NCBI GenBank assembly: GCA_937975745.1 | Contig: CALJUK010000225.1 | Location: 1 to 52,115, forward strand | Source of the DNA: an uncultured Planctomycetaceae bacterium | Lineage (GTDB): Bacteria > Planctomycetota > Planctomycetia > Planctomycetales > Planctomycetaceae | Direction: 5' to 3' | DNA length: 52,115 nucleotides | Shown: one piece after another, positions 1-52,115 of the stretch | Layout: the number at the start of each line of letters is the position of its first letter | Position numbering within the stretch: the stretch's first letter is position 1 | Position numbers and translations under genes: made by a program | The notes under the pieces: generated by a model | Told to the model about the DNA's origin: nothing | The model's input: only the letters and a program-made list of their open reading frames with translations | The model's database searches: none

Positions 1-640
1 CTGTCCCCCAACCGGCTCCGCCCTGCCGTTCCTCTGGAAAGGTCAAGGCCCAGCCTGAAGGACCAAGTTCCGGAAAGCTCACCGAAACTACCGACCTGCC
101 TGAAAGAGCCACTCTCAGACCGTGTTCACACTATACAACCCCAGTTTCACTGACCACACGTCACCCGGCACAACGTCATATGTCAACCAAAAACAGACAC
201 ACGTGCGCAAATTCCTTGTTACCCGCCGGTGGAGAAACCACACCCAATCCGCCGAATTGGTGTACAACCTCGGGACGATTTGCCTCAATCTCCCCGGCTA
301 CGTTCACGTGATTGAATGTGTAGACTTATACGGTTGTGGTTGGTGGAAATTTTGGTGTACGTTCTCGGCGGGGTATGTAATTTACAATCTGGCGGCCGAT
401 GGTCCCTACCCCCACCCCCCTGCCCCCTCGGCGGGCATACATACGCACCAACATCGACGTAAACCCTTTCCAGAGAACCGCATATGCGAAATTTGCGGCG
501 CCAGTTTTTCGCTCGACGTACTCACAAGCATATACACGTCCGAGCGTCATGACCCATCGAATCCGCGACATCCGCGTTTTCGATACTGTTTGGGGCCTTG
601 TTTCCCTCACCTTTCCCCCTGAGTGGCATGCATTGTGCTA

Positions 641-729
641 TGTGGCTTGGTGTTGTGTGTTCCCTTGGTTGTGTGTCTTTTGTTGGCTTCTTTTGTCTTG
701 TGTGTTCTGGGTGTGTCTGGTTCTTTCCT
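641..729 (+). other. 89-nt adenine-free G/T-rich tract in the ORF-poor left end
   Basis: Direct read: no A between A640 and A730, so the minus strand carries a C/A-rich run. ORFs called here (122..622, 399..788) translate to Cys/Trp/Val low-complexity strings. Confidence 0.9.
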
Positions 730-964
730 ATGAGCACTTGGGTGGTTTGTGCTCCTTGTGTGCTGAGTTGAGCCCGTCGTTGAGTTGAGCCGAACCGCCG
801 TATCGCTGAGTCTCGCCACTGGTCTGGGCGCTCATGTCCGGACTGTGCTGCCTTTCCTGCCTGTAGGGCCTATCGGTTGCCTTTTCTGAGCAGTTTGACC
901 GCACTCGCTTGTATCTGCTTCACTTGTGTGCAATGCTTGGGTTCGCGGTTGTTTCCGCGAGCTT

Positions 965-974
965 CCCCCCCCCC
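965..974 (+). repeat. C10 homopolymer
   Basis: gcttCCCCCCCCCCattt read directly. It ends 28 nt before GTG1003/ATG1006 of the first early gene. Confidence 0.95.
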
Positions 975-1002
975 ATTTGGTTTTCTTGTGACATGAGGTG
1001 AT

Positions 1003-1581
1003 GTGATGCTTGATTTAGCGCGACTTCCGCGCGGACTGGTTGACGATTTGGTGGATCGCTGCTGTCGGACGCTAACCGTCCACTTGCGGCGTAGGGGCGG
1101 TGAAATCCGCTCCGAATTTGACCGTGACGACGTTCGGTCTGATGTTGTCGTTGGCGTTTTGTCCGCTCTGACCAAGGGTGACTATCAGGACGAGAACAGC
1201 TTGCGTTCTCTGATCGTCAAATGCTGTCAGTCCGCTTGGGGCAACTACGTCCGTTCGCGATCTGGGATGGTTTTGGTTGACAGCGATTCCCCATGCCTGA
1301 ACGAAGCTCCCGATCGTCCGGACGATGGCCATGACCCTAAAAAGCTTGCACAGCTTGTCATGTCGTGGACCGATCGCGACCACCAGTTGACCGCACTCGC
1401 GTTGGCCACAACCCCTACGCGCCGTGAGGCTTGGGAGCAACTCGGGATTGCCGAGTCCACGTTGCATCGGCGTATGGTCATTATGCGGGAAAAGGCAGAT
1501 CCTTCGATCGTCCCCACAACCCGCAAAACCGTTGCAAGCTTCGCCGTAGAGGTTGGCGAGCTTGTTTTGGAAGAACTTTAG
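1003..1581 (+). CDS. sigma-70-family (ECF-like) sigma factor or HTH transcription regulator
   Basis: 192 aa. Region-2-like helix (SLIVKCCQSAWGNYVRSRS) and C-terminal region-4-like HTH (TRREAWEQLGIAESTLHRRMVIMREK). GAGGTG SD at 995-1000 makes ATG1006 the likelier start. Confidence 0.45.
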   Translation: MMLDLARLPRGLVDDLVDRCCRTLTVHLRRRGGEIRSEFDRDDVRSDVVVGVLSALTKGDYQDENSLRSLIVKCCQSAWGNYVRSRSGMVLVDSDSPCLNEAPDRPDDGHDPKKLAQLVMSWTDRDHQLTALALATTPTRREAWEQLGIAESTLHRRMVIMREKADPSIVPTTRKTVASFAVEVGELVLEEL

Positions 1582-1677
1582 GCGACATCGCCCCAAATCG
1601 TGGGGCATACTTGAGCACCCCGCTGGTCATGTTGGCCAGCGGGGACACCACAACAACCCGATTCGGAGACTGTGACA

Positions 1678-2046
1678 ATGAGCAAAACGAACAACACCCC
1701 AGCCAGCAATCTTGACCAACTCGCAGCCGCGCTCCCCGCCAAGCAATCCGGGATTCGCCCCAATTGCTACCTTGACCGCAACAACAACGTTGTGGCTAGC
1801 GTCCGTTCGGACGAATGCGGTTGGAAGGGAATCACTCCCCGTGCCATCATGGATGTCCTCAAGAATCCGGAGGCGTACGTGAAAGCCGCGATGGAAGCTT
1901 TGGCACTGTCCAAGTCACCGGCCGAAAAGCAGCGATTGACTGAAGCCAAAGCGGCCAAAGCCGCTCAGAAGTCTGGCAAGTCACCCGCGCAAGCTGGTAG
2001 CGACTCACTCGCGGACCAACTCGCCCAACTCCAGCAATCCGTCTGA
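1678..2046 (+). CDS. hypothetical protein
   Basis: ORF 1672..2046. GGAG at 1665-1668 favours ATG1678. Preceded by a 9-bp hairpin (1618-1644) and CACCACAACAAC (1646-1657). Confidence 0.6.
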   Translation: MSKTNNTPASNLDQLAAALPAKQSGIRPNCYLDRNNNVVASVRSDECGWKGITPRAIMDVLKNPEAYVKAAMEALALSKSPAEKQRLTEAKAAKAAQKSGKSPAQAGSDSLADQLAQLQQSV

Positions 2047-2071
2047 TTCTCTCAGGTCACTCCAGACCTAA

Positions 2072-2104
2072 CCCCGCTGGCCAGCTTGGTCAGCGGGGTT
2101 TTTT
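2072..2104 (+). terminator. rho-independent terminator
   Basis: CCCCGCTG (2072-2079) pairs with CAGCGGGG (2091-2098), followed by T6 (2099-2104). It lies 26 nt after the stop at 2044-2046. Confidence 0.85.
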
Positions 2105-2272
2105 CGTGCGCGCACACAACCCGCCGACTTCGAGCCCACCAGACGGCAAACCTAACGCGTCGATCCAGGGCCTCACGGTGCCATACGCGTCGCCTCGATT
2201 CCGAATCCGATCCACCCTACGTGCTTTCCAAGCGTCGCAACACGGGCCATTCTCGCAAGCCTGAAGGCATGG

Positions 2273-2293
2273 CTGGAGTGAGCCCCGATAGTC
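2273..2293 (+). promoter_or_regulatory. bipartite promoter-like motif CTGGAG-N7-CGATAGT (copy I)
   Basis: CTGGAGTGAGCCCCGATAGTC, followed by hairpin CCGGCCG/CGGCCGG (2301-2322). Upstream of the HNH gene. Confidence 0.55.
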
Positions 2294-2430
2294 AGTAAAA
2301 CCGGCCGGATCGCTTCGGCCGGTAAAGGAAGGGGGCTGTCTGTCTTGGCTGGAATGCCGCCACGAACGTACACCTATCTGGAGTCTATTCCTGTTTCGGC
2401 TTACCGTTAAACGGTCAACTTAAACCTGGA

Positions 2431-2916
2431 GTGCTTTCCATGTTCTGGCCACTGCTCCTGAAACCGATCCCCGACCACCCCAAATACTACGCATGCCCGG
2501 CCGGTCACATCTGGTCGAAATGGTACGCGCGCGTGAGAAGGCTGAGACCTTCCTTAAGCAATATGGGGTACCCACAACTCTCCGTTTACGTGGATGGACG
2601 ACAGCTATCGAGGCGTGTGCATCGCTTGGTTCACTTAGCGTTCCACGGGCCTATCGATGATGGTCTTGAGTGCTGTCACCTTGACGGGAACCCCAAGAAC
2701 TCGCGACCAGACAACCTGACTGCCCTCACCCACATTGAGAACGAACGCCAGAAGCTCATGCATGGCGTCGCCAAAGAGCGGAAACTCACAGAAGCTGACG
2801 CACGCGCGATCAAGTACGCCGAGAACGGAACACAAGGCGCCATCGCCAGGAAATACGGGATCAACTACCGAACCGTCGGCGATATCCGCAAAGGCCGCAC
2901 CTGGAAACACATCTGA
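2431..2916 (+). CDS. HNH homing-type endonuclease
   Basis: CCHLDGNPKNSRPDNLTALTHIEN is an HNH_3-type motif, with a C-terminal HTH-like tail. GGAG at 2428-2431 favours ATG2440 as start. Confidence 0.8.
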   Translation: MLSMFWPLLLKPIPDHPKYYACPAGHIWSKWYARVRRLRPSLSNMGYPQLSVYVDGRQLSRRVHRLVHLAFHGPIDDGLECCHLDGNPKNSRPDNLTALTHIENERQKLMHGVAKERKLTEADARAIKYAENGTQGAIARKYGINYRTVGDIRKGRTWKHI

Positions 2917-2926
2917 TCGATCCCGG

Positions 2927-2947
2927 CTGGAGTGCCCCTCGATAGTG
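2927..2947 (+). promoter_or_regulatory. bipartite promoter-like motif (copy A)
   Basis: CTGGAGTGCCCCTCGATAGTG, 11 nt after the HNH stop. Followed by a hairpin and CACCACAACAACA (2981-2993). Confidence 0.55.
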
Positions 2948-3008
2948 CTTGTGCAGCGGTGGTTTCATGTGAGCCGCCGTCACCACAACAACACTGGGAG
3001 CTTCAACC

Positions 3009-3347
3009 ATGGGTTTGTTTACCAACGCGGACCTGATCAGCGTCTACTCGACCGATCAGGCGATTGAGGATGGGGTTTTGCACCATCCGTATCCTTCGGA
3101 GTGGCCCTGGCTGCTCGTCACTGATGCCGTCTGGAAATCAGCCCAGAACGTGTCCCTCAATCGGCGCGTTGATTTTCGTGACGTACTGCGGCCGTTCCTC
3201 GGCGACTGCATCCTGGCTGTGCAATACGCCATGCGGCAGACGCCCGATGTTGACCTTGTCAAGGTTCAGGGCACCTGCGTGGGAACCGTCTGGGTTCGCC
3301 CCAACGACAAGAAGGGCATGACGGTCATGTTTCCGGAGGACCACTGA
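3009..3347 (+). CDS. hypothetical protein
   Basis: 112-aa ORF with GGGAG SD. Its stop overlaps the next start (ATGA at 3344-3349 region). Confidence 0.6.
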   Translation: MGLFTNADLISVYSTDQAIEDGVLHHPYPSEWPWLLVTDAVWKSAQNVSLNRRVDFRDVLRPFLGDCILAVQYAMRQTPDVDLVKVQGTCVGTVWVRPNDKKGMTVMFPEDH

Positions 3348-3682
3348 TGGAGGCGGAAGTCGAATCCACTAGTAAGAAACACCCCCTTGAAGTGTGGTTC
3401 TTCGAGCGAGCGTCGACGGGTGCACGGCGGGACTTCATCCGTGCTGTCCATGAGCTTGGGGAGATGTCCCCCGACGAGATTGAGTCCTGGTTCTACAGGC
3501 TCAATGAAAATGATCAGCGGATATTCATCCGGGAAACGACTGCGTACGTGGGATGCCTCACCTTCGAAGAGGCGGCTCGCCAAGTGGACTGGGGCGATCC
3601 CCATGCTTCATCCGCTGTGCACGCCCTCTGCAAACCCTTTTGGCTCGACACGAGAACTCACGTCTTGCGACCGAGTAACTGA
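3347..3682 (+). CDS. hypothetical protein
   Basis: 111-aa ORF translationally coupled to the previous gene. Confidence 0.55.
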   Translation: MEAEVESTSKKHPLEVWFFERASTGARRDFIRAVHELGEMSPDEIESWFYRLNENDQRIFIRETTAYVGCLTFEEAARQVDWGDPHASSAVHALCKPFWLDTRTHVLRPSN

Positions 3683-3825
3683 TTCCACGTCACGTGTTGT
3701 GGCGATGGGCTGCCGCACCTTTTCCTTTGCGGCAAAGGCATCCAGCCGGCGACGTCTGGTGGGAATTGTCCCGATCAGACACGTGACAGGGTCGTGCTGG
3801 GTGCCTCTTCTGCTGATGACCAACC

Positions 3826-4404
3826 TTGGAGAATCCAATGCTCAAAGCTCTTGAAGAAGCTGACCAACCTCAACTGACAAGCCGACAGAAAGAGATTTAC
3901 GAGTTCCTGAAGGACCTCATTCTCAACCGCGGCTACGGACCCAGTGTGAGGGAGATTGGCGCACACTTTGGGATTCGATCGCCCAACGGCGTGATGTGCC
4001 ACCTCAAGGCACTCGAAAAGAAGGGGTTGATCACTCGGAAGTCGCACATGTCTCGAGCAATCCAACTTGTTGGGGCCGACTCTCCCATGAATCGGACCAT
4101 GCTGAGGGTTCTCGCAAAACTGGACAGCAAGAAGCTCGCTAACACGGAAGACTCAGTCGACCTATCGGAAATACTTGGCTCCACGAAATTCGCTGTCCGT
4201 GTCAAGGATGACTCACTTAAGAATCACGGCATTCGCCCTGGCGATTTGGTCGTTCTCGACCACGTTGACCACGACACCGTTAAGGCCGGAGACGAAGTCG
4301 TCGGGACACGTGACGGGAAACCCAGCGTGAACACCTTCGTTTCAGGACGCGACGACGATCTCGTGCTCTACGGCAAGCTCGTTGCCGTGATTCGGCTCCC
4401 CTGA
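3826..4404 (+). CDS. LexA-like repressor with an apparently incomplete catalytic dyad
   Basis: N-terminal winged HTH (LTSRQKEIYEFL...GYGPSVREIGAHFGIRSPNGVMCHLKALEKKGLI). S24-like C-terminal part (VRVKDDSLKNHGIRPGDLVV) keeps the Ser, but the Lys position reads SVNTF. Confidence 0.7.
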   Translation: MENPMLKALEEADQPQLTSRQKEIYEFLKDLILNRGYGPSVREIGAHFGIRSPNGVMCHLKALEKKGLITRKSHMSRAIQLVGADSPMNRTMLRVLAKLDSKKLANTEDSVDLSEILGSTKFAVRVKDDSLKNHGIRPGDLVVLDHVDHDTVKAGDEVVGTRDGKPSVNTFVSGRDDDLVLYGKLVAVIRLP

Positions 4405-4405
4405 C

Positions 4406-4426
4406 CTGGAGCCTCCCTCGATAGTG
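4406..4426 (+). promoter_or_regulatory. bipartite promoter-like motif (copy B)
   Basis: CTGGAGCCTCCCTCGATAGTG, 2 nt after the stop at 4402-4404. Followed by a nested hairpin and CACCACACCACAACAACA (4467-4484). Confidence 0.55.
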
Positions 4427-4494
4427 CTACTGGGACTCACGACCCAGCGAGGGACTTCTTTCCCGTCACCACACCACAACAACACGGTGATTCC

Positions 4495-5142
4495 ATGAGT
4501 GCTCTCTTCGAACGATGGCGCCCCCAGACCCTTGATGAGCTGAAGGGGTTCGAAACAGTCAAGCAGCAAATACTTCAGGTGCAGGCGTCTGTCGGCCTGA
4601 TGGGGCAATCCTTCTACATCACCGGACAGTCCGGTACAGGCAAAACCACCATCGCTCGCATTCTTGCCAATGCGGCTTCCGATCCCACTTGCATCGAGGA
4701 AGTGGATGGTGCTGACGTCAATGTTGACACCATCCGTGAATGGGAGAAGCAGTCCCAAAGCAGGCCTCTCTTTGGTAGCGGGTTTGCTTACATCATCAAT
4801 GAAGCTCACACGATGCGGTCGCCGGTTGTTTCCCGCATGAACACGACCCTCGAATCTCCTGGGATTCAGCGGAACGCTTTGTTCCTGTTCACGACCACTG
4901 CCGATGGCAATAAGCATCTGTTCGATACCAAGTTTGACGCCTTGCCGTTCCTGTCACGATGCCTACACCTGAAACTTGAACTGGATGTCGACACTGTCCA
5001 CCAGATGGCCAATCACCTCTGCCACATCTGTGAGACTGAGGGGTTTGCCACTGGTACTAAGGATGAGTTCGTTGAGCAGTTGCAGGAAACATCCTTCAAC
5101 CTGCGTTCCTGCATTCAGTCTCTACCAATGCGTGTTGCATGA
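4495..5142 (+). CDS. clamp-loader-like AAA+ ATPase (RFC small subunit / DnaX-HolB-like)
   Basis: RWRPQTLDELKG N-terminal box, Walker A GQSGTGKT, Walker B YIINEAH, and an SRC motif (LSRCLHLKL). Only 215 aa. Confidence 0.65.
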   Translation: MSALFERWRPQTLDELKGFETVKQQILQVQASVGLMGQSFYITGQSGTGKTTIARILANAASDPTCIEEVDGADVNVDTIREWEKQSQSRPLFGSGFAYIINEAHTMRSPVVSRMNTTLESPGIQRNALFLFTTTADGNKHLFDTKFDALPFLSRCLHLKLELDVDTVHQMANHLCHICETEGFATGTKDEFVEQLQETSFNLRSCIQSLPMRVA

Positions 5143-5169
5143 AATCCCCCGAACCCGTGACCATCCCTC

Positions 5170-5883
5170 ATGAGCCAGCAACCATCCAACGAGAACTCTT
5201 CTAAACACATTCATGAATTCGTCTGGAAAACGAACTTCGGCCACGATGCAGAATTCGCTTGGTTTGTCGACGGCGTTGTTCACCTGGAATGCATGCCTTG
5301 TGAAGAAGGTGCTATCCAGCACGGCACCACCCAAATAGAAAACAACACCTACACACGCTGGATAGCCCCTGCATCCGAATCGCTCGCTGAGAAAGTTCGA
5401 GCTGAGTACCGACGAAAAGTCAGGGAAGGAACACTCGTGCGTGCTACGGATATCAAGTCTCGCGAGAAACGCCGGCGTGTACGCAAAGCGAAAAAACAAC
5501 AGCAAGCGAAAGAGCGGACCAAACGTCGACGACAAGTCATTGCCGAACACCCTGTAGCTATTCCAACAGAGCTGCGTGGAGTCTTCATCCTTATGAGGGA
5601 TGGTGACGTTCTCGACGGGCGCTACCGCAGAGTCAATAGGGGTGAGCGTGGTGACATTCGGGCGATCAACACAGATCAACCGCTTACGGCCGCCGGATAC
5701 GGCTACAACACTGCGATCTACTCCCGGATCGGGGCTGATCGTGCTGTGAAATCCTTCAAGCAGCTCACTCACGAAGAGCTAGCATCCTTCGCCTCTCTTC
5801 ACATCAAGAAAATGGGTCACTACCGAAATGGATACGCCGAACAGCAAGAGCAACACGAACGAGACTCACCCCGAGTGTCATGA
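5170..5883 (+). CDS. hypothetical protein with a highly basic central segment
   Basis: 237 aa, with KRRRVRKAKKQQQAKERTKRRRQ in the middle. Confidence 0.55.
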   Translation: MSQQPSNENSSKHIHEFVWKTNFGHDAEFAWFVDGVVHLECMPCEEGAIQHGTTQIENNTYTRWIAPASESLAEKVRAEYRRKVREGTLVRATDIKSREKRRRVRKAKKQQQAKERTKRRRQVIAEHPVAIPTELRGVFILMRDGDVLDGRYRRVNRGERGDIRAINTDQPLTAAGYGYNTAIYSRIGADRAVKSFKQLTHEELASFASLHIKKMGHYRNGYAEQQEQHERDSPRVS

Positions 5884-6025
5884 TATCGATCAGTTCTTCT
5901 CTGACATCGAGGGCTCACTGGATGTGTTCGACCAGCGAATCTCACGACTAGAGGCCAACTTTCAGGAAGAATCTCAAACCGTCCGCCTGATCCTACGACG
6001 CATCGAGCGAAGGCTGAATCAGTGA
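5828..6025 (+). CDS. small hypothetical protein (coiled-coil-like)
   Basis: 65-aa ORF. It overlaps the previous ORF by 56 nt and its stop overlaps the next start (GTGA). Confidence 0.3.
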   Translation: MDTPNSKSNTNETHPECHDIDQFFSDIEGSLDVFDQRISRLEANFQEESQTVRLILRRIERRLNQ

Positions 6026-6321
6026 ACCACATCTTCATCGCACATCGACAGGCCTGGGAAGCCGTTGCGAGAGCCCGTCTTGACAGAGGCATTGAACTCC
6101 CATTTGCCACAAGGGTCATCGAAAATCTTGACCTCTTCACAATTCGGGGACATCAGGGGTTCTACAACCCATTCTACCTACACCCGACTCGACTCCCCCC
6201 AACATCCATTGTTGCTATCTCGGAACTCGGAGTGATCGGATTCGTTCATGACCCAAGAGACGTCAAGCAATGCCTCGAAGACATCGTCTCAATGTCCGAG
6301 TACAACGACATCCCCTTCTGA
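6022..6321 (+). CDS. hypothetical protein
   Basis: 99-aa ORF with a GTG start overlapping the previous stop. Confidence 0.45.
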   Translation: MNHIFIAHRQAWEAVARARLDRGIELPFATRVIENLDLFTIRGHQGFYNPFYLHPTRLPPTSIVAISELGVIGFVHDPRDVKQCLEDIVSMSEYNDIPF

Positions 6322-6361
6322 TTTTGTATCGAATCAATTTCTTACGCGCGAAGAGATTCTC

Positions 6362-6763
6362 ATGCAGTACACGCTGTTCTGGGAAACCATGCCAGAGCCC
6401 CAGAAGTCTCGCGTCCAGGAGTTTATGTCTTCTGGGAACGTCGTCGTCCCCACCGGATCGCGGATATACGCACCAGACGCTGTTACTGCGGACTCTGACT
6501 GGGACTTGGTGTTTCTCAAGGGAGCAACCACTCTCCCGCCCGAAACCAAGACAACAAGCGATGGATCGTCTTCCTGGACACTTCGTGATGGACCGGTGAA
6601 CTACATCCTGTGCAGCGTGCGCGAGTTCAAATCCTGGGTAAACGCCACGAAGCTCATGTTTCATGTTCCCCGCGGAGCGATCTTCAACAAGAACGACCGC
6701 GTGGCCATGTTCCGGAAACTCATGAGGGCCCCAATAGTCGCCGGCTGGAGCCGCCGTCGATAG
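6362..6763 (+). CDS. putative nucleotidyltransferase-fold protein
   Basis: Internal ATG of ORF 6248..6763. TGSRIYAPDAVTADSDWDLVF resembles the G-S...D-x-D minimal NTase signature. Confidence 0.35.
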   Translation: MQYTLFWETMPEPQKSRVQEFMSSGNVVVPTGSRIYAPDAVTADSDWDLVFLKGATTLPPETKTTSDGSSSWTLRDGPVNYILCSVREFKSWVNATKLMFHVPRGAIFNKNDRVAMFRKLMRAPIVAGWSRRR

Positions 6764-6765
6764 TC
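6745..6765 (+). promoter_or_regulatory. bipartite promoter-like motif (copy C)
   Basis: CTGGAGCCGCCGTCGATAGTC. It overlaps the last codons and TAG stop (6761-6763) of the upstream gene. Confidence 0.55.
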
Positions 6766-6818
6766 AGGCTGGCGGCAAGTTCGCCGCAACTCACCACCAC
6801 AACTTTTTGGAGAACATC

Positions 6819-7691
6819 ATGTCTACAGAACTACTGGGTAACGTCGTTACCTGGACCGTCAGTTCGAGCGGGCTACCGCTCGGAACAATTCGTCAAGCCC
6901 TGGAAGACGCGGGACTTGACCCGGAAATCGCCAAGGAACTCAACGCGAGATCAACATTCTCTCGGGCTGCTCGACACCTCAAGGAGAATCGCACCATTGA
7001 TCGCGTTAACAACGCGTCCGATGACACTCTCACTTTTCAGTTCACCAAGAAGACTGACCGGGGTTCGTCGATCGAGTTCGACATGGAGTGCCTCGTTCAC
7101 CTCAACCTTGAAACTGGCGTCATTACATGTCGGGATTCATCCATCGAATCTGAAGCCCGTCTCAAGTTCACTGAGGTCAAGGACCTTCGCACGGCCAGCG
7201 ACATCACTCGCTTGGTTCAGAAGCTCTTCCGGGAGAACGCGGACCTGTTCCCAATCAACCCCAAACACGGCGGGGCTTACTTCGTTCCTGATCAGCACTC
7301 CACATTCACTGAACGGGTGCAAGACTTCATCTTCCGTGTTGGCGGCCAGCTTCACATGTTCCCCGTTCCCAAGGGGACCGAGCAGGGCAACCAGTCTGTT
7401 ATGAACTCCGTGGCTACCGGCTTGGAGTCACTACTCGTGGAGATGGATAAAGCAATCGAGGATTGGACATCCGACACTCGCCCGAGCACCGTCCAACGGG
7501 CTGTTGATAAGTTCCAGGAAATGAAGATCAAGGCGGACACCTACGCTAGTTACCTGGGAGCGCGACAAGACGAGATCGCTGAGAAGCTAAAGAAATCCGT
7601 GTCAGCACTCGTTACCCGATCCAATGACCTTGGACTTGCCAAGGACAATGAAAGCTCAACCAGCAAGGCTGGAGCCCCCGCCGATAGTTAG
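6819..7691 (+). CDS. hypothetical protein, first gene of the MoxR/VWA neighbourhood
   Basis: ORF 6807..7691. GGAG at 6809-6812 favours ATG6819. No motif recognised. Confidence 0.6.
   Translation: MSTELLGNVVTWTVSSSGLPLGTIRQALEDAGLDPEIAKELNARSTFSRAARHLKENRTIDRVNNASDDTLTFQFTKKTDRGSSIEFDMECLVHLNLETGVITCRDSSIESEARLKFTEVKDLRTASDITRLVQKLFRENADLFPINPKHGGAYFVPDQHSTFTERVQDFIFRVGGQLHMFPVPKGTEQGNQSVMNSVATGLESLLVEMDKAIEDWTSDTRPSTVQRAVDKFQEMKIKADTYASYLGARQDEIAEKLKKSVSALVTRSNDLGLAKDNESSTSKAGAPADS
7669..7689 (+). promoter_or_regulatory. bipartite promoter-like motif (copy D)
   Basis: CTGGAGCCCCCGCCGATAGTT, overlapping the 3' end of the upstream gene (stop 7689-7691). Confidence 0.55.
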
Positions 7692-7736
7692 TTCGACGCC
7701 ACTTGGCGACCACCACAACACCTCTGGAGTGCAACC

Positions 7737-8828
7737 ATGACAATCCGAGACAAATTCACCACCGTGCGAGACGAGATCAACACGTCTCTCATTGAACGCG
7801 AACCCGAAGTTGACGCAGCACTCGTTGCCATGCTGACCGGCGAACACTGCCTGTTCGTTGGCGACCCTGGCACAGCAAAGTCACTTCTCTCCGACACGCT
7901 CGTTCGCTGGATTAACGGCACCAGCTTTTCCTGTCAGCTCAACAAGTTCACGCAACCCGACGAACTGTTCGGACCCACCAGCGTGAACGGCCTTAAGGCT
8001 GACGAGTTCCGACGTATCACCGATGGCATGCTGCCCGAAGCTGACGTCGCCTACATCGACGAAATCTTCAAGGCATCTTCAGCCATTCTCAACACGATGC
8101 TTCAGGTGCTGAACGAGCGAAAGTTCAAGAACGGGAAAACCACACTCGACTGCCCCCTGAAACTGGCAATCGCAAGCTCCAACGAGTGGGCAACCGGCAA
8201 GGAGCTTGGTGCCCTCTTCGACCGCTTCCTGATTCGACGCGAGGTTAAGCCTGTCAGCACCCCTGATGGGATCAAGCGACTTGCATTCGATCACAACCTC
8301 GTCCCCGCCCTGAGTGACTCGCTGACTACGGTGGAACTTGAAGCCGCACAGGCCGAGGTTGCTTCTGTCACCTGGAAAGACACCGCCCAAGACGCCTTTC
8401 TGCAAATCTCACGACAGCTCACGACTGAGGGGATCAGGATCGGCGACCGACGACTTCGGAAGGCTGCCAACATCTGCCGTGCAACCGCTTGGATGGATGG
8501 AGAGGCTGAGGTCACAACCGAGCACTTCGGGATTCTCTCTGATGTCCTTTGGGGATCACCAGAAGACAGCAACACGAGCCGGCAAGTGATCGTCGATATC
8601 GCCAAGCCATCTTCGATGGTGTTCGCCACATCCCTGGCCCAAGCCAATGAGATCATGGGACAGATCGACGCAAGCGATGTGAAGTCCCTCGCCACTGCTG
8701 GTGGTAAACTCGATGCCCTGATTAAGGACGCGGCCAGCAAGCCCAACAGCGATAAGCTGGTCGGAAAACTCAAATCAATGGTTGCTCAACTTCAGGCTGA
8801 TGTCCTGAAGGCAACCGTCAACGTATAG
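7737..8828 (+). CDS. MoxR-family AAA+ ATPase (RavA-like)
   Basis: Walker A LFVGDPGTAKSL and Walker B VAYIDEIFKAS. The N-terminal layout (REPEVDAALVAMLTGEHCLFVG) resembles RavA. Confidence 0.8.
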   Translation: MTIRDKFTTVRDEINTSLIEREPEVDAALVAMLTGEHCLFVGDPGTAKSLLSDTLVRWINGTSFSCQLNKFTQPDELFGPTSVNGLKADEFRRITDGMLPEADVAYIDEIFKASSAILNTMLQVLNERKFKNGKTTLDCPLKLAIASSNEWATGKELGALFDRFLIRREVKPVSTPDGIKRLAFDHNLVPALSDSLTTVELEAAQAEVASVTWKDTAQDAFLQISRQLTTEGIRIGDRRLRKAANICRATAWMDGEAEVTTEHFGILSDVLWGSPEDSNTSRQVIVDIAKPSSMVFATSLAQANEIMGQIDASDVKSLATAGGKLDALIKDAASKPNSDKLVGKLKSMVAQLQADVLKATVNV

Positions 8829-8846
8829 AAGCCTGTTGTTGTGGTG

Positions 8847-8896
8847 GCGACTGGCGGGTGATGAGCATGACTCTCATCCCCGTCAGTCGCTTTTTT
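8847..8896 (+). terminator. strong rho-independent terminator
   Basis: 12-bp stem GCGACTGGCGGG (8847-8858) pairing with CCCGTCAGTCGC (8879-8890), one G-T pair, inner helix GATGAG/CTCATC, then T6 (8891-8896). Confidence 0.85.
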
Positions 8897-8921
8897 CACG
8901 CGCCAACCCAAGGAACTCACC

Positions 8922-10352
8922 ATGACAGACAAACCGGACACGCCATCCACCGATGAGTTGATGGCCCTCGGCAACCAACTTCAGTCGGCGATTGAATCCA
9001 ACCTTCAAGAGACTCCAGTTGATCTGGACATCACTCAGGATGCGGACACACCTGATGAGGAAGAACAGCCCCTGTCCAAGACCGCTCTTGAACTCGATGA
9101 CTGGTCAATGGCACGTGGGCGGTCCTGGCTCCACTCAGAGCACTGCCCACCATCACTGAAGGATGTTGCGGAACCAAGCACTCCGGCCACCTTCGCGGCC
9201 GACATGCTTGCTATGGCATTCGAGATGTCTCCGCAATTCGCTAAGAACCCTGAGAACTCACGCCTGTCCCACTTCCTCAAGACCCTCTCCAACACGCCAG
9301 CTTACAGGGCTATCCATGAACAGACGCAGTTGAAGCCGATCCCCAGCGAAATGGCCGCGTCATCGTTCGCCACTGAGTTCATCGCCCTCGCTAAACAAAC
9401 ATGCCCCAAGGATCAGCTTGAGCAGGACGCTCAAGCACTGTCGGCCGCTAACAAGGCACTCGACGCCGCCGGCAAGGATGTCGAGAACTACTCCAATTCC
9501 TGTCAGAGCTTGGGTGGTGACGGAAGCGATCGCTCGATGGGCATGTCGCCTGAGAAGGTTCGCGAGCTGTTCACAAGGATTCGCGAGAACAGTCAGCTTC
9601 GCAGGATCATGGAACTTGCTGGGCGATACCAACGCCTCGCTCGATCAATTCAAAACACCAAGCCAACTCACGGCCAAGATGAGGTTGTTGGAATTGAACT
9701 TGGAAACGACATCTCACGGATGCTTCCAGTTGAGCTTTCCAAGCTGTCCGACCCTTCGCTTGAAGACTCGTTCTATCAACGGTTCGCTGATGGACGGCTC
9801 TTTCAGTACGAACTCAGAGCGACTGCCAATGATGCTCGTGGACCGGTCGTTGTCGTTGTTGACGAATCCGGTTCCATGACCGGAGACCCTGTCGCCAACG
9901 CCAAAGCCTTCGCTCTCGCTATGGCCTGGATTGCTCGACACCAGAAACGATGGATTTGTCTCGTTGGGTTTGCCGGTGGAACCGAGGGAAACTACTTCGT
10001 TCAGCAGCCGGGAGAGTCCAATGTTGAAGGACTTATCAACTGGCTGGCGCACTTCTATAGCGGCGGAACATCCTGTGATGTCCCTCTCGTTGAGCTGCCG
10101 ACCAAATGGGGTGAGCTTGGATGCCCCAAGGGTCGCACCGACATCATCATGGTCACTGATGGCATCGTGAATGTGCCAGACGGCATCCGTGACGACTTCA
10201 ACAAGTGGCGTGCAGACACCGAGGCCAAGACCAATCTGATTGTGATTGGCCAATCGACACCCGGCGACATGAACAAGATCGCCGACAACGTCTACCTGCC
10301 TCAGCACTTCGGGCTTGAAGCCGAGGGAGTTGCCGAGTCACTCGCCGTCTAA
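8922..10352 (+). CDS. von Willebrand factor A domain protein (ViaA/CobT-like partner of the MoxR ATPase)
   Basis: C-terminal VWA domain with MIDAS VVVVVDESGSMTG. Acidic N-terminal stretch DADTPDEEEQ. Confidence 0.8.
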   Translation: MTDKPDTPSTDELMALGNQLQSAIESNLQETPVDLDITQDADTPDEEEQPLSKTALELDDWSMARGRSWLHSEHCPPSLKDVAEPSTPATFAADMLAMAFEMSPQFAKNPENSRLSHFLKTLSNTPAYRAIHEQTQLKPIPSEMAASSFATEFIALAKQTCPKDQLEQDAQALSAANKALDAAGKDVENYSNSCQSLGGDGSDRSMGMSPEKVRELFTRIRENSQLRRIMELAGRYQRLARSIQNTKPTHGQDEVVGIELGNDISRMLPVELSKLSDPSLEDSFYQRFADGRLFQYELRATANDARGPVVVVVDESGSMTGDPVANAKAFALAMAWIARHQKRWICLVGFAGGTEGNYFVQQPGESNVEGLINWLAHFYSGGTSCDVPLVELPTKWGELGCPKGRTDIIMVTDGIVNVPDGIRDDFNKWRADTEAKTNLIVIGQSTPGDMNKIADNVYLPQHFGLEAEGVAESLAV

Positions 10353-10403
10353 GCCTGATGAGTCCGTAGGGACGAAACGCGGTCACTCGGCCGCGTCGCT
10401 TAG
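10349..10403 (+). ncRNA. type I hammerhead self-cleaving ribozyme
   Basis: CTAAGC-CTGATGA-GTCC(GTAG)GGAC-GAAA-CGCGG(TCACTCGG)CCGCG-TC^GCTTAG. Full catalytic core and three helices. Predicted cleavage is after C10397. Confidence 0.85.
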
Positions 10404-10427
10404 CACCACAACACTACGAGGTAACCC

Positions 10428-10760
10428 ATGCCGAAAAAACCAAACTCCCCAACGATTCCCCGCTACACAGACGGGGTCCCTGTCACTATCCCGCCTCGTG
10501 AGGCTGAATGCTTCCGATACTGCGGGGATGGGCTGACGACTTGGGAAATGGCTCGAATCATGAATGTCAAGGAGAAGACCATCGCGTCATTCAAGGCTCG
10601 CCTTAAGGATAGGCTAGACCTCGAATCCACAGCAAAAATGATCCACTACGCAACCTTGTATTTTCACCTGGAATGTGACAATGCCCAACGTTCTCTACGG
10701 AAGATTATCGAAACTGCCTCGCCGAACACTTCAGTCCCACGCTCGGAGCAATCAACTTGA
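10428..10760 (+). CDS. LuxR/GerE-type HTH transcription regulator
   Basis: PPREAECFRYCGDGLTTWEMARIMNVKEKTIASFKARLKDRL. Confidence 0.7.
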   Translation: MPKKPNSPTIPRYTDGVPVTIPPREAECFRYCGDGLTTWEMARIMNVKEKTIASFKARLKDRLDLESTAKMIHYATLYFHLECDNAQRSLRKIIETASPNTSVPRSEQST

Positions 10761-10901
10761 GCGTGATGACTCCGGAAAAGCCCTCTACATGCACACCCGA
10801 AAGTGCATGAGGGAACACAACGGCGCATGCCGGTTTTCCTGCAATGAACCCAAGGGTGGTTTCGTAGCTAGCGACATCAACGATGTGGAGGCCGACAAAC
10901 A

Positions 10902-11048
10902 ATGAGGTACAAGATCGAAGAACGAAGCTGGGACGGAGAAACCTACCTAGTCGTCGTCGACACGGAACGTGAGAACGAAAGCGATCCCTACATTCTTTGT
11001 CAGCAGCCGCTTGAATTCTACGCCTACCCGGAGGGGGGCATTTATTGA
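10902..11048 (+). CDS. small hypothetical protein (48 aa, below the ORF-track cutoff)
   Basis: Hand translation: MRYKIEERSWDGETYLVVVDTERENESDPYILCQQPLEFYAYPEGGIY. The ATG overlaps the stop of ORF 10675..10905 (ATGA). Confidence 0.25.
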   Translation: MRYKIEERSWDGETYLVVVDTERENESDPYILCQQPLEFYAYPEGGIY

Positions 11049-11104
11049 ATCGTCCATTGACGATAGTGAGTGTCGGAGAAACTTCGAACAGATTATTGAA
11101 GCTC

Positions 11105-12004
11105 TTAACAATCACCCCTGTGAGTAATCCAGATTTCTGACGTCTTGCCGCCAGACTCGTTCGAACCCTGGTTCCGGGTCTGGCGATCTTCAATCGCCCA
11201 TTTGTCTCCGCTGTAGAGTTCCCGAATAAACTCACAGTCGTCGTAGCGAATCAGGATGCGAGTCTTATCGAAGCGAGACAACCCACCATGGAGATCGCGG
11301 TGGTCCTTCTCCATAAACGGATGAAGGTAGTTCCGCCCCGCCTTGTACCAAGGCGCGTCCACGTAGAGGCCGCAGTCTTCCCGGTCCTTGACATCGGCAA
11401 GCACCTCTCGGAAATCGCGGGACTCCCACTCACACCGCTTCATGATCTCGGCCCAGGCGTGTAAATCGTACGCTGCCGCCACAATCCTCGAAGCGTTCCC
11501 GCCTCCGCCTCCTGTACGGCGAACCGAAACCTCCCCGCCGACATGCTTGGTCCCACCCTTGCCCTTACGCCCCAGCCAGCACAGAGCCCAGTACGCCCAC
11601 GCGCGTTTAATCGGCGAGACGTACAAACCACCTGCGACATCCTTGATTGTGTTCTCTGCCTCGTTGATCTCGCCTGGATGACTCAGGGTGTGCTTGCACC
11701 TCGCAATCAGTGTGAGTGATTCTTCCCCCTCGCTACAGAGGACTCGGTAGAAGTTGATCGCATCTGCGTGGATATCATTGGCCACGATCACGCGGGCCGA
11801 GAGGTATTTCGCCACAGCACCGCCACCAAAGAAGGGAATCGTCACGTGAGTGCAGCCGTCGAAGCGACTGGCAATCTCCTCTGACACTTCGCTGTCACTC
11901 CCAAACCAGGAGAGGACGCTGTCCGTCTTGGTCTTCGTGTCATGTGCCTCAGCGAACCGCGATGGCTCGTCCTCAAACAAACCCTTTTGTGATGCACTCA
12001 TCAA
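11105..12004 (-). CDS. D12-class (Dam-like) N6-adenine DNA methyltransferase
   Basis: SWFGSDSE, IPFFGGGAV (motif I), ANDIHADAINFYRVL and YVDAPWY (DPPY-like motif IV). Confidence 0.7.
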   Translation of the reverse strand: MMSASQKGLFEDEPSRFAEAHDTKTKTDSVLSWFGSDSEVSEEIASRFDGCTHVTIPFFGGGAVAKYLSARVIVANDIHADAINFYRVLCSEGEESLTLIARCKHTLSHPGEINEAENTIKDVAGGLYVSPIKRAWAYWALCWLGRKGKGGTKHVGGEVSVRRTGGGGGNASRIVAAAYDLHAWAEIMKRCEWESRDFREVLADVKDREDCGLYVDAPWYKAGRNYLHPFMEKDHRDLHGGLSRFDKTRILIRYDDCEFIRELYSGDKWAIEDRQTRNQGSNESGGKTSEIWITHRGDC

Positions 12005-12386
12005 CTTCTTCCTCGGTCACAAACTGCAACGCACGTTCGTCGCGCAAACGCAACACCCTCTCCCTGTCGTACCGATCAGGGGCCTTCACCTTGATCAATG
12101 CGAGCTGTCGCGCAAGGGGCCACTCCCCTTTTTCGTTCAGCGGTCCGCTGTTGCAGTGCCAGCATGCGACGATGAGGCAACACGGTTCTCCGAGCACCTT
12201 CACGCGAAGAGGACCGTTGAGGATTTCGTGGCACGCGAGGAGATTCATATCGCTTGGCCGATGCTTTGGCCGAAAGGGGCTAGTACCGCAAAGCTCACAC
12301 TTCCCAACTTCAGCGATCAGAGCCTCACGAATCGGCTTCGCGGCCGCATTGTGACGTGCTCTCTTTCTCGAGAACCTCCTCATCAC
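11973..12386 (-). CDS. HNH-type (His-Me finger) nuclease-like protein
   Basis: CELCG...ACHEILNG...CWHCNSGPL. Overlaps the methylase start by 32 nt. Confidence 0.5.
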   Translation of the reverse strand: MMRRFSRKRARHNAAAKPIREALIAEVGKCELCGTSPFRPKHRPSDMNLLACHEILNGPLRVKVLGEPCCLIVACWHCNSGPLNEKGEWPLARQLALIKVKAPDRYDRERVLRLRDERALQFVTEEEVDECITKGFV

Positions 12387-12540
12387 TCCACCCGAATCCC
12401 TTCACCTTGGCTGGGCGACGCAAACGGTTAAGTCGCTCGCCCTCACACGACGAAAGATGGTCGACCGTTGCGGCGGGATATGGGGCTTCCGCGCCGCAAT
12501 ACCAGCAAGACACCACCCTCTCAGAATGGGACGTCTTCAT
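12325..12540 (-). CDS. small Cys-rich hypothetical protein
   Basis: 71 aa with CWYCG...VDHL. Overlaps the next ORF by 62 nt in another frame. Confidence 0.3.
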   Translation of the reverse strand: MKTSHSERVVSCWYCGAEAPYPAATVDHLSSCEGERLNRLRRPAKVKGFGWSDEEVLEKESTSQCGREADS

Positions 12541-12784
12541 TGTCTGTGTCGCGCGATTGAGTTCGCCCTGAGCCGCCGCCTTGTGGGGCGTTCTTCTCCT
12601 GGAAAGAGAAGCTCATGAACTTTGAGCCGTCTTTCTTGCTGGTCTTTACCCAGGAACTCATCCAGAACTCACATTCGACCCCATCAATCGTGATGGTGCA
12701 ATTGCCTTTATAGTCCGGATGGTTCGGTTGGCTCTTTCGGTCATTCTTAAACAACACTCCGCTGTTCGGGTACTTTTCTGCCAT
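12521..12784 (-). CDS. small SSB-like protein with a Gly-rich linker and acidic DVPF tip
   Basis: 87 aa ending PQGGGSGRTQSRDTDNEDVPF. Lies in the recombination/replication block. Confidence 0.45.
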   Translation of the reverse strand: MAEKYPNSGVLFKNDRKSQPNHPDYKGNCTITIDGVECEFWMSSWVKTSKKDGSKFMSFSFQEKNAPQGGGSGRTQSRDTDNEDVPF

Positions 12785-13116
12785 CAGGCTGTTCCTTTCG
12801 CTTCAAGGTCATCTAAACGGTTTTCCGCATTGTCCATGCGAATCTTCATCTCAGAGTAGAGAGCCGATGCTTTCTCAATCCTGGCCGTTGTCGTCTCAAC
12901 ATCGGCAAGGACTTTTGCCAATTTGGCCTCTACCCGATTGATGTTTCTCAAGTGGGCTCGCAATGACTGCTCGGTCGAGTCCACCCGCATCGCCAAGTAC
13001 GCCACCGTGAGGTTCTTGTTGGCCTCAAGCAGCTTCTTCACGTCTGCGACAGACGCCGCAATATCCTTTGCGATCTGATCTCCGCCGTCCGGCTGCGATC
13101 CTGTCTTACCCTCCAT
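12784..13116 (-). CDS. hypothetical coiled-coil protein
   Basis: 110-aa heptad-like helical sequence, with start/stop coupling on both sides. Confidence 0.55.
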   Translation of the reverse strand: MEGKTGSQPDGGDQIAKDIAASVADVKKLLEANKNLTVAYLAMRVDSTEQSLRAHLRNINRVEAKLAKVLADVETTTARIEKASALYSEMKIRMDNAENRLDDLEAKGTA

Positions 13117-14698
13117 TGGTCACCTGATCCCGCACCTCGACAGAATACACGTACCGATGCCAGTCCATGTTGTTCTTCGGCTGATTCAGTAACGTCCTGG
13201 GGGGCCAGTAACCGTGCTCCTTCGCAAAAAACGCCTCCATCTGAACCCACGTCTTATCCAGCTTCTTGTTCTTGAACCCAAAGTACATCCTGTTCCATTG
13301 GGCCTGTGTGTCGTGTCGGTTCTGCGTCCGCGCGACTGGGTGAAGACGCTCCTCGCACTCCTTGAGTGTCCCGTCCTCCATGATGATGTGTCGCGTGCCC
13401 TTCGGGGACTCGTAGCCGCAAAACATGCATGTGCGGCCGTGCGTGCGTTCGGTGAGGCAGTTCGGGCACCGGATAGGCTCCGTCGTCTCCTTGTGCTTGA
13501 TCCTGTACTCGTGGAACTTCGACGCCTGGGCTTGCGTCATCTGCCAGAGTACCTCCCACGGCCGCTCATTGTTGGGGGACCCATGGCGCCAAAAGTTTCC
13601 GCCGTGATCCTGGATCGTGCATTTGTCCTTTCCCGGAGAAGATCGCATGCCACGGCCGCACACCTGCAAATAGGACCCAAGTGATCCAATCGGCGTTGCC
13701 ATAATGAGGTGCTCTACCGCTGGGAGATCGACGCCCTCTCGAAGCTTGAAGCGAGACGACAGGCCCTTGATCGTTCCGTCAAGAAGCTTCCCCTGGATGT
13801 CTTCCCAGAGTGATCTCTCGAGCTTGTGAGCCTTGCCATCAATCCAAGCATCCGTAGCGTCGATGTGAGCCCAAGGTATGCCGTTGTTGTAGAACTGCTG
13901 AGTAAGCCAAACACTCTCGGCCTTTCCTGGAGCGTAGAGCAGTGCCGGTTTGGCGTCCGGGTTGAACTTCTTCCAGTTGTTGATGACGGACCCAACGATA
14001 TGTTGCACGTACTGCTGACGTGTCTTGTCGTCGAGAACAAACTCCCCAGTCGATCCCCGCTTCACCTTTCGCAGATCGGGTTGCTGAATCCCCTTCGTGA
14101 TGGCGAGGGACAGAAGGCCGCACTCCCTGTATTGCGCGAGCGTCCCACCTGAGACTAGATGGAGATTGGGAACCATCTTCGATAGGCCGATAGGGGTGGC
14201 CGACATCAGCATCACCTTCGCACCTCGACTTATATGGTCGTCGAGGATCGTTTGCATCGTCTCACCCTTCTGGATGTGTGCTTCATCAACAATAACAATG
14301 TCTGAGTGATGTGCCGGCCATCGAGGGTCATCCGAATACACCCTCGCCCGCTCTGTGTCGGCTGAGCAAATCTGAATCGCCCGGTCCGGGTAAAACTTGT
14401 CCTCGTAGTTGGCAGCCCGGACACCGTGGTCTAACCCACCAGCCTCAAACCGATTGCTTGTCTGTTCGATGAGAATCTTGCGGTTCACATAGAAGCACGC
14501 TGAGAGACCTGACGCCTCGCACCACTCAAATATTGACTTGGCGACCTGCGTCTTGCCGGAGCCAGTTGGCTGCTGAAGAACGACATTCCGTCCGTTCTGA
14601 AGATGTGAACATAGCTCCCAGTATGCATTTTCCTGGGGCTCTAGGAGACCCTTGGGAGGAGTAACTGCCGGCATTGAAAACAAGGAAGCTTGACTCAT
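13106..14698 (-). CDS. SF2 DEAH-box helicase (ResIII/Helicase_C type) with a C-terminal zinc ribbon
   Basis: Walker A QQPTGSGKT, DEAH box VIVDEAHI, and CPNC...CMFCG. Confidence 0.8.
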   Translation of the reverse strand: MSQASLFSMPAVTPPKGLLEPQENAYWELCSHLQNGRNVVLQQPTGSGKTQVAKSIFEWCEASGLSACFYVNRKILIEQTSNRFEAGGLDHGVRAANYEDKFYPDRAIQICSADTERARVYSDDPRWPAHHSDIVIVDEAHIQKGETMQTILDDHISRGAKVMLMSATPIGLSKMVPNLHLVSGGTLAQYRECGLLSLAITKGIQQPDLRKVKRGSTGEFVLDDKTRQQYVQHIVGSVINNWKKFNPDAKPALLYAPGKAESVWLTQQFYNNGIPWAHIDATDAWIDGKAHKLERSLWEDIQGKLLDGTIKGLSSRFKLREGVDLPAVEHLIMATPIGSLGSYLQVCGRGMRSSPGKDKCTIQDHGGNFWRHGSPNNERPWEVLWQMTQAQASKFHEYRIKHKETTEPIRCPNCLTERTHGRTCMFCGYESPKGTRHIIMEDGTLKECEERLHPVARTQNRHDTQAQWNRMYFGFKNKKLDKTWVQMEAFFAKEHGYWPPRTLLNQPKNNMDWHRYVYSVEVRDQVTNGG

Positions 14699-15486
14699 CC
14701 CTCTTCATCCATCTCTTGGAGTACTTGGGATAACTGCCGCAATGCTGCTTTTGTTCGAGATTCCCAATCGCTACCGTCGCCGCCTCTACGCTTGAAGTAT
14801 TTATCAAGCTCCCGCGAAACCTGGGCCGCGCCTCTCTCCAGTTTGCGCAACTCACCCACGTGCGGAGACGTTTTCTTTCCTCGTATCGCTCGCTTCTTCT
14901 TGGGGTGTCGCGTCTGAAGATCGCGCTCCTTCTTTTCGGCGTGCTTTCGGTACTCTCCCGTTCCGAAATGCTTCTTAACCGGCAGGATCGACTTGACCTC
15001 GTCACATTCCGCCAACAGTCGCTGCTGTTCTTCGTGTGACAGGGATGCAATCTTTTCTACGAAGTCCCACCGAAGATGGTCCCAGCACTTTTTGTGCTTG
15101 ATGTGATGCTGCCACGCCTTGAGGAGTCCGTCCGGGAATTTTGACCCTGGAAGCTCACCCCTCTGCTTCCTGATAAACCTCGCCGCGATCTCATAGTCGT
15201 GGTCCGGCATATCCCTCCGCATTAGTTGATCCGCGATCTTCCATGACTTCGCGTGCTCCAGGGACATGAACTCCAGCCGGATCGCTCGCCACTTAAGCTG
15301 ATGCTTTGAAATGATCCTGTAGCGGCGGTAACCGTCCACAAGAACATTCGCCGAGTCCCAGATTACGAGCGGCATCAGCGGAGTGCCGGACTCGCAAACA
15401 CTCCGCTCAAGCCACCTATCAGCCTCGTCGGTCGTCGGGCCAAATAACCCACGAAGCTCCTGTTCGAGAATGACTTCCGATGCCAT
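14695..15486 (-). CDS. ParB N-terminal-like (ParB/Srx fold) domain protein
   Basis: LVIWDSANVLVDGYRRYRII, a DGxxR-type motif. Basic C-terminal half. Confidence 0.6.
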   Translation of the reverse strand: MASEVILEQELRGLFGPTTDEADRWLERSVCESGTPLMPLVIWDSANVLVDGYRRYRIISKHQLKWRAIRLEFMSLEHAKSWKIADQLMRRDMPDHDYEIAARFIRKQRGELPGSKFPDGLLKAWQHHIKHKKCWDHLRWDFVEKIASLSHEEQQRLLAECDEVKSILPVKKHFGTGEYRKHAEKKERDLQTRHPKKKRAIRGKKTSPHVGELRKLERGAAQVSRELDKYFKRRGGDGSDWESRTKAALRQLSQVLQEMDEEG

Positions 15487-15492
15487 CTGTTC

Positions 15493-16851
15493 CTACTCCT
15501 CCGGAAGCTCTCCTGACGAAGGCGTAGACTTGGCGTCCTCTCCATTCTTTAGCACGACGTGGCATCGGTCTTCATCCGAGTCAGACCGTGTTACAAACTC
15601 CAGAACGCACTGGAAGTCGTTTTCAGTCAGTACCTGCTCCAAGGCTCCAAGGCTTTCGTTGTCGAGATCGTTTCCGTGCTGGCAAATCATCAGCCGTAGG
15701 CCTGGGTGAAGTCCGATCTGGACCATTGCAGATGTCTTGATCCTCTCAGCCGTTGATGCCTGACTGAGTGGGTGGCCGTTAAGAAGCACACCCTCAGAGT
15801 CAACGCTCATCCCCTCAACGGGCCACTTCACCACAGAGAGTGCCTTCTGCTTTTGGGCGTCGATCGACTCAATCGACTTCGTAAGGCTTGCCGACTTCTT
15901 CTTGGAATCAGCCACCTTATCTCTCGCGGCCGCGACATCCTGGCGAAGCGACACCATCGCGTTCGTCTCGTTGACTCTCGATATGCGATCCTCGATCTCG
16001 TTCGTGTCCACGTCCTGGAGTTTTTCCACGGCAGTCGCCAGCTGGCTGAGCGTCTCTGTTCCCTCCGCGACTGACTCCTGCATCGTCGTGAGTTCGGATT
16101 CCAGCTCGGCAATCCGTCTCCTGAGGGACTCTACGGTTTCCTTGTCGGACGCCAATTTGGCCTCGACACTCTGCTTCTTCTTTCGCGCCTTCTCGTTTTC
16201 CGCGTTGGTCGCCTGACCTGCCTTCAACTCTTCGAGAAGGGAGCCAGCATCGACTGGTTCTTCTGGTGTCCCTTCTGGGATCTCCAACTTCTCAAGGGAT
16301 TCGAGTTCGACCTGGAGCCGCTTTACGTCACGGTTCACCCCCGTCCGCTCGTCGTAAATCTCTTTTCGCTTGGCATCAAGCTCGCCGAAGTCTAGACCGA
16401 GTAGGTCTTTCAGGATGACTGCCTGTTCCTTGGGAGGCGCCCTGTCAAACGCCAGTGGATCGAACGCCCTCAGACCCATCACTTCCTTGAGAAGCGCACG
16501 GGGAGTCGCGGACGGCTCACCTGACGAGTCGATGATTGTCACTTCGTCAACAACCCGCCCATCCCGTTTGCGGACGAGGTCAAGTTGCACTTTGATGCCC
16601 TCGTCAACACCCGTGATCTCGCTGCCGTGCAGGCCAACCACGACCCTTCCTTCGTTCTCGCCATCTTTGAGTAAAATCTCAGGCCAATCGGCGTCCCGCT
16701 TCCCACACAAAGCGCACATCAACGCTGTTAGGGCGGACGACTTCCCGTGGCCGTTCTCACCCCCGATCAACACAAGGTGCTGCCCTCTCATGTCGACCTT
16801 CAGGTCAGAAACTCGCATCACGTTATGCACTTCAAACGCTTCAACTCTCAT
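15493..16851 (-). CDS. SMC/RecF/SbcC-like ATPase with a central coiled coil
   Basis: N-terminal Walker A GGENGHGKSS, long coiled-coil middle, C-terminal LMICQHGNDLD (Walker B/D-loop-like). Confidence 0.7.
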   Translation of the reverse strand: MRVEAFEVHNVMRVSDLKVDMRGQHLVLIGGENGHGKSSALTALMCALCGKRDADWPEILLKDGENEGRVVVGLHGSEITGVDEGIKVQLDLVRKRDGRVVDEVTIIDSSGEPSATPRALLKEVMGLRAFDPLAFDRAPPKEQAVILKDLLGLDFGELDAKRKEIYDERTGVNRDVKRLQVELESLEKLEIPEGTPEEPVDAGSLLEELKAGQATNAENEKARKKKQSVEAKLASDKETVESLRRRIAELESELTTMQESVAEGTETLSQLATAVEKLQDVDTNEIEDRISRVNETNAMVSLRQDVAAARDKVADSKKKSASLTKSIESIDAQKQKALSVVKWPVEGMSVDSEGVLLNGHPLSQASTAERIKTSAMVQIGLHPGLRLMICQHGNDLDNESLGALEQVLTENDFQCVLEFVTRSDSDEDRCHVVLKNGEDAKSTPSSGELPEE

Positions 16852-16853
16852 AG

Positions 16854-17510
16854 CTACTTCGTCTCCTGGGATAGTTGTGACTTCTCAATTTCCTCTGTGC
16901 GGGACTCAACTTCGCCAACCAATCGAGAACCTACTTCCGGTGTGATCGTGCCGGTCGCCGCCATCTGCTCAATTCGAGATCGAAACTTCTTCAGCGTGCT
17001 CGTGTCCATTGCCGTTCTGATCTTGCCGCGGATCTCAGACTCAGTGGTCTCCGCGTCCCCAAACTCCGTTTCGCGATCCCTGACATAGGCATCGTCCTCA
17101 AACTTCCCTGCGAACACATCCGCGTTGAAGCCGAGGTACGACAGCGCCTTCGACCGGGCCATCGTCATCAACTTCTTAGCCGTGTCGTCTGTCGGTCGCA
17201 TCCGCAGGTCTACGGCGATTGGAAACTGATGCGGCTCACCATCGAGCGGGTAACGAAATGTCGCCGTAAGCAACAGGTTCGTACCGCCATCAACGGGGAT
17301 TGGGTTGAACACGAGGTCGTAAAGTCCCCACGCCACACCGTACGGGCCAAACCGCCTCGTCGCCTCTTCAAGCTGGTAGGTCGGGTCGATCGCCGTGAAT
17401 GCGAACTTCCCGTTATGGACTTCTTTTGTGTGCCCCGGATTCGTCTTGCAGACCTGATTCCAGAGTGCCATTGGGTCTTCGTCGTGCCTAAGTGGCTGCA
17501 ACTCGCTCAT
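16854..17510 (-). CDS. putative single-strand annealing protein (Rad52/ERF-superfamily-like)
   Basis: Sits immediately downstream of the YqaJ exonuclease gene. KKLMTMARSKALSYLGF resembles an annealing-protein motif. Confidence 0.4.
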   Translation of the reverse strand: MSELQPLRHDEDPMALWNQVCKTNPGHTKEVHNGKFAFTAIDPTYQLEEATRRFGPYGVAWGLYDLVFNPIPVDGGTNLLLTATFRYPLDGEPHQFPIAVDLRMRPTDDTAKKLMTMARSKALSYLGFNADVFAGKFEDDAYVRDRETEFGDAETTESEIRGKIRTAMDTSTLKKFRSRIEQMAATGTITPEVGSRLVGEVESRTEEIEKSQLSQETK

Positions 17511-18159
17511 CGCCTATCTTCCCTTCCTCAAGCTTGGATAAACGTGACTCCACCATTTTCAGGAAGAGGCGGGTCCTTCTACGGAAGTCACCTATCAAGT
17601 CCTCGTCGCGTTGGACGCGAATGATCGAGATTCGAGCCAGCTTCGGCATCCGGGGATCGAATGACACGAAGTCCCACCATGACCGACCAGTGACCCATAG
17701 AAGACCCTGTATCTGGTGCTCATAGTCACGAGGGACCGTGCCGTTGAGGGCGTAGTCAACATGGTTCTTTGAGTTGAACGGGCATTTGATCTCTACCCCG
17801 CCATCGTCGTCGATCAGGCCGTCTGGTGAACCGCCAACCCATTGTGAAAACTCTTCCTCGCAGTGCGGGAGAAACCCAACCTGATTCACAGTGGCTTCTC
17901 GGCGCCAGCAGTAAAGCGCTCTCGCTTCAGGCTCGTTCTCGTTGCCCCAATCGATGGCTTTGAAGTTGCCAATGCTCTCCTGGGGCTCATTCGTGAGCCG
18001 CTCGACGACGAGGTCATTCACATAGCCGAGGGCCACCTTACCCCACGGCTCCCTCCGCCCCTTCGCCATCACATCCGACATCCGACTGGCTGTCACCTTC
18101 CCCAGGCGGGCCTTGAACCACTCCGGTGTCCCCTGAATTACGTCCTGCGGCTCCATCAA
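17488..18159 (-). CDS. YqaJ/lambda-Exo-like PD-(D/E)xK exonuclease
   Basis: GTPEWFKARLGKVTASRMSDV and GGSPDGLIDDDGGVEIKCP. Confidence 0.8.
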   Translation of the reverse strand: MMEPQDVIQGTPEWFKARLGKVTASRMSDVMAKGRREPWGKVALGYVNDLVVERLTNEPQESIGNFKAIDWGNENEPEARALYCWRREATVNQVGFLPHCEEEFSQWVGGSPDGLIDDDGGVEIKCPFNSKNHVDYALNGTVPRDYEHQIQGLLWVTGRSWWDFVSFDPRMPKLARISIIRVQRDEDLIGDFRRRTRLFLKMVESRLSKLEEGKIGDERVAAT

Positions 18160-18685
18160 TGTCTTCCTGAGAGATACGAAACAGGTCTAGAACTCGAAGC
18201 ACATCCCGGCGGCTTTTGACAGGCACCAGGAACGCGTACCCAAGATCATTCCCCATGCAAAATGCGAACTCTCCGTCTGTTGTGTCGGTAAGCTCGATCG
18301 AATGAATATCAGCACGACCATCACCTTCCCCAACCCTGAACTCTTTGTTCAGAACCCCATGTCCGAGGCACCACTCTGTGGTCAGAGGAGCGTCCACCTG
18401 ACGCGCGTCGATCACCCAGTCACCGATATGATCGTCACCAGACCAAGCACCCTTTAAGTGCCATTGGGCACCGTTACTCCTGGCTTCTGTGATTGTGGAA
18501 CACAACAACAGCAGAGCGCCCATGATGGTTACATCGTACTCACCGTCTGTCGGGAAGCTCGCGCAGTCGACCTTGTCTCTAATGGACAGCGCAGCGTATT
18601 TGCACATCTTTCCGAGTGCTGCATCGCCCCAATCGAGAAACGAATATGCTTCTCGTTCCTCATCAGTAATTTTCAGTTCGGCCAT
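18038..18685 (-). CDS. hypothetical protein
   Basis: 215-aa ORF with GGAGG SD. The last ~40 aa are low-complexity and overlap the exonuclease start by 122 nt. Confidence 0.5.
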   Translation of the reverse strand: MAELKITDEEREAYSFLDWGDAALGKMCKYAALSIRDKVDCASFPTDGEYDVTIMGALLLLCSTITEARSNGAQWHLKGAWSGDDHIGDWVIDARQVDAPLTTEWCLGHGVLNKEFRVGEGDGRADIHSIELTDTTDGEFAFCMGNDLGYAFLVPVKSRRDVLRVLDLFRISQEDIDGAAGRNSGDTGVVQGPPGEGDSQSDVGCDGEGAEGAVG

Positions 18686-18702
18686 CTAGTCACCTCCGAC
18701 CT

Positions 18703-18723
18703 CACTATCGGGCGACACTCCAG
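18703..18723 (-). promoter_or_regulatory. bipartite promoter-like motif (copy F)
   Basis: Minus strand CTGGAGTGTCGCCCGATAGTG, then GAGGTCGGAGGTGACTAG-ATG(18685). Sits directly after terminator 18733-18770. Confidence 0.6.
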
Positions 18724-18732
18724 CCGCGCACG

Positions 18733-18770
18733 AAAAAGCGGTGCCGCCCAACCAGCAGGACGAGCACCGC
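18733..18770 (-). terminator. rho-independent terminator
   Basis: Minus strand GCGGTGC (18770-18764) pairs with GCACCGC (18744-18738), then T5 (18737-18733). The 19-nt loop is large. Confidence 0.65.
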
Positions 18771-18811
18771 TACCCGATTTGGCACCTCTGTGACTGAGGC
18801 ACGGCGCAACG

Positions 18812-19063
18812 TTACGGACCATCCTCACCCTTGGTCAAGAACTCCAGGGCTCTTTGTGACCAATCCACGAGCTTTCGAAGGCTGCCCTCGTTCAAAACGA
18901 CATCGAGCACGACTGAGCTTCCATCCGTAGAAAGTTCCTCATCGTCGCACTCCACGGAAACCATCACCTTTCCCGATTCGCTTCCAGGGATGAATTCCTC
19001 TAGCCAGAGTTTGTCTCCATCACTCACAACACACGGTATCGATTCCTTTGGGAGAACCGTCAT
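18812..19063 (-). CDS. acidic hypothetical protein
   Basis: ORF 18812..19126. Internal ATG19063 is preferred because the longer form runs antisense to the conserved N-terminus of the plus-strand gene. Confidence 0.45.
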   Translation of the reverse strand: MTVLPKESIPCVVSDGDKLWLEEFIPGSESGKVMVSVECDDEELSTDGSSVVLDVVLNEGSLRKLVDWSQRALEFLTKGEDGP

Positions 19064-19496
19064 GATCGCTCTCTTTCGTGGTGTTTCCTGTGTTAGTTGG
19101 GCCGTCCGATGGCAGACGCGAAGCATTTACTCTCATGCTGCTCTGGTCACGAACCATGGAACGTTGATCGAGGCCGTGGAGTTTGTTGGCGTTCGGGAAC
19201 GGGCGATCCGGAAAACCGACAAGTACGACCTGTTCTCAGTCGAAGGCCTGACCCCTGAGAAGCTCAACATTGCCACAGATGTCACAAGAAGTCTAATCGG
19301 AAAACCGTACGACTATCTGTCTGTTCTGCGGTTCCTTTCCCGGAGAAAACCCAGCCACAACAATCGCTGGTTCTGCTCAGAGCTTGTGTTCGCGGCGATG
19401 GAATCAGTCGGTATCAAGCTGCTCGATCGGATCACGGCCGCCGAGGTCTCCCCCAAGCTCCTCTCGATCTCCCCGCTGCTCTGTCCTGTTTCGTGA
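19062..19496 (+). CDS. permuted papain-fold (YiiX/YaeF, C92-like) hydrolase
   Basis: Internal ATG of ORF 18831..19496 with GGGAG SD at 19050-19054. His-before-Cys order: IYSHAALV ... GKPYD ... WFCSELVF. Confidence 0.6.
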   Translation: MIALFRGVSCVSWAVRWQTRSIYSHAALVTNHGTLIEAVEFVGVRERAIRKTDKYDLFSVEGLTPEKLNIATDVTRSLIGKPYDYLSVLRFLSRRKPSHNNRWFCSELVFAAMESVGIKLLDRITAAEVSPKLLSISPLLCPVS

Positions 19497-19653
19497 CGGC
19501 CTGCTTCGTGGGAATGATCCACCGAACGAAAAACGCCACACCATTAACATCCAGATCGACCAGCGATCTTCGTTGTCCTTCGGGGTGTAGAGGCTCACTC
19601 GCGCAACACCCAAGCACGGCCATCCCCAAAGGGTGACTTCGTACTGGTGCGAT

Positions 19654-20337
19654 TCACTTGGGCCGAACGCTTCCATCACGGCTCCTGAGAAGGTTCAAGA
19701 ACGGCTCTTCGATCATGTGCAGCTTCTTGTGAAGGTCTTTCCGCAGGTAGAGCACGTCGAACTGAATCAGCACTCCGTCAATGAAGTGCTGTTCGGACAT
19801 GAGGATGGGGACGAAGTCCTTCAGTAAGGGAAGCACCTCGGCAATGCTCGCCCCCTCGTTGTACTCCACGAGTGGGAGTTCTATGAGGATCAGGGATGTG
19901 GTTTTCAGCGTGTCCCTCGCGCCCCTCAGAACCGCAGACTCAGACCCCTGCACGTCGATCTTGATGAAGTCCGGCCGACCCAACCCTCTACTCACCGCAT
20001 TGTCAATCGTGAAGGTGGGGATCTCCTGCGGCTCAACACCGTCGTAGGCCGCCGTCTGCTCCTGGCACACAGAATCACCCGTCCCACCGGTCGCACTGAA
20101 CGGGACCATCGCAACGCTCCCGTCATGTGCCGCATATCCCGTGAGGAACGGAAAGCCGGCCTGTGCAAGTACCTCGTCGTGGTCCTTGTTGGCTTCGAAC
20201 AGAACGAACTCGCTATCCCGAAGAACTCGCTTCATGTGCCTGGACCAAATCCCTTTGTGCGCGCCGATGTCGTAGACCCTGTCGATCTGGAGGCCAGCTT
20301 CGACCAGCCCTCTAACCTTGTCCTGCAGCGCCTTCAT
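19654..20337 (-). CDS. FkbM-family SAM-dependent methyltransferase
   Basis: VYDIGAHKG and FIKIDVQGSESAVLRG. ATG20337 overlaps the upstream stop (ATGA). Confidence 0.7.
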   Translation of the reverse strand: MKALQDKVRGLVEAGLQIDRVYDIGAHKGIWSRHMKRVLRDSEFVLFEANKDHDEVLAQAGFPFLTGYAAHDGSVAMVPFSATGGTGDSVCQEQTAAYDGVEPQEIPTFTIDNAVSRGLGRPDFIKIDVQGSESAVLRGARDTLKTTSLILIELPLVEYNEGASIAEVLPLLKDFVPILMSEQHFIDGVLIQFDVLYLRKDLHKKLHMIEEPFLNLLRSRDGSVRPK

Positions 20338-20789
20338 TGAAACTGACTCCTGTACTTGGCTTTGGCATGTCGCCCCAATGCCCCACGGGACCACTTCCAC
20401 CGAGCACCCTTAATCTTCTTGCAGACACGACATGTCCACCGTTTCAACTTGTGGTTTCTTCTAAGCGGTCCGCCACAACCAGGACACTTGCACCAAACCA
20501 CTTTCTTGCGAGGGGACTCAGGAAAATGAACTGACTCGTGACATGAATCACATAGCGACCGCAACGCATCTATCGAATCACCCGTCATTGAATCTTTGTC
20601 GTACGAGTTATGGTGAACTACCGCCGCTCTTGCACCGCACGAACAGAAGTACCCATCTCGCTTCAGAACCCTGGCGCGTATGGCCTTCCACATGTCTGAG
20701 TTGAGGTAATCAAGATATGACTCAAACCCCATGTCGGACAAAACTTGAGTCCTTTCCTTGACCGAAGGACCTCTCCAACCTCGTCTCAT
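20334..20789 (-). CDS. HNH endonuclease-like Cys-rich protein
   Basis: LNSDMWKAIRARVLKRDGYFCSCG...VHH...LCDSCHESVH, with an extra CPGCG...CRVC. GGAGGAG SD precedes ATG20789; the ORF track starts at TTG20834. Confidence 0.6.
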   Translation of the reverse strand: MRRGWRGPSVKERTQVLSDMGFESYLDYLNSDMWKAIRARVLKRDGYFCSCGARAAVVHHNSYDKDSMTGDSIDALRSLCDSCHESVHFPESPRKKVVWCKCPGCGGPLRRNHKLKRWTCRVCKKIKGARWKWSRGALGRHAKAKYRSQFQ

Positions 20790-21148
20790 AGCTCCTCCAG
20801 TCGGCGGTTTCACAGTGACGAGAGCACAGCTCAATTGACCGCCGACAAAACAAACCTGACTTCGACAAGTGGTTCGCGCACCGACCCCGTCAAGGGCCGG
20901 GTATTAGTCATCTGACTTGCGACAATGGGACAGAAGACCGGCCAGGACTGGCTTTGATATCGGAGTCATCCTGGCTTGCACCCGCACTCCGTTCCCACGT
21001 GAATTCCGACCCGGACGTCGTACACCGATCGGCATGGAAAATCTCTGCCCGTTGTCCCGCTGAGGACAGGCTAGGCGGGCCCTGCTGATGCCATCGGAAC
21101 GGCTCCTGTCAGCTCAGGTTGAGCAATTGGGCTCTATGTACGCGCACG

Positions 21149-21192
21149 AAAAAAGCCACAAATGAGTAGTGCGGTACTCAAATGTGGCTTTT
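21149..21192 (-). terminator. rho-independent terminator, usable in both directions
   Basis: GCCACA/TGTGGC plus TGAGTA/TACTCA two-part stem (21155-21188), flanked by A6 (T6 on the minus strand) and T4. Lies 50 nt downstream of the tRNA on the minus strand. Confidence 0.8.
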
Positions 21193-21241
21193 GGCTCGCC
21201 GTGGCCGGCAAGTTTTCCTGTCCTGTCCGCACACAGGTAAG

Positions 21242-21313
21242 TTGCTCGGGCTGGATTCGCACCAGCGATCTTCAGGGTATGAACCTGACGAGATACTACT
21301 TCTCCACCGAGCG
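21242..21313 (-). tRNA. tRNA-Met (anticodon CAT), initiator-like, with non-canonical D and T loops
   Basis: Hand fold: CGCTCGG TG GAGA AGTAGTA TCTC G TCAGG TTCATAC CCTGA AGATC GCTGG TGCGAAT CCAGC CCGAGCA A. All four stems pair. Has C1xA72 and A11:T24. Confidence 0.6.
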
Positions 21314-21357
21314 GATACGACTCTGCCAAAAGTTCGACAGTCCGTCAAGTGACGTTC

Positions 21358-21570
21358 TCAAAACCATCTCCATCCTGGCGGCATGGGCTCGTCGGGCATG
21401 AGCACAGCGGACTCATCCGTGCGAGGGTTGATCGCCAATCGACCGCCACCCCATCTCTTGCCGCACTTCGTGCACTCCCCCGCCATTCCCGAGTAAGAAA
21501 CTCCATCTGACACATGCCGTGTCACATGAAACTTACCGTGGAACATCCAGCAAAAAATGAGTCTCAGCAT
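21358..21570 (-). CDS. small hypothetical protein
   Basis: 70-aa ORF with AAGGGG SD 9 nt upstream. Lies between RNA elements. Confidence 0.3.
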   Translation of the reverse strand: MLRLIFCWMFHGKFHVTRHVSDGVSYSGMAGECTKCGKRWGGGRLAINPRTDESAVLMPDEPMPPGWRWF

Positions 21571-21709
21571 TGAAATTCCCCTTCATTCTCGCGCCCATCC
21601 CTGGGCCTTTCACCACGATTCCTAACGCTCAGGGGGGTAACCCAACTCTCCAGTGAATGTTTATCACAAAATGTCACTGCTATTGGAGTTGCGTCGAGTT
21701 TCAGTTCCC

Positions 21710-21749
21710 AAAAACACCGTGCTATTTGGGAAAAACACCGTGCTATTTG
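21710..21749 (+). repeat. tandem direct repeat, 2 x 19 nt with 21-nt period
   Basis: AAAAACACCGTGCTATTTG at 21710-21728 and 21731-21749, plus a degenerate third copy (cactgctattgg) near 21675-21686. Confidence 0.9.
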
Positions 21750-21900
21750 AGGCCACTCCGGGAATCGAACCCGGAACCCAAAGGTTGCTTCAAGGTCGTC
21801 AAGCGGTTGCCCGCCTCATGGACTCCACAGTTCCCCTGGTGCGCGTGCCCGTCCCCAACGCCTAGCCGTTTCGCTCGACACTCAGCGCGGACAAGTGGCC
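21750..21900 (-). ncRNA. tRNA-like structured element R (non-canonical, about 150 nt)
   Basis: Minus strand: 5' GGCCACT (21900-21894) ... AACC-TTTG-GGTT, CCGGG-TTCGATT-CCCGG, AGTGGCC (21757-21751), T. Internal GNRA hairpin GGCGG-GCAA-CCGCT (21815-21802). Confidence 0.35.
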
Positions 21901-21910
21901 GTCCTTGATC

Positions 21911-22070
21911 GGTGCCCCGTGAGGGGTTCGAACCCTCGTGACTCTCGCAGTCACCCGTCCACTCACGCCCGTCGACGCTCGCTTCGCAAAGCTTCCTGAA
22001 TGAGAGATGCAGGCTCCGTGGCGTACGATCCACATTGCGAGCACGCTGGCACCCATGCCAGCCTCAGGGC
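21911..22070 (-). ncRNA. tRNA-like structured element S (non-canonical, about 157 nt)
   Basis: Minus strand: GCCCTGA GG CTGG-CATGGGTG-CCAG ... GCTT-TGCG-AAGC ... GTGAC-TGCGAGA-GTCAC, GAGGG-TTCGAAC-CCCTC, ACGGGGC A CC. Confidence 0.35.
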
Positions 22071-22077
22071 ATCACTT

Positions 22078-22398
22078 CTAGTTGTGTTCGCCAATAACGG
22101 TCGTCTTCCCCGCCTCGTTGAGACGGGCCTCGATGGCACCGGAAAGCAAATCTGCCTCATCTTCCCCGTCAGCATCCCGCAAGAACGCATGGAGCTTCTT
22201 CATTACTCGAACGCCTTGTTTGTAAGAGTCCCCCCGAATATTTGGATGAGACAAGGCGAGAGTCATCATCGTCGTCAAGCCCGCGAGTTCCTCAAATGTT
22301 AGCACGATGTCGCACGTTCGACGTCCGCCCTGCCCTTGGAATGCATCCATGATTCGTTCCGCGAGCTGCTCGCCCGACATCGCTCGAAATTTGCTCAT
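22078..22398 (-). CDS. hypothetical protein
   Basis: ORF 22078..22428. ATG22398 is preferred (GGAG SD, downstream of motif G). Confidence 0.55.
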   Translation of the reverse strand: MSKFRAMSGEQLAERIMDAFQGQGGRRTCDIVLTFEELAGLTTMMTLALSHPNIRGDSYKQGVRVMKKLHAFLRDADGEDEADLLSGAIEARLNEAGKTTVIGEHN

Positions 22399-22432
22399 TG
22401 ATCGTCTCCGGGGCCAATTGACTTCCACCCCT

Positions 22433-22453
22433 CACTATCGAATCCAACTCCAG
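22433..22453 (-). promoter_or_regulatory. bipartite promoter-like motif (copy G)
   Basis: Minus strand CTGGAGTTGGATTCGATAGTG, 34 nt upstream of ATG22398. Confidence 0.55.
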
Positions 22454-22477
22454 CCGACCGGCTGGATTGCATCACGG

Positions 22478-22837
22478 TCATGTGGGGCACGCAGTCTTGG
22501 ACTTCTTGCGGTTGCCCCAGTTCACCCGGTTCTCGTGATGGTCTGAGTGCAAAGCCTTGAGGTGCTCGAACGGAAGTCCAAGAACCCATTCGACATTGAA
22601 CGTGCCGCGATGGTTGGGATGCTCCAGGATGTGCCTCTGGAGGCTCCGAAGAGAGCGCCCTGGCCATGACCAGTCTGACCTTCGGTCGCGATACCGGAAC
22701 TCGTAACGAACCCCATTGACCACAACAGATGGTTTCGGCTTCTCCAGCACAGCATCCGGGAGAGTGAAGTCAGCGAGTGCGATTGTACCCGCCGACAACA
22801 CCCCGGCGACCGACCCGAAGAACGACCTTCGATTCAT
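22478..22837 (-). CDS. Tat-signal secreted protein
   Basis: N-terminal MNRRSFFGSVAGVLSAGTIALA is a twin-arginine motif plus hydrophobic region. His-rich C-terminal part. Confidence 0.6.
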   Translation of the reverse strand: MNRRSFFGSVAGVLSAGTIALADFTLPDAVLEKPKPSVVVNGVRYEFRYRDRRSDWSWPGRSLRSLQRHILEHPNHRGTFNVEWVLGLPFEHLKALHSDHHENRVNWGNRKKSKTACPT

Positions 22838-23019
22838 CAGAACCCCCGAATAATTTCCAGGATCAGCGGAAGAAGACGCAGGATCATGGCGACGACACCC
22901 GACAGGCTCTTCTCAACTTCCATTTCCTCGGAGTCGCTCAGGTTCTGCGCAACCACTCCGTCAATCGCATCCGCTATGCCGATCAGAGCTTCCGAAATCT
23001 GCTCGGCTGTAGACAGCAC
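22837..23019 (-). CDS. small membrane protein (holin-like candidate)
   Basis: 60 aa with a single C-terminal hydrophobic helix, GVVAMILRLLPLILEII. TGATGA junction with the next gene. Confidence 0.4.
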   Translation of the reverse strand: MLSTAEQISEALIGIADAIDGVVAQNLSDSEEMEVEKSLSGVVAMILRLLPLILEIIRGF

Positions 23020-23478
23020 TCAAGACTTACCAAGCGATGACAGCTCACACCCGATGTTCTTCCGGAATTCCTTCCAGTCGTCCTTGTCTGAACCCAGGAC
23101 AGTGTCAGTGAGGCGACCAACCGTAGGGCCCACCTCGTTGGCGTTCTCAAACGTGCCTTTCGCCGCTTCTTCACCAACAACCCGGTAGACAGCCGCGATC
23201 TTGCGGGCGTTAACCGGCTTGTCATTCGCTGTAACCGCCTCGTACCAAGACTTGACCTTTGTGGCGAATGAAGGGGAATCAGGCGGCGATGGATCGTTTG
23301 GCGAACCAGATGTGCGAATCACTCGCTGAGCCGAAACCTTGACTCGTTTCGCGCCACCATCAGCCGTCAGTGTGACAACAGATGCACTGCCGTCCGAGTG
23401 CATCAGGATGATCGTTTCGTCAGCCAGTGCCGTTGCACCAACCACGAAACACACAACAAAAGCTAGACATCGCCCCAT
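23020..23478 (-). CDS. secreted protein with a Sec-type signal peptide
   Basis: MGRCLAFVVCFVVGATALA-DE. Confidence 0.5.
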   Translation of the reverse strand: MGRCLAFVVCFVVGATALADETIILMHSDGSASVVTLTADGGAKRVKVSAQRVIRTSGSPNDPSPPDSPSFATKVKSWYEAVTANDKPVNARKIAAVYRVVGEEAAKGTFENANEVGPTVGRLTDTVLGSDKDDWKEFRKNIGCELSSLGKS

Positions 23479-24260
23479 GGGTCGTCGTCTCCGAGATCAG
23501 GAGTGGAAGCGTCCGGGATGAATCGCAGGACGCCCACTTGCTTCCCGCCAACCAGGACTGGTGAATCGTTGATCTTGACCGTGGTCCCGGGAACCGGTGG
23601 CTCTGGGTCAGGGCGTTCGGCAGGGCCATACCCCAAACGAACGGCACGATCGACGTCGTTCTGAGTCAATCCATCTAGGCCACGGATCATGTAGGGATTC
23701 ATGATGTAGTTGCCGCGGTTGTGCGGCAGCCCAAGAAGATGGCCAAGCTCGTGCAGGGCAACGAGATAGAGGTAGTGTGATGTCCAGGATCGGATGTCGT
23801 ACCGCTGCTGGAACCCCTTGCCGCACGTGTTGTTTGCAAGGTGAGACCAAGCAAGCGTGTTGCCGTCGAGGTGCCCGAAATCAACTGTGCAATGCGCGGC
23901 CCTCGATGTTGTCAGGTGCCACTTGAGGTTAACGTGTTCCATCCAGTCCTTGAGTGCGCGGTCAAACTGCTCCTCAAATGTCCTCTTGGTGATACCCATC
24001 CGCCCAGACCAGTTGTCCCAGTCAATTCGAAGTTGAAGCTTCTGGGAGCAGAGTTCTGGGAATCGAGCCTCAGCGATTTCTCCATTCGCTCCAGCCACGT
24101 CGGGGACCGAGCAGCAGCGGTTCATGAGATGCTCTTCAATCGCCGGATTGACACCACCTAACTTGTCAGCCAAATCAGTGATGTCATCGCTCCAGAAGGA
24201 CCGGTAGTTGTTCTTGGAGAGTCCTGTGAAACTCAACGCTCGGTTGGCAACTTCATGCAT
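23463..24260 (-). CDS. matrixin/metzincin-type zinc metalloprotease
   Basis: LVALHELGHLLGLPH (HExxHxxGxxH) followed by a Met-turn candidate (YIMNPYM). Confidence 0.75.
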   Translation of the reverse strand: MHEVANRALSFTGLSKNNYRSFWSDDITDLADKLGGVNPAIEEHLMNRCCSVPDVAGANGEIAEARFPELCSQKLQLRIDWDNWSGRMGITKRTFEEQFDRALKDWMEHVNLKWHLTTSRAAHCTVDFGHLDGNTLAWSHLANNTCGKGFQQRYDIRSWTSHYLYLVALHELGHLLGLPHNRGNYIMNPYMIRGLDGLTQNDVDRAVRLGYGPAERPDPEPPVPGTTVKINDSPVLVGGKQVGVLRFIPDASTPDLGDDDPWGDV

Positions 24261-24495
24261 GAAAATGTCCCTGTCGGTGTCTGATGTCGTCCGCTGTCAC
24301 CCCCGCACCGGCTGCGAGAACAACCAAGTCCTTGGCCATTTGAGCAACATCAAAGTCTTCGATCACCTTGAGTCGCCCAACAGCCTCAGCGGCGACGGCC
24401 GCCAAAGCATAGGCATCGTCTGTGTTTGCCGACTTAACGAAGGCATCAACGGCCGCTTTAAGTCGAACAGCCAGCGGTAGTTGTGGTTGATTCAT
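24253..24495 (-). CDS. hypothetical protein
   Basis: ORF 24253..24516. ATG24495 is preferred, 6 nt after motif H (GAGGGC-ATG). Confidence 0.5.
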   Translation of the reverse strand: MNQPQLPLAVRLKAAVDAFVKSANTDDAYALAAVAAEAVGRLKVIEDFDVAQMAKDLVVLAAGAGVTADDIRHRQGHFHA

Positions 24496-24500
24496 GCCCT

Positions 24501-24521
24501 CACTATCGGACGGCACTCCAG
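24501..24521 (-). promoter_or_regulatory. bipartite promoter-like motif (copy H)
   Basis: Minus strand CTGGAGTGCCGTCCGATAGTG. It nearly fills the gap between stop TAG (24525-24523) and ATG24495. Confidence 0.55.
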
Positions 24522-24522
24522 G

Positions 24523-27500
24523 CTACTTGGACTCGGCCTTGCGGCGCTCCTTCTGTCGCTTCGACCAGAGGGACAGCAAATCTTGGAGTCGCTGAGCTTC
24601 AGCACGTTCCTTGGGCGACATCGCCGCGAGGTCGTCGGGCCGGAAGTAGAGCCGCTCGAACTTGCCCGCGCCGCGACTGAGCATGTCTTCCCGAACAAGC
24701 TCCCGGATTACCGCTTCCTTCGCACCTGGGCTGATATCGCTGACGCGAACACCCGTGAGGATGTTGGCCAGTGCTGCCGGTCCTGGGATTCGAGTCCCAG
24801 GGATCGCCTTTCGCTCATCGGTCAGTTGACGAACCGTCGTCAAGGCCCGTGCAGCCGGTGAATTCGCTACGGCCGTTTCGAGCCATTGCGGTAGTTGGAC
24901 AGCCTTCTTCTCGCCTGTCACGTTCGCCAGGAGACGTCCAACGAGGGGATCGAGGTCTTCGAGCGGCCGCCCGCCGGACGGACTCTTCTGGAAGAAGCTC
25001 TGACCTGTGAAGTACTCCAGGGGGCCTTTGACGAATGGATTCATCCGGCTGAGCACCTCAAGGCCGGCCGATCGAGCGTCTGGACCGAACGACAGCGGGT
25101 CTTCGTGCATCATCCCGAAGCCAGCGAGATACCGGTCTGTGCCGGCCGGAAGCTGCCCGAGAATATTCCCCAGCGGAATACTCGCCGTGTCGCGCACGTA
25201 GTCCGGAGCCGTCTCGGCATCCTGGTGCGCAAGGCGTTGTGTGCGGATTGTCGCGCCGAGGGGTCCGCCTGGGCGCTGGGCGAGTTCACTCACCACCTGC
25301 TTGCCCATCCGGCTGGAGAAGCTCCAGAACGGGATCAGACGCTTCATGATCTGCTGCTCGAACGGCGTGAAATACCGATTCGAATACTGGACCTGTGCCT
25401 GACCCACGAGTTTGGCTGCCTCGTCTCGGGCTGTCCCGCGTCGCAGAAGCTCAATGTACGGGGCGAGACGGTTGCGACCTTCCACGTAGTGACCAATCTC
25501 TTCGCCGGCCGCGAGAGGCCCCCACGTGCTCTCCGTGGCCCCTCGAACGCCTCTGAACTGAGCTTTGAGGGGATTGAGCTGCGTGTCCGGGTGAAGGCCG
25601 GACGCCTTCTGTGCGACCCGTCCAAGCCGCATGGCGGGATCACCCACGTCAACCTGACTGGAAAGCATCTCACTCAGCGATCCGGGCTTGGCCGCCGTCT
25701 TCTCGGTCTGAGCGATCGTGGCGGTCACATCGGTGGCTTGGTTGTTTCGCGAGAGGATCCCATCGGCAGACGCCATCTCCCCGAGAATCCTACGGGCCAT
25801 GTCGTCCGTAAGTCCGGGCGCATCGGCTGGATCAAACACGTAGCTGTTGCCAACCTTTCGATACCCCATGCCGTCGAGAATCGCTCCAAACTCAGGCGTC
25901 GCCTCTTCGACGACAACCCGCTTACCGGTTCCTGCCAGGGTATTGTGGAGCCGCCGGAAGTCTCCACGTCCAGGGACCGCAGACTGAACCCGCGCCACGA
26001 CCAGGGCATCAGGAACCTGCACTCCCTTGGCACCAACGTCTCTACCTGCCCAATCCTGACGACGAATCAGAAGATCGGGGAACGTTTCGTTCGACAGACT
26101 GTGCGATCCGCCCACTGGAGCACTCGCCACATCCTGTACGCGAGCTGCCAAGGCCTCATCGACCAGCTCACCGCCGGCTTGTCGCCGTGCCCACTCATCA
26201 CGGATGGCGGGGAGTTCCCGGAGCCCCGCAACCGCTCGCCCCTTCATGTAGTCACCAGCCATGGACTCCGCCTGTCGGCTGGTAATCCCCTTCATGAAGT
26301 TCCAGGCGAGACCAGACATGCGGTTTCGGACGTGGAAGGCCGGCCAGATCGAGGTCCACATGCCTTTGCCGAAGTTCGTAACTCCGTCGACGATCTTCAG
26401 CCATTCGTCGAGTTCGTCCGATCCGGTCATCTGCTTCATGTATTGGCGCACATCGTTGGCGATCTCCCTCGAAACAACCGCCTTTCCGAGTTCACCTGTC
26501 GTGACGTCTCCGGTCAGGCCGAGTTTCTTGAACAGGTACTCCCCAAACCCACCAGCCTCGTCAGACTTGCCCCACTTCAGCCCCACTTCCTTGACGAGTG
26601 TCATGAGCTGGACGGTGTCGCGAGCATCAGCAATCGCGTCGCCACGCAGCTTTACCACGCCCGGCTGTGAGAGGACATCGGCCAATGTTTCGATCGAGAC
26701 GTCCGCGTTCTTCGATGCCAGAAGTCGTGCGTTAAGGTCCTTGAGTGGGTGGTTGCCGAAGATTCCGGAATCAAGCGTCTCAGGCGCATAGCTTCCCAGC
26801 CGTTTCGCGAGGGCCTTGTACCGGCCGGTCTCCCTTCGAACCCACTCCCCAGCGCCGCCTCCGCCGGGAGTCTCCTTGAACATGCGGTAGGAGTCTGGCA
26901 GCCAGCTCCCGTGCTTTGCTTCTAGGAATTTGGCCACATCCTCGGTCTTGACGCCGTCTCGCGCGAGAACTTGCGCCAACTCCGGATCACGGGCGATCTC
27001 TTTTGCCGCGATGGTTCCGCCGGGGATGTCGCGGAAGACGTCCAGGCGGCCAATCTGAGATGAGTCTGCGGCCGAGATGAAGGCCTTGTCGCGGGCCGGC
27101 TTGTGGCCGAGAGCTTCCGCTATGAAGCGTGGAAAGTAATCGATGTAGTCGTCCGTCAGCTCCCCAGTCTTCTTCCCGATCGCCTTTCCCTGCTCGATCA
27201 TGGGTTTGATCAGGTCGCGTGCATCGTTCGCAACCTTTTGCATCACCTGCAACTGCTCGGGAGTTGTCCGCTTGAGCGTTTCGTCAATCCCAGCCCTCAC
27301 TGTCGATGGGACATCGGCGGGGCGCACACCCTCCATCATCATCCGCAGGAGGTCGCCAGCCGCCTCATCGGAGACGCCAGCCGTCTTGAGTTCGTTCCCG
27401 AGCCGAACCGCCTCGAGCTGCACATCTCCCATCGCAGCAATCTTCTCATCAAACGACCGCTTGGCGAATCGCTGAACCAAAGCACTCTTGGTCCCATGAA

Positions 27501-28341
27501 GTGCTGCGTCGAACAGACGAAACCCTGCATCGATCGGGCGAATCTCAGTGCCTGGAATGGCCGCGCGGCGGATTCCTGTGCCGATCTTGTCGAGGCGACG
27601 TGCTGCCGCCTGAGACTTTGCGCCCGTCCCCAGAACTGCTGACGGAGCAGAGAACGGGAGTCCTGCCCCAAACAGACCGCCGAGTTGCTCACCGCGGACT
27701 GCGTCCAGGGATGTTCCCATCTGCTGGGCGGCGGTGTGCGCCTTTGCTGTCGCCTGATCGCCACCATACTTGAGGAGATCGTCGAGCGTTGTGGAGAGCA
27801 TCGCCTCACGACGACCGATCTGATCAACCGGCTTGCCCGCCTTCTTCGCGGCCGCAAACACCGCATCATCAAGAAGCCCCGCTCGTTTGGCGACCTGACC
27901 AGCCTTTCCTACCGCCGACGCCCCCAAGGACAGGTATGTAAGCGGGTCGAGCCCCATTTCAATTCCGAGTCCACCCCAGAAGTTCCCGGTGGTGTCCCGC
28001 GAGCGTGCGAGGCCCATGTTGCGGGCAATGTCCCGCCCCGTCGTGCGCCCCTCGGATGAGAACCAGTTCCAGGGGAGAAGCTGATCGAGCGGGTTTCTGT
28101 CGCCGCGCCGGCCGCCTGAGAACAGATTGACCGTGTCACGAACCACGGAACCCGGCAAATCCAGAAAGTTCCCGACAGCTCCCGCCGTGTTAATTGCGCC
28201 ACTTCGTAGGCTCCCGACGAGAGATCGCTCTTCCTGGTCGCTCATCGGCTGTCGAGCTGGAGCCCGCCTCGATAGTGAGGCTGTCCGGCCAAGGAGCCTT
28301 GCCAGTTCTGGGTCAATCTGCGCAAGCACTTGCGACATCAC
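24523..28341 (-). CDS. very large virion-associated protein (internal/ejection or tape-measure-like; function unassigned)
   Basis: 1272-aa uninterrupted ORF at the distal end of the structural block. No catalytic motif recognised. Confidence 0.6.
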   Translation of the reverse strand: MMSQVLAQIDPELARLLGRTASLSRRAPARQPMSDQEERSLVGSLRSGAINTAGAVGNFLDLPGSVVRDTVNLFSGGRRGDRNPLDQLLPWNWFSSEGRTTGRDIARNMGLARSRDTTGNFWGGLGIEMGLDPLTYLSLGASAVGKAGQVAKRAGLLDDAVFAAAKKAGKPVDQIGRREAMLSTTLDDLLKYGGDQATAKAHTAAQQMGTSLDAVRGEQLGGLFGAGLPFSAPSAVLGTGAKSQAAARRLDKIGTGIRRAAIPGTEIRPIDAGFRLFDAALHGTKSALVQRFAKRSFDEKIAAMGDVQLEAVRLGNELKTAGVSDEAAGDLLRMMMEGVRPADVPSTVRAGIDETLKRTTPEQLQVMQKVANDARDLIKPMIEQGKAIGKKTGELTDDYIDYFPRFIAEALGHKPARDKAFISAADSSQIGRLDVFRDIPGGTIAAKEIARDPELAQVLARDGVKTEDVAKFLEAKHGSWLPDSYRMFKETPGGGGAGEWVRRETGRYKALAKRLGSYAPETLDSGIFGNHPLKDLNARLLASKNADVSIETLADVLSQPGVVKLRGDAIADARDTVQLMTLVKEVGLKWGKSDEAGGFGEYLFKKLGLTGDVTTGELGKAVVSREIANDVRQYMKQMTGSDELDEWLKIVDGVTNFGKGMWTSIWPAFHVRNRMSGLAWNFMKGITSRQAESMAGDYMKGRAVAGLRELPAIRDEWARRQAGGELVDEALAARVQDVASAPVGGSHSLSNETFPDLLIRRQDWAGRDVGAKGVQVPDALVVARVQSAVPGRGDFRRLHNTLAGTGKRVVVEEATPEFGAILDGMGYRKVGNSYVFDPADAPGLTDDMARRILGEMASADGILSRNNQATDVTATIAQTEKTAAKPGSLSEMLSSQVDVGDPAMRLGRVAQKASGLHPDTQLNPLKAQFRGVRGATESTWGPLAAGEEIGHYVEGRNRLAPYIELLRRGTARDEAAKLVGQAQVQYSNRYFTPFEQQIMKRLIPFWSFSSRMGKQVVSELAQRPGGPLGATIRTQRLAHQDAETAPDYVRDTASIPLGNILGQLPAGTDRYLAGFGMMHEDPLSFGPDARSAGLEVLSRMNPFVKGPLEYFTGQSFFQKSPSGGRPLEDLDPLVGRLLANVTGEKKAVQLPQWLETAVANSPAARALTTVRQLTDERKAIPGTRIPGPAALANILTGVRVSDISPGAKEAVIRELVREDMLSRGAGKFERLYFRPDDLAAMSPKERAEAQRLQDLLSLWSKRQKERRKAESK
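28257..28277 (+). promoter_or_regulatory. bipartite promoter-like motif (copy E)
   Basis: CTGGAGCCCGCCTCGATAGTG on the plus strand, antisense inside the first ~30 codons of the 1272-aa gene. Followed by a hairpin and ATG28360. Confidence 0.55.
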
Positions 28342-28359
28342 AAACTCCGCGAGAAGAAC

Positions 28360-28713
28360 ATGTCCGAATCATGGAAACTGACCACGACTCGTCAGTGTGC
28401 CAAATGCCCCTGGCGGGTGGATACCGATCCGCGAGAAATCCCGAACGGCTACACCGAAGACAAACACCGGGCGCTTGAGTCTACCATCGAGCGCCGCGGT
28501 GTGGGTGAGCAACTCGCAAGTGATTCCGTGCGAGTGATGACCTGTCACGAGAGCAACGCGGGGGACGAATCGATGTGTCTGGGGTGGCTGATGAATCAGC
28601 TAGGCCCCGGAAACAACATCAGCATGAGATTGATGGCTCGTCGCTGCGAGAACATCAATGACGTCGAGCTGATTGGTGAACAGCACCAGACTTTTGAGGA
28701 CACCTTGCCATGA
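28360..28713 (+). CDS. Cys-rich hypothetical protein
   Basis: Internal ATG of ORF 28330..28713. CAKCPWR ... MTCHES ... MCLGW. Confidence 0.55.
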   Translation: MSESWKLTTTRQCAKCPWRVDTDPREIPNGYTEDKHRALESTIERRGVGEQLASDSVRVMTCHESNAGDESMCLGWLMNQLGPGNNISMRLMARRCENINDVELIGEQHQTFEDTLP

Positions 28714-29027
28714 AATTAGACGACCTGACCAAAGTTCAGCGATCATTGATCCTCTACCTTGAAACAAGGATCGTCGATCGAGCCGGTCGCCTGGACAGCA
28801 GGCACCTCAACAAGGAAGACCGAGACCAGCTCAAGGTATGGAATGCAGACGGGTTCATTCAGTACGGCCGCATCGTCATGGAAGACTGCAACTCGGACGG
28901 ATCGACGTGGGTTGAGTTCTCAGAAGAGGCCTGGGACGTCGCCCATGCTGAGCGCCGGGCACGCGGCCACAGAATGTTGGAGTCCCGCAACTACACACGA
29001 ACCAACGAGAGACATCATGCCGGTTAA
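28710..29027 (+). CDS. hypothetical protein
   Basis: 105 aa, with an ATGA overlap with the previous gene. Confidence 0.55.
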   Translation: MKLDDLTKVQRSLILYLETRIVDRAGRLDSRHLNKEDRDQLKVWNADGFIQYGRIVMEDCNSDGSTWVEFSEEAWDVAHAERRARGHRMLESRNYTRTNERHHAG

Positions 29028-29433
29028 ATTCAGTGTCTATGTCGCCTCACGAGCGAGCGTTCCCGATAGACCCGAAATGTGGAGGCGTCTAAGGGAACAA
29101 GGATGGTCAATCAGCTCACATTGGATTGATGAACCAATATCCGATCACGGGAAAGACTTTGAGTCGTTGTGGACGCAGGTTCGAAGTGACATCTACAGAA
29201 GCTCTGGCCTGATTCTGTATGCGACTTCAGAAGACTTCCCTCTGAAGGGTGCGCTGGTCGAGGCTGGAATAGCGGTCGGCATGAAAAAGCGTGTCGCCGT
29301 TGTCCTTGAGGGTTTCGAACCAGAACTCCCCAGTCATCGACCAATTGGTTCATGGGTCAACCATCCACTCTGCCAGATGTTTAACAACCTCAGCGACGCC
29401 TACGCTTGGCTGGAGAAACACCATGCCGGTTGA
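29017..29433 (+). CDS. nucleoside 2-deoxyribosyltransferase-like (Rossmannoid) protein
   Basis: Internal ATG of ORF 28759..29433. VYVASRAS ... SSGLILY ... KGALVEAGIAVGMKKRVAVVL resembles the NDT-family core. Confidence 0.45.
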   Translation: MPVKFSVYVASRASVPDRPEMWRRLREQGWSISSHWIDEPISDHGKDFESLWTQVRSDIYRSSGLILYATSEDFPLKGALVEAGIAVGMKKRVAVVLEGFEPELPSHRPIGSWVNHPLCQMFNNLSDAYAWLEKHHAG

Positions 29434-29845
29434 AATGCCAGAAGAACTCACCGCCGAAAACGGTGCCAAGGCCCTCATGATTGGTGAGTTCGAGGAGGAG
29501 ATTCCGAACCCGACCTATTGTGACTGTGGAGTGTCACTCTGTCCGATGTGTGAGATCACTCAGGACGAAATGTTGAGCCCGACCATGAAGGTCCAAGTCT
29601 CGTGGGACACGATCAAGAAGATTTACAAAAAGCTCGTGAGGAATCGCCGCCAACTACTCGAAAACCACAACCCTGTTTTCGCCGCTTTGAACGCCGTCGT
29701 GAAGCGCACAAACGGAACAAAGTTCATAGTCAAACTCGAACCGTACGAGCTGAGACCCGGAGAAGAGATAGTTGCCGATCGGCCACATGGCGATGGAGAC
29801 TTCTCATATTGCTGTGGTGTCACATACTGCCGCTGTGGCGATTAG
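29423..29845 (+). CDS. Cys-rich hypothetical protein
   Basis: Internal ATG of ORF 29291..29845. CDCG..CPMC and a YCCGVTYCRCGD tail. Confidence 0.5.
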   Translation: MPVEMPEELTAENGAKALMIGEFEEEIPNPTYCDCGVSLCPMCEITQDEMLSPTMKVQVSWDTIKKIYKKLVRNRRQLLENHNPVFAALNAVVKRTNGTKFIVKLEPYELRPGEEIVADRPHGDGDFSYCCGVTYCRCGD

Positions 29846-30786
29846 CGCCTCCACTGACCCGCTTCAATCAGCTCACGCTTCCGACGAAGACCCTGCGGAC
29901 TGAGGCCGGCACCGAGGTTCTCATACACGTGAGGATGGATTCCCCGTTGTCTTGCATGGCCTATCAGGCCAGCATCACGCTGACCGGCGCGGTGATCCTG
30001 AATCCGCTTCACTCGCTCCTGGAACAGCTCTTTAGTCAGGGTCTTGAGCGTGGGCGAACCGGATGGGGTGCTCGTCTCGCTGTCCTTGAGGGCGGCTTCT
30101 AAAACAGGGGAGCCGATGCTCATCTGGCCGTTCATGACCATCTGGACGAAGTCCATCGCCTTTTGTCGTTGAGCTTCATCAAACCCGGCCTCGGCAACGT
30201 CCGCCTGGAACTGCTGCTCGATCGGCGCGACCGCGGCCCGCTCCCGGGATGTCTGAACAGCACGCCGTTTCGTGTCGACCTTTGAGGCTTCCGGAACGGT
30301 TTGGGACGCCACATTCATGTTGACGCGCGGAGCCTCTGCCATTTCAGCGGGAAGCCGACCCTGCCCCGCTCGGATCGATCCGCCATCGAATAGACCGGAC
30401 ACGGTTGGCGCCGGCGCAGCTTGGGACTGCTCTAATCCAGCCATGCCCTGCGTGAGCATTTCAATGCCTCGCTGACGAATCGATGCGTCTGGCGACTCCG
30501 TCAATCGAGCCCCCATGTTGACCATCTGGGCAAGCGGCGAGGATTCCTGCTGCACGAGAGACGCTCGAGCTTGATCGTAAGGAGTCCCTTGGGCTTGGAT
30601 GCCAGCCACGTCGCGACGGGCACCTGCCTCGATTCCGGCCACATCACGCCGGACATCCGCACCAGTCTGAAGCTCCTGCTGAGCCAACTGGAACTCGCGA
30701 AGAGCTTGATTCTGCCGGTCCTGCCGAGTCAACGCATCCTGTTCGAGGGCAGTCCGCAGAAGCGATCGTTGTGAGAGTGGGATCAT
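29842..30786 (-). CDS. Gln/Ala-rich virion internal-protein-like
   Basis: 314 aa of low-complexity helical sequence. Its stop overlaps the convergent plus-strand stop by 4 nt. Confidence 0.55.
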   Translation of the reverse strand: MIPLSQRSLLRTALEQDALTRQDRQNQALREFQLAQQELQTGADVRRDVAGIEAGARRDVAGIQAQGTPYDQARASLVQQESSPLAQMVNMGARLTESPDASIRQRGIEMLTQGMAGLEQSQAAPAPTVSGLFDGGSIRAGQGRLPAEMAEAPRVNMNVASQTVPEASKVDTKRRAVQTSRERAAVAPIEQQFQADVAEAGFDEAQRQKAMDFVQMVMNGQMSIGSPVLEAALKDSETSTPSGSPTLKTLTKELFQERVKRIQDHRAGQRDAGLIGHARQRGIHPHVYENLGAGLSPQGLRRKRELIEAGQWRR

Positions 30787-30789
30787 GAT

Positions 30790-32283
30790 TTAGCTCACAA
30801 GTCCAGCGAGGAGTGGTGACAAGAACGACAGACCCTGTCGCTGCTGGGAAAGGTCGAGTTCACGGTTACCTAACTGGGCGCGAAGATTCCGGTCAAGGTC
30901 TCCAGACCTCACGCCAAGCAATTGACCCAACAGGCTCTGCCGAAGCTGCTGGTCCGTTGTCTGTGCCTGGAGGTCCCGTGCTGCGTTGGCCTGGGCATTC
31001 TGCAAGTCGAGCGATCGATTCGCACGGGCGAGTTCCCCGCGGCCAAGTTCAGCCTGGAGCGTCCGAGCCTGATTCGTGTTGGCCTGATCGAGCAATGCCC
31101 CAAGAAGATTGAGCCCCTGCGTCTGATCCGCCTGTCGCTCGCCAACCCGCTGCGAGTATTGATTTGATGCCGCGATCTGCGATTCGAGGTCTTGGGCACG
31201 TGATCCGAGGTCCTGGTCCACGAGCTGGCCGAAGAGGCTGATACGGTTCTGATCGTCCGCAATCCCCTCGCGCTGCCGGCTGGCGAACTGGTTCTCTCGC
31301 GCGATCTGGCTGGCCAGCAGGTTCCTCTGGTCGGAAGCATACTTCTCGAGAGTGGCATCCGTGAGGGAATCTTGAGTGCTTGCAAGAGCCCTTGAGGCAG
31401 CTTGGCTCTGGATTGCCTGGGCTGCCGGGGACCGTGGGTCGACGCCCACTCCGGCCGCTTGGTTTTGCAGACCAACGAGATCACCCCCGAGGGAGCTTGC
31501 TGCATTGCCGAGAATCTGGTTAAGCCGACTCTGGAACAGAACTGGCGACTCCCCCCGCTGCTCCGTGATCGCCGGCTGTTGCCCTGGCGTGCGCTGACCC
31601 ATCACCGAGTCAATGTTTGCGGCGAGTTGCTCTGGAGTTCGCGACTGGCGCAGCTCGATCATTGACGGCGCACGGCCGAGGGCGGCTTCTGTTGGCTGGA
31701 ACAAGTTGCTGAGCATTGTCTGCCCGCCGGCTCCCAGTGACTGACCAAGAATCTGATTCGGACGAATCTGGCTTGGCTGACTGATGCCCTGATTCGCGGG
31801 CGGCGCAGTTCCTGGACCGGTGGGAACGGGTGCTGGCGCCGAGACACCGACGTTCCCCGTGAGGCCTACACCCTGGAGGATGTCGCCCACTCCTGACGTC
31901 CCTGGAGTCCCTGATGCCGAGACACTGGTGGACGAGACAGCGTTTGGGTCGTAGCCACGCAGGAGATTACTCACGGCACCGAATCCGGCACCGGAGCGGA
32001 TCCCGTGCATAATGTCGTCGGACTGGCTTCCAGAGAGGCCCATCCCCGGACCGCGATGCTGAGCCCACTCCGCCGGGCCTGCGGTCGCTCCGAGGGCGCC
32101 GGTCGGCAGGCCGAACAGGTACTCGGCCAATCCGGCTTTGCGGTTCTCCGCTGCGCGCATCGACTGGGCTTGGAGATTCGGGGCGTCTGCTGCAAATGCC
32201 GCGGCGCCGAGTGTGGCGAGCCGATTCTGATTGGCGGCATACTTGGCCGCATCAGCTTGTTGGAATGTGTTGAACGCGGTCAT
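30790..32283 (-). CDS. Gln/Gly/Ala-rich virion internal-protein-like
   Basis: ORF 30790..32340 (GTG). ATG32283 lies 1 nt after the upstream stop. C-terminal half is Q/A/R-rich, repetitive and helical. Confidence 0.55.
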   Translation of the reverse strand: MTAFNTFQQADAAKYAANQNRLATLGAAAFAADAPNLQAQSMRAAENRKAGLAEYLFGLPTGALGATAGPAEWAQHRGPGMGLSGSQSDDIMHGIRSGAGFGAVSNLLRGYDPNAVSSTSVSASGTPGTSGVGDILQGVGLTGNVGVSAPAPVPTGPGTAPPANQGISQPSQIRPNQILGQSLGAGGQTMLSNLFQPTEAALGRAPSMIELRQSRTPEQLAANIDSVMGQRTPGQQPAITEQRGESPVLFQSRLNQILGNAASSLGGDLVGLQNQAAGVGVDPRSPAAQAIQSQAASRALASTQDSLTDATLEKYASDQRNLLASQIARENQFASRQREGIADDQNRISLFGQLVDQDLGSRAQDLESQIAASNQYSQRVGERQADQTQGLNLLGALLDQANTNQARTLQAELGRGELARANRSLDLQNAQANAARDLQAQTTDQQLRQSLLGQLLGVRSGDLDRNLRAQLGNRELDLSQQRQGLSFLSPLLAGLVS

Positions 32284-32284
32284 G

Positions 32285-33208
32285 TCAATCCCCAGCAGTT
32301 GGATCGGTTGCCCACTGACGGCCGTCAGTGTTGAGGTCACTATACACCCTCAGTCCACCGTCAGCACTCACTGCCATCGTGAGATCATCGGTGAGAATCA
32401 CGAGAATCTCGTCGCCAACCTTGTAGAGAGGAAGGACCGTCTGGGTTTCCGTGGTGTCTCCGTCCGTCACCTCGCGAGTCTGGGCGTCCGAGTACGTGTA
32501 CGTGAGGCCGTCTACAGTCTTGCCGTCGAACGTTGATCGCCTCAGATAGTACGGCTTGAGTGCCTGAATTGGCTTATTGGCTTCGTCGCCCGTGGAAATG
32601 AACGGGTTGATGTAGTTGATCGTGATCGTGTCATCGCCAATCGCCGTGATGGTCGACCGGACCATTCGGCTAGACGTGGCTGCACTCTGTCCCTGGCCGG
32701 CACCCACAACGGTTGTCGTCCCGCCCGGCGGAAGATCGAACACCTGTGGAAGCTCGGAGTCCTGGATCGAGACTGGGGGGAAATCAACATCCTCAACTGT
32801 GCTGGCAACGTCCGGCTCGATCAGCACTAGTGGTGGCTGGAACAAGCTCCCGTCACCCCCCTCGATAACCACAAAGGGGTTGGGCATGTCCGCATCTGTC
32901 CCAGGCACGTTGTACTCAACTGCGACTGGTGAGTTGATCGACGCTACGAGGTCTGTGTTTCCTGGCGGTGCTGGCACAGCGGGCGCAGCATTGGTCCCGG
33001 CCGCGTCTCCTACTTCGAACACCGGCCCGTCGTAGTTCCTGGTGATCTTGATCGGCGCGCCAAGCACAATCGGCTCTTCAGCACCGAGAATCGCGTACAC
33101 CTCCTCGGCCAGCTCATGAACCCCAGGGTCCTGGCCATTGATGCGTCGACCCCACCTCTGTCTCTGAAGGCGTGGAAGTTGATTGGCGAACAGATTCCGG
33201 ATGCTCAT
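32285..33208 (-). CDS. virion/tail structural protein
   Basis: 307 aa. ATGA-coupled to the upstream 756-aa gene. Confidence 0.55.
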   Translation of the reverse strand: MSIRNLFANQLPRLQRQRWGRRINGQDPGVHELAEEVYAILGAEEPIVLGAPIKITRNYDGPVFEVGDAAGTNAAPAVPAPPGNTDLVASINSPVAVEYNVPGTDADMPNPFVVIEGGDGSLFQPPLVLIEPDVASTVEDVDFPPVSIQDSELPQVFDLPPGGTTTVVGAGQGQSAATSSRMVRSTITAIGDDTITINYINPFISTGDEANKPIQALKPYYLRRSTFDGKTVDGLTYTYSDAQTREVTDGDTTETQTVLPLYKVGDEILVILTDDLTMAVSADGGLRVYSDLNTDGRQWATDPTAGD

Positions 33209-35475
33209 CCAGTCACCCCATCGATCCGCAGGCTGTAGATTTGCTGGGGAGTTTCTCCCTGAACTCCATCAATCTGCACTTCGAAGAGGCGATCTCCATC
33301 GAGATTGCTCTGGCGGTTCCCGTCGAGGTTCAGCGTCCAGAATCCATCCGTCTTGGTGGGGTCAAGAATGGCATTCTCGTCACCCTGCTCGGTAGTCACG
33401 CCGTTGGTAGTTGCTCCCAAGCCCCAATTCTCGGCCGTGGCAGATTCGTTGAGGTAGGTCCGGAGGCGGATCGCATCGCTCGCATGCCCTGGCTTTGCAT
33501 TGAGGAACAACTTTCGGGCGTTGCCCTTCTCCTCGGGAGCAAACCGAAAGACGCGACTTCTCCAGTGCCACTGAATCCCGCCGATCGTGAACTTGGTTGT
33601 CGTGTCTGGCTGTTTTGTCCAGGGAACGTCCACAGATAGCGTTGTGCCCGACACAGCGCGAATTGTGCGGCGCTGGCCGATCCCCGTACCAGACGTGATG
33701 ACGACCGGGTAACCAACCATGCTCGATGCGAACGTGGCCCCACTGACAGTCACAGAATCAACAGTCGATGACGTCACGGTCCCGTTGTGCGTGTTCCCAT
33801 CCTCGGCGTCGACCCCGTCGAGGGACCCCATTCCCAGGACAAACACCCGGTTGGCCGTCGAGCCCACGAACACGACAGGTTCGCCAGCGACTTCACCCTC
33901 TGTGCTGCTGGTGATCGGAAATGGGTACTCTTCAATCCACCATCGCTGCGTTCGGTACGCGTAACAGATGGCATGGTACGGGTAGCGTGTGCAGCCCAGT
34001 GTCACGAAGAAGCGTATTACCTGTTGACCACCGTCATGAACGGCGTGGAAGAACTCCTCGTGCTCCCATCGAACACGCCAGTCGTAGTAACCATTTCGGT
34101 CGAACAGGTCCTGGATCGACACGCTGATTGGCTGGTCGTCGTTCCCTGCAAACTGATGGATTCCCTCGCGATCGAGGATGTACGCCATGTCCTCAACAAT
34201 GACCACACACCGCTGGCTGATCATGCCGCGGTACGTTCTGTGGAAGATAGAACCATCACCACCAGCACCCTGAGGCGCCGGGTTGCGCAGGAACGAGAGC
34301 ACGTGAAGCCGGTCCCGCTCACCGAGATACATCAGCGACCCCAGCCGGAACATGCCTGTGATGTCGCCGAGTGACTGATCGGCATTCACGATCAACGCAT
34401 TCACCGCGGGCACGGCATCCGGAAGCCCAGACTCACTCCAGGCGATCGAGCGGCGGCGTGTGTCGATCGAGCGAATTCTGTAATCGGCATAGGGCTCCGT
34501 GCTTCCTGGGTATCCCTCACTCAACGTCAACGTCTGGTTGGTCGTGTCGACCGCCGAGATCGTAACCCCCTCGACACCATCGACGTGTAGCAGCCGGCCT
34601 ACGAGTGAGCTTGTCCATTCCGTGCCGACACCAGTGACCGATGTTGAGCCAAATGTGACTGAGACGGCTCCCTGCGAATACTCGGCATCCCCCGCGAAGA
34701 ACATGCGGCCGTTTACGTGCAGAAGACTCGTGAGGTCGTTTGGCGGAACCCCGTATCGCGACACTGCGAGGTCGACGCCGTTCCCGTCGAACAGAGGAAC
34801 GGCGGTCTGGCCGGTCAGAGAGCTGTCCGCGCGGTAACTGTCGATCGACGTAGACGTGAGGTCTGTCGTGTCAACATCGACGTAGAACGTAGCTGTGTTT
34901 CCGTTGGCGTTTCGCAGGATTTGACGACGCTCAATCTGGGCGTCTTGGGGGACCTCAAGGTTGGAGTACGTGATCTTCTCCGCACCGCCGATCCACGAAC
35001 CACCCCCGGCGTACGTACCATTGCCAGCAACATCGACTCCATCCAGGGTCTGCAAGGAGAAGGTGTCCGCATTGATGTTGGTGACAAGGTACGTGCCGTT
35101 GGCGGCCGTGTTTCCAGCAACGTTCGAGACAACGATCTGGTCGCCCGTTGAAAGCCCGTGGTTCGCCGTTGTGATTTGTATCGGAACCGTGTTCGATGCC
35201 CCCGCGACATCGCCACTGTTCCCGTTGATGACTGTCTTCGCGGATATCGGTGTCAGGTTTGAAAGACGACCATCGCGATCCACGTAACGCAGGTAGGCGT
35301 AGTAGGTTCCGACGATCTGGCCGTTGCCCGAAGCGACCATTGACACTTTGGATGTCGGAGCAGCAACTCCGGCGAGTTCCGCGGGCAGGGAGATTCCACG
35401 CCACCGCAAGACCGGGTCGAATCCGGATGCGATGTAGATGGTTCCGTCCGGTGCTTGTGCTATGGAGTTAGGCAT
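33205..35475 (-). CDS. large tail/baseplate-type structural protein (beta-rich)
   Basis: 756 aa, beta-strand-rich with Gly/Thr/Val repeats. Position is in the tail module. Confidence 0.6.
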   Translation of the reverse strand: MPNSIAQAPDGTIYIASGFDPVLRWRGISLPAELAGVAAPTSKVSMVASGNGQIVGTYYAYLRYVDRDGRLSNLTPISAKTVINGNSGDVAGASNTVPIQITTANHGLSTGDQIVVSNVAGNTAANGTYLVTNINADTFSLQTLDGVDVAGNGTYAGGGSWIGGAEKITYSNLEVPQDAQIERRQILRNANGNTATFYVDVDTTDLTSTSIDSYRADSSLTGQTAVPLFDGNGVDLAVSRYGVPPNDLTSLLHVNGRMFFAGDAEYSQGAVSVTFGSTSVTGVGTEWTSSLVGRLLHVDGVEGVTISAVDTTNQTLTLSEGYPGSTEPYADYRIRSIDTRRRSIAWSESGLPDAVPAVNALIVNADQSLGDITGMFRLGSLMYLGERDRLHVLSFLRNPAPQGAGGDGSIFHRTYRGMISQRCVVIVEDMAYILDREGIHQFAGNDDQPISVSIQDLFDRNGYYDWRVRWEHEEFFHAVHDGGQQVIRFFVTLGCTRYPYHAICYAYRTQRWWIEEYPFPITSSTEGEVAGEPVVFVGSTANRVFVLGMGSLDGVDAEDGNTHNGTVTSSTVDSVTVSGATFASSMVGYPVVITSGTGIGQRRTIRAVSGTTLSVDVPWTKQPDTTTKFTIGGIQWHWRSRVFRFAPEEKGNARKLFLNAKPGHASDAIRLRTYLNESATAENWGLGATTNGVTTEQGDENAILDPTKTDGFWTLNLDGNRQSNLDGDRLFEVQIDGVQGETPQQIYSLRIDGVTG

Positions 35476-36061
35476 CGATCCCTGCCAAAGTCTTTAGCTC
35501 ATCGGACACGTCGATGATCCAACGCTCATCGTCTCCTGGCGACTGTCCGATCTGGACCTCGTCGATTGTAGCGTTCGGGTAGGTCGTCTCGATATGCGTC
35601 TTCAGCTCGCCATACCCAGGCGACAGGTCACCCGAGTCAACATCGCTCGTGATCAGCACGACACGAGTAGGAGTAATCCCATCTCGGATCGTGTCGAAAT
35701 GCCCGATCTGCGTTTCGCCCGTGGGGTTGTCGGACGGTTCAAGGATCACCACAACCGGCGAGATATCCACACTCTGATTGATGTCGTTACGAGCATCTGG
35801 AGGCGAAAACGGACCGTCGAGACCTTCGATGTTGATCGCACCCATCTTCGAGGTGCCGATCTGCTGCAAGGTCGCATGAAGCGTGGGGATGTCCGCCTCA
35901 ACCCTCTCAGGGAACCCTGGTGGAGTTGGCGGCGGCCCGCCGTAATACGACGACTCATCCTGCCAGAGGATAACGACCCAGGTGTCAGACCGGGCGAACG
36001 CCGAGACCGTCTGGCTCGCCTGAAAGAAACCCAGTGGTGACCTCGAGCGTTCGAAGCCCAT
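35468..36061 (-). CDS. virion structural protein
   Basis: 197-aa ORF, tightly packed. Confidence 0.5.
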   Translation of the reverse strand: MGFERSRSPLGFFQASQTVSAFARSDTWVVILWQDESSYYGGPPPTPPGFPERVEADIPTLHATLQQIGTSKMGAINIEGLDGPFSPPDARNDINQSVDISPVVVILEPSDNPTGETQIGHFDTIRDGITPTRVVLITSDVDSGDLSPGYGELKTHIETTYPNATIDEVQIGQSPGDDERWIIDVSDELKTLAGIDA

Positions 36062-36069
36062 GCGTCACC

Positions 36070-36879
36070 TCATGCGTACTTGTAGACCTTGTCGTTCGTG
36101 CTTCCGACCGTAAAGACGAGCGTATCGTCATCGGTGATGAAGACATCGTACATCAGGCTGTCCTGCGACGAGACATCCTTCGAAACACTGTTATAGGCCG
36201 CTGTGCTCACGTCCCAATCGGTGCTCAGGTCATACTCGTAGATCGTGTTGTTGAGGTTCCCGATCGCGAGCATCTTGCCGCCATCGCTCGTGAAGCAGAT
36301 ACCACCAGATTGAGATTCCTGCGTCGAGATGCTGAACGACTTCGAGTCATAGCTCGCGCTGGTGATGTCCCAGGCCGTTGATAACGAATACTGAAACACA
36401 GTGTCGTTCGAGTCGCAAAGCACAAATAGCTTTGTGCCGTCTGGCTTAAACCAGATTCCGCCGGGGTTTGTCCCTTCGGTAGACACTGACAAGCTGGAGA
36501 ACGTGTAGGTCGCGGTGCTCACGTCCCATGCTGTACTCAGCGAGTATTCGAAGACTTCTTCGTTCTGGGAACCCGACATATACATCTTGGTTCCGTCATC
36601 GCTGAACGCAAGCCCCTGTGGTTGATTGTCTTCGAATGAGACCGAGAACGACGCCTCTGCTGCTCCCTTAGAGCTGGGGTCCCAAGCTGTGCTCAAGGCG
36701 TACTGATAGACGGTGTCGCTCGACAGGCCAACGACATACATCTTTGTTCCGTCATCCTTGAAGAACACCGCCTGTGGATCAGTCTCGTCGGATGTGACAC
36801 TCCCATCATCGCCGGAAACATAGTTGCAGTTCGCGACACTGAATCCGGTTGGCGACATCAGGTGCATTGTCCCCATCAT
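36070..36879 (-). CDS. beta-propeller-like repeat protein (tail fibre/receptor-binding candidate), paralog 2
   Basis: About 45-aa repeats of the form vYqYSLSTAWDxSTAxY...DGTKMYv. ATG36879 overlaps the upstream stop (ATGA); the ORF track starts at 36891. Confidence 0.6.
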   Translation of the reverse strand: MMGTMHLMSPTGFSVANCNYVSGDDGSVTSDETDPQAVFFKDDGTKMYVVGLSSDTVYQYALSTAWDPSSKGAAEASFSVSFEDNQPQGLAFSDDGTKMYMSGSQNEEVFEYSLSTAWDVSTATYTFSSLSVSTEGTNPGGIWFKPDGTKLFVLCDSNDTVFQYSLSTAWDITSASYDSKSFSISTQESQSGGICFTSDGGKMLAIGNLNNTIYEYDLSTDWDVSTAAYNSVSKDVSSQDSLMYDVFITDDDTLVFTVGSTNDKVYKYA

Positions 36880-37859
36880 GTCACACTCCATTGGAAGATT
36901 GAGTTGACACTTAGGACAAAGAACCGCTCGTAATCGCTGGGCCGGAACTGGAACCCGACCGTTCCACCGTTCGGCGCCAAGCTATTACTGACGCTGTCGT
37001 AACTGATTGAACCACTTCCCAGCGAGTATGGCGTCGTGAGCGAATACTGATAGATCGTTTTCGTCCCACCAGCTATCACCAACTGACTCCCATCACCGTT
37101 GAAGTCCATTGAATTGCCATTGGAAACGTCGGTCGCAGCGTACGAAACGCTGTTGTACGTCGCCGTGCTCACATCCCAGGCCGTTGAGAGGTCGTACTCG
37201 TAGAGCGTCGTTGCGGACCCATTGACATCAAGGACAAACATCTTTGTGCCGCTGGGATTGAACTCAATTGCGCGAGGCGATGTGGTCTGCCCAGAGATGT
37301 CCTTGCTGACGGAGTCGTAACTCGCGGTACTCAAGTCCCAGTCTGTCGAGAGCGAGTACTGGTAAACCGTGTCGTTGTCCTGTCCAGCGATGTACATCTT
37401 CGTGCCGTCTTCCTTGACGAACATTGCAAACGGCTTTGTCTCCTCTGTCGAAATGTCAAGGTCCACCGTGTCGTATGAGATGGAACTCAAGTCCCAAGCT
37501 GCACTCAAGGAGTATTGATGGACCGAGTCACTGGAATCACCAAGCAGGAACAGGACTGTCCCAGCTGCATTCAGAGCGATCTCATTGGCGTTGGTGTCCT
37601 GCGACGACACCGAGTGTGAGACGGAGTCATACGCAAAGTCTGTGACATCCACGACTGGCGCAGCGCCGCCGAAGATTGCCCCGTCTGCAATGGCCCCACT
37701 CAGAGACGCGATTCTCGACGCTGATCGAACACGCTTGCTTTTGGGGAGCAGCAATCTCGAGCCGGCCGCTTGAGCCCACAACGTCGATTCCCCCGCGCCG
37801 GAGTCACCACCACCCGAACCGGGGAAGAGCATCAGCGGGGCATGTGGGAGTCGATTCAT
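36876..37859 (-). CDS. beta-propeller-like repeat protein (tail fibre/receptor-binding candidate), paralog 1
   Basis: Same YxYSLSTxWDLSTASYDSVS...GTKM repeat family, 327 aa. Confidence 0.6.
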   Translation of the reverse strand: MNRLPHAPLMLFPGSGGGDSGAGESTLWAQAAGSRLLLPKSKRVRSASRIASLSGAIADGAIFGGAAPVVDVTDFAYDSVSHSVSSQDTNANEIALNAAGTVLFLLGDSSDSVHQYSLSAAWDLSSISYDTVDLDISTEETKPFAMFVKEDGTKMYIAGQDNDTVYQYSLSTDWDLSTASYDSVSKDISGQTTSPRAIEFNPSGTKMFVLDVNGSATTLYEYDLSTAWDVSTATYNSVSYAATDVSNGNSMDFNGDGSQLVIAGGTKTIYQYSLTTPYSLGSGSISYDSVSNSLAPNGGTVGFQFRPSDYERFFVLSVNSIFQWSVT

Positions 37860-37862
37860 GTC

Positions 37863-38180
37863 TCACCGCCTGTAGCGATCGCTGGCCACACGACCTGTCG
37901 AGGTTCCGCCCGTGGACTCTGTCAGAGTCGAGGATTCCTGATAAACGAGGCAAACCGTTTCGGTGACAAAGTCGATCCGCCTGTGTGTTACACCGATTGC
38001 CGGCTGAGTCGGATGCGTCCGCCGCCTGGACGGCCGCGGGAATACCGACTCCTGCTCAAGCACCACCACCTTGCCTAAAGCCGCACTCGGAGCGAAGACC
38101 GGAGACGAATCGATGAATGATTCGGTTACCTGTCGTCTGCGTGACTTCCGTGATGGTGCCGACTGAAGAATATTCGCCAT
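37863..38180 (-). CDS. hypothetical protein
   Basis: 105-aa ORF filling the gap in the structural block. Confidence 0.4.
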   Translation of the reverse strand: MANILQSAPSRKSRRRQVTESFIDSSPVFAPSAALGKVVVLEQESVFPRPSRRRTHPTQPAIGVTHRRIDFVTETVCLVYQESSTLTESTGGTSTGRVASDRYRR

Positions 38181-38207
38181 CGGCCAATCTCCTGGCCGTA
38201 GGGCAGA

Positions 38208-38660
38208 TTACTCTTCGAAGCCAATCTCAACGTCAACTGTGGTGTCGGTGCCGGACGACTGCACAGCGCGAATCCCAACGCGATCGCCAGCACCGCATAC
38301 TGGCTGTGCTTCGTATGGAAACACGTGCCGCTGCGCAGTCTGGGGGTGAACCGTGAAGACATGGATCACATCGCCCGTGGTGGGCTCCGCCGTCGCGGTG
38401 TGCTGCGCGGTCGTGTCGAGGCTGTCAGAGATGGAGTCATCATTCTTTGTGGGCGTCAGCGACGTCATCGTTCCCGCCGACGACTGACGAACCAGCTCAA
38501 ATTGAATCGGAGCTTGTGAGTTTGACGTCCCCTTGCAGCCGATGGCGACGTGCGTAATCGCGATCGCGTGATTCGTTGCCGCAACTAACTGAACGAGGGT
38601 CTTCGTTCCTGTGCCGGATGCGATTCCAGCCTGCTTTGCCGTTCCAAAACGTCGGGCCAT
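38208..38660 (-). CDS. small beta-rich virion protein
   Basis: 150 aa. Confidence 0.5.
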   Translation of the reverse strand: MARRFGTAKQAGIASGTGTKTLVQLVAATNHAIAITHVAIGCKGTSNSQAPIQFELVRQSSAGTMTSLTPTKNDDSISDSLDTTAQHTATAEPTTGDVIHVFTVHPQTAQRHVFPYEAQPVCGAGDRVGIRAVQSSGTDTTVDVEIGFEE

Positions 38661-38662
38661 GA

Positions 38663-39067
38663 CTAACCCCCTGCTCCTTTGAGGATGTTGGTGAGAGCTA
38701 TCGTCTCATCGTCTGTGTAACTACGGTCGCCCGAAGTGAAAAGGCGAGTCACGAGAAGCGTACCACTAGAGCCGCCTTTCGTGCTATCCGTGGTGATGAA
38801 ATAACCCTTGACCGTGACGGATGCGTTGAACGTCATTGTGACAGCATCAGCTGTTAGGAGCTTGTTCGCGGCCGTCCCGTAGCTCCACTGAGGGCGGGTT
38901 GCTTCGTCGTAATCCGTCAGCTCTGCCCAGCCAGCATGGCTCGCCATCGTGTCGTCAGCACTGAGGCCAACATCCTCGTCGTATCCTGTCTCGCCGATCA
39001 GGCCGATGTAGAGAGGGTCGTCGATCTGGTTCAGTAACCACGTCAGTCCCTCGGTCGTGAAGCTCAT
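38663..39067 (-). CDS. small virion protein
   Basis: 134 aa. Confidence 0.5.
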   Translation of the reverse strand: MSFTTEGLTWLLNQIDDPLYIGLIGETGYDEDVGLSADDTMASHAGWAELTDYDEATRPQWSYGTAANKLLTADAVTMTFNASVTVKGYFITTDSTKGGSSGTLLVTRLFTSGDRSYTDDETIALTNILKGAGG

Positions 39068-39075
39068 GGCGTCTC

Positions 39076-39489
39076 CTATGTGCGTGGCGTCTTTCCACGT
39101 CGAACTTCACCAGAGTCTGTCTGCCAAACGATCTGCTTCCCAGTCGCATTGGCGAACCACTGCATAGCGATCACGGTGCCGGCTGCGGATCCACCGCCGA
39201 TCACGCGAAACATTCCACTAGCCACACCCGCGACCGATGACACTTCCCAGGACGCTCGCCAGGAATACAGACCACTGGAGAACTCGCTTCCGAGACGGAC
39301 AAAGTGCCCAAACCATCCTGTGGCATCCTCGCGATCCTTGGGTGGTACGGTGAACTGCGCGACCTTCGTACCGGATGAGTTGTAAACTCGAACCGTTGGA
39401 GCAGCGTCTGGCGACGAAACGGTCCCAGACGCATTCCGAACTTGGAACGCGATGGAAGCTTCGTCGCCGAGTCGCCACCGTGGAATCAT
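39076..39489 (-). CDS. small beta-sandwich-like virion protein (paralog of 39494..39799)
   Basis: Internal ATG of ORF 39076..39582. Shares the pattern LGD..I....G......P...Y......TGW......SG.Y....Y/W.VSS with its neighbour. Confidence 0.5.
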   Translation of the reverse strand: MIPRWRLGDEASIAFQVRNASGTVSSPDAAPTVRVYNSSGTKVAQFTVPPKDREDATGWFGHFVRLGSEFSSGLYSWRASWEVSSVAGVASGMFRVIGGGSAAGTVIAMQWFANATGKQIVWQTDSGEVRRGKTPRT

Positions 39490-39493
39490 TGAA

Positions 39494-39799
39494 CTAAGCA
39501 ATCTGGAAAGAATACTCCTGCGCCTTCGCAACGCTGGAGACGTCGTAAGCCACCCGGATTGTGTACACGGTTCCGGATGCAAAACTGTTGCCCGCTGTTA
39601 ACGCTTGGCTGATCTTGTGCCAACCAGTCTGGCTGTCCACAACTCCCGAAGCAGTCCCCGTCTGCACGGGCGTGGATGTCTCACCCTTGTAGATGCGGAA
39701 TGTGGGGTCTGCATCAGCCGTGGCTGGCGCGTTGCCGTCTGCAAGCTGAATGTGAGCCTCGAGTGTGTCGCCCAGCTCGTAGATTCCAAGGAACATCAT
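39494..39799 (-). CDS. small beta-sandwich-like virion protein
   Basis: 101 aa. Confidence 0.5.
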   Translation of the reverse strand: MMFLGIYELGDTLEAHIQLADGNAPATADADPTFRIYKGETSTPVQTGTASGVVDSQTGWHKISQALTAGNSFASGTVYTIRVAYDVSSVAKAQEYSFQIA

Positions 39800-39972
39800 T
39801 CGGCCTCAAATTGAACAACTCGGAGTCCACGTCTCGGCCTGAGTTCACCCGGCCGCTCGCTCTGCGCATTGACCTGATCCTGAGCCGCTCCCTCGGGCAC
39901 ATCGCGACCATCAGCCTTTGTCACAAGGCCAGCCCAGTCGCGAATGTCTACCTGAGAAGCTGGAGGAATCAT
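39796..39972 (-). CDS. small hypothetical protein (58 aa, below the ORF-track cutoff)
   Basis: Hand translation: MIPPASQVDIRDWAGLVTKADGRDVPEGAAQDQVNAQSERPGELRPRRGLRVVQFEAE. It fills the gap exactly and its stop overlaps the next ATG. Confidence 0.4.
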   Translation of the reverse strand: MIPPASQVDIRDWAGLVTKADGRDVPEGAAQDQVNAQSERPGELRPRRGLRVVQFEAE

Positions 39973-39973
39973 G

Positions 39974-40300
39974 TCAGTCTCGTAGGAACACCTTGATCAC
40001 ACGGTCTGCCGTTTGGGTCGCCATGTTGATTCGACAGTGCTTGGCGCTGAATGTCTTGTACGGCAACGCATGGGTGGAACTGGCCACCACATCCCCTGTC
40101 GCAACGGGGTTGGCTTCATTTCCCTCGGCGGGAACTGTCGTGAAGTTGCTGCCATCGTTTGAGAACCCGAAACTCAGCGTCGTGCCCGTGATCGCGGACG
40201 GGAGCTGGATGGAACCCCAGGCACAGTTTTGGAGTGCAAAATCCACCGCAGAACTGCCGCTTGGAATCGTGACGTTGAGTTCTTGAATGCTCCGGGCCAT
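39974..40300 (-). CDS. small beta-rich virion protein
   Basis: 108 aa. Confidence 0.5.
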   Translation of the reverse strand: MARSIQELNVTIPSGSSAVDFALQNCAWGSIQLPSAITGTTLSFGFSNDGSNFTTVPAEGNEANPVATGDVVASSTHALPYKTFSAKHCRINMATQTADRVIKVFLRD

Positions 40301-40312
40301 TGCTCTTTCCTG

Positions 40313-41500
40313 TTATGGGGTCACGTCCACGTTACCAATTCTTGACCACTCGCGGCCGAAGTTCACCGGGCTCTGCATGACATTGTGACGAACGTCTCCA
40401 GCTTTGGCGATCTCAAGAGCACGCCAGAATTCGCCCATCACCTGATCTGCATCATTCCGCGAGGTCGATCGGGCAAACTCCGACTCGGCCAATCGGAACA
40501 AGGCGTCTCGAACCGATGTCTGATCGAGGTCAACAAGGGACGAGATCGTGTACTTGACATCGGAGTAGTCCGACGAAATCGCCGAATCGACGGTTAGCGT
40601 CGTGGCGTTAGTGACTGCCGTGATGATTCGCTCTTCTTGAGCTGTGATATCCGTCTCATCGAGTCCACCAACTGCTGGGCCTGGGCTTGCGCTGGTCGAA
40701 CCAACCCGAAGCACGCAACCAACCATGTTCGATGAAAACGCTGTGCTGGTCCCTGTGACCGTTGTTGTCGCCGTTGGGCTCCCGTCAATTGTGATGGTGC
40801 CGGCTTCTTCTCGCGCGATGTGTGTCGCCGAGACCCGGCGGAAATAGCTTGCCGAGTAGATGCGCGCTGTCTGCGGGCTTGGCGTCACACGGAACGCCAT
40901 TCGGCCCAATTGATTTGGGTGGCCGACAATCGAGTACGTGTGCGGCTCGCCGATCCCAAGGCTGTCGAGGACATCCCAGGCGTGGGCATCACCATCACTT
41001 CCATACTCAAGAGCAATCTCCCAGTTCTCATCGAGAAGCTCGGTGATCTCGTCAACATCCGTTGGTAGCAAGTAGAGGTTCTGTGAAAGTGTCGTGTTTC
41101 CGGACGCCACATCATCGCCGGGCGTAAACTCTGGGCGGATCGTCAGGACAGTCGCACTCGTCCGCTCTTGAACTTGATAGGTTTCGGTCCCGATCTTGAT
41201 CTGGCCATCACCAGCCCATGTTGGCCAGGAACCGCTGGCACGCGTCACCGCGCGAGTGCTTTCGGTGTACGTGGCCGTGACGTTTTCCTCGGGAGCATTC
41301 GTCTGGAACTTGTGGATCCGCACGAATCGCTTCCAGGTCCCATAGTTTGCAAACGTCCGAGTGGCCGTGTTCACCGCTCGCCGTGCCATTCGCGCGTTGC
41401 GATGGTTGCGGGGCACGTCAAACCGGTCCAGGACGTGCTCGACCATGTCCTGGTACGTGACGAGTGGTTCTGTCGCTGTTGCCGGGATTTCGACAGTCAT
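40313..41500 (-). CDS. large virion protein (major capsid or adaptor candidate; unassigned)
   Basis: ORF 40313..41647 (GTG). ATG41500 has GGAG 8 nt upstream, and the 49 aa before it are Arg-rich and look non-coding. Confidence 0.5.
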   Translation of the reverse strand: MTVEIPATATEPLVTYQDMVEHVLDRFDVPRNHRNARMARRAVNTATRTFANYGTWKRFVRIHKFQTNAPEENVTATYTESTRAVTRASGSWPTWAGDGQIKIGTETYQVQERTSATVLTIRPEFTPGDDVASGNTTLSQNLYLLPTDVDEITELLDENWEIALEYGSDGDAHAWDVLDSLGIGEPHTYSIVGHPNQLGRMAFRVTPSPQTARIYSASYFRRVSATHIAREEAGTITIDGSPTATTTVTGTSTAFSSNMVGCVLRVGSTSASPGPAVGGLDETDITAQEERIITAVTNATTLTVDSAISSDYSDVKYTISSLVDLDQTSVRDALFRLAESEFARSTSRNDADQVMGEFWRALEIAKAGDVRHNVMQSPVNFGREWSRIGNVDVTP

Positions 41501-41642
41501 GCCATCCGCTCCGTTTCTAAGGGCTCCTGTCTCGGAGCTTACCGTGGAACGCCTGAAACCGACAACAGGCACTCGACGTCGCCAATCGGTCGTCCATAGC
41601 GTGGAGGCACGGTGGGTGCGCGGATGGGCGCCACCTGCCATA

Positions 41643-41694
41643 GTCACGGCGGTCTACCGAGGGTAATCTGGGCTGGGCCGCCGTGACGCTTTTT
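41643..41694 (+). other. 10-bp GC hairpin plus T5 (5' leader hairpin or attenuator/terminator-like)
   Basis: GTCACGGCGG (41643-41652) pairs with CCGCCGTGAC (41678-41687), then GC and T5 (41690-41694). It ends 12 nt before ATG41707. Confidence 0.4.
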
Positions 41695-41706
41695 CAGGGA
41701 ACCAGC

Positions 41707-42576
41707 ATGCGAAGATGGGCTCTCAACAGCGATCGGACCATCACCTACTCACAACGCATTCGCCCAGGAATTGGCCTCTCGACTCAGCAGCAGCTTGACC
41801 TCGTTGATGAGTCATGGGCACGGTGGGCGGAAATCTGTGGGATCAACCCCGTCCGCGTTCGGTCACACGCCAATGTGCTCATCTGGTGGCGCAGCCTCTC
41901 CAGCAAACTCCTGGGACAGGCTGTTCTCCCTCAGCCAAACAAGCCCATGAATCAACGGCTTGACCTCAGGCTGAATCGCAACATTCCAAAATGGAAACCG
42001 AACGTCTTCAGAAAAACAGCAACCCACGAGATCGGGCACGTTCTCGGGATTGGCCACCTCAACCATGCAAACTCAGTCATGGAAGGCCGGTACAACCCGA
42101 ACTACACATTGACCGAGTGGGACATTCCCCAAGCCCACAAGCGATACGGCGATCCACTCCCGAAATGGCTCCCAACCCCAAGCGAGGATGACATGTCCAC
42201 TGCTGCGCGGATCAACAACAAGTTGAAATTACGTCTCGCTTCGTCCGACACATTCAACGCCCGTGGCGCTCGTGAGCGATACCTACGCGGCAAGTCCGAC
42301 CACCATTCACTCAACAAAAATGGCTGGTACTTCTTCATGCCAGACGGCGGGTTCTACGCCTGGAGAGGTGGGCAAGGCAAACACACCAGGATCACTGACG
42401 ATAACTCGGAGTTGATCCACAAGTTCGGCACGGAGTTCTACAACAACCCTATCCTGCTGACAGAAGCAAAACTCGCCCCACCGGGCGAAGAAGACACGGA
42501 CACCCGCGACGTTGAATTCACAATCCCTGGTGTCGGCTCATTCAGCGGGACATTCACCCCAGATCAGGTCGACTGA
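41707..42576 (+). CDS. matrixin/metzincin-type zinc metalloprotease (second copy)
   Basis: TATHEIGHVLGIGHLNHANSVM (HExxHxxGxxH plus Met). ORF track starts at GTG41683, inside the hairpin; ATG41707 is preferred. Confidence 0.7.
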   Translation: MRRWALNSDRTITYSQRIRPGIGLSTQQQLDLVDESWARWAEICGINPVRVRSHANVLIWWRSLSSKLLGQAVLPQPNKPMNQRLDLRLNRNIPKWKPNVFRKTATHEIGHVLGIGHLNHANSVMEGRYNPNYTLTEWDIPQAHKRYGDPLPKWLPTPSEDDMSTAARINNKLKLRLASSDTFNARGARERYLRGKSDHHSLNKNGWYFFMPDGGFYAWRGGQGKHTRITDDNSELIHKFGTEFYNNPILLTEAKLAPPGEEDTDTRDVEFTIPGVGSFSGTFTPDQVD

Positions 42577-42833
42577 GCTGTCGCGGGGTAACGCCCCTTG
42601 ATCATCTGGTGAAACGCTGTGCCGATCGATTCCGCAGAACTGATCTTGTTCGCGACCTCTTCAGGCACATTGCTGTAGTCGAACACAGCGCCTGTCCCAA
42701 ACTGGATGGACAACACTCCGTCCCTGTAGCCAGTCACCGACATGCCTGATGGCGTCGATTCAGAGCTGTTGGATGAGTGTGACGATCGGCGCGATTTGCC
42801 AACCAACGATGAGCCGAGGTTTCGGTGCTTCAT
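42564..42833 (-). CDS. KTSC-domain protein
   Basis: GYRDGVLSIQFGTGAVFDYSNVPEEVANKISSAESIGTAFHQMIKGRY. Confidence 0.55.
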   Translation of the reverse strand: MKHRNLGSSLVGKSRRSSHSSNSSESTPSGMSVTGYRDGVLSIQFGTGAVFDYSNVPEEVANKISSAESIGTAFHQMIKGRYPATAQST

Positions 42834-43111
42834 GCTGACAGAACGTCCGAAATCTCTTCAGCAATGACACGGCTTCCGAGGGCCATTCCCAGACGTGATT
42901 GCTCGTCGCCGGTAAGGGCCGCTGCGGACTCGATCTTCCCGATGATGGAGTCGGCGATCGCCCTAATACCGATCTGTGCACGAAAAGCTTCCTTCGCCCT
43001 GGCGCTGAGTGTTCCGCTCCCAGCGTCTATCATATCGGATATTTCATCACCGATCGCCGGGTTAGTAGCCATCACTTGGACGTGACGTCGTGCATTCTGT
43101 GAAAGTGCCAT
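42830..43111 (-). CDS. hypothetical protein
   Basis: 93 aa, ATGA-coupled. Confidence 0.5.
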   Translation of the reverse strand: MALSQNARRHVQVMATNPAIGDEISDMIDAGSGTLSARAKEAFRAQIGIRAIADSIIGKIESAAALTGDEQSRLGMALGSRVIAEEISDVLSA

Positions 43112-43113
43112 AC

Positions 43114-44271
43114 CTAGTTATCCTCGAGTGCGGTTACCTTCGCAGAAAGAATCTGAATCGATTTCATGAGCAGCGGGATCAACTCCGTGTAACGCACACC
43201 ATACGAGTCCGTAGCCGGATCGTACACGAACGCAGCAAAGTCCGAGGTGTTGATGCCCATCTGACCAAGAGTCGATTCGACTTCTTGGGCAATCAGTCCG
43301 AAGTGCGTTCTGCTGAACGTCTTCTCCACAGTTTCGACGACAGCACCCTTAGCAGGAACAGTAACATCTTCTGTCCTGGGCACCTTGCGATAGACTGGAG
43401 CCCCATCCTTTGTAAGAGACTTCCCATTCTCATCTACGACAGGTAGATCGTCGTATAATGGCTCCTCAACATCGTACGTCTCAGTGGACTTGACCACTTT
43501 CCCGCCAACGACCGTGTAGACGTCTCTCGTTTTGGTCACCACATGAGTCACAACACGCGTTTCCACACGCTCAGCCTCGGCCGGCGACACCTCAATTTCT
43601 TGGGTGTAGTCTTTCCAGACAAATGACACTGGCCGCATCGCATTGATGATTTCGAGGCTAGCATCGGTGAGGGGCTTGATGTTGTCCTTCTTCCGCTCAT
43701 CCGATGTCTGGATAGTGCCATTCGTCGCATGAATGTCATCCCACCTCAACGAGGCTGTTCCGATGTCGTAAGTGTCGTCTGTGGTGGGAGCGATGTTTCC
43801 ATCAACTGTGAGTTTCTCGTCAGGTGACGTGTCGCCAACGCCGACATTACCCCCATTCACCACAAATCGCGTTGCGAGGGTTCCAGCCACGACTGTCTGA
43901 AAAACGAGGGCCCCGTCTTCTCCCCCATCGGTCGCGTCGTTGCTGTTGCAGATGATCTTGGCGAATGACAGCTCTGTGTCTGTTGTTGATCTCCCCTTGA
44001 AATCAACAATTGAAACCGTGCGGATAGAGTTCGCAACACCCGTAGCCGACTCATCTATAGTCAGCGTTGTGTTGTTCGTAGACTCAATCTCCACATCTTT
44101 GCTTGGAGACGACGTCCCCACTCCAAGCCTCGACGACAGGATCAAATTCCCCGAAGAATCAACCGTGATCGATTCAGCATTCTCAAGCAGGCGGTCTGCG
44201 ATTTCATCAGCAGCCTTCGCGGACGTCAGCGCTGAAACCAGTCTTGCTTTTGTGTCCTGAGAAACCGCCAT
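43114..44271 (-). CDS. tail fibre/spike protein with a C-terminal S74 intramolecular-chaperone domain
   Basis: TSDERKKDNIKPLTDASLEIINAMRPVSFVWKD. Beta-rich N-terminal half. Confidence 0.75.
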   Translation of the reverse strand: MAVSQDTKARLVSALTSAKAADEIADRLLENAESITVDSSGNLILSSRLGVGTSSPSKDVEIESTNNTTLTIDESATGVANSIRTVSIVDFKGRSTTDTELSFAKIICNSNDATDGGEDGALVFQTVVAGTLATRFVVNGGNVGVGDTSPDEKLTVDGNIAPTTDDTYDIGTASLRWDDIHATNGTIQTSDERKKDNIKPLTDASLEIINAMRPVSFVWKDYTQEIEVSPAEAERVETRVVTHVVTKTRDVYTVVGGKVVKSTETYDVEEPLYDDLPVVDENGKSLTKDGAPVYRKVPRTEDVTVPAKGAVVETVEKTFSRTHFGLIAQEVESTLGQMGINTSDFAAFVYDPATDSYGVRYTELIPLLMKSIQILSAKVTALEDN

Positions 44272-44312
44272 GTCGTGCTCCGTGTGTAAGGGTTGAGCCG
44301 CAGGCTAACGGA

Positions 44313-44621
44313 TCAGTTGCGTTTCTCCAAATCCCGGACTCGCTTCTCAAGATCGGCTATGTTCCGCTCGGCACGTGGAAGAATGTCCTTGGCTTCCTGG
44401 ATCGTCATTCGCTTCTTGAGATCCGTGATGTCGTCCTCAATCAGCTTTTGGATTACGGCATGCAAACGCTCAGTCGAGCTTTCGACGTCCTTGAATCTCT
44501 CCGACATAGACCCCAGGAAGTAGACCGCCGAAAAGGTAGCCATGATCATGGGGAGAAGGAGTCCGATGAGCCACTTCGTATCTCTGGTCAATGGATTACC
44601 TTTGCTTGATGCTTCCATCAC
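44313..44621 (-). CDS. membrane-anchored coiled-coil protein
   Basis: 102 aa. Hydrophobic WLIGLLLPMIMATFSAVYFLG, then a helical tail. Confidence 0.5.
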   Translation of the reverse strand: MMEASSKGNPLTRDTKWLIGLLLPMIMATFSAVYFLGSMSERFKDVESSTERLHAVIQKLIEDDITDLKKRMTIQEAKDILPRAERNIADLEKRVRDLEKRN

Positions 44622-44705
44622 CCCGCCTATCTGTGGTTAGGTTGAACTCCACACGGCGACTGTGCTGATGGGGGACACTATCGCACGCATGGAACTGTGT
44701 GTGTT

Positions 44706-45395
44706 TTACGCACTCGCACCGTGCTTTTCAGTAATCCTCTCCCGCATTTCTTGCTTGGTCATCCTGCCGAGGTCAGGATTCTCCTTGATGTCCTCGGCAG
44801 CCTGTCGTCGGACAAGGTCCTCAGCCAAAGGGACATTGCCTTCGAAGGGGTCAGTCTCTGGCTCATTCCAGGTGACGTTCATCTCGCGATCGATTGTCCC
44901 GCCCCTCGACTCGATCAGACGCTTGATGTAGGTGCGGCCGTCCGAGCGATTCACAAAGGCCTCGGGATCACCCTGAAAGCGGGCAAGACCGGGCATGTAG
45001 ATCGCGCCTTCTGGAGGATTCCGGCCTGTGTGCTTGCGGTGGGCGTTGATGTAGTTCTTAGCCTGCTCATCGCACATCTGGTGGCCCATGTGATGAAGAC
45101 CACTGAAGAACACGTCATCCGTATCCGGCATCGGCGACTTGCGCATCGCGATCAGAGCGGCCATCGAATCAGACACGCCGTTGCGGCGATTTCGCAGATA
45201 CGCTGCGCCGCGTGTTACAGGATACCCAGGTTTCAGAAGCTCGTTAGCTTTGCGGAGGACCTCACGATCGGCAGCGGGGAACTCTTTTTTGATCTCGGCG
45301 GCGTCTGGGGGGACGGCGACTAGCACCCAGTCGTCACCCCAATCCTTGAACTCAATTCGAAGCTGCCCCAGTTCCTCGCTTACTCGCTTGTCCAT
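44706..45395 (-). CDS. hypothetical head-module protein (scaffold or other)
   Basis: 229 aa, directly downstream of the portal gene with a 44-nt overlap. Confidence 0.5.
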   Translation of the reverse strand: MDKRVSEELGQLRIEFKDWGDDWVLVAVPPDAAEIKKEFPAADREVLRKANELLKPGYPVTRGAAYLRNRRNGVSDSMAALIAMRKSPMPDTDDVFFSGLHHMGHQMCDEQAKNYINAHRKHTGRNPPEGAIYMPGLARFQGDPEAFVNRSDGRTYIKRLIESRGGTIDREMNVTWNEPETDPFEGNVPLAEDLVRRQAAEDIKENPDLGRMTKQEMRERITEKHGASA

Positions 45396-47769
45396 CGGGT
45401 TTCTCCCTGTCGTCCTTGGCCGCTTGCGCCTGTGCTCGCTTGGTTGCGATCATGACCTTGGCCATCTCCGTCTTCTGTCGCATCTCCTGTTCGTGCGACT
45501 GCTGGTCTTGGCGGAGATTCTGGTCATGGCGCTCCGCATCCTGCAATAGCTCCACGTCAGATTGCCGTTCGCGGATTTGCTGCTCCAGGGTCAGGCGGCC
45601 GAGTTCACCCTGCTGGCGAATTTGCTCGGTCTCTTGCCGGATTCCCTCAAGCTGAAGTTGAGACGTCGTTTGAGCCAGTTCGGCCTCGACTTCCGCAGGA
45701 GCCAACTCAGCTTCGACTCTGGCCTTCGCTGCCTCTGCGGCCGTCTTGGCGGCTTTTGCCTCCATCTCCGCTACCTGGGCATTCTGCTGCCGCTCTGCGA
45801 CCGCCTGGGACTTCTGTTGCTCCTCGGGAGTCGGCATCGGAATTTGAAGCCCGTCCAGATTGGCATCATGCAGACGACCCCACTCAGCCATCATGGCGTT
45901 GTATGGCTGGTAGTTCCCAGTCCGCTGGGCATAGGCGTCGAGCGATGGCGCGAACAGGCCCATGACCTGCTGGAAGTTGGCGATATCGCGATCCCGGTTT
46001 GGTCGTCGAATGCTCGCGGCCGCGATCGTAAACTGGTACTGACGCATGACCTTTTCCGCATCCTGGCTGGATACGAATCGCTCCCACATTGCTGCACCGA
46101 TCTCGCCGAGCAGTCCTTCAACATCCCGTCCGCGAACAACCATCTGGCTCAGGTGTGCTTCTGCCGCCGCTACTCGGGACTGCCAATCCACCACGCGTTT
46201 GGCCATGAACTCCGGCCGAGTCATCACGGCAGCCTGCTTGGCGATCGTTTCTTCAGCCGTCCGATTCTGTGTGCCGCCCTCGTTCTGGCCATAGAGCGCC
46301 GCTGTAAGACCGGTTCGCTGATTGAACATCTCGGAGACGAACGAAATCAGTTGCGTCATGTCCTGGCGACCCTCTGGTTGCGTCAGGATTTCTACGCCAT
46401 CACTCACCGACTTCACGCCCGGTGGGCTCGGAATGATCGTCTGGTCTTCCCCGTTGAGGATGTAGTCCCGGTAGTGCTCGATGTGCGGCGAAGCAACCGC
46501 CCAGAAGTCTCTACTGGAACTCCATGTCCGGTTTGCAAACCAGGAGAAGAGGAAGTTCAGGAGCTTCAACTCTCCGAGTGCCGGCGCGAGCGGTGCGACT
46601 GGCCACGCGCTTTCTGGATCGTCGTAGTAGTCGAGGAACTCAACTGGCCAACGCTTGTCCTTCCAGAATGGGATTGGCCAAGAAAACGCCTGCCGAACCT
46701 CGTCATCAGAAGCCCCCCGACGAATCTTTTCTGAGGGCATGTTGAGCGGGTATGGAACGTTCGGAGAAACAGCAATGTAGGCGTTGTCGCCCACCACTCG
46801 ATTCAAGTGGTTCTTGATCTTCTCGTCCATTGGAGTGCCCAAGCACCCAACGCCCGCCGTTGAGAACACCTCGTACCAGACGATCGTGTCGTTGGTTTGA
46901 CCAGATGCCCGGCGGGATGTGCCCTCATCGTCGATCGCAACACGTGACGATTGCCACATTGACTCTAGAGTCGTCTTGCCCTTCAGGCTGCCTCGCTTGA
47001 GGCCAAACCGCTTTTCAACATCCGTGTAGACATCGACGTGCTTGATCGCCATCCAGCGGATTTCGTCAACTGAGTCGAAGTCCGGATCGAGATACACGTC
47101 TGTCGGCCGAACACGGAATGCCCCAGTGAGCGTCTTGTCCGATCCCGGCATCCGGTATGGACGAGTGGCGAGAACACCACGCCCCATGATCAGGGCGTCA
47201 ACCGTCGCGCGGAACCCGTGGCAAGCAAGTCCGCCACCCGGCTGCTCCCGAGGCGTGTAGTTGAGCCATTGGCTCAGGAGGTAGGTGAGGGCTTTGTCTT
47301 GAACCGCCTTTCGCCCCATCGATTCGTTGGCTTGAACCATCGCTTGGTTCATCAACTGAACCTTGATCTGCTCGAGCTGCTGGGGATCGACGAGTCCCTG
47401 ATACAGAGCGAGCTTCTCTTCCACCTGCATCTGTGCATAGCCCTGGAGAACGTCCGGCGGAATGTCGCGGCGTTTGGGCTCTACCGTTCGGTTCGGGACT
47501 TCCCAGAAGAGGTTAGGGCCGTAGATCGCGACCAGCTCAAATGCCTTGTTGATCGTGACTTGGAACTTCGGCGCTTTGACTCCCTTCCAGAACTTCTTGG
47601 TGTATCGCGGATCCCACATGGCGGCGGCCGATCGCGAATAGAACATCATGCATTCGTTCGCGATTTCCTCCCACTCCCGCCGGCCTTCGGTTGCAAGCTC
47701 AATGTTGGCCAGCCAACCGGAAACCAGTGGTGCAAGGAACTCAGATTCGAGTGTTGAATAATCCATCAA
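45352..47769 (-). CDS. portal protein candidate with a long C-terminal coiled-coil/Gln-rich tail
   Basis: 805 aa. Assignment rests on size and position just downstream of terminase; no motif-level proof. Confidence 0.55.
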   Translation of the reverse strand: MMDYSTLESEFLAPLVSGWLANIELATEGRREWEEIANECMMFYSRSAAAMWDPRYTKKFWKGVKAPKFQVTINKAFELVAIYGPNLFWEVPNRTVEPKRRDIPPDVLQGYAQMQVEEKLALYQGLVDPQQLEQIKVQLMNQAMVQANESMGRKAVQDKALTYLLSQWLNYTPREQPGGGLACHGFRATVDALIMGRGVLATRPYRMPGSDKTLTGAFRVRPTDVYLDPDFDSVDEIRWMAIKHVDVYTDVEKRFGLKRGSLKGKTTLESMWQSSRVAIDDEGTSRRASGQTNDTIVWYEVFSTAGVGCLGTPMDEKIKNHLNRVVGDNAYIAVSPNVPYPLNMPSEKIRRGASDDEVRQAFSWPIPFWKDKRWPVEFLDYYDDPESAWPVAPLAPALGELKLLNFLFSWFANRTWSSSRDFWAVASPHIEHYRDYILNGEDQTIIPSPPGVKSVSDGVEILTQPEGRQDMTQLISFVSEMFNQRTGLTAALYGQNEGGTQNRTAEETIAKQAAVMTRPEFMAKRVVDWQSRVAAAEAHLSQMVVRGRDVEGLLGEIGAAMWERFVSSQDAEKVMRQYQFTIAAASIRRPNRDRDIANFQQVMGLFAPSLDAYAQRTGNYQPYNAMMAEWGRLHDANLDGLQIPMPTPEEQQKSQAVAERQQNAQVAEMEAKAAKTAAEAAKARVEAELAPAEVEAELAQTTSQLQLEGIRQETEQIRQQGELGRLTLEQQIRERQSDVELLQDAERHDQNLRQDQQSHEQEMRQKTEMAKVMIATKRAQAQAAKDDREKPDGQASKRGTGAASN

Positions 47770-47804
47770 CTCGGCCTTTCACCGCCATGCCCCTTGGACC
47801 GCGA

Positions 47805-48314
47805 TCAGTCTTCGTTGTCGCCCCCACCCTCAAACGGTGGCTTGTCGAAGTGCTTCTCGATGATTGCTTGAGCGTTCCGGACTTGCTCCTCTGCAACAGC
47901 AACCTTCCTGTCCCGGATTGCGCGGTGGAAATCCTTGTGCTGAGACAGGGGGGTGGCCGGCTGGAAATCGATGTAATCCCAACCACCGCTCCGGAGCGTC
48001 ACTTCGTTCGCCGGCCGCTCGTGGATCGGATCAGAGATGTGCCGCACACCCATCTTGTGCTCTGGAACGCCGTTGGGGCGGAAGACAACCAGCGAGACAA
48101 TCCCAGGCTGCTCCTGCTTTGTCACTATCGCCGCGATCTGGCGACCCTCTCCAGTCTGCGCCCGGTCGTACCAGACAACCCCAAACCCGACAGGGGGTGT
48201 CTGGAGCATCTTCTCCTGTTTGAGCTCAGCAACTCGCCGCTCAAGGGCCTCAACGTTGGGCCTCACAGATGGAATGGCGGACGTCATTGGTGCATCAGCA
48301 ACCGCAGTGCTCAT
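47805..48314 (-). CDS. hypothetical protein
   Basis: 169 aa, between the terminase and portal genes. Confidence 0.5.
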   Translation of the reverse strand: MSTAVADAPMTSAIPSVRPNVEALERRVAELKQEKMLQTPPVGFGVVWYDRAQTGEGRQIAAIVTKQEQPGIVSLVVFRPNGVPEHKMGVRHISDPIHERPANEVTLRSGGWDYIDFQPATPLSQHKDFHRAIRDRKVAVAEEQVRNAQAIIEKHFDKPPFEGGGDNED

Positions 48315-48323
48315 CGGGTTCTC

Positions 48324-50099
48324 CTACCAAATGGTGTGGTTCGATCCGGCTCCAAGGACGATGTGCGCTGATCCCGACTGTTCCTCGTGCTTTTTCTTCA
48401 GCGCCTTCACTCTCTGCATGATAGGCGATGAACCAGCGTAGACAGACGGGTTCACGTACGCTTGGTCGACCTCGGCCAACATCTCTATATGGTGGGCACC
48501 ATACTCCAGCGACGCCATCATGTCGAAGAGACGTGGGTTGGCTGGTTCGTCCAGGACAACGTCTTGGCCTTCGCCTCGGGACTCCATCTTCTTTCGGTAC
48601 CGCGCGAACTCCTTGACCGTCTCCGGGCATTGATCCATGACCACCATCAGGCGAGGGAGCCCTGTCTCCGGATTCAGTTGGAGCAGCGTTCGGACCGATC
48701 GATATCGCTGAGTAGGGATGTTGCATCCGGGAATGAACGTGCTGTGAGTCTGGCGACTGCGAAGCTTCTTGCGATCGAAGGCCTCGGCGTAGTGATCCAT
48801 CGTGGATTCATCGCGGCCGGCGTGTGTCTGACGACCGGCATTCTGGTCCATAATGAAGGCCTCGTACTTCATTGGCCCCATCTTGTTTCCGCACAGTTCA
48901 GCCAGCTCATCGGAAGACTTGCGGCGAGCCACAATCTCCCACTCCACAAACGCCATGTTACCGAAGCGAACTCCCTCAAACTCCGGCGGCGGGACTGCGT
49001 AGGACAGAACGCCTGTCCGAGTGTGAGACGGGTCGATCGAGAGATATCGCGTCCAGCTCGGCGGGAAACACAACGACCGGTAGTACAGGTTTCTCACAAA
49101 CTTGTGCGACTCGTGATACTTCCTCTTGAACTTATCCTTTTCGCGCTCGATTCCATGAACGTGCTGATCGAAGGAGTACATATTGAGACGGTCGAGAAGC
49201 AGTTCGCCGCGGTCACGACGTGCGACTTCTTCTTCGCTTCCCATTCTCCCGATCGATTCTTTCTTACCCTTGTCTGTGAGAAATGGATTCTCGGTCATGA
49301 CGAGCTGGACTGAGTCGATCGATCTCTCTGGATCGTCCGCGAGCTGCTCCGCCCGGTTCGCCATGTCCATCAGGGCCTCATTCTTCAGGTGCGGGAACGC
49401 GGACCAAACTAGCCAACCTTCTTCATCCGTCAGACGGTCCTGCCACTCCTTGAGGTGGGTGGGGAACTGGATGTCTTCATCGATCCAGATGCCGGACACC
49501 GCATCACCCTGCTTCGGGTTCCTGGCTGAAGACGGGTAGGCGAAGATCGTTGCTCCGTTCTTGAGCTTCACGCTCTTGAACTGCTTGGACTTCTTGTCTT
49601 CCCAGGCAAACGCATCCTCTCCACCGTCCCAATAGCGCGGGGGAATCAGCGGCTCGGTGAGTTGACTCTCCTTCACCCGCTTGGCGTCAGACGGGTTCGC
49701 ACGGTTCCAGGTGCGCCACTCTCCTGTGAACTCGTCTCGAATCACGCGGTAGGAGCCACCCTGCCCAGGCTCAAACAGAAGACGGTAAAGCGTCTGGCCG
49801 ATGTGGTTCGTATCCCAACCGATGATCCAGTAGATGCGAGGGTACTCAGGATTCGCGGCCGGGAACGCTGGCTCGATAACCGTTCCGTCACCTAGTTGAA
49901 TTGGCTCTCCGAGAACACGGGAAGCGAACAGCGCCGAGACAGACACGGACTTACCGGCACGCTTTCCACCGCGCACCAGGAGTTCAGACGTTGTCGACCG
50001 GTGGACTTTCTCCTGATTTGGGGACGGCCGGTACACCTTGAGAAGTTCCTTCTCCCGGCGACCTAGCTCCGTCTGAAGTTCCACTATCCGCTTCGACAT
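48324..50099 (-). CDS. terminase large subunit
   Basis: Walker A VRGGKRAGKS, Walker B GIWIDED, and nuclease-half acidic motifs (LSIDPS, IMDQNAG, DMMASLEY). Confidence 0.85.
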   Translation of the reverse strand: MSKRIVELQTELGRREKELLKVYRPSPNQEKVHRSTTSELLVRGGKRAGKSVSVSALFASRVLGEPIQLGDGTVIEPAFPAANPEYPRIYWIIGWDTNHIGQTLYRLLFEPGQGGSYRVIRDEFTGEWRTWNRANPSDAKRVKESQLTEPLIPPRYWDGGEDAFAWEDKKSKQFKSVKLKNGATIFAYPSSARNPKQGDAVSGIWIDEDIQFPTHLKEWQDRLTDEEGWLVWSAFPHLKNEALMDMANRAEQLADDPERSIDSVQLVMTENPFLTDKGKKESIGRMGSEEEVARRDRGELLLDRLNMYSFDQHVHGIEREKDKFKRKYHESHKFVRNLYYRSLCFPPSWTRYLSIDPSHTRTGVLSYAVPPPEFEGVRFGNMAFVEWEIVARRKSSDELAELCGNKMGPMKYEAFIMDQNAGRQTHAGRDESTMDHYAEAFDRKKLRSRQTHSTFIPGCNIPTQRYRSVRTLLQLNPETGLPRLMVVMDQCPETVKEFARYRKKMESRGEGQDVVLDEPANPRLFDMMASLEYGAHHIEMLAEVDQAYVNPSVYAGSSPIMQRVKALKKKHEEQSGSAHIVLGAGSNHTIW

Positions 50100-50733
50100 C
50101 CAGCGACTCCTTCATTTCAGCTGTAACTGAGCCGCCTGCCCAAGCTTGAACGCCAGTCACTTCCGTCCTTCCGATCTCCTCGAGCATCTCGGCCCGACTC
50201 ATCGGATCAAGCTTAAGGCCCTGCGCTGCAAACACCTGCTCAACCAGACCTCGCTTGGCAGGGTCGCCAACAGCATCGAACAGCATCTTCGTGAGTTCAA
50301 GCTGCATTTCGTCGCGCAACTGGGCGTCCGTCAGCTCGCGAGCATCCTTCGCCGCATCGTCCTGCTCAACTCGTTGGTGCAATTTGATGACGTCCAGCAT
50401 CAATTTGCCAATCGAGGGTGACGGGTTCTTCGCCGCTGCCGCCTTCCGAATGAACATGGCGATCTGCTTGCCGAATCCATCGGGTCCACCGAACTCACCG
50501 TAGATGGTACCCAGGATGTTGCGGACGGTTCCGATGCTGCCAGTCGCATTGTCCCCCTTCAGCGAGATCAATCCTGACATCGCTGACGTGATCTTCTTGC
50601 GCGCGAGACTCTCGGCTTTCTTCCCGTCAGCGCCGGCCTTGCAATATGTGCAGACCAACTCCTCTGACTGGGTGCCGGTGAAGTCGTCCACCGCTCGCTC
50701 TTCGCCGCATTTTGAGCAGATAAACACGCTCAA
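49984..50733 (-). CDS. terminase small subunit candidate (N-terminal zinc ribbon)
   Basis: CSKCG...CTYC. Position is immediately upstream of the large terminase, and the 3' end overlaps it by 116 nt. Confidence 0.4.
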   Translation of the reverse strand: MSVFICSKCGEERAVDDFTGTQSEELVCTYCKAGADGKKAESLARKKITSAMSGLISLKGDNATGSIGTVRNILGTIYGEFGGPDGFGKQIAMFIRKAAAAKNPSPSIGKLMLDVIKLHQRVEQDDAAKDARELTDAQLRDEMQLELTKMLFDAVGDPAKRGLVEQVFAAQGLKLDPMSRAEMLEEIGRTEVTGVQAWAGGSVTAEMKESLDVEADSGTSDGARSPGEGTSQGVPAVPKSGESPPVDNV

Positions 50734-52088
50734 CCCCCTCGCCGTCTCCGGCGGCGTTTACGTGGCCTCTTCCGTGGCTTCTTGACAGACTGCCTTGGAA
50801 CCGCCTTGGATGCCTTCCGAAACTGGACCACACCATCCCCAAGGTCGGAAATGTAGAGGTTCCAGGAGCCACCTCCGCTCGATTCGAATTCCTCAACGGC
50901 TCTTGAAGCCGACGCTGGTCCGTCACTGACGAATAAAAGGCTTCCACCCTGTTTCACATGCTTCTTGAATAGCGTGACTGTGTCCTGCGGAGTTGTGCCC
51001 TCGACGACAACAAGGGGCGACTCCGCGGCGTCGAGCACGACCAGTGACGACACCGTCAGGTCACTGTTCCGGCGAATCTTCCTTGACAGCTTCGAGACTG
51101 CCTTCAGGTCTGATGTCGGGGCGTGCCAGACCTTCTGGGCGTCCAGGTCGTTTACCGCGGCGTGGGCCAGAACATCACTCCCCACGACGATCGCCTGGTC
51201 CCCGTTCAGCTCACATGAAAACCGCCGGATCGTTCCACAGGCAACCTCACTCACGTCTGGGTTAACGAACACAGCCCCCAATCGCTTCTCCTTAACGATC
51301 GGAACTGGAGAGACCTCGTCTGTCTCGTCGCCATCTGGGTCCCATGCTTCTTCCCAGGGGTCATCATACTCCTCGTCCCAAAATGCATCTTCCTCGGCCG
51401 ACGTGACCATATCGGCCATCTCTTGAGTGGTGATTGACTCCACGTCACTGTCATCCTGGACATAGCTCTTCAGGGGTGGCGCGGAGTCGTAGTCGGCGCT
51501 TCCATTTCCTGGTGGCCATGTTCCACTGGCTAGAACAGCGTCTTTCTTCACCTCATCTGGGCCGAGACCAAGAACCTCTGCGTAGTTGCGCTCCTCGCTC
51601 CAACAGCCGTCTCCAGGTGTTCCTGGCCTTATCTCCTCCGGCACACCGAAGTCGATCTCTCGAATCTCGTCTCTCACGCTGACATTGTTTCGGACCGCCT
51701 CGGCGAAGACTTCGCTGACTTGTTCCATTTTGATGGGAGACGGCTTGCCAACCATCCGAGGCTTTCCGTGCCCCGCCCAGGCATCCCAGTTGCAGAACAC
51801 CACAGGCTCCCCGAACTTCAGGAGTCCGGACAGCGTGATCTCGCGAGTGTTGGTTACATCCTCGGTTGAGGCCTTCTGCGTCTGAAACCCGTCAGTGAAC
51901 TCGTACCAAAACCAACTCTCCATTCGCAGCAACTGACGGCAGCGCTCCGAGGAAATCTCATCGGATTTGTATTTTTCGAGAATTTGCTCGTCCGTCATCG
52001 AATGACACGGAAGAAGATCGAATGCATCAGTCGAATACATGATGCACCCGGTCGGTCCGGCCGCGCATGCCTGAATGCCACGCATCAT
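50730..52088 (-). CDS. hypothetical protein with an acidic core and poly-Arg C-terminus; may extend past the window edge
   Basis: 452 aa from ATG52088. The frame stays open for the 9 codons up to position 52115. Ends KKPRKRPRKRRRRRRGG. Confidence 0.5.
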   Translation of the reverse strand: MMRGIQACAAGPTGCIMYSTDAFDLLPCHSMTDEQILEKYKSDEISSERCRQLLRMESWFWYEFTDGFQTQKASTEDVTNTREITLSGLLKFGEPVVFCNWDAWAGHGKPRMVGKPSPIKMEQVSEVFAEAVRNNVSVRDEIREIDFGVPEEIRPGTPGDGCWSEERNYAEVLGLGPDEVKKDAVLASGTWPPGNGSADYDSAPPLKSYVQDDSDVESITTQEMADMVTSAEEDAFWDEEYDDPWEEAWDPDGDETDEVSPVPIVKEKRLGAVFVNPDVSEVACGTIRRFSCELNGDQAIVVGSDVLAHAAVNDLDAQKVWHAPTSDLKAVSKLSRKIRRNSDLTVSSLVVLDAAESPLVVVEGTTPQDTVTLFKKHVKQGGSLLFVSDGPASASRAVEEFESSGGGSWNLYISDLGDGVVQFRKASKAVPRQSVKKPRKRPRKRRRRRRGG

Positions 52089-52115
52089 CGCCGCATGGTT
52101 CCGGGAGTAGGCTTC

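Follow-up and report, generated by a model that had tools for sequence, protein, structure and literature searches.

A sharply conserved bipartite motif repeated ahead of non-structural phage genes is a candidate phage-specific promoter

Ten copies of the bipartite sequence CTGGAG-N7-CGATAGT were found in a phage genome, nine of them in the 52,115-nucleotide stretch of DNA analysed here (the window). Their placement, the bases that follow them and the genes around them suggest that the motif is a phage-specific promoter whose reader includes a sigma-like factor made by the phage. This assignment, with a transcription start and a reader protein that we infer, is given about even odds (probability roughly 0.5).

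The nine matches in the window are exact, compared with zero expected, and none was obtained in 100 dinucleotide-preserving shuffles of the window. The nine copies reported in the first-pass annotation are therefore real, and the spans given for them were each 1 nt too long. The tenth copy is on the minus strand at positions 2233-2252 of another contig of the same phage (L127; ENA contig ERZ869938 NODE_335); window position 1 corresponds to L127 2267, and this copy thus lies 15 nt past the left end of the window. The full consensus of the ten copies covers 25 nt, R-S-CTGGAG-Y-N5-Y-CGATAGT-n-A-G, with 13 invariant positions, and no conservation was seen across the copies 5' of motif position −2. 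The earlier description of two invariant blocks around an unconserved 7-nt spacer holds for the blocks and not for the spacer: conservation is wider than had been claimed, and only five spacer positions are free because a pyrimidine is conserved at both spacer edges. When up to three mismatches were allowed, the matches in the window had either 0 or 3, none being found with 1 or 2, and the total of 18 against 12.9 expected was at chance level. The motif family is therefore sharply bounded. The degenerate and half copies that had also been listed were likewise at chance level: CGATAGT alone occurs 12 times, three of them solo, with ~5 expected by chance (our composition-based estimate), and the site at 41624 matches just about half of block 1.

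All ten copies are co-oriented with the next gene, as first described, and the motif ends 6, 18, 35, 48, 54, 62, 69, 86, 148 and ~195 nt before the start codon (6-148 nt for the nine copies in the window). Although coding sequence takes up about 89% of the window, six of its copies are wholly non-coding; two others run over the final 20 nt of the gene before them, and the ninth is antisense to a divergent gene, within its 5' end. By our own estimate, the chance of such placement is ~0.1 per site for window copies no more than 148 nt from a co-oriented start. The copies are confined to the non-structural part of the genome, with none in the 22-kb structural operon, and no copy was found in 29.8-52.1 kb or upstream of 1006. 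Two copies, at 28257 (+) and at L127 2252 (−), head divergent units with no co-directional gene upstream, and two, at 18723 and 2273, come after strong intrinsic terminators (Table 1). Canonical sigma-70-type promoter matches were scarce (1 where 4.6 were expected, and 0 where 4.9 were expected).

Table 1. Coordinates and context of the motif copies in the window and of associated features
Feature	Coordinates	Strand	Exact 20-nt core	Predicted start	Context
Copy 1	2271..2295	+	2273-2292	2299	ggCTGGAGtgagcccCGATAGTcag; heads HNH-endonuclease gene 2441-2916; ~170 nt past terminator 2070-2108
Copy 2	2925..2949	+	2927-2946	2953	Heads genes 3009-4404, including LexA/S24-like repressor gene
Copy 3	4404..4428	+	4406-4425	4432	1 nt past TGA stop of gene 3838-4404; heads genes 4495-6763, including clamp-loader-like AAA+ gene
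Copy 4	6743..6767	+	6745-6764	6771	Covers last codons and TAG stop of gene 6362-6763; heads DUF6744 gene 6819-7691
Copy 5	7667..7691	+	7669-7688	7695	Within 3' end of gene 6819-7691; heads MoxR-VWA-GerE genes 7737-11048
Copy 6	18701..18725	−	18704-18723	18697	9 nt past tail of terminator 18733-18770; heads 7.6-kb recombination, helicase, methylase operon, 18685 down to 11105
Copy 7	22431..22455	−	22434-22453	22427	Heads gene 22398-22078 and tRNA region
Copy 8	24499..24523	−	24502-24521	24495	Immediately past TAG stop of 1271-aa gene; downstream gene 24495-24253
Copy 9	28255..28279	+	28257-28276	28283	Antisense within codons of 1271-aa gene (minus-strand ATG at 28338); heads divergent plus-strand unit 28363-29845, first gene DUF6283
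Intrinsic terminator	2070..2108	+			14-bp stem then TTTTTT; closes two-gene early operon before first rightward motif
Intrinsic terminator	18733..18770	−			Directly upstream of copy 6
First early gene	1006..1581	+			191-aa orphan protein; weak ECF-sigma-like (sigma2 + sigma4) signature; candidate recognition factor
Second early gene	1678..2046	+			122-aa protein; possible co-factor
Stem-loop, copy-1 transcript	2300..2323	+			1 unpaired 5' nt given a start at 2299
Equivalent 5' stem-loops	2956-2980, 4432-4445, 6772-6787, 7697-7708	+

A pyrimidine-purine step occupies positions 26-27, 6-7 nt past GATAGT, in eight of the ten copies, and is at the same place in all five sites of the relatives; position 27 is G in seven copies and a purine in nine. 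Transcription would begin at this purine, usually G, 7 nt past GATAGT. Y-CGATAGT would then be a −10-type element, with GATAGT at −12 to −7, and GCTGGAG would be an upstream element at −27 to −21 (CTGGAG at −26 to −21). The −24/−12-like geometry proposed earlier is correct as arithmetic, since the predicted start puts GG at −24/−23 and CG at −13/−12. The leaderless message suggested for copy 8 also fits a start 7 nt past GATAGT: this mRNA would have no leader because its predicted start coincides with the first base of the ATG, the A at 24495. With the predicted starts, five transcripts, those of the copies at 2273-7669, would open with a stem-loop after 0-3 unpaired 5' nucleotides, and their first 35 nt had an average MFE of −11.7 kcal/mol, compared with −6.0 ± 3.4 kcal/mol in random 35-mers. 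The GC hairpins noticed behind plus-strand motifs are consistent with 5'-terminal stem-loops at these five copies. An identical hairpin with a CA-rich leader precedes the gene that begins at 1678, where no motif is present; 5' hairpins therefore do not need the motif promoter, and the hairpin was rejected as a component of the motif.

The product of the first early gene had been described as sigma-like, and the comparisons lean weakly in that direction. The 191-aa protein matched Pfam Sigma70_r2 just at E = 0.15 (profile positions 8-69 of 71), and a PDB sequence search with it found no sigma. Its only homologs among 1.8 billion representatives are two remote ones, which gave E = 0.003 with Sigma70_r2 and E = 0.0065 with Sigma70_ECF. 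The top Foldseek matches were nearly all ECF or sigma-28 factors (E = 0.04-1; models with pLDDT 50-61), and hhalign against a single RpoE sequence gave a collinear alignment at E = 0.09. These sequence and model signals are weak but consistent; they hint at an ECF-like sigma, an assignment that falls below every curated threshold, and this protein is the best candidate reader of the motif. The 122-aa gene is kept beside the sigma-like gene in L166 and L167.

In the proposed cascade, infection would be followed first by transcription of the two-gene early operon (1006-2046) by host RNA polymerase, up to its strong terminator. The orphan ECF-like sigma made from this operon, possibly aided by the 122-aa partner, would then bring the core polymerase of the host to the promoters at the ten motif copies. 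The motif would serve as the core promoter of delayed-early or middle genes for regulation, replication, recombination and accessory functions, and the structural operon and the 1271-aa gene would be served by another promoter class. The early operon sits upstream of every rightward copy. The upstream block and the −10 hexamer are 8 bp apart, and sigma4/sigma2 spacing on RNA polymerase normally needs 16-18 bp. Because of this misfit, either the upstream block is not read by a flap-bound sigma4 or the model is wrong.

Relatives carry dissimilar motifs at the same gene positions, with a CGAT(A/T) core in common. In L167, homologs of the sigma-like gene and of the second gene, and then a terminator, are followed by two copies of YGGGAC-N7-CGATAACC, whose spacing equals that of the window motif. 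L136 and L135 have a hexamer-N7-CGAT(A/T)A(C/T) at positions syntenic with copies 4 and 5, the L136 site TGGCAC-N7-CGATTAC corresponding to copy 4 and sites of both lineages to copy 5. The motif has been replaced lineage by lineage at syntenic positions, as seen at just one or two sites per lineage, some pairs of which resemble recent duplications.

It is rather unlikely that the promoter is read by a host holoenzyme, containing either an ECF- or sigma-28-type alternative sigma, with a −10 element that includes CGA, or the housekeeping sigma on GATAGT together with a phage activator at CTGGAG. The invariant GATAGT keeps the A of a −10 hexamer at position 2 and its T at position 6, and a CCGAT core is found again ahead of the MoxR genes of four lineages (the window, L135, L254 and L257), a pattern that hints at a conserved reader, as expected of a host factor. 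However, so many invariant positions in ten copies are unusual among host promoters, the motif is missing from IMG/VR and metagenome contigs other than those of the same phage, and the relatives have C as the last hexamer base, a poor fit for a housekeeping sigma. No TTGACA stands 17 nt upstream, and at no copy did a consensus scan match a TTGACA-like −35 element 16-18 bp ahead of GATAGT. Promoters of sigma-28 (FliA) have the form TAAA-N15-GCCGATAA. CCGATAG resembles their −10 element, with the CCGATA core in common and six of eight positions matched, but the TAAA that sigma-28 needs 15 nt upstream is absent, and the 191-aa candidate is without a sigma3 domain. 

ECF (group 4) promoters, GGAAC-N16/17-CGT, have a CG(T/A)-type −10 element with the start 6-8 nt downstream. 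In the motif and its counterparts, CG(A/T) would stand at the upstream border of the putative −10 region, with the pyrimidine-purine step 6-7 nt past the hexamer; the block further upstream contains GG (GGGAC in L167), and the 191-aa candidate may have the two-domain sigma2-sigma4 layout of ECF sigmas. On the other hand, the upstream block is 7 nt from the invariant CGAT in all ten copies, compared with 16-17 bp in ECF promoters; the element gap of the motif is ~9-10 bp shorter, roughly one helical turn, and the ECF −35 spacing is not found.

Less likely still is that the copies bind a phage repressor acting as a one-way block to initiation or elongation, in the manner of the stoperators of cluster A mycobacteriophages. 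Stoperators are spread genome-wide, late genes included, one of them overlaps the early lytic promoter, and their repressor is a monomeric two-domain protein; LexA/S24 repressors are dimers that bind palindromes. In favour of this reading, the phage has a LexA/S24-type repressor gene at 3838-4404, the only repressor-like type found, and some of the positions hold an operator-like palindrome in relatives. Like the motif copies, the stoperators of phage L5, bound by gp71, are asymmetric, multi-copy sites in short intergenic spaces, all along the transcription direction (PMC9283540). The motif differs from them in its absence from the late genes and from the region upstream of the early operon, in its longer, bipartite form and in the start-site-like features downstream. 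A repressor would leave the pyrimidine-purine step and the hairpins at a fixed downstream distance unexplained, and a stoperator 9 nt past a strong terminator would be redundant.

Action of the motif in RNA is very improbable, whether as a site where an endoribonuclease cuts polycistronic transcripts, as a nut-like antitermination signal or as a translation signal. The frequent gene-junction position with hairpins behind, the GGAG inside block 1 and the motif-free hairpin and leader at 1678 would suit such a role. Evidence against it comes from the two copies without a co-directional unit upstream, the copy antisense in a coding region and the two copies past terminators. Furthermore, an Rfam search at the motif sites gave no match, the blocks lack complementarity to each other, and the spacer is without covariation. 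The initial proposal of two-block recognition of DNA rather than an RNA helix is borne out by these block and spacer properties and by the unit-head and post-terminator sites. Start-associated sequences of cluster K phages are also asymmetric repeats in one orientation, before non-structural genes only, but they contain the ribosome-binding site and lie 3-7 bp before the start codon (PMC3203893), compared with 6 to ~195 nt for the motif.

There is little to recommend an unrecognised phage-encoded RNA polymerase as the reader. Very sharp promoters with conservation into the start region (here nAG) are typical of phage polymerases, many ORFs are without known function, and an unseen polymerase or factor may exist because the genome is incomplete, with at least 2.5 kb outside the window. 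T7-type promoters, which are accompanied by a phage RNA polymerase gene, are a contiguous ~20 bp conserved through +1, unlike the free 5-nt centre of the motif. In addition, the large ORFs scanned had no match to RNA-polymerase families of Pfam, no DFDGD or NADFDGD motif was found in six frames, and the 1271-aa ORF belongs to a large polyvalent virion-protein group.

Sigma-54 promoters, TGGCAC-N5-TTGC, have GG at −24 and a near-invariant GC at −12, exactly 12 nt apart, and depend on an AAA+ enhancer-binding activator (GAFTGA loop, PF00158), which the host could supply. Recognition of the motif by host sigma-54, as the first-pass annotation had raised, is scarcely credible: the element spacing is equal (G stands 12 nt past TGG) and TGG is near −24, but only ~5 of 11 conserved positions are matched, the −12 dinucleotide is GA instead of GC in all ten copies, YCGA replaces TTGC, conserved upstream activator sites were not seen, a search for the GAFTGA loop in six reading frames and for PF00158 in Pfam scans of the phage ORFs found none (the phage AAA+ proteins are clamp-loader-like and MoxR-like, none PF00158 above threshold), and the 191-aa candidate resembles the sigma-70 family instead of RpoN.

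A promoter read with a phage-made sigma-like factor would have precedents among phages, SPO1 gp28 and T4 gp55 being phage-encoded sigma factors. As in such systems, a few near-identical promoters would stand before non-early genes, and a divergent sigma gene would be expressed first. The sigma-like protein here differs in being an orphan with only two remote homologs, and the phage probably infects Planctomycetota. The related phages phiEco32 and 7-11 have divergent sigmas and dissimilar promoters at the same genome positions, tAATGTAtA for phiEco32 gp36 and GTAAtg-N16-aCTA for phage 7-11 gp47, and their transcription starts lie 6-9 bp past the promoter element (PMC8948821). The motif is like these promoters in its predicted start 6-9 bp past the proximal element and in positions that are kept while the sequence has changed; it differs in its two blocks, only 7-8 bp apart, where the others have one element or a gap of 16 bp. 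If the promoter reading is true, the spacing of the two blocks is far tighter than that of known promoters of the sigma family.

A pattern scan of the window with CTGGAG-N7-CGATAGT detected exactly nine copies, of which the plus strand carries six and the minus strand three, and no match was obtained in 100 dinucleotide-preserving shuffles of the window. When up to three mismatches were permitted, the gain consisted only of 3-mismatch matches, and their overall number was at chance level; because copies with one or two mismatches are absent from the window, the motif family is sharply bounded. Alignment of the copies gave a conserved span of 25 nt (R-S-CTGGAG-Y-N5-Y-CGATAGT-n-A-G). In addition, a tenth exact copy, on the minus strand and 15 nt outside the window's left end, was seen in L127 (ENA contig ERZ869938 NODE_335), which shares 99.9% identity with the window across 18.8 kb and was taken as the same phage. 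The motif is real and strongly selected. Recognition of CTGGAG by a restriction enzyme was rejected, since its 61 occurrences indicate that the phage does not avoid this sequence.

The window belongs to the genome of a tailed phage, and its gene products include a large terminase subunit, tail-fibre-like proteins, a LexA/S24-type repressor, YqaJ-type recombination proteins, a helicase, methyltransferases, a DUF6744-MoxR-VWA-GerE module and a 1271-aa "large polyvalent protein". The gene blocks, together with other features, are listed in the table; the tenth copy of the motif heads a leftward unit outside the window. No GenBank phage matched 25 kb of the window DNA. The nearest MoxR proteins in genome collections are encoded on Planctomycetota MAG contigs (Urbifossiella, 54% identity; Gemmataceae, 47%; Planctomycetaceae, 47%), and a relative of the polyvalent protein adjoins an integrase gene in the Planctomicrobium piriforme genome. 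Based on these sequence relationships, the host is probably a planctomycete.

Gene blocks and sequence features of the window and of related contigs
Feature	Position (window unless stated)	Strand	Remark
Block A	1006-11048	plus	5 motif copies
Block B	28338 down to 11105	minus	3 motif copies
Block C	28363-29845	plus	1 motif copy, at head
Block D, structural genes	52088 down to 29842	minus	0 motif copies
CA-rich leader CACCACAACAAC	1645-1660, 2981-2999, 4472-4490, ~6790-6805, 7711-7729; L135 ~65-80		between 5' hairpin and Shine-Dalgarno of five early/middle genes
28-nt hairpin ACCCCGCTGG...CCAGCGGGG, first copy	1617-1644		between sigma-like and second early genes; no T-run; CA-rich leader next
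Identical 28-nt hairpin, second copy	2071-2098		early-operon terminator, with T-run
Terminators with common tail TTTTTCGTGCGCG	2096-2116 (+), 18725-18751 (-), 21137-21157 (-)
15-mer GCTGGAATGCCGCCA	2348-2362; L167 1880-1894 and 1940-1954
Region between divergent units, ~1.2 kb	1-1005 plus L127 2036-2266		no convincing gene
T/G-rich stretch	~640-720; L167 120-230		in L167, a similar stretch before the sigma-like gene
AAA+ protein gene	4495-5142		215-aa product
tRNA-Met	21241-21313	minus	single; downstream of copy 22453
Two tRNA-like T-arm sequences	~21913-21939, ~21750-21775		uncalled by ARAGORN; downstream of copy 22453
Tandem repeat CAAATAGCACGGTGTTTTT x2	~21705-21745		downstream of copy 22453
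1271-aa protein gene	24523-28338	minus	"large polyvalent protein" group; no motif upstream
Metzincin-like (Peptidase_M10) genes	41707-42576 (+), 23463-24260 (-)

About 89% of the window is coding, yet six copies lie wholly in non-coding sequence, and two overlap the upstream gene by its final 20 nt only. Copy 28257 falls inside the opening codons of the 1271-aa gene, in antisense orientation, and 86 nt separate it from the divergent DUF6283 gene downstream. Each copy is oriented toward the next gene; between the motif end and the start codon there are 6-148 nt for the window copies and ~195 nt for the tenth. Because no co-directional gene precedes the units headed by copy 28257 and by the tenth copy, a promoter is required at both. 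Copy 18723 begins 9 nt past the tail of a strong terminator, and copy 2273 is the first signal past the strong terminator at 2070-2108, which closes the early operon. Canonical sigma-70-type promoter matches numbered one between 1 and 12 kb and zero between 12 and 30 kb, compared with 4.6 and 4.9, respectively, expected from shuffled sequence. We judge the motif to be a promoter with a probability of about 0.7, most likely a phage-specific promoter of delayed-early or middle genes. Since no motif precedes it, the 1271-aa gene is probably expressed alongside the late genes. One of the two metzincin-like genes is a lone plus-strand gene within the minus-strand structural operon and is preceded by a hairpin that has a T-run.

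Motif positions 26-27, located 6-7 nt past GATAGT, form a pyrimidine-purine step in eight of the ten copies (binomial ~4e-4 at 25% expected per site, by our own estimate), and position 27 is G in seven copies and a purine in nine. With a transcription start at position 27, GATAGT would occupy -12 to -7 and CTGGAG -26 to -21, and five block A transcripts would open with stem-loops carrying 0-3 unpaired 5' nucleotides. The first 35 nt of the block A transcripts have a mean folding energy of -11.7 kcal/mol, compared with -6.0 +/- 3.4 kcal/mol for random 35-mers. The first-pass annotation had proposed a leaderless mRNA for copy 24521, and position 27 of this copy, its predicted start, is indeed the A of ATG24495. 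It had also described a hairpin following the plus-strand motifs. This holds for the five block A transcripts, but the hairpin is not part of the motif, because the gene starting at 1678 has the same hairpin and CACCACAACAAC leader upstream without a motif. The CA-rich leader may serve to enhance translation or to bind a protein.

The sigma-like gene (1006-1581) and the second early gene (1678-2046) are located upstream of all rightward copies and are closed by a terminator. The earlier suggestion that the first early gene encodes a sigma-like protein finds weak support in several signals that agree, whereas PDB and PHROG searches and Pfam at normal thresholds were negative. The 191-aa product had no Pfam or PHROG match at normal thresholds, PHROGs gave no match for either early protein or the 1271-aa protein, and only two remote homologs were found among 1.8 billion representative proteins. 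Against Pfam Sigma70_r2, the protein gave E=0.15 over profile positions 8-69 of 71, and its homologs gave E=0.003 (Sigma70_ECF, E=0.0065). Two AlphaFold models (pLDDT 50 and 61) each showed three helices at the N terminus, a disordered linker and a C-terminal domain of four helices, and the best Foldseek matches of both were nearly all ECF sigmas (SigH, SigL, RpoE, SigW, BldN) or sigma-28/WhiG, with E-values of 0.04-1. An hhalign comparison with a single E. coli RpoE sequence placed regions 2 and 4 collinearly (E=0.09). PDB sequence searches with the protein or its profile found no sigma, and the alignment of the sigma-like proteins was too variable to serve as a query of genome collections. 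Taken together, an ECF-like sigma is plausible. The second early gene, which encodes a 122-aa protein, is conserved beside the sigma-like gene in both homolog contigs, and the two proteins may therefore work together. Another block A gene encodes an AAA+ protein whose Walker A and SRC motifs are like those of clamp-loader subunits, a resemblance that brings to mind late transcription in T4, which depends on the clamp.

The exact motif is confined to the window phage. Its strict IUPAC pattern gave one match in IMG/VR, attributable to chance, and was multi-copy in the metagenome collection only in contigs of the window phage itself; collection scans using 14-15 specified bases gave single chance-level matches only. 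Searches of viral contigs with a single protein (the 1271-aa protein or MoxR) yielded no relatives. No motif was present in the 21 kb fetched of each of the related contigs L123 and L124 (terminase ~52% identity), and it is also missing from L133, a syntenic relative with a hairpin repeat of its own.

More distant relatives carry analogous signals at equivalent genome positions. L167 (SRR26831696) contains a sigma-like homolog (31% identity), a second-gene homolog and a terminator, past which YGGGAC-N7-CGATAACC occurs twice, trailed by the cAG...YG pattern of the window. The first occurrence precedes the 15-mer GCTGGAATGCCGCCA, which in the window lies downstream of copy 2273. This 15-mer is kept between two phages whose proteins are just ~30% identical; its matches in IMG/VR were unrelated coding sequences. 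In L136 (JGI 3300007643; MoxR 53% identity), TGGCAC-N7-CGAT(T/A)AC is found upstream of the DUF6744 and MoxR genes, the positions of window copies 6745 and 7669. In L135 (SRR19514067; MoxR 65% identity), MoxR is preceded by TTCGTG-N7-CGATAAT, which is followed by a hairpin and a CA-rich leader. As judged from one or two sites per relative, the lineages share the CGATA core, the N7 spacing and YG further downstream, and each has its own upstream hexamer. Some site pairs in the relatives share long flanks and may reflect recent duplication. TGGCAG-N7-CGATACC of L251, another related contig, was discounted, both because a terminator adjoins it and because L251 carries a different repeated motif that looks like a promoter. 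An intergenic palindrome, GTGCCAC-N-GTGGCAC, occurs in six copies in L136, three in L167 and four in L251, and is absent from the window phage. In L167, a TTGACG-N17-TATGTT promoter precedes the sigma-like gene, and the palindrome fills its 17-bp spacer exactly. The palindrome is probably an operator, and the promoter it would control in L167 looks like an early one of host type.

Of the candidates for the reader of the motif, the early ECF-like protein is the best, at even odds or slightly less. The window contains no RNA polymerase gene or catalytic DFDGD motif. A more specific and rather doubtful proposal is that bacterial core RNA polymerase is guided to promoters with elements only 7-8 bp apart by an orphan member of the sigma-70 family that has sigma2 and sigma4 domains only, acting alone or with its conserved 122-aa partner. 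The short distance between the blocks is what sets the motif apart; we know of no sigma-70-family precedent for it, and it could mean that a different component reads the upstream block. The -24/-12 geometry is, to our knowledge, otherwise confined to sigma-54. If the proposal is true, flap-bound sigma4 at -35 is not what reads the upstream element, and the layout would be a new sigma-70-family promoter architecture, found in phages of Planctomycetota. The motif and its candidate factor would make it possible to ask directly if a compact -24/-12 layout is usable by a factor of the sigma-70 family, and they offer a clear case in which related phages change promoter and factor jointly while the genome positions stay fixed. 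As far as we know, hardly any work has been done on transcription in Planctomycetota and their phages, and a sharply defined 25-nt promoter with a small candidate factor could provide an orthogonal expression switch for these hard-to-engineer bacteria.

Among non-promoter sites, stoperators are asymmetric, oriented and intergenic (PMC9283540), as is the motif. However, stoperators span late genes and the early promoter, whereas the motif is found at neither, and they leave its start-site features unexplained. Start-associated sequences lie at a fixed 3-7 bp before the start codon (PMC3203893), whereas the distance of the motif is not fixed. Among promoter classes, the CGA-type -10 element fits the ECF class, but the spacing of 7-8 bp differs from the 16-17 bp of ECF promoters; the CCGATA core fits sigma-28, but TAAA is missing; and the motif does not fit the housekeeping sigma-70 class at the -35 element. 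The -24/-12 arithmetic given in the first-pass annotation is correct, but membership in the sigma-54 class fails, as GA rather than GC stands 12 nt from GG and TTGC is absent; no GAFTGA or PF00158 activator is encoded in the window. A published parallel to a phage-specific promoter comes from phiEco32 and phage 7-11: their promoters, which are used by divergent phage sigmas, occupy equivalent genome positions but are dissimilar in sequence, and transcription starts 6-9 bp downstream of them (PMC8948821). The same pattern of fixed positions and a lineage-specific upstream hexamer is seen here.

Follow-up and report, generated by a model that had tools for sequence, protein, structure and literature searches.

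Genes and Signals around the Junction

The window, that is, the whole stretch of 52,115 nucleotides that was analyzed, encodes tail and tail-fibre proteins and is of phage origin. On its + strand, the gene of a vWA-domain protein is followed by that of a small LuxR/GerE-type HTH protein, and the 55-nt segment at 10349–10403, read directly, has the layout of a type I hammerhead ribozyme (Table 1). The setting is the one in which phage hammerheads are found: intergenic, on the sense strand, with a small orphan gene adjacent and phage genes in the window.

Table 1. Coordinates of the features at the VWA/LuxR junction and upstream of it.
Feature	Position	Strand	Remarks
Promoter-like motif CTGGAG-N8-GATAGT	7669–7688	+	Closest copy upstream of the ribozyme
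MoxR ATPase gene	7737–8828		Upstream of the VWA gene
Intrinsic-terminator-like hairpin, 19 bp + U6	8847–8896	+	Between the MoxR and VWA genes; -41.6 kcal/mol, z -3.9
vWA-domain protein gene, 476 aa	8922–10352	+	Upstream gene; partner of the MoxR ATPase gene
Helix I, 5' strand CUAAGC	10349–10354	+	Includes the UAA stop (10350–10352) of the VWA gene
Core C3-U4-G5-A6-U7-G8-A9 (CUGAUGA)	10355–10361	+	Direct reading, covariance-model alignments
Helix II hairpin GUCC-GUAG-GGAC	10362–10373	+	4-bp stem, loop GUAG; pair probabilities 0.99–1.0
GAAA	10374–10377	+	Core G12-A13-A14 (10374–10376) plus A15.1 (10377)
Helix III hairpin, 8 bp (ACGCGGUC/GGCCGCGU)	10377–10396	+	Loop ACUC (10385–10388)
C17 (10397) and predicted scissile bond 10397/10398	10397–10398	+	Placed by the hammerhead consensus
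Helix I, 3' strand GCUUAG	10398–10403	+	Predicted start of the LuxR-type mRNA
CA-rich leader CACCACAACAC	10404–10414	+	24–28 nt 5' of the start codon, as at five other + strand gene starts
Shine-Dalgarno-like GAGG	10418–10421	+	6 nt 5' of the ATG; direct reading
LuxR/GerE-type HTH protein gene, 110 aa	10428–10760	+	Downstream gene; PF00196, E 8.6e-11

The gene starts of this phage usually display the same order of modules: the promoter-like motif CTGGAG-N8-GATAGT, a hairpin, the leader CACCACAACA and the start codon. Nine exact copies of the motif are located at the other junctions, and CACCACAACA is found upstream of six + strand starts, the copy at 10404 included. At the VWA/LuxR junction, the hammerhead takes the place of the motif and the hairpin ahead of the leader. 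Both the shared CA-rich leader and the position of the ribozyme in the slot of the promoter-like motif had been pointed out in a sequence-only reading of this DNA, and both are recovered here.

The same reading placed the ribozyme in an early polycistron. This is an assumption: the MoxR and VWA genes are separated by a strong intrinsic terminator (8847–8896), which transcripts from the promoter-like site at 7669 must pass before they arrive at the ribozyme. Hence, how much transcript gets as far as the ribozyme is uncertain.

Architecture of the Hammerhead

All the nucleotides that define the core of hammerhead ribozymes, clan CL00010 of Rfam, are present: C3-U4-G5-A6-N7-G8-A9, G12-A13-A14, the pair A15.1-U16.1 (A10377-U10396) and a non-G nucleotide 17 (C10397). 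The core-adjacent pairs are canonical, being C10354-G10398 in helix I, G10362-C10373 (G10.1-C11.1) in helix II and the A15.1-U16.1 pair in helix III. The three helices, of 6 (+2), 4 and 8 bp, contain no mismatch; the two additional pairs of helix I, U10348-A10405 and G10347-C10406, can form across a bulged C10404. Helix I is open, while helices II and III are capped by loops, and this order of the elements, read directly, is the type I topology.

Base for base, the earlier description of a hammerhead at 10349–10403, with its stem I, core, stem II, GAAA and C17, is borne out, as is the location of the VWA TAA stop inside stem I (the VWA ORF spans 8922–10352). Stem III is present as well but had been drawn too short, with 6 bp and an 8-nt loop. 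The + strand reads CGCGGTC, ACTC and GGCCGCG over 10378–10395, followed by T10396 and C10397; the stem counts 8 bp, from A10377-U10396 to C10384-G10389, and is closed by the 4-nt loop ACUC.

Statistical Significance and Covariance Models

The motif is short, and the window contains 47 CTGANGA heptamers, so a chance resemblance with no meaning at the RNA level has to be weighed. Of 1000 shuffled versions of the whole window, generated with the dinucleotide composition preserved and searched on both strands, 65 hold any core with at least 3 bp per helix, but none reaches the 18 helix bp observed (the best has 15 bp). Covariance model R1 rests on 53 independent type I hammerheads taken from IMG/VR and does not include the query. 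It matches the element over its full length (10347–10405) with 56.2 bits and an E-value of 3e-14, the next-best site in the window scoring 14.4 bits. A chance origin of the motif is effectively excluded, and a resemblance devoid of meaning keeps hardly any probability. Furthermore, the combination of core and helix II is nearly diagnostic by itself: 103 of its 116 distinct occurrences in IMG/VR come with perfect in-register helices I and III. By its sequence, fold and significance, 10349–10403 of the + strand is a canonical type I hammerhead, and we consider it likely to act as one, with a predicted cut of the mRNA at the gene boundary.

With the Rfam models at their gathering scores, only a tRNA is found in the whole window. 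In E-value mode (E up to 1), the whole window yields no ribozyme other than sub-threshold hammerheads; twister, pistol and hatchet are among those absent, and the hammerhead is the only ribozyme found in the 52-kb contig. RF00163 (Hammerhead_1) aligns over its full length at exactly 10349–10403, with 27.7 bits against a gathering score of 34 and an E-value of 1.4e-05 in a 64-nt search. The highest Rfam score is that of RF00008 (type III), with 32.1 bits against a gathering score of 48.5 (E 0.0048 in the whole window). The sequence-only reading had named a score below threshold as evidence against itself and, taken formally, these two values refute it. However, the cut-offs are uninformative here, because only one of 29 descriptor-perfect phage type I hammerheads (13 loci), taken as a control, passes the Rfam gathering scores. 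Nearly all perfect phage type I hammerheads are missed at these scores, so routine annotation undercounts them.

The satellite and Schistosoma-type hammerheads of RF00163 share their topology and core with the element. Their model, on the contrary, is built for a helix III of 3 bp, capped by a tiny loop, and for a loop II of 6 nt, and the contact between a helix I bulge and loop II in its seed is not evident in the element. RAGATH-1 hammerheads (RF03152) require an extra conserved 5' domain (model positions 1–25); the element matches only positions 26–77 of that model, with 21.3 bits vs. the 56.3 required.

The RF00008 alignment corresponds to a type III hammerhead at 10332–10383, with GCCGAGU/ACGCGGU as helix III and cleavage after C10339, within the VWA coding sequence. 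Even if this model gives the top Rfam score, the score stems from the shared core and helix II. The alignment contains non-canonical pairs and lacks a helix I (10340–10354 folds at 0.0 kcal/mol), the pair probability of its helix III is 0.0, and its fold is 15.7 kcal/mol worse than that of type I (-9.0 vs. -24.7 kcal/mol). The type III reading is rejected on structure, and its probability is close to nil.

Folding

The minimum free energy (MFE) structure of a 73-nt segment is precisely the hammerhead three-way junction (-26.1 kcal/mol), and the helices have pair probabilities of 0.82–1.0 in a 91-nt context. For contexts of up to 250 nt, the hammerhead-constrained fold lies 0 to 2.3 kcal/mol from the global MFE. 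In equilibrium folds of 250–450 nt, the pair probabilities of helices I and II drop to 0.02–0.29, the competitor being an upstream coding segment.

Hammerheads need a tertiary contact between helix I and loop II for fast cleavage at physiological Mg2+. A search for a pseudoknot partner of the loop II GUAG gave no convincing candidate. Among the relatives with an NNNG loop (n = 25, not independent of one another), helix I has 6 bp in 20 and its distal pairs are CU:AG in 23, with varying inner pairs. The conserved length and distal CU:AG pairs of helix I suggest a helix I/loop II contact. As a side possibility, the distal CU:AG pairs and an RNRG loop II may form such a contact of a hitherto undescribed kind.

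Folding also bears on whether the segment is an inactive relic, or a structured RNA only, whose stable hairpins, closing the VWA message, would act as an exonuclease block or a pause site without significant self-cleavage in vivo. Competing folds in longer contexts are compatible with this, as are the lack of an identified tertiary contact, an open helix I of only 6 bp (plus 2), a GUAG loop that is not a classical interacting loop, and the sub-threshold Rfam scores. Decay should leave defects in the core or the stems, however, and here all core positions agree with the consensus and helices I–III are free of mismatches. Moreover, ~100 phage examples are built alike (helix I of 6 bp, helix II of 4 bp), with covariation in their stems, and this core supports cleavage in vitro in minimal hammerheads. 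A relic is very improbable, and a self-cleaving type I hammerhead remains the preferred reading.

Relatives in Phages

Of 88 distinct phage hammerheads of type I, 70 have their longest upstream ORF on the sense strand, and 64 their longest downstream ORF. For 34 of those 70, the upstream ORF ends close to the ribozyme, with its stop between -6 and +7 relative to where helix I begins. Four loci considered as "trans-acting" hammerheads (L100, L102, L229 and L237) were rejected as such: they are of type I, with an insertion of ~100 nt in helix III.

The GUCC-RNRG-GGAC group of IMG/VR (L011, L071, L225 and the CUGUCU/AGACAG group) has the core, the helix II, the 6-bp helix I architecture and the distal CU:AG pairs of the element; helix III covaries and counts 4–5 bp there vs. 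8 bp here. At the level of the class, both sides change in 12 of 15 pairs, but the set was chosen for pairing, and hence this is no independent proof. The surroundings are different. The A3 copies of IMG/VR have a conserved GCCCAUUA...GAAUGGGACAAG hairpin downstream, and the CUGUCU group has a downstream tRNA-array context or a CAAGACUGUC hairpin, whereas the phage's own CA-rich mRNA leader follows the element directly.

In INPHARED, DNA from 8900–11000 has no match. A search with the 64-nt element hits a hammerhead in Xanthomonas phage RiverRider (MG983743, Schitoviridae; L017), the similarity being confined to the core and helix II. The remaining matches, in mycobacteriophage tape-measure genes, are due to chance. 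RiverRider is a cultured phage, and its type I hammerhead (~17809–17858) is likewise unannotated, intergenic and on the sense strand, with a 6-bp helix I and a helix II of the form GUCC-NNNN-GGAC. It differs by A17 instead of C17 and by its position upstream of a tRNA array instead of a protein gene, and the phage is unrelated. In GTDB genomes, a search for a host or prophage with two exact patterns gave no match.

Conservation of the Locus

A single-sequence search of IMG/VR with the VWA protein returned no relative, and an alignment-based search returned 102 loci. With the descriptor as with model R1, no hammerhead appears 3' of the VWA gene in any of these loci. Of 100 related VWA loci (496 kb), only L174 contains a hammerhead, at a different position; in L203, the closest relative, the junction is occupied by an intergenic hairpin of ordinary type. 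Orthologous compensatory changes at the locus were not found, as only identical copies exist (L001). For the LuxR-type protein, the related loci, INPHARED, IMG/VR and a set of 5.8 billion proteins hold no homologue besides itself; a "hammerhead plus LuxR cassette" elsewhere is rejected on these grounds.

The ribozyme could be active and still be a hitch-hiker with no tuned role in the expression of its two neighbours, which came along with the orphan LuxR-type gene in a moron-like cassette or as a small selfish module. The LuxR gene is, like the hammerhead, missing from the ~100 related VWA loci, and the absence of homologues of its protein points the same way. Near-identical modules, with the same helix II and the same helix I (CUAAGC/GCUUAG), occur in the unrelated viral contigs L011, L071 and L225 with a different helix III and different neighbours. 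Phage hammerheads are also known to flank small non-conserved ORFs (PMC6155905, De la Pena 2017 review). The module looks integrated, on the contrary, as it fits exactly between the stop codon and the CA-rich leader of the phage and leaves the normal spacing from leader to start. Beyond the LuxR gene, no second ribozyme was detected (10755–10905 has an unremarkable fold, z -0.61, and no model matches), and neither repeats nor any other sign of a cassette boundary showed up there. A hitch-hiker is an unlikely explanation, and a hammerhead integrated into the expression of its neighbours is preferred.

Comparison with Known Systems

The novelty of the locus had been overstated: the processing of long phage transcripts by hammerheads at gene boundaries was described by Perreault et al. 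in 2011 (PMC3088659). Hammerheads of phages and prophages flank genes and, placed in polycistronic constructs of ~2 kb, cleave both in vitro and in E. coli (PMC3088659), and their proposed role is the conversion of long phage transcripts into gene-length mRNAs. As here, the examples of that study are canonical, intergenic in phages, on the sense strand and beside one gene or a short block of genes whose identity varies. The hammerhead of the haloviruses HF1/HF2 ("HHphage") is separated by 13 nt from the start of the early helicase gene that follows, and a 5' end has been mapped there (PMC3088659); here, 30 nt lie between the predicted cleavage site and the ATG. In A. tumefaciens, three hammerheads are arranged around ardA (PMC3088659), whereas the element is single, with no cluster, and its neighbours (vWA and orphan LuxR-type genes) are different. 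Its core is fully consensus, unlike the variants of HHphage, Bcep176 and PaP3. What role hammerheads play in the biology of prokaryotes and phages is still regarded as an open question (PMC6155905). With its cleavage predicted from the sequence, the element is an ordinary new example of the phage hammerheads known since 2011.

Predicted Processing and Significance

In + strand transcripts that extend through the VWA gene, the 55-nt segment would fold into the three-helix junction, with self-cleavage predicted between C10397 and G10398. Hammerheads cut 3' of nucleotide 17 and leave 2',3'-cyclic phosphate and 5'-OH ends. The VWA mRNA would retain its stop codon and acquire a compact, structured 3' end, made of helices II and III and carrying the cyclic phosphate. 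The LuxR/GerE-type mRNA would carry a 5'-OH and a leader of 30 nt, composed of GCUUAG, the standard CACCACAACAC leader and GAGG. As the VWA stop codon is part of helix I (5' strand), a ribosome terminating there would sit on both helix I and the core, and folding and cleavage should await its release. The ribozyme would give the downstream gene a defined, promoter-like 5' end and uncouple its fate from the upstream message, with possible consequences for stability and translation.

A similar layout is used in the synthetic insulator RiboJ, in which a hammerhead upstream of the leader and RBS creates a defined 5'-OH end, whatever lies upstream. RiboJ is engineered from the type III sTRSV hammerhead, with an added hairpin; the element of this phage is natural and of type I. 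The hammerhead may even be a functional stand-in for a promoter, the LuxR leader being made solely by self-cleavage of transcripts that read through the terminator, but we advance this tentatively and find it rather doubtful.

Alone, the element is one further unannotated hammerhead among many in phage genomes. The locus is nevertheless a clean test case: the contig has a single ribozyme, this ribozyme adjoins the upstream stop codon exactly, and right behind it comes a leader that, in five other genes of the phage, lies 3' of a promoter-like motif. A comparison between 5' ends made by the ribozyme and those of the promoter-like sites could reveal what cleavage contributes in terms of stability, translation and insulation from terminator read-through. 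If the hammerhead indeed stands in for a promoter, it would be part of a timing or dosage circuit dependent on read-through, a natural counterpart of the synthetic insulators.

Hammerhead Ribozyme between the vWA and LuxR-Type Genes

The window is a phage-like contig, encoding tail, tail-fibre and tail-spike proteins. No nucleotide match to 8900-11000 was found among 50,697 deposited phage genomes; an ENA assembly (L001) carries an identical copy of the locus. Viral contigs, many with lengths of 50-75 kb, commonly encode homologues of the vWA protein (35-51% identity), and one such contig is labelled as derived from a Planctomycetaceae MAG. The vWA gene comes after a MoxR-type AAA ATPase gene. 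The protein encoded downstream of the hammerhead, 110 aa long, contains a GerE/LuxR HTH domain (E 8.6e-11). A single tRNA gene is present (Rfam, 57.8 bits), with an anticodon loop that is apparently CAU in the Rfam alignment.

Read directly, the + strand between the two genes gives, in order, CTAAGC, CTGATGA, GTCC-GTAG-GGAC, GAAA, CGCGGTC-ACTC-GGCCGCG, T, C and GCTTAG. The sequence-only reading had recognized here a complete type I hammerhead, and all parts are borne out except the size of helix III: this helix can form eight pairs (A10377-U10396 to C10384-G10389) with a 4-nt loop, ACUC, instead of the claimed six pairs and 8-nt loop. The TAA stop of the vWA ORF (10350-10352) lies inside the 5' strand of helix I, as that reading also held. 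The minimum-free-energy structure of a 73-nt segment is the hammerhead junction (-26.1 kcal/mol), in which helix I gains two pairs, U10348-A10405 and G10347-C10406, past a bulged C10404. Pair probabilities in a 91-nt context are 0.82-1.0 for all three helices. When longer stretches are folded at equilibrium, coding sequence upstream (~10308-10320) competes for helices I and II, but the fold with the hammerhead is at most 2.3 kcal/mol (range 0 to 2.3) less stable than the best one, and ribosomes would cover the competing segment.

Coordinates of features in the window and in compared loci
Feature	Strand	Position	Locus
CTGGAG-N8-GATAGT	+	2273-2292, 2927-2946, 4406-4425, 6745-6764, 7669-7688, 28257-28276	window
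CTGGAG-N8-GATAGT	-	18704-18723, 22434-22453, 24502-24521	window
CA leader, CACCACAACA(AC)	+	1646, 2981, 4472, 6792/6795, 7711, 10404	window
MoxR-type AAA ATPase gene		7737-8828	window
Reverse complement of CA leader		8835-8847	window
Terminator-like hairpin	+	8847-8896	window
vWA gene	+	8922-10352	window
Type I hammerhead	+	10349-10403	window
tRNA gene	-	21242-21313	window
Type I hammerhead	+	326-389	L174
tRNA-array hammerhead		579-627	L019
tRNA-array hammerhead		7451-7499	L116
tRNA-array hammerhead		5351-5399	L048
tRNA-array hammerhead		~17809-17858	L226 (RiverRider, MG983743)

Chance Expectation and Covariance Models

A strict descriptor (CUGANGA, capped helix II, GAAA, A-U-closed helix III, non-G nucleotide 17 and helix I, with zero mismatches) matches the window exactly once, at this site. 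The whole window was shuffled 1000 times with dinucleotide content preserved, and both strands were searched. Any match with three or more pairs in every helix turned up in 65 shuffles; none exceeded 15 bp in total, compared with 18 bp for the window hammerhead.

At Rfam gathering scores, the tRNA alone was reported in the whole window, and no hammerhead. In E-value mode, the top match was the type III model RF00008 at 10332-10383 (32.1 bits, where the gathering score is 48.5; whole-window E 0.0048). This type III reading was rejected: the alignment, a circular permutation built on the same core and helix II, contains non-canonical pairs and lacks helix I, and 10340-10354 does not fold. Its structure reaches -9.0 kcal/mol, vs. 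-24.7 for the type I fold. When the search was limited to 10345-10408, the type I model RF00163 aligned at full length to exactly the hammerhead, with 27.7 bits (gathering score, 34).

A covariance-model score below threshold had been named in the sequence-only reading as a refutation. For Rfam, the score is formally below it, but the same thresholds recover only one (L054, 36.1 bits) of 29 descriptor-perfect type I hammerheads from 13 viral control loci (L003, L011, L020, L044, L054, L067, L071, L078, L079, L086, L088, L111 and L174). Hence, routine Rfam-based annotation misses most phage type I hammerheads. For this reason, a separate model, R1, was built from 53 distinct IMG/VR type I hammerheads, the window sequence being excluded. 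R1 assigns 56.2 bits to the window hammerhead (E 3e-14), and the second-best site in the window, not a hammerhead, scores 14.4 bits. The IMG/VR retrieval pattern covered the core and helix II only (CTGATGAGTCC-N4-GGACGAAAC); of its 116 distinct occurrences, 103 (53 type I, 50 type III) also have mismatch-free helices I and III in the register of a hammerhead. Sequence and class membership support the hammerhead reading, with ribozyme activity and function as predictions.

Promoter-Like Motif, CA Leader and Proposed Processing

The motif CTGGAG-N8-GATAGT is present in nine exact copies (15 matches at up to two mismatches vs. 3.1 expected), usually as (G)GCTGGAG(Y)(S)NNNNC(Y)CGATAGT, and the copies on both strands face gene blocks. 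Its 8-nt hexamer spacing does not fit a sigma-70 promoter; the motif probably serves as a promoter of a phage-specific or alternative-sigma type. The CA leader, 24-28 nt ahead of the start codon at all six + strand sites, could be a translational enhancer or binding site (18 matches at up to one mismatch vs. 3.4 expected). Neither element was found in the related vWA loci. Four junctions (starts 3009, 4495, 6807 and 7737) have the motif first, then a hairpin, the CA leader and the start. These junctions keep both motif and hairpin, which at the vWA/LuxR junction are replaced by the hammerhead, in agreement with the earlier proposal that it occupies a promoter-like slot.

An intrinsic terminator-like hairpin of 19 bp, followed by U6 (-41.6 kcal/mol, z -3.9), separates the MoxR and vWA genes, and no promoter-like motif was found between it and the hammerhead. 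Hence, a transcript reaching the hammerhead is probably a read-through product. Immediately ahead of this hairpin lies GUUGUUGUGGUGG, which matches the CA leader exactly in reverse complement; an RNA ending at 8835-8896 could pair, in cis or in trans, with CA leaders.

The hammerhead lies on the sense strand. The vWA stop is 45 nt upstream of the predicted scissile bond, so the ORF would be intact after cleavage, and the LuxR gene would keep a 30-nt leader with the CA element and GAGG 6 nt before the ATG. The ribozyme would fold and cleave co-transcriptionally, between 10397 and 10398. The vWA message would then finish in a folded 3' end bearing a 2',3'-cyclic phosphate, the LuxR message would begin with a 5'-OH leader, and the two would be uncoupled. 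A ribosome terminating on the UAA in helix I would transiently inhibit folding.

Conservation across Related vWA Loci

For comparison, 102 related vWA loci were fetched with ~3 kb of flank on either side. No hammerhead was found at the vWA 3' junction by descriptor or R1 in 100 related loci (496 kb); in L203, the closest relative, this junction is a plain intergenic region. Among the related vWA-encoding contigs, L174 alone has a hammerhead, a type I (R1, 22.7 bits) situated ~2.6 kb ahead of the vWA gene; its core is CUGACGA, its helix II has 5 bp and nucleotide 17 is A. The LuxR-type gene is absent from the related loci, and its protein has no homologue but itself in INPHARED, IMG/VR and a set of 5.8 billion proteins. 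Hammerhead and LuxR-type gene are hence both lineage-specific, and no orthologous covariation exists at the window locus. A small, lineage-specific downstream gene fits the literature pattern, in which phage hammerheads flank small, non-conserved ORFs.

The Phage Type I Class

Many IMG/VR type I hammerheads have the same build (6-bp helix I, 4-bp helix II, capped helix III), and some contigs carry 5-7 copies (e.g., L044, L054 and L078). The nearest relatives of the window hammerhead have helix II and the NNNG loop in common with it. Three loci (L011, L071 and L225) share its entire helix I (CUAAGC/GCUUAG), whereas their helix III sequences and neighbours differ. In 23 of 25 distinct NNNG-loop type I members, the distal two pairs of helix I are CU:AG, while the inner pairs vary; this constancy hints at a possible helix I/loop II contact.

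Among 88 distinct type I contexts, which come from L003-L122 and are not phylogenetically independent, the longest upstream ORF is on the ribozyme strand in 70 and the longest downstream ORF in 64. Of these 70 sense-strand upstream ORFs, 34 terminate between -6 and +7 nt relative to where helix I begins, often with a UAA inside it (e.g., GUGUAA or GUCUAA). A stop codon within helix I is thus usual in this class and does not set the window locus apart.

Hammerheads with a CUGUCU/AGACAG helix I, and core, helix II and loop as in the window, occur within large tRNA arrays of phages or at their borders; the one in L019 starts 7 nt past tRNA-Asp. A conserved ACCTTGTGGTGTAG segment, which ARAGORN does not call as a tRNA, comes after them. 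Xanthomonas phage RiverRider is a cultured example of the general type I build described above, with an unannotated hammerhead upstream of its tRNA array. These ribozymes may have a role in tRNA-array processing. In seven loci (L015, L024, L034, L043, L077, L088 and L112), CAAGACTGTCAATTTTGAAACTGAAAAGAA lies just 3' of the hammerhead, and with it the 3' cleavage product could form a 5' hairpin, GACAG/CUGUC. A second conserved element after hammerheads of this subclass is the hairpin GCCCATTA-N8-GTGAATGGGACAAG (L011, L067 and L071). Four further sequences (L100, L102, L229 and L237), considered as isolated trans-acting strands, were rejected as such: they are CUGUCU-group type I hammerheads with a ~100-nt insertion inside helix III (ACAGAUGG...CCAUUUGU).

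Comparison with Published Phage Hammerheads

Hundreds of bacterial hammerheads near prophage genes, with clusters flanking genes, were reported by Perreault et al. 2011 (PMC3088659). There, polycistronic constructs of ~2 kb were cleaved in vitro and in E. coli, and the processing of long phage transcripts to operon- or gene-length mRNAs was explicitly suggested. The hammerhead of haloviruses HF1/HF2 lies 13 nt ahead of an early helicase gene, and the transcript 5' end has been mapped (PMC3088659). A 2017 review describes a lasting association of hammerheads with phages, the biological role being still open (PMC6155905). The window hammerhead is a previously unannotated example of these already known phage hammerheads. 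Mildly distinctive here is that the ribozyme is cleanly substituted, as a module, for a promoter-like unit.

What the first reader, a model, noticed from the sequence alone, without database searches (positions are those of the whole stretch)
21750..22070. Two tandem 150-nt tRNA-like RNAs with canonical T-arm and acceptor stem but no anticodon arm
The following is read on the minus strand. Element S (22070 to 21911) ends GAGGG-TTCGAAC-CCCTC + ACGGGGC + A + CC. Element R (21900 to 21750) ends CCGGG-TTCGATT-CCCGG + AGTGGCC + T. In a normal tRNA the 5' acceptor strand lies about 65 nt upstream of its partner. Here the complement lies 143-150 nt upstream. In R it is GGCCACT, a 7/7 match. In S it is GCCCTGA, 6/7 including one G-U. 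In S this strand is followed by 2 nt and a D-arm-like hairpin, CTGG-CATGGGTG-CCAG. I could not find a 5-7-5 anticodon arm in either element. The inserts instead contain tetraloop hairpins typical of structured RNAs: UNCG-type GCTT-TGCG-AAGC in S and GNRA-type GGCGG-GCAA-CCGCT in R. Each also has a hairpin abutting the T stem, like a class II variable arm. S starts 7 nt after the stop of gene 22078..22398, and R follows S after 12 nt. Possible roles are tRNA-like punctuation processed by RNase P or RNase Z, mimics for CCA-adding enzyme or aminoacylation, Y-RNA/YrlA-like modules, or tRNAs carrying large insertions.
Basis: partly seen in the sequence, partly recalled or inferred. Interest (0 to 1): 0.65.

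Follow-up and report, generated by a model that had tools for sequence, protein, structure and literature searches.

The report
Two long anticodon-less tRNA-like phage RNAs
A phage from a biofilter metagenome carries, just upstream of a real tRNA-Met gene, two tandem ~150-nt genes that keep a tRNA's acceptor stem and T arm but have other hairpins where the anticodon arm should be, most like the 50-year-old, still unexplained 'species 1' RNA of phage T4.

Summary
S (22070-21911, minus strand) and R (21900-21750) each end in a canonical T arm followed by a 7-nt strand. That strand pairs with the element's first 7 nt: 6/7 in S and 7/7 in R. S also has a correctly placed D arm.

ARAGORN, with or without introns, and Rfam do not resolve either element as a tRNA, tmRNA or any curated family. 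An intron-containing viral tRNA used as a positive control was found. Overlapping ORFs show no coding signal. Two such closed T arms occur in only about 1% of shuffles of the window.

S and R appear to share one transcription unit with a 70-aa ORF and tRNA-Met. A strong terminator hairpin follows tRNA-Met.

No homologue exists in any collection searched, and there are no RNA runs. Covariation and expression are therefore untested.

The closest known thing is T4 rnaC (species 1 RNA). I also found an unannotated 120-nt element in Certrevirus phages with the same architecture, and it is supported by compensatory changes.

Best reading: S and R are RNase P/CCA-processed, stable tRNA-chassis RNAs of unknown trans function. 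I rate this a new variant of a known but obscure kind, of moderate interest.

The parts
21911..22070 (-). Element S: 160-nt tRNA-like gene. Acceptor 5' strand 22070-22064; D arm 22061-22046; extended hairpin 22044-22007; UNCG hairpin 21992-21981; hairpin abutting the T stem 21954-21938; T arm 21937-21921; acceptor 3' strand 21920-21914; A73 at 21913; encoded CC at 21912-21911.
   Evidence: Sequence; MFE fold; pair probabilities; strict T-arm scan and shuffles. The 3' 39 nt are 84.6% identical to the 3' end of a phage tRNA-Leu(UAA).
21750..21900 (-). Element R: 151-nt tRNA-like gene. Acceptor 5' strand 21900-21894; arm I 21893-21846; arm II 21842-21776, with the GNRA hairpin at 21815-21802; T arm 21774-21758; acceptor 3' strand 21757-21751; U73 at 21750.
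   Evidence: Sequence; MFE fold; pair probabilities of 0.86 or more even in a 441-nt context; 7/7 Watson-Crick closure.
22078..22398 (-). Upstream 106-aa ORFan gene. Its stop codon lies 7 nt before S, so RNase P cleavage at S's 5' end would define this mRNA's 3' end.
   Evidence: ORF list; positive codon-usage score of 0.27; no homologue other than itself; no Pfam or PHROG hit.
21710..21749 (-). Two exact tandem copies of CAAATAGCACGGTGTTTTT immediately after R's discriminator base. Role unknown; possibly a 3'-trailer, processing or attenuator element.
   Evidence: Unique in the window, with 0 expected by chance. The copies can fold into a hairpin, z = -2.6.
21358..21570 (-). Possible 70-aa ORF (contains CxxC) between R and tRNA-Met. 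Coding status is uncertain.
   Evidence: ORF list; neutral codon-usage score of -0.01; no Pfam hit; a purine-rich sequence lies upstream of the ATG.
21241..21313 (-). Genuine tRNA-Met(CAT) with a C1xA72 mismatch (initiator-like), in the same apparent transcription unit as S and R.
   Evidence: ARAGORN; Rfam tRNA 57.8 bits; about 84% identical to the tRNA-Met of Pseudomonas phage D3.
21149..21192 (-). Intrinsic-terminator-like hairpin followed by a U run, which appears to end the S-R-ORF70-tRNA-Met unit.
   Evidence: Sequence; fold z-score -4.85, with 0 of 200 shuffles folding as well. The simple consensus scan missed it.

Best explanation
S and R are genes for two stable, elongated tRNA-like RNAs of a lytic-type phage. 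They are functional analogues of T4 species 1 RNA (rnaC).

Proposed mechanism:
1. They are transcribed as the tail of the upstream operon, together with a small ORF and tRNA-Met. Transcription ends at the terminator after tRNA-Met.
2. Each element folds so that its acceptor stem (7 bp) stacks on its T arm (5 bp), giving the 12-bp minihelix with a canonical T loop that host tRNA-maturation enzymes recognise.
3. RNase P cuts at G1 of S, which also trims the upstream mRNA to 7 nt past its stop codon. It also cuts at G1 of R.
4. The 3' trailers are removed and CCA is completed. S encodes A73-CC; R encodes only U73.
5. This releases two RNAs of about 150-160 nt. Their tRNA 'chassis' gives precise ends and stability. 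Their non-tRNA bodies, multi-hairpin domains capped by UNCG and GNRA tetraloops in place of the anticodon arm, are the functional payload or mimic surface.
6. They cannot decode codons.

Shown: the sequence anatomy, non-randomness, non-coding status, operon layout, absence of an anticodon arm, and the existence of conserved analogues in other phages.

Inferred: transcription, RNase P and 3' processing, CCA addition, stability, and any trans-acting role.
For: - The anatomy is as described, and both ends close in unconstrained folds.
- Two closed strict T arms are rare in shuffles, about 1%. The elements are adjacent, on the same strand, and spaced 7 and 10 nt from the preceding features, as tRNA genes in an operon are.
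- Both elements independently keep a perfect T arm and 13 of 14 acceptor pairs while neither keeps an anticodon arm. This looks like selective retention rather than random decay.
- ORFs overlapping S and R have no coding signal: -0.05 to -0.31 per codon, against +0.13 to +0.41 for neighbouring genes.
- The context is a real tRNA-Met followed by a strong terminator. An HNH endonuclease gene sits next to the cluster. In T4, the homing endonuclease gene segB sits inside the tRNA cluster and is part of one ~1.75-kb precursor that ends after the species I gene (PMC2330249).
- T4 rnaC is 139 nt, lies at the end of the tRNA cluster in tandem with rnaD, and ends in CCGGG-UUCGAAU-CCCGG plus a 7-nt strand that pairs with its 5' end, with a hairpin next to the T stem. 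Alignment with two other phages shows an A-U to G-C compensatory change in that stem and a G-C to U-A change in the T stem. It has been detected as a stable RNA by Northern blot, and its function is unknown (PMC9697503, PMC3014915).
- A 120-nt element with the same architecture follows tRNA-Leu in Certrevirus phages (phiTE, CR3, CR9, CB7, PcCB7V, KaOmega, ENT3). It has 7 pairs with compensatory changes and no broken acceptor pair.
- From established knowledge, RNase P, RNase Z, the CCA-adding enzyme, TrmA and TruB act on acceptor/T-arm minihelices. The abstract of PMC4919913 (listed) describes RNase P as a molecular caliper that clamps onto the tRNA it measures.
Against: - There are no expression data.
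- No homologue exists in any collection, only the same phage again (L034), so there is no covariation test.
- Fold z-scores are weak, -0.8 for S and -1.5 for R.
- S's acceptor stem has an A-A mismatch and a G-U pair, and it is out-competed (p = 0.15) when the upstream ORF flank is included.
- The only polymorphism, R position 51 G>A, breaks a pair of the predicted arm I. The body structure is therefore not well constrained.
- Syntenic relatives lack the whole block, so it is dispensable for this phage group.
- Similarity to T4 rnaC and to the Certrevirus element is architectural only. A covariance model of the Certrevirus element scores R at 18.5 bits (E = 0.15), lower than an ordinary tRNA-Ser.
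Confidence: 0.55

Rival explanations
1. S and R are decayed tRNA genes, S from a class II tRNA-Leu-type gene. They were disrupted by insertions and rearrangements in the D/anticodon region. They are relics with no function of their own, at most still cleaved by RNase P as accidental punctuation.
For: - S's 3' 39 nt resemble phage tRNA-Leu genes, and it has A73, a variable-arm-like hairpin and a well-placed D arm.
- No homologues and no conservation could be shown.
- The only SNP breaks a predicted body pair.
- The block is absent from relatives.
- The neighbouring HNH gene has foreign codon usage, which suggests recent acquisition.
Against: - Two independent elements keep intact T loops and 13 of 14 acceptor pairs while both lose exactly the same part.
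- The inserted bodies are made of stable hairpins with UNCG and GNRA caps rather than random sequence.
- Phage genomes are compact, and 320 nt of junk inside an operon is unusual.
- Conserved analogues exist in T4-like and Certrevirus phages.
Confidence: 0.2
2. S and R are real decoding tRNAs that carry one or more introns or insertions, which are removed or tolerated.
For: - Viral tRNAs with introns of about 58 nt exist and are missed by default ARAGORN (L015).
- In S, a 5-bp stem CUCUC/GAGAG with loop AUUCAGG (anticodon UCA) lies 4 nt before the T stem (read directly from the sequence).
Against: - ARAGORN with canonical and non-canonical intron options finds the control but neither S nor R. 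At relaxed thresholds it gives only inconsistent junk calls.
- The UCA model for S needs two separate insertions (38 nt and about 47 nt) and competes with the stronger 6-bp hairpin that abuts the T stem.
- R has no candidate 7-nt anticodon loop at all.
- Bacteria have no bulge-helix-bulge splicing system, and the inserts are far too small for group I introns (established knowledge). There is no Rfam intron hit.
Confidence: 0.05
3. S and R are tRNA 3' fragments left by site-specific integration (attP-type cores or scars), and the upstream complementary 7-mers are coincidental.
For: - tRNA 3' fragments are common next to integrases. A relative (L037) has exactly such a fragment beside its integrase.
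- R's 3' 21-mer occurs as an orphan T arm plus CCA in a bacterial MAG.
Against: - No integrase or recombinase was found among the 30 ORFs scanned, which include the ten ORFs nearest the cluster and all the larger ORFs.
- S's 3' 23-mer has no exact match in 185,579 genomes.
- S has a complete 5' part (acceptor, 2 nt, D arm) in tRNA register, and R's closure is 7/7 Watson-Crick and begins 10 nt after S.
- Two such fragments in tandem would be odd for an att site.
Confidence: 0.04
4. S and R are members of another known tRNA-like class: a reduced or two-piece tmRNA, a YrlA/Y RNA, or a mascRNA-type 3'-end element.
For: - All of these classes share an acceptor/T-arm mimic without an anticodon.
- The best Rfam hit on R's 3' 61 nt is mascRNA-menRNA.
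Against: - ARAGORN's tmRNA search, including permuted forms, finds nothing at default thresholds.
- Neither element has a G3-U70 pair or a tag reading frame.
- S's 3' strand cannot pair with R's 5' strand, as a two-piece tmRNA would require.
- The mascRNA hit scores 20 bits against a gathering score of 42.5, with 5/7 acceptor pairs.
- In YrlA the ends form the Ro-binding stem, not the acceptor stem. There is no Rfam hit and no Ro/TROVE protein in the ORFs scanned.
Confidence: 0.03

Closest known systems
Bacteriophage T4 species 1 RNA (rnaC), with its tandem partner species 2 RNA (rnaD)
   Same: - Both are pairs of tandem small-RNA genes (139 and 119 nt) in a phage tRNA operon, separated by 6 nt. 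The operon is cotranscribed with tRNAs and has a homing-endonuclease gene in or beside the cluster.
- rnaC ends in a canonical T arm (CCGGG-UUCGAAU-CCCGG) plus a 7-nt strand that pairs with the 5' end. It has a hairpin next to the T stem, a long hairpin after the acceptor strand, and no anticodon arm.
- rnaD ends in ...GCGCACC, as S ends in ...GGGGCACC.
- It has no Rfam family.
- (PMC2330249.)
   Different: - There is no detectable sequence similarity.
- In T4 only rnaC has a T arm; here both elements have one.
- rnaC's acceptor stem has two conserved U-U mismatches, whereas R's is perfect.
- S has a bona fide D arm, which rnaC lacks.
- In T4 the pair lies at the end of the cluster. Here the pair precedes the single tRNA.
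- T4's RNAs have been seen by Northern blot (PMC9697503); S and R have never been observed as RNA.
Unannotated 120-nt tRNA-like element of Certrevirus phages (phiTE, CR3, CR9, CB7, PcCB7V, KaOmega, ENT3), found here
   Same: - It has a four-way junction: a 7-bp acceptor stem, a long arm, a hairpin next to the T stem, and a T arm.
- It has no anticodon arm and is not called by ARAGORN.
- It lies 4 nt after the last tRNA (tRNA-Leu) of a cluster.
- Like R, phiTE's copy has a U discriminator followed by CAAAU, and its T loop is identical (UUCGAUU).
   Different: - It is shorter and occurs singly.
- The body sequences are unrelated. Its covariance model gives R only 18.5 bits (E = 0.15), covering the T arm and acceptor only, which is less than it gives an ordinary tRNA-Ser.
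- It is supported by compensatory changes, which S and R cannot yet be.
tRNA-like domain of tmRNA (SsrA)
   Same: It has an acceptor stem plus T arm formed by the 5' and 3' ends, no anticodon, and a large insert in between. It is processed by RNase P and ends in CCA.
   Different: - S and R are half the size or less.
- They have no G3-U70 alanine identity pair, no tag ORF and no pseudoknots.
- ARAGORN and Rfam tmRNA models do not call them.
mascRNA/menRNA-type tRNA-like 3'-end processing elements (Rfam RF01684)
   Same: It is a tRNA-like fold directly downstream of another transcript. RNase P cleavage there makes the upstream RNA's 3' end and releases a small CCA-tailed RNA. This is the same logic proposed for S, which lies 7 nt after a stop codon.
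   Different: - It is eukaryotic and about 60 nt long.
- The hit on R reaches only 20 bits against a gathering score of 42.5, and it uses an inferior 5/7 acceptor pairing.
Class II bacterial/phage tRNA-Leu
   Same: S shares a T arm and acceptor 3' strand similar to phage tRNA-Leu genes (33/39 nt), the A73 discriminator, a hairpin in the variable-arm position, and a D arm in register.
   Different: S has no anticodon stem-loop. About 90 nt of extra hairpins lie between the D arm and the variable-arm-like hairpin. ARAGORN and the Rfam tRNA model do not call it.
Engineered 'tRNA scaffold' RNAs (anticodon arm replaced by a cargo RNA; recalled from my own knowledge of Ponchon and Dardel's method, not checked here)
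   Same: The design principle is the same: the acceptor/T (and D) parts are kept so that the cell processes and stabilises the RNA, and an unrelated structured RNA sits in place of the anticodon arm.
   Different: That system is artificial. The resemblance is conceptual only and was not tested.

Membership tests
tRNA (Rfam RF00005 / ARAGORN cloverleaf) | Complete cloverleaf with a 5-bp anticodon stem and a 7-nt anticodon loop, scoring above the family threshold | tested here: not met
   ARAGORN calls only tRNA-Met. At the Rfam gathering threshold only tRNA-Met is found. In E-value mode the tRNA model matches only R's T arm, at 12.8 bits and E = 9.4.
tRNA (Rfam RF00005 / ARAGORN cloverleaf) | 7-bp acceptor stem stacked on a 5-bp T stem, with a T loop of the UUCRANY type | tested here: met
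   S pairs 6/7 and 5/5 with loop UUCGAAC. R pairs 7/7 and 5/5 with loop UUCGAUU.
Intron-containing tRNA | A cloverleaf is recovered after removal of a single intron at a canonical or non-canonical position | tested here: not met
   Running aragorn with -i0,200 and -io finds the control tRNA-Ile with a 58-nt intron (L015) but nothing for S or R. Calls appear only at 70-80% thresholds, and they are mutually inconsistent.
tmRNA (one-piece or permuted) | tRNA-like domain with a G3-U70 pair, a tag-peptide reading frame, and detection by ARAGORN or the Rfam tmRNA models | tested here: not met
   No tmRNA is called. Pair 3-70 is C-G in both elements. The elements are only 150-160 nt long.
T4 rnaC (species 1 RNA) family | Detectable sequence homology to rnaC of Tequatrovirus and related phages | tested here: not met
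   blastn of the window region against 50,697 phage records finds no rnaC-bearing phage. rnaC itself retrieves 751 records, all T4-like.
T4 rnaC (species 1 RNA) family | Architecture: ends paired into a 7-bp stem continuous with a canonical T arm, a hairpin next to the T stem, no anticodon arm, and a location in a phage tRNA transcription unit | tested here: met
   See for rnaC, and for S and R.
T4 rnaC (species 1 RNA) family | Accumulates as a discrete stable RNA during infection | not testable with these tools
   No RNA runs hold the region, and the host is unknown.
Certrevirus 120-nt tRNA-like element (model R1) | Significant full-length match to the covariance model built from 7 phages | tested here: not met
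   R's 3' 62 nt score 18.5 bits, E = 0.15. S is not reported. An ordinary tRNA-Ser scores higher, at 22.9 bits.
mascRNA-menRNA (RF01684) | Score at or above the gathering threshold (42.5 bits) | tested here: not met
   The score is 20.0 bits, with E = 0.11-0.45, on 21751-21811.
YrlA / bacterial Y RNA | tRNA-like module closed by a loop, with the 5'/3' ends forming the Ro(Rsr)-binding stem, and an rsr gene nearby | tested here: not met
   In S and R the ends form the acceptor stem. There is no Rfam match up to E = 10. No TROVE-domain hit appears in the 30 ORFs scanned.

The most novel reading that the evidence does not exclude
S and R belong to a widespread, unrecognised class of phage 'tRNA-chassis' RNAs. 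T4 rnaC and the Certrevirus element are other members.

In this reading the acceptor/T minihelix does more than direct processing. It presents an anticodon-less tRNA mimic to host machinery: chargeable by an anticodon-independent synthetase (S has the Leu-type A73 and class II features), or a decoy or inhibitor for tRNA-directed enzymes such as anticodon nucleases of anti-phage defence, modification enzymes or EF-Tu. The inserted domain would supply specificity.

If true, this would give a function to a 50-year-old orphan RNA class.
Probability: 0.12. Interest if true: 0.8.

Novelty: new variant of a known kind. Interest (0 to 1): 0.5.

Why it matters
Phage T4's species 1 and 2 RNAs have been known since the 1970s and still have no function (PMC3014915, PMC9697503). 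No Rfam family matched them in the T4 region searched, and genome annotation ignores them.

One is a distant phage whose polyvalent protein has relatives in Planctomycetes genomes. The other is an unannotated, covariation-supported element in Certrevirus phages. This suggests that 'acceptor + T arm + foreign body' RNAs recur in phage tRNA operons.

If they are real processed RNAs, three things follow:
- They mark a blind spot of tRNA and ncRNA annotation.
- They offer natural examples of the tRNA-scaffold principle.
- They give several independent systems in which to ask what anticodon-less tRNA mimics do during infection: mRNA punctuation, enzyme decoys, or counter-defence.

Tried and rejected
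Homologue searches that found nothing useful:
- The upstream 106-aa protein is an ORFan in IMG/VR and in the 5.8-billion-protein set.
- The 1272-aa polyvalent protein and the HNH protein have no relatives in IMG/VR.
- Exact 3'-end patterns of R and S gave 0 hits in viral contigs. In genomes they gave 0 for S and 1 orphan fragment for R.
- A tandem T-loop pattern in viral contigs returned only ordinary tRNA arrays.
- An R/phiTE-type degenerate pattern found only phiTE itself.
- A long tandem T-arm pattern in metagenomes found the same phage again plus one unrelated tRNA array.
- blastn against phages at E up to 5 gave only T-arm/acceptor matches.
- Twelve syntenic relatives were fetched through the polyvalent protein (L002-L006, L036-L042). 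None has S/R-like elements. Two have short non-canonical tRNA-like elements instead.
- Pseudomonas phage D3, which has the closest tRNA-Met, has no orphan T arm near it.

Other checks and rejected readings:
- The three metagenome runs show only one SNP, so they are uninformative for covariation.
- The covariance model of the Certrevirus element does not discriminate S or R from ordinary tRNAs.
- Rejected: a two-intron tRNA(UCA) model for S. It is contrived and conflicts with the stronger hairpin abutting the T stem.
- Rejected: a two-piece tmRNA spanning S and R, because the strands are not complementary.
- Rejected: an attP reading, because there is no integrase.
- Rejected: a coding reading of the overlapping 96-aa ORF, on codon score.
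- Dropped: the idea that R is 'tRNA-Cys-like'. It rests only on U73, a GCAA tetraloop and the L007 fragment, which ARAGORN does not call as a tRNA and which is not next to an integrase.
Full report
**1. The observation**

Element S:
- It begins with GCCCTGA at 22070, 7 nt after the TAG stop at 22080-22078 of the gene 22078-22398.
- The order of parts is: acceptor 5' strand, GG, CTGG-CATGGGTG-CCAG in exact D-arm register (7+2+4+8+4), an extended hairpin, a UNCG-type hairpin (GCTT-TGCG-AAGC), and a 6-bp hairpin (GTGACT-GCGAG-AGTCAC) directly abutting the T stem.
- Then come the T arm GAGGG-TTCGAAC-CCCTC, the 3' strand ACGGGGC, A73 and an encoded CC.

Element R:
- It begins with GGCCACT at 21900, 10 nt after S.
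- It ends with CCGGG-TTCGATT-CCCGG, AGTGGCC and U73 at 21750.
- It contains GGCGG-GCAA-CCGCT.

Pairing and folding:
- The acceptor pairing is 6/7 in S (one G-U, one A-A mismatch) and 7/7 Watson-Crick in R.
- Unconstrained RNAfold closes both molecules through these strands and keeps both T arms.
- Partition-function probabilities are 0.86-1.0 for the T arms and 0.96-1.0 for acceptor pairs 1-6 when each element, or the S-R dimer, is folded.
- R stays at about 0.86 in a 441-nt context. S's acceptor falls to 0.15 when the upstream ORF's 3' end is included.
- Fold z-scores are weak, at -0.8 and -1.5.

**2. More than chance?**

- A strict T arm is expected 0.44 times in a dinucleotide shuffle of the 52-kb window on both strands. 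Two are seen, both here.
- 1.3% of 300 shuffles have two T arms with a closing strand, and 1% have one with a 7/7 Watson-Crick closure.
- A lone 6/7 closure is common by chance, so S's acceptor stem on its own is not significant. Its exactly placed D arm gives it independent support.
- The simulation ignores several further coincidences. The elements are 163 nt apart on one strand, lie in a non-coding gap, sit upstream of a real tRNA, and have 5' strands that begin 7 and 10 nt after the preceding feature, which is typical tRNA-operon spacing.
- ORFs overlapping S and R score -0.05 to -0.31 per codon on a codon-usage log-ratio trained on this phage's long genes. Neighbouring real genes score +0.13 to +0.41.

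The feature is real and non-coding.

**3. What it is not**

- ARAGORN finds only tRNA-Met(CAT) at 21313-21241.
- Rfam at gathering thresholds finds only that tRNA.
- Permissive Rfam scans give nothing better than mascRNA-menRNA at 20 bits (gathering score 42.5) on R's last 61 nt, and a 12.8-bit local tRNA hit on R's T arm.
- I ran ARAGORN locally with intron options (-i0,200 and -io). It recovers a control, a viral tRNA-Ile(UAU) with a 58-nt intron that I came across in L015, but it calls nothing in S or R. At 70-80% thresholds it gives only mutually inconsistent calls.
- By hand, S contains CUCUC...GAGAG with a loop AUUCAGG (anticodon UCA) 4 nt before the T stem. That model needs two separate insertions and conflicts with the stronger hairpin next to the T stem, so I reject it.
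- Neither element has a G3-U70 pair or a tag reading frame, and S's 3' strand cannot pair with R's 5' strand. One-piece and two-piece tmRNA are therefore excluded.
- YrlA has the opposite topology, because its ends form the Ro-binding stem. No Ro/TROVE protein, integrase, reverse transcriptase or tRNA enzyme appears among the 30 ORFs scanned.

**4. Context**

The window is a tailed phage. It encodes a large terminase, a tail-fibre chaperone domain, a helicase, a YqaJ exonuclease, an SbcC-like ATPase, a Dam methyltransferase and a 1272-aa polyvalent protein. Relatives of the polyvalent protein include Planctomycetes genomes.

The phage is known only from one biofilter metagenome study and from ENA/JGI assemblies of the same phage.

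On the minus strand the gene order is:
1. the polyvalent protein;
2. small genes;
3. the 106-aa ORFan;
4. S;
5. R;
6. two exact 19-nt tandem repeats;
7. a possible 70-aa ORF;
8. tRNA-Met, which has an initiator-like C1xA72 mismatch;
9. a strong terminator hairpin with a U run, z = -4.85;
10. an HNH endonuclease with atypical codon usage, then an FkbM methyltransferase.

Twelve syntenic relatives lack this whole block. It therefore looks like an acquired, dispensable module.

**5. Homologues**

None were found. Searches covered:
- protein anchors;
- exact and gapped DNA patterns in viral contigs, genomes and metagenomes;
- blastn against 50,697 phage records.

These returned only the same phage, ordinary tRNAs, or T-arm-level matches.

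- S's 3' 39 nt are 84.6% identical to an unannotated tRNA-Leu(UAA) of Xanthomonas phage Xoo-sp13, and a second hit is also a tRNA-Leu. Together with A73 and the variable-arm-like hairpin, this suggests that S descends from a class II tRNA-Leu-type gene.
- The single polymorphism among runs and contigs is R position 51 G>A. It breaks a pair of the predicted arm I but leaves the acceptor and T arms at p of 0.9 or more.
- No RNA runs contain the region.

Covariation and expression are therefore untested.

**6. Closest known**

*T4 rnaC and rnaD.*
- The T4 tRNA cluster ends with two tandem small-RNA genes, rnaD (119 nt) and rnaC (139 nt), 6 nt apart.
- rnaC ends with CCGGG-UUCGAAU-CCCGG followed by CGUUUCG. 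That strand pairs with CGAUUCG at the 5' end.
- It has a hairpin next to the T stem and a long hairpin after the acceptor strand.
- Aligned with two related phages, the third acceptor pair changes from A-U to G-C and a T-stem pair changes from G-C to U-A.
- rnaD ends in ...GCGCACC, much as S ends in ...GGGGCACC.
- Rfam has no family for either RNA.
- Their function is unknown (PMC3014915; PMC9697503, which confirms them by Northern blot).
- The T4 primary transcript spans the tRNAs, the homing endonuclease segB and both RNAs, and it terminates after species I (PMC2330249). That layout parallels the one here.

*A Certrevirus element found here.*
- R's 3' end led me to an unannotated 120-nt element 4 nt after tRNA-Leu in Pectobacterium phage phiTE: GGCAAUU...CCGGG-UUCGAUU-CCUGG-AAUUGCC-U.
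- It is conserved at about 75% identity in six other records: CR3, CR9, CB7, PcCB7V, KaOmega and ENT3. The first five are classified as Certrevirus; ENT3 carries no taxonomy.
- RNAalifold gives a four-way junction of acceptor stem, long arm, hairpin and T arm.
- Seven pairs show compensatory double changes. In the acceptor stem there are two compensatory and three wobble changes, and none is broken. All of this comes essentially from one phiTE-versus-rest split.
- A covariance model of this element does not single out S or R. R's 3' part scores 18.5 bits, T4 rnaC scores 17.1 bits, and an ordinary tRNA-Ser scores 22.9 bits.

The relationship of S and R to both analogues is therefore one of architecture, not demonstrable homology.

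**7. Mechanism**

The following rests on established knowledge, not on tests made here. RNase P, RNase Z, the CCA-adding enzyme and the T-loop modification enzymes need only the stacked acceptor/T-arm minihelix with its T loop. RNase P measures the tRNA it clamps onto (abstract of PMC4919913, listed).

S and R both offer a 12-bp stack with a canonical T loop. I therefore infer the following steps:
1. The operon transcript is cut 5' of G22070 and G21900.
2. This also sets the 3' end of the upstream mRNA and frees the downstream ORF70/tRNA-Met segment.
3. The 3' trailers are trimmed and CCA is completed.
4. Two stable RNAs of about 150-160 nt accumulate. Their bodies, not their tRNA parts, carry whatever trans function exists.

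Shown: anatomy, non-randomness, non-coding status, operon layout, absence of an anticodon arm, and conserved analogues elsewhere.

Inferred: everything enzymatic.

The main rival is that these are insertion-wrecked tRNA relics. The argument against it is that two independent elements retain the same parts and lose the same part, and that their inserts are built from capped stable hairpins. Without homologues this rival cannot be excluded.

**8. Verdict**

The finding is a new variant of a known but obscure kind: T4 species-1-like tRNA-like RNAs.

Interest is moderate (0.5). The individual case is unproven. However, three unrelated phage lineages now show the same anticodon-less tRNA chassis in tRNA operons, which makes a long-standing orphan RNA class more tractable.

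Noticed in passing
window 21710-21749 (minus strand): Two exact tandem copies of CAAATAGCACGGTGTTTTT (period 21) lie directly after R's discriminator base. The sequence is unique in the window. The copies can pair with each other into a hairpin (z = -2.6). Function unknown.
   Followed up: partly
window 21149-21192 (minus strand): A strong terminator-like hairpin (AAAAGCCACA...UGUGGCUUUUUU, z = -4.85) follows tRNA-Met. The consensus terminator scan missed it.
   Followed up: yes
window 21241-21313 (minus strand): The tRNA-Met(CAT) has a C1xA72 mismatch, as bacterial initiator tRNAs do, but only two G-C pairs next to the anticodon loop. It is about 84% identical to the tRNA-Met of Pseudomonas phage D3.
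   Followed up: partly
window 18831-22070: The block S-R-ORF70-tRNA-Met-HNH-FkbM methyltransferase, plus a C92 amidase on the other strand, is absent from syntenic relatives, which go from the polyvalent protein to YqaJ. The HNH gene has atypical codon usage, which suggests an acquired mobile module.
   Followed up: partly
window 24523-28341 (minus strand): This 1272-aa 'polyvalent protein' has no Pfam or PHROG hit. It has 48 relatives in metagenomic phage contigs and in Planctomycetes genomes (Planctomicrobium, Pirellula), which hints at the host phylum.
   Followed up: partly
L025 407-526 (Pectobacterium phage phiTE), and L026-L031 307-426: An unannotated, conserved 120-nt tRNA-like element (acceptor stem plus T arm, no anticodon arm) follows tRNA-Leu in Certrevirus phages. 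Seven of its pairs show compensatory changes.
   Followed up: yes
L015 5933-6064 (minus strand; IMG/VR contig 3300017713_000160): A viral tRNA-Ile(UAU) carries a 58-nt intron after the anticodon loop. Default ARAGORN misses it, and the intron option finds it.
   Followed up: yes
L018 about 190-290 and L033 about 1370-1450 (L018 from a GVMAG-labelled IMG/VR contig; L033 a 97-kb JGI metagenome contig of unverified origin): The 3' half of a tRNA (T arm plus acceptor 3' strand) lies just upstream of a tRNA 5' half. This looks like circularly permuted tRNA genes.
   Followed up: no
L024 460-524 (Klebsiella phage RCIP0153 and related ~40-kb Klebsiella phages): A 65-nt mini tRNA-like element (acceptor 6/7 plus a canonical T arm) lies just downstream of a T7-like promoter sequence and upstream of a small gene. 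It is unannotated.
   Followed up: partly
L037 18109-18182 and L036 23545-23615 (relatives of the window's phage): Short (71-74 nt) tRNA-like elements have 7/7 acceptor stems and canonical T arms but aberrant D/anticodon regions. One has a 6-nt loop GCAUGU containing CAU. ARAGORN does not call them.
   Followed up: partly
L037 14330-14386: A tRNA 3' fragment, running from the anticodon arm to the acceptor 3' strand, lies about 170 nt from a tyrosine integrase gene in a temperate relative. This is a typical attP arrangement and a useful contrast to S and R.
   Followed up: no
L007 1119-1146 (Dormibacterota MAG): An orphan T arm, acceptor 3' strand and CCA are identical to R's over 21 nt. No tRNA is called and no integrase lies nearby. 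Its nature is unclear: a tRNA fragment or another long tRNA-like element.
   Followed up: partly
L023 545-631 (Xanthomonas phage Xoo-sp13): A clear tRNA-Leu(UAA) and a tRNA-Met are not annotated in the GenBank record.
   Followed up: yes
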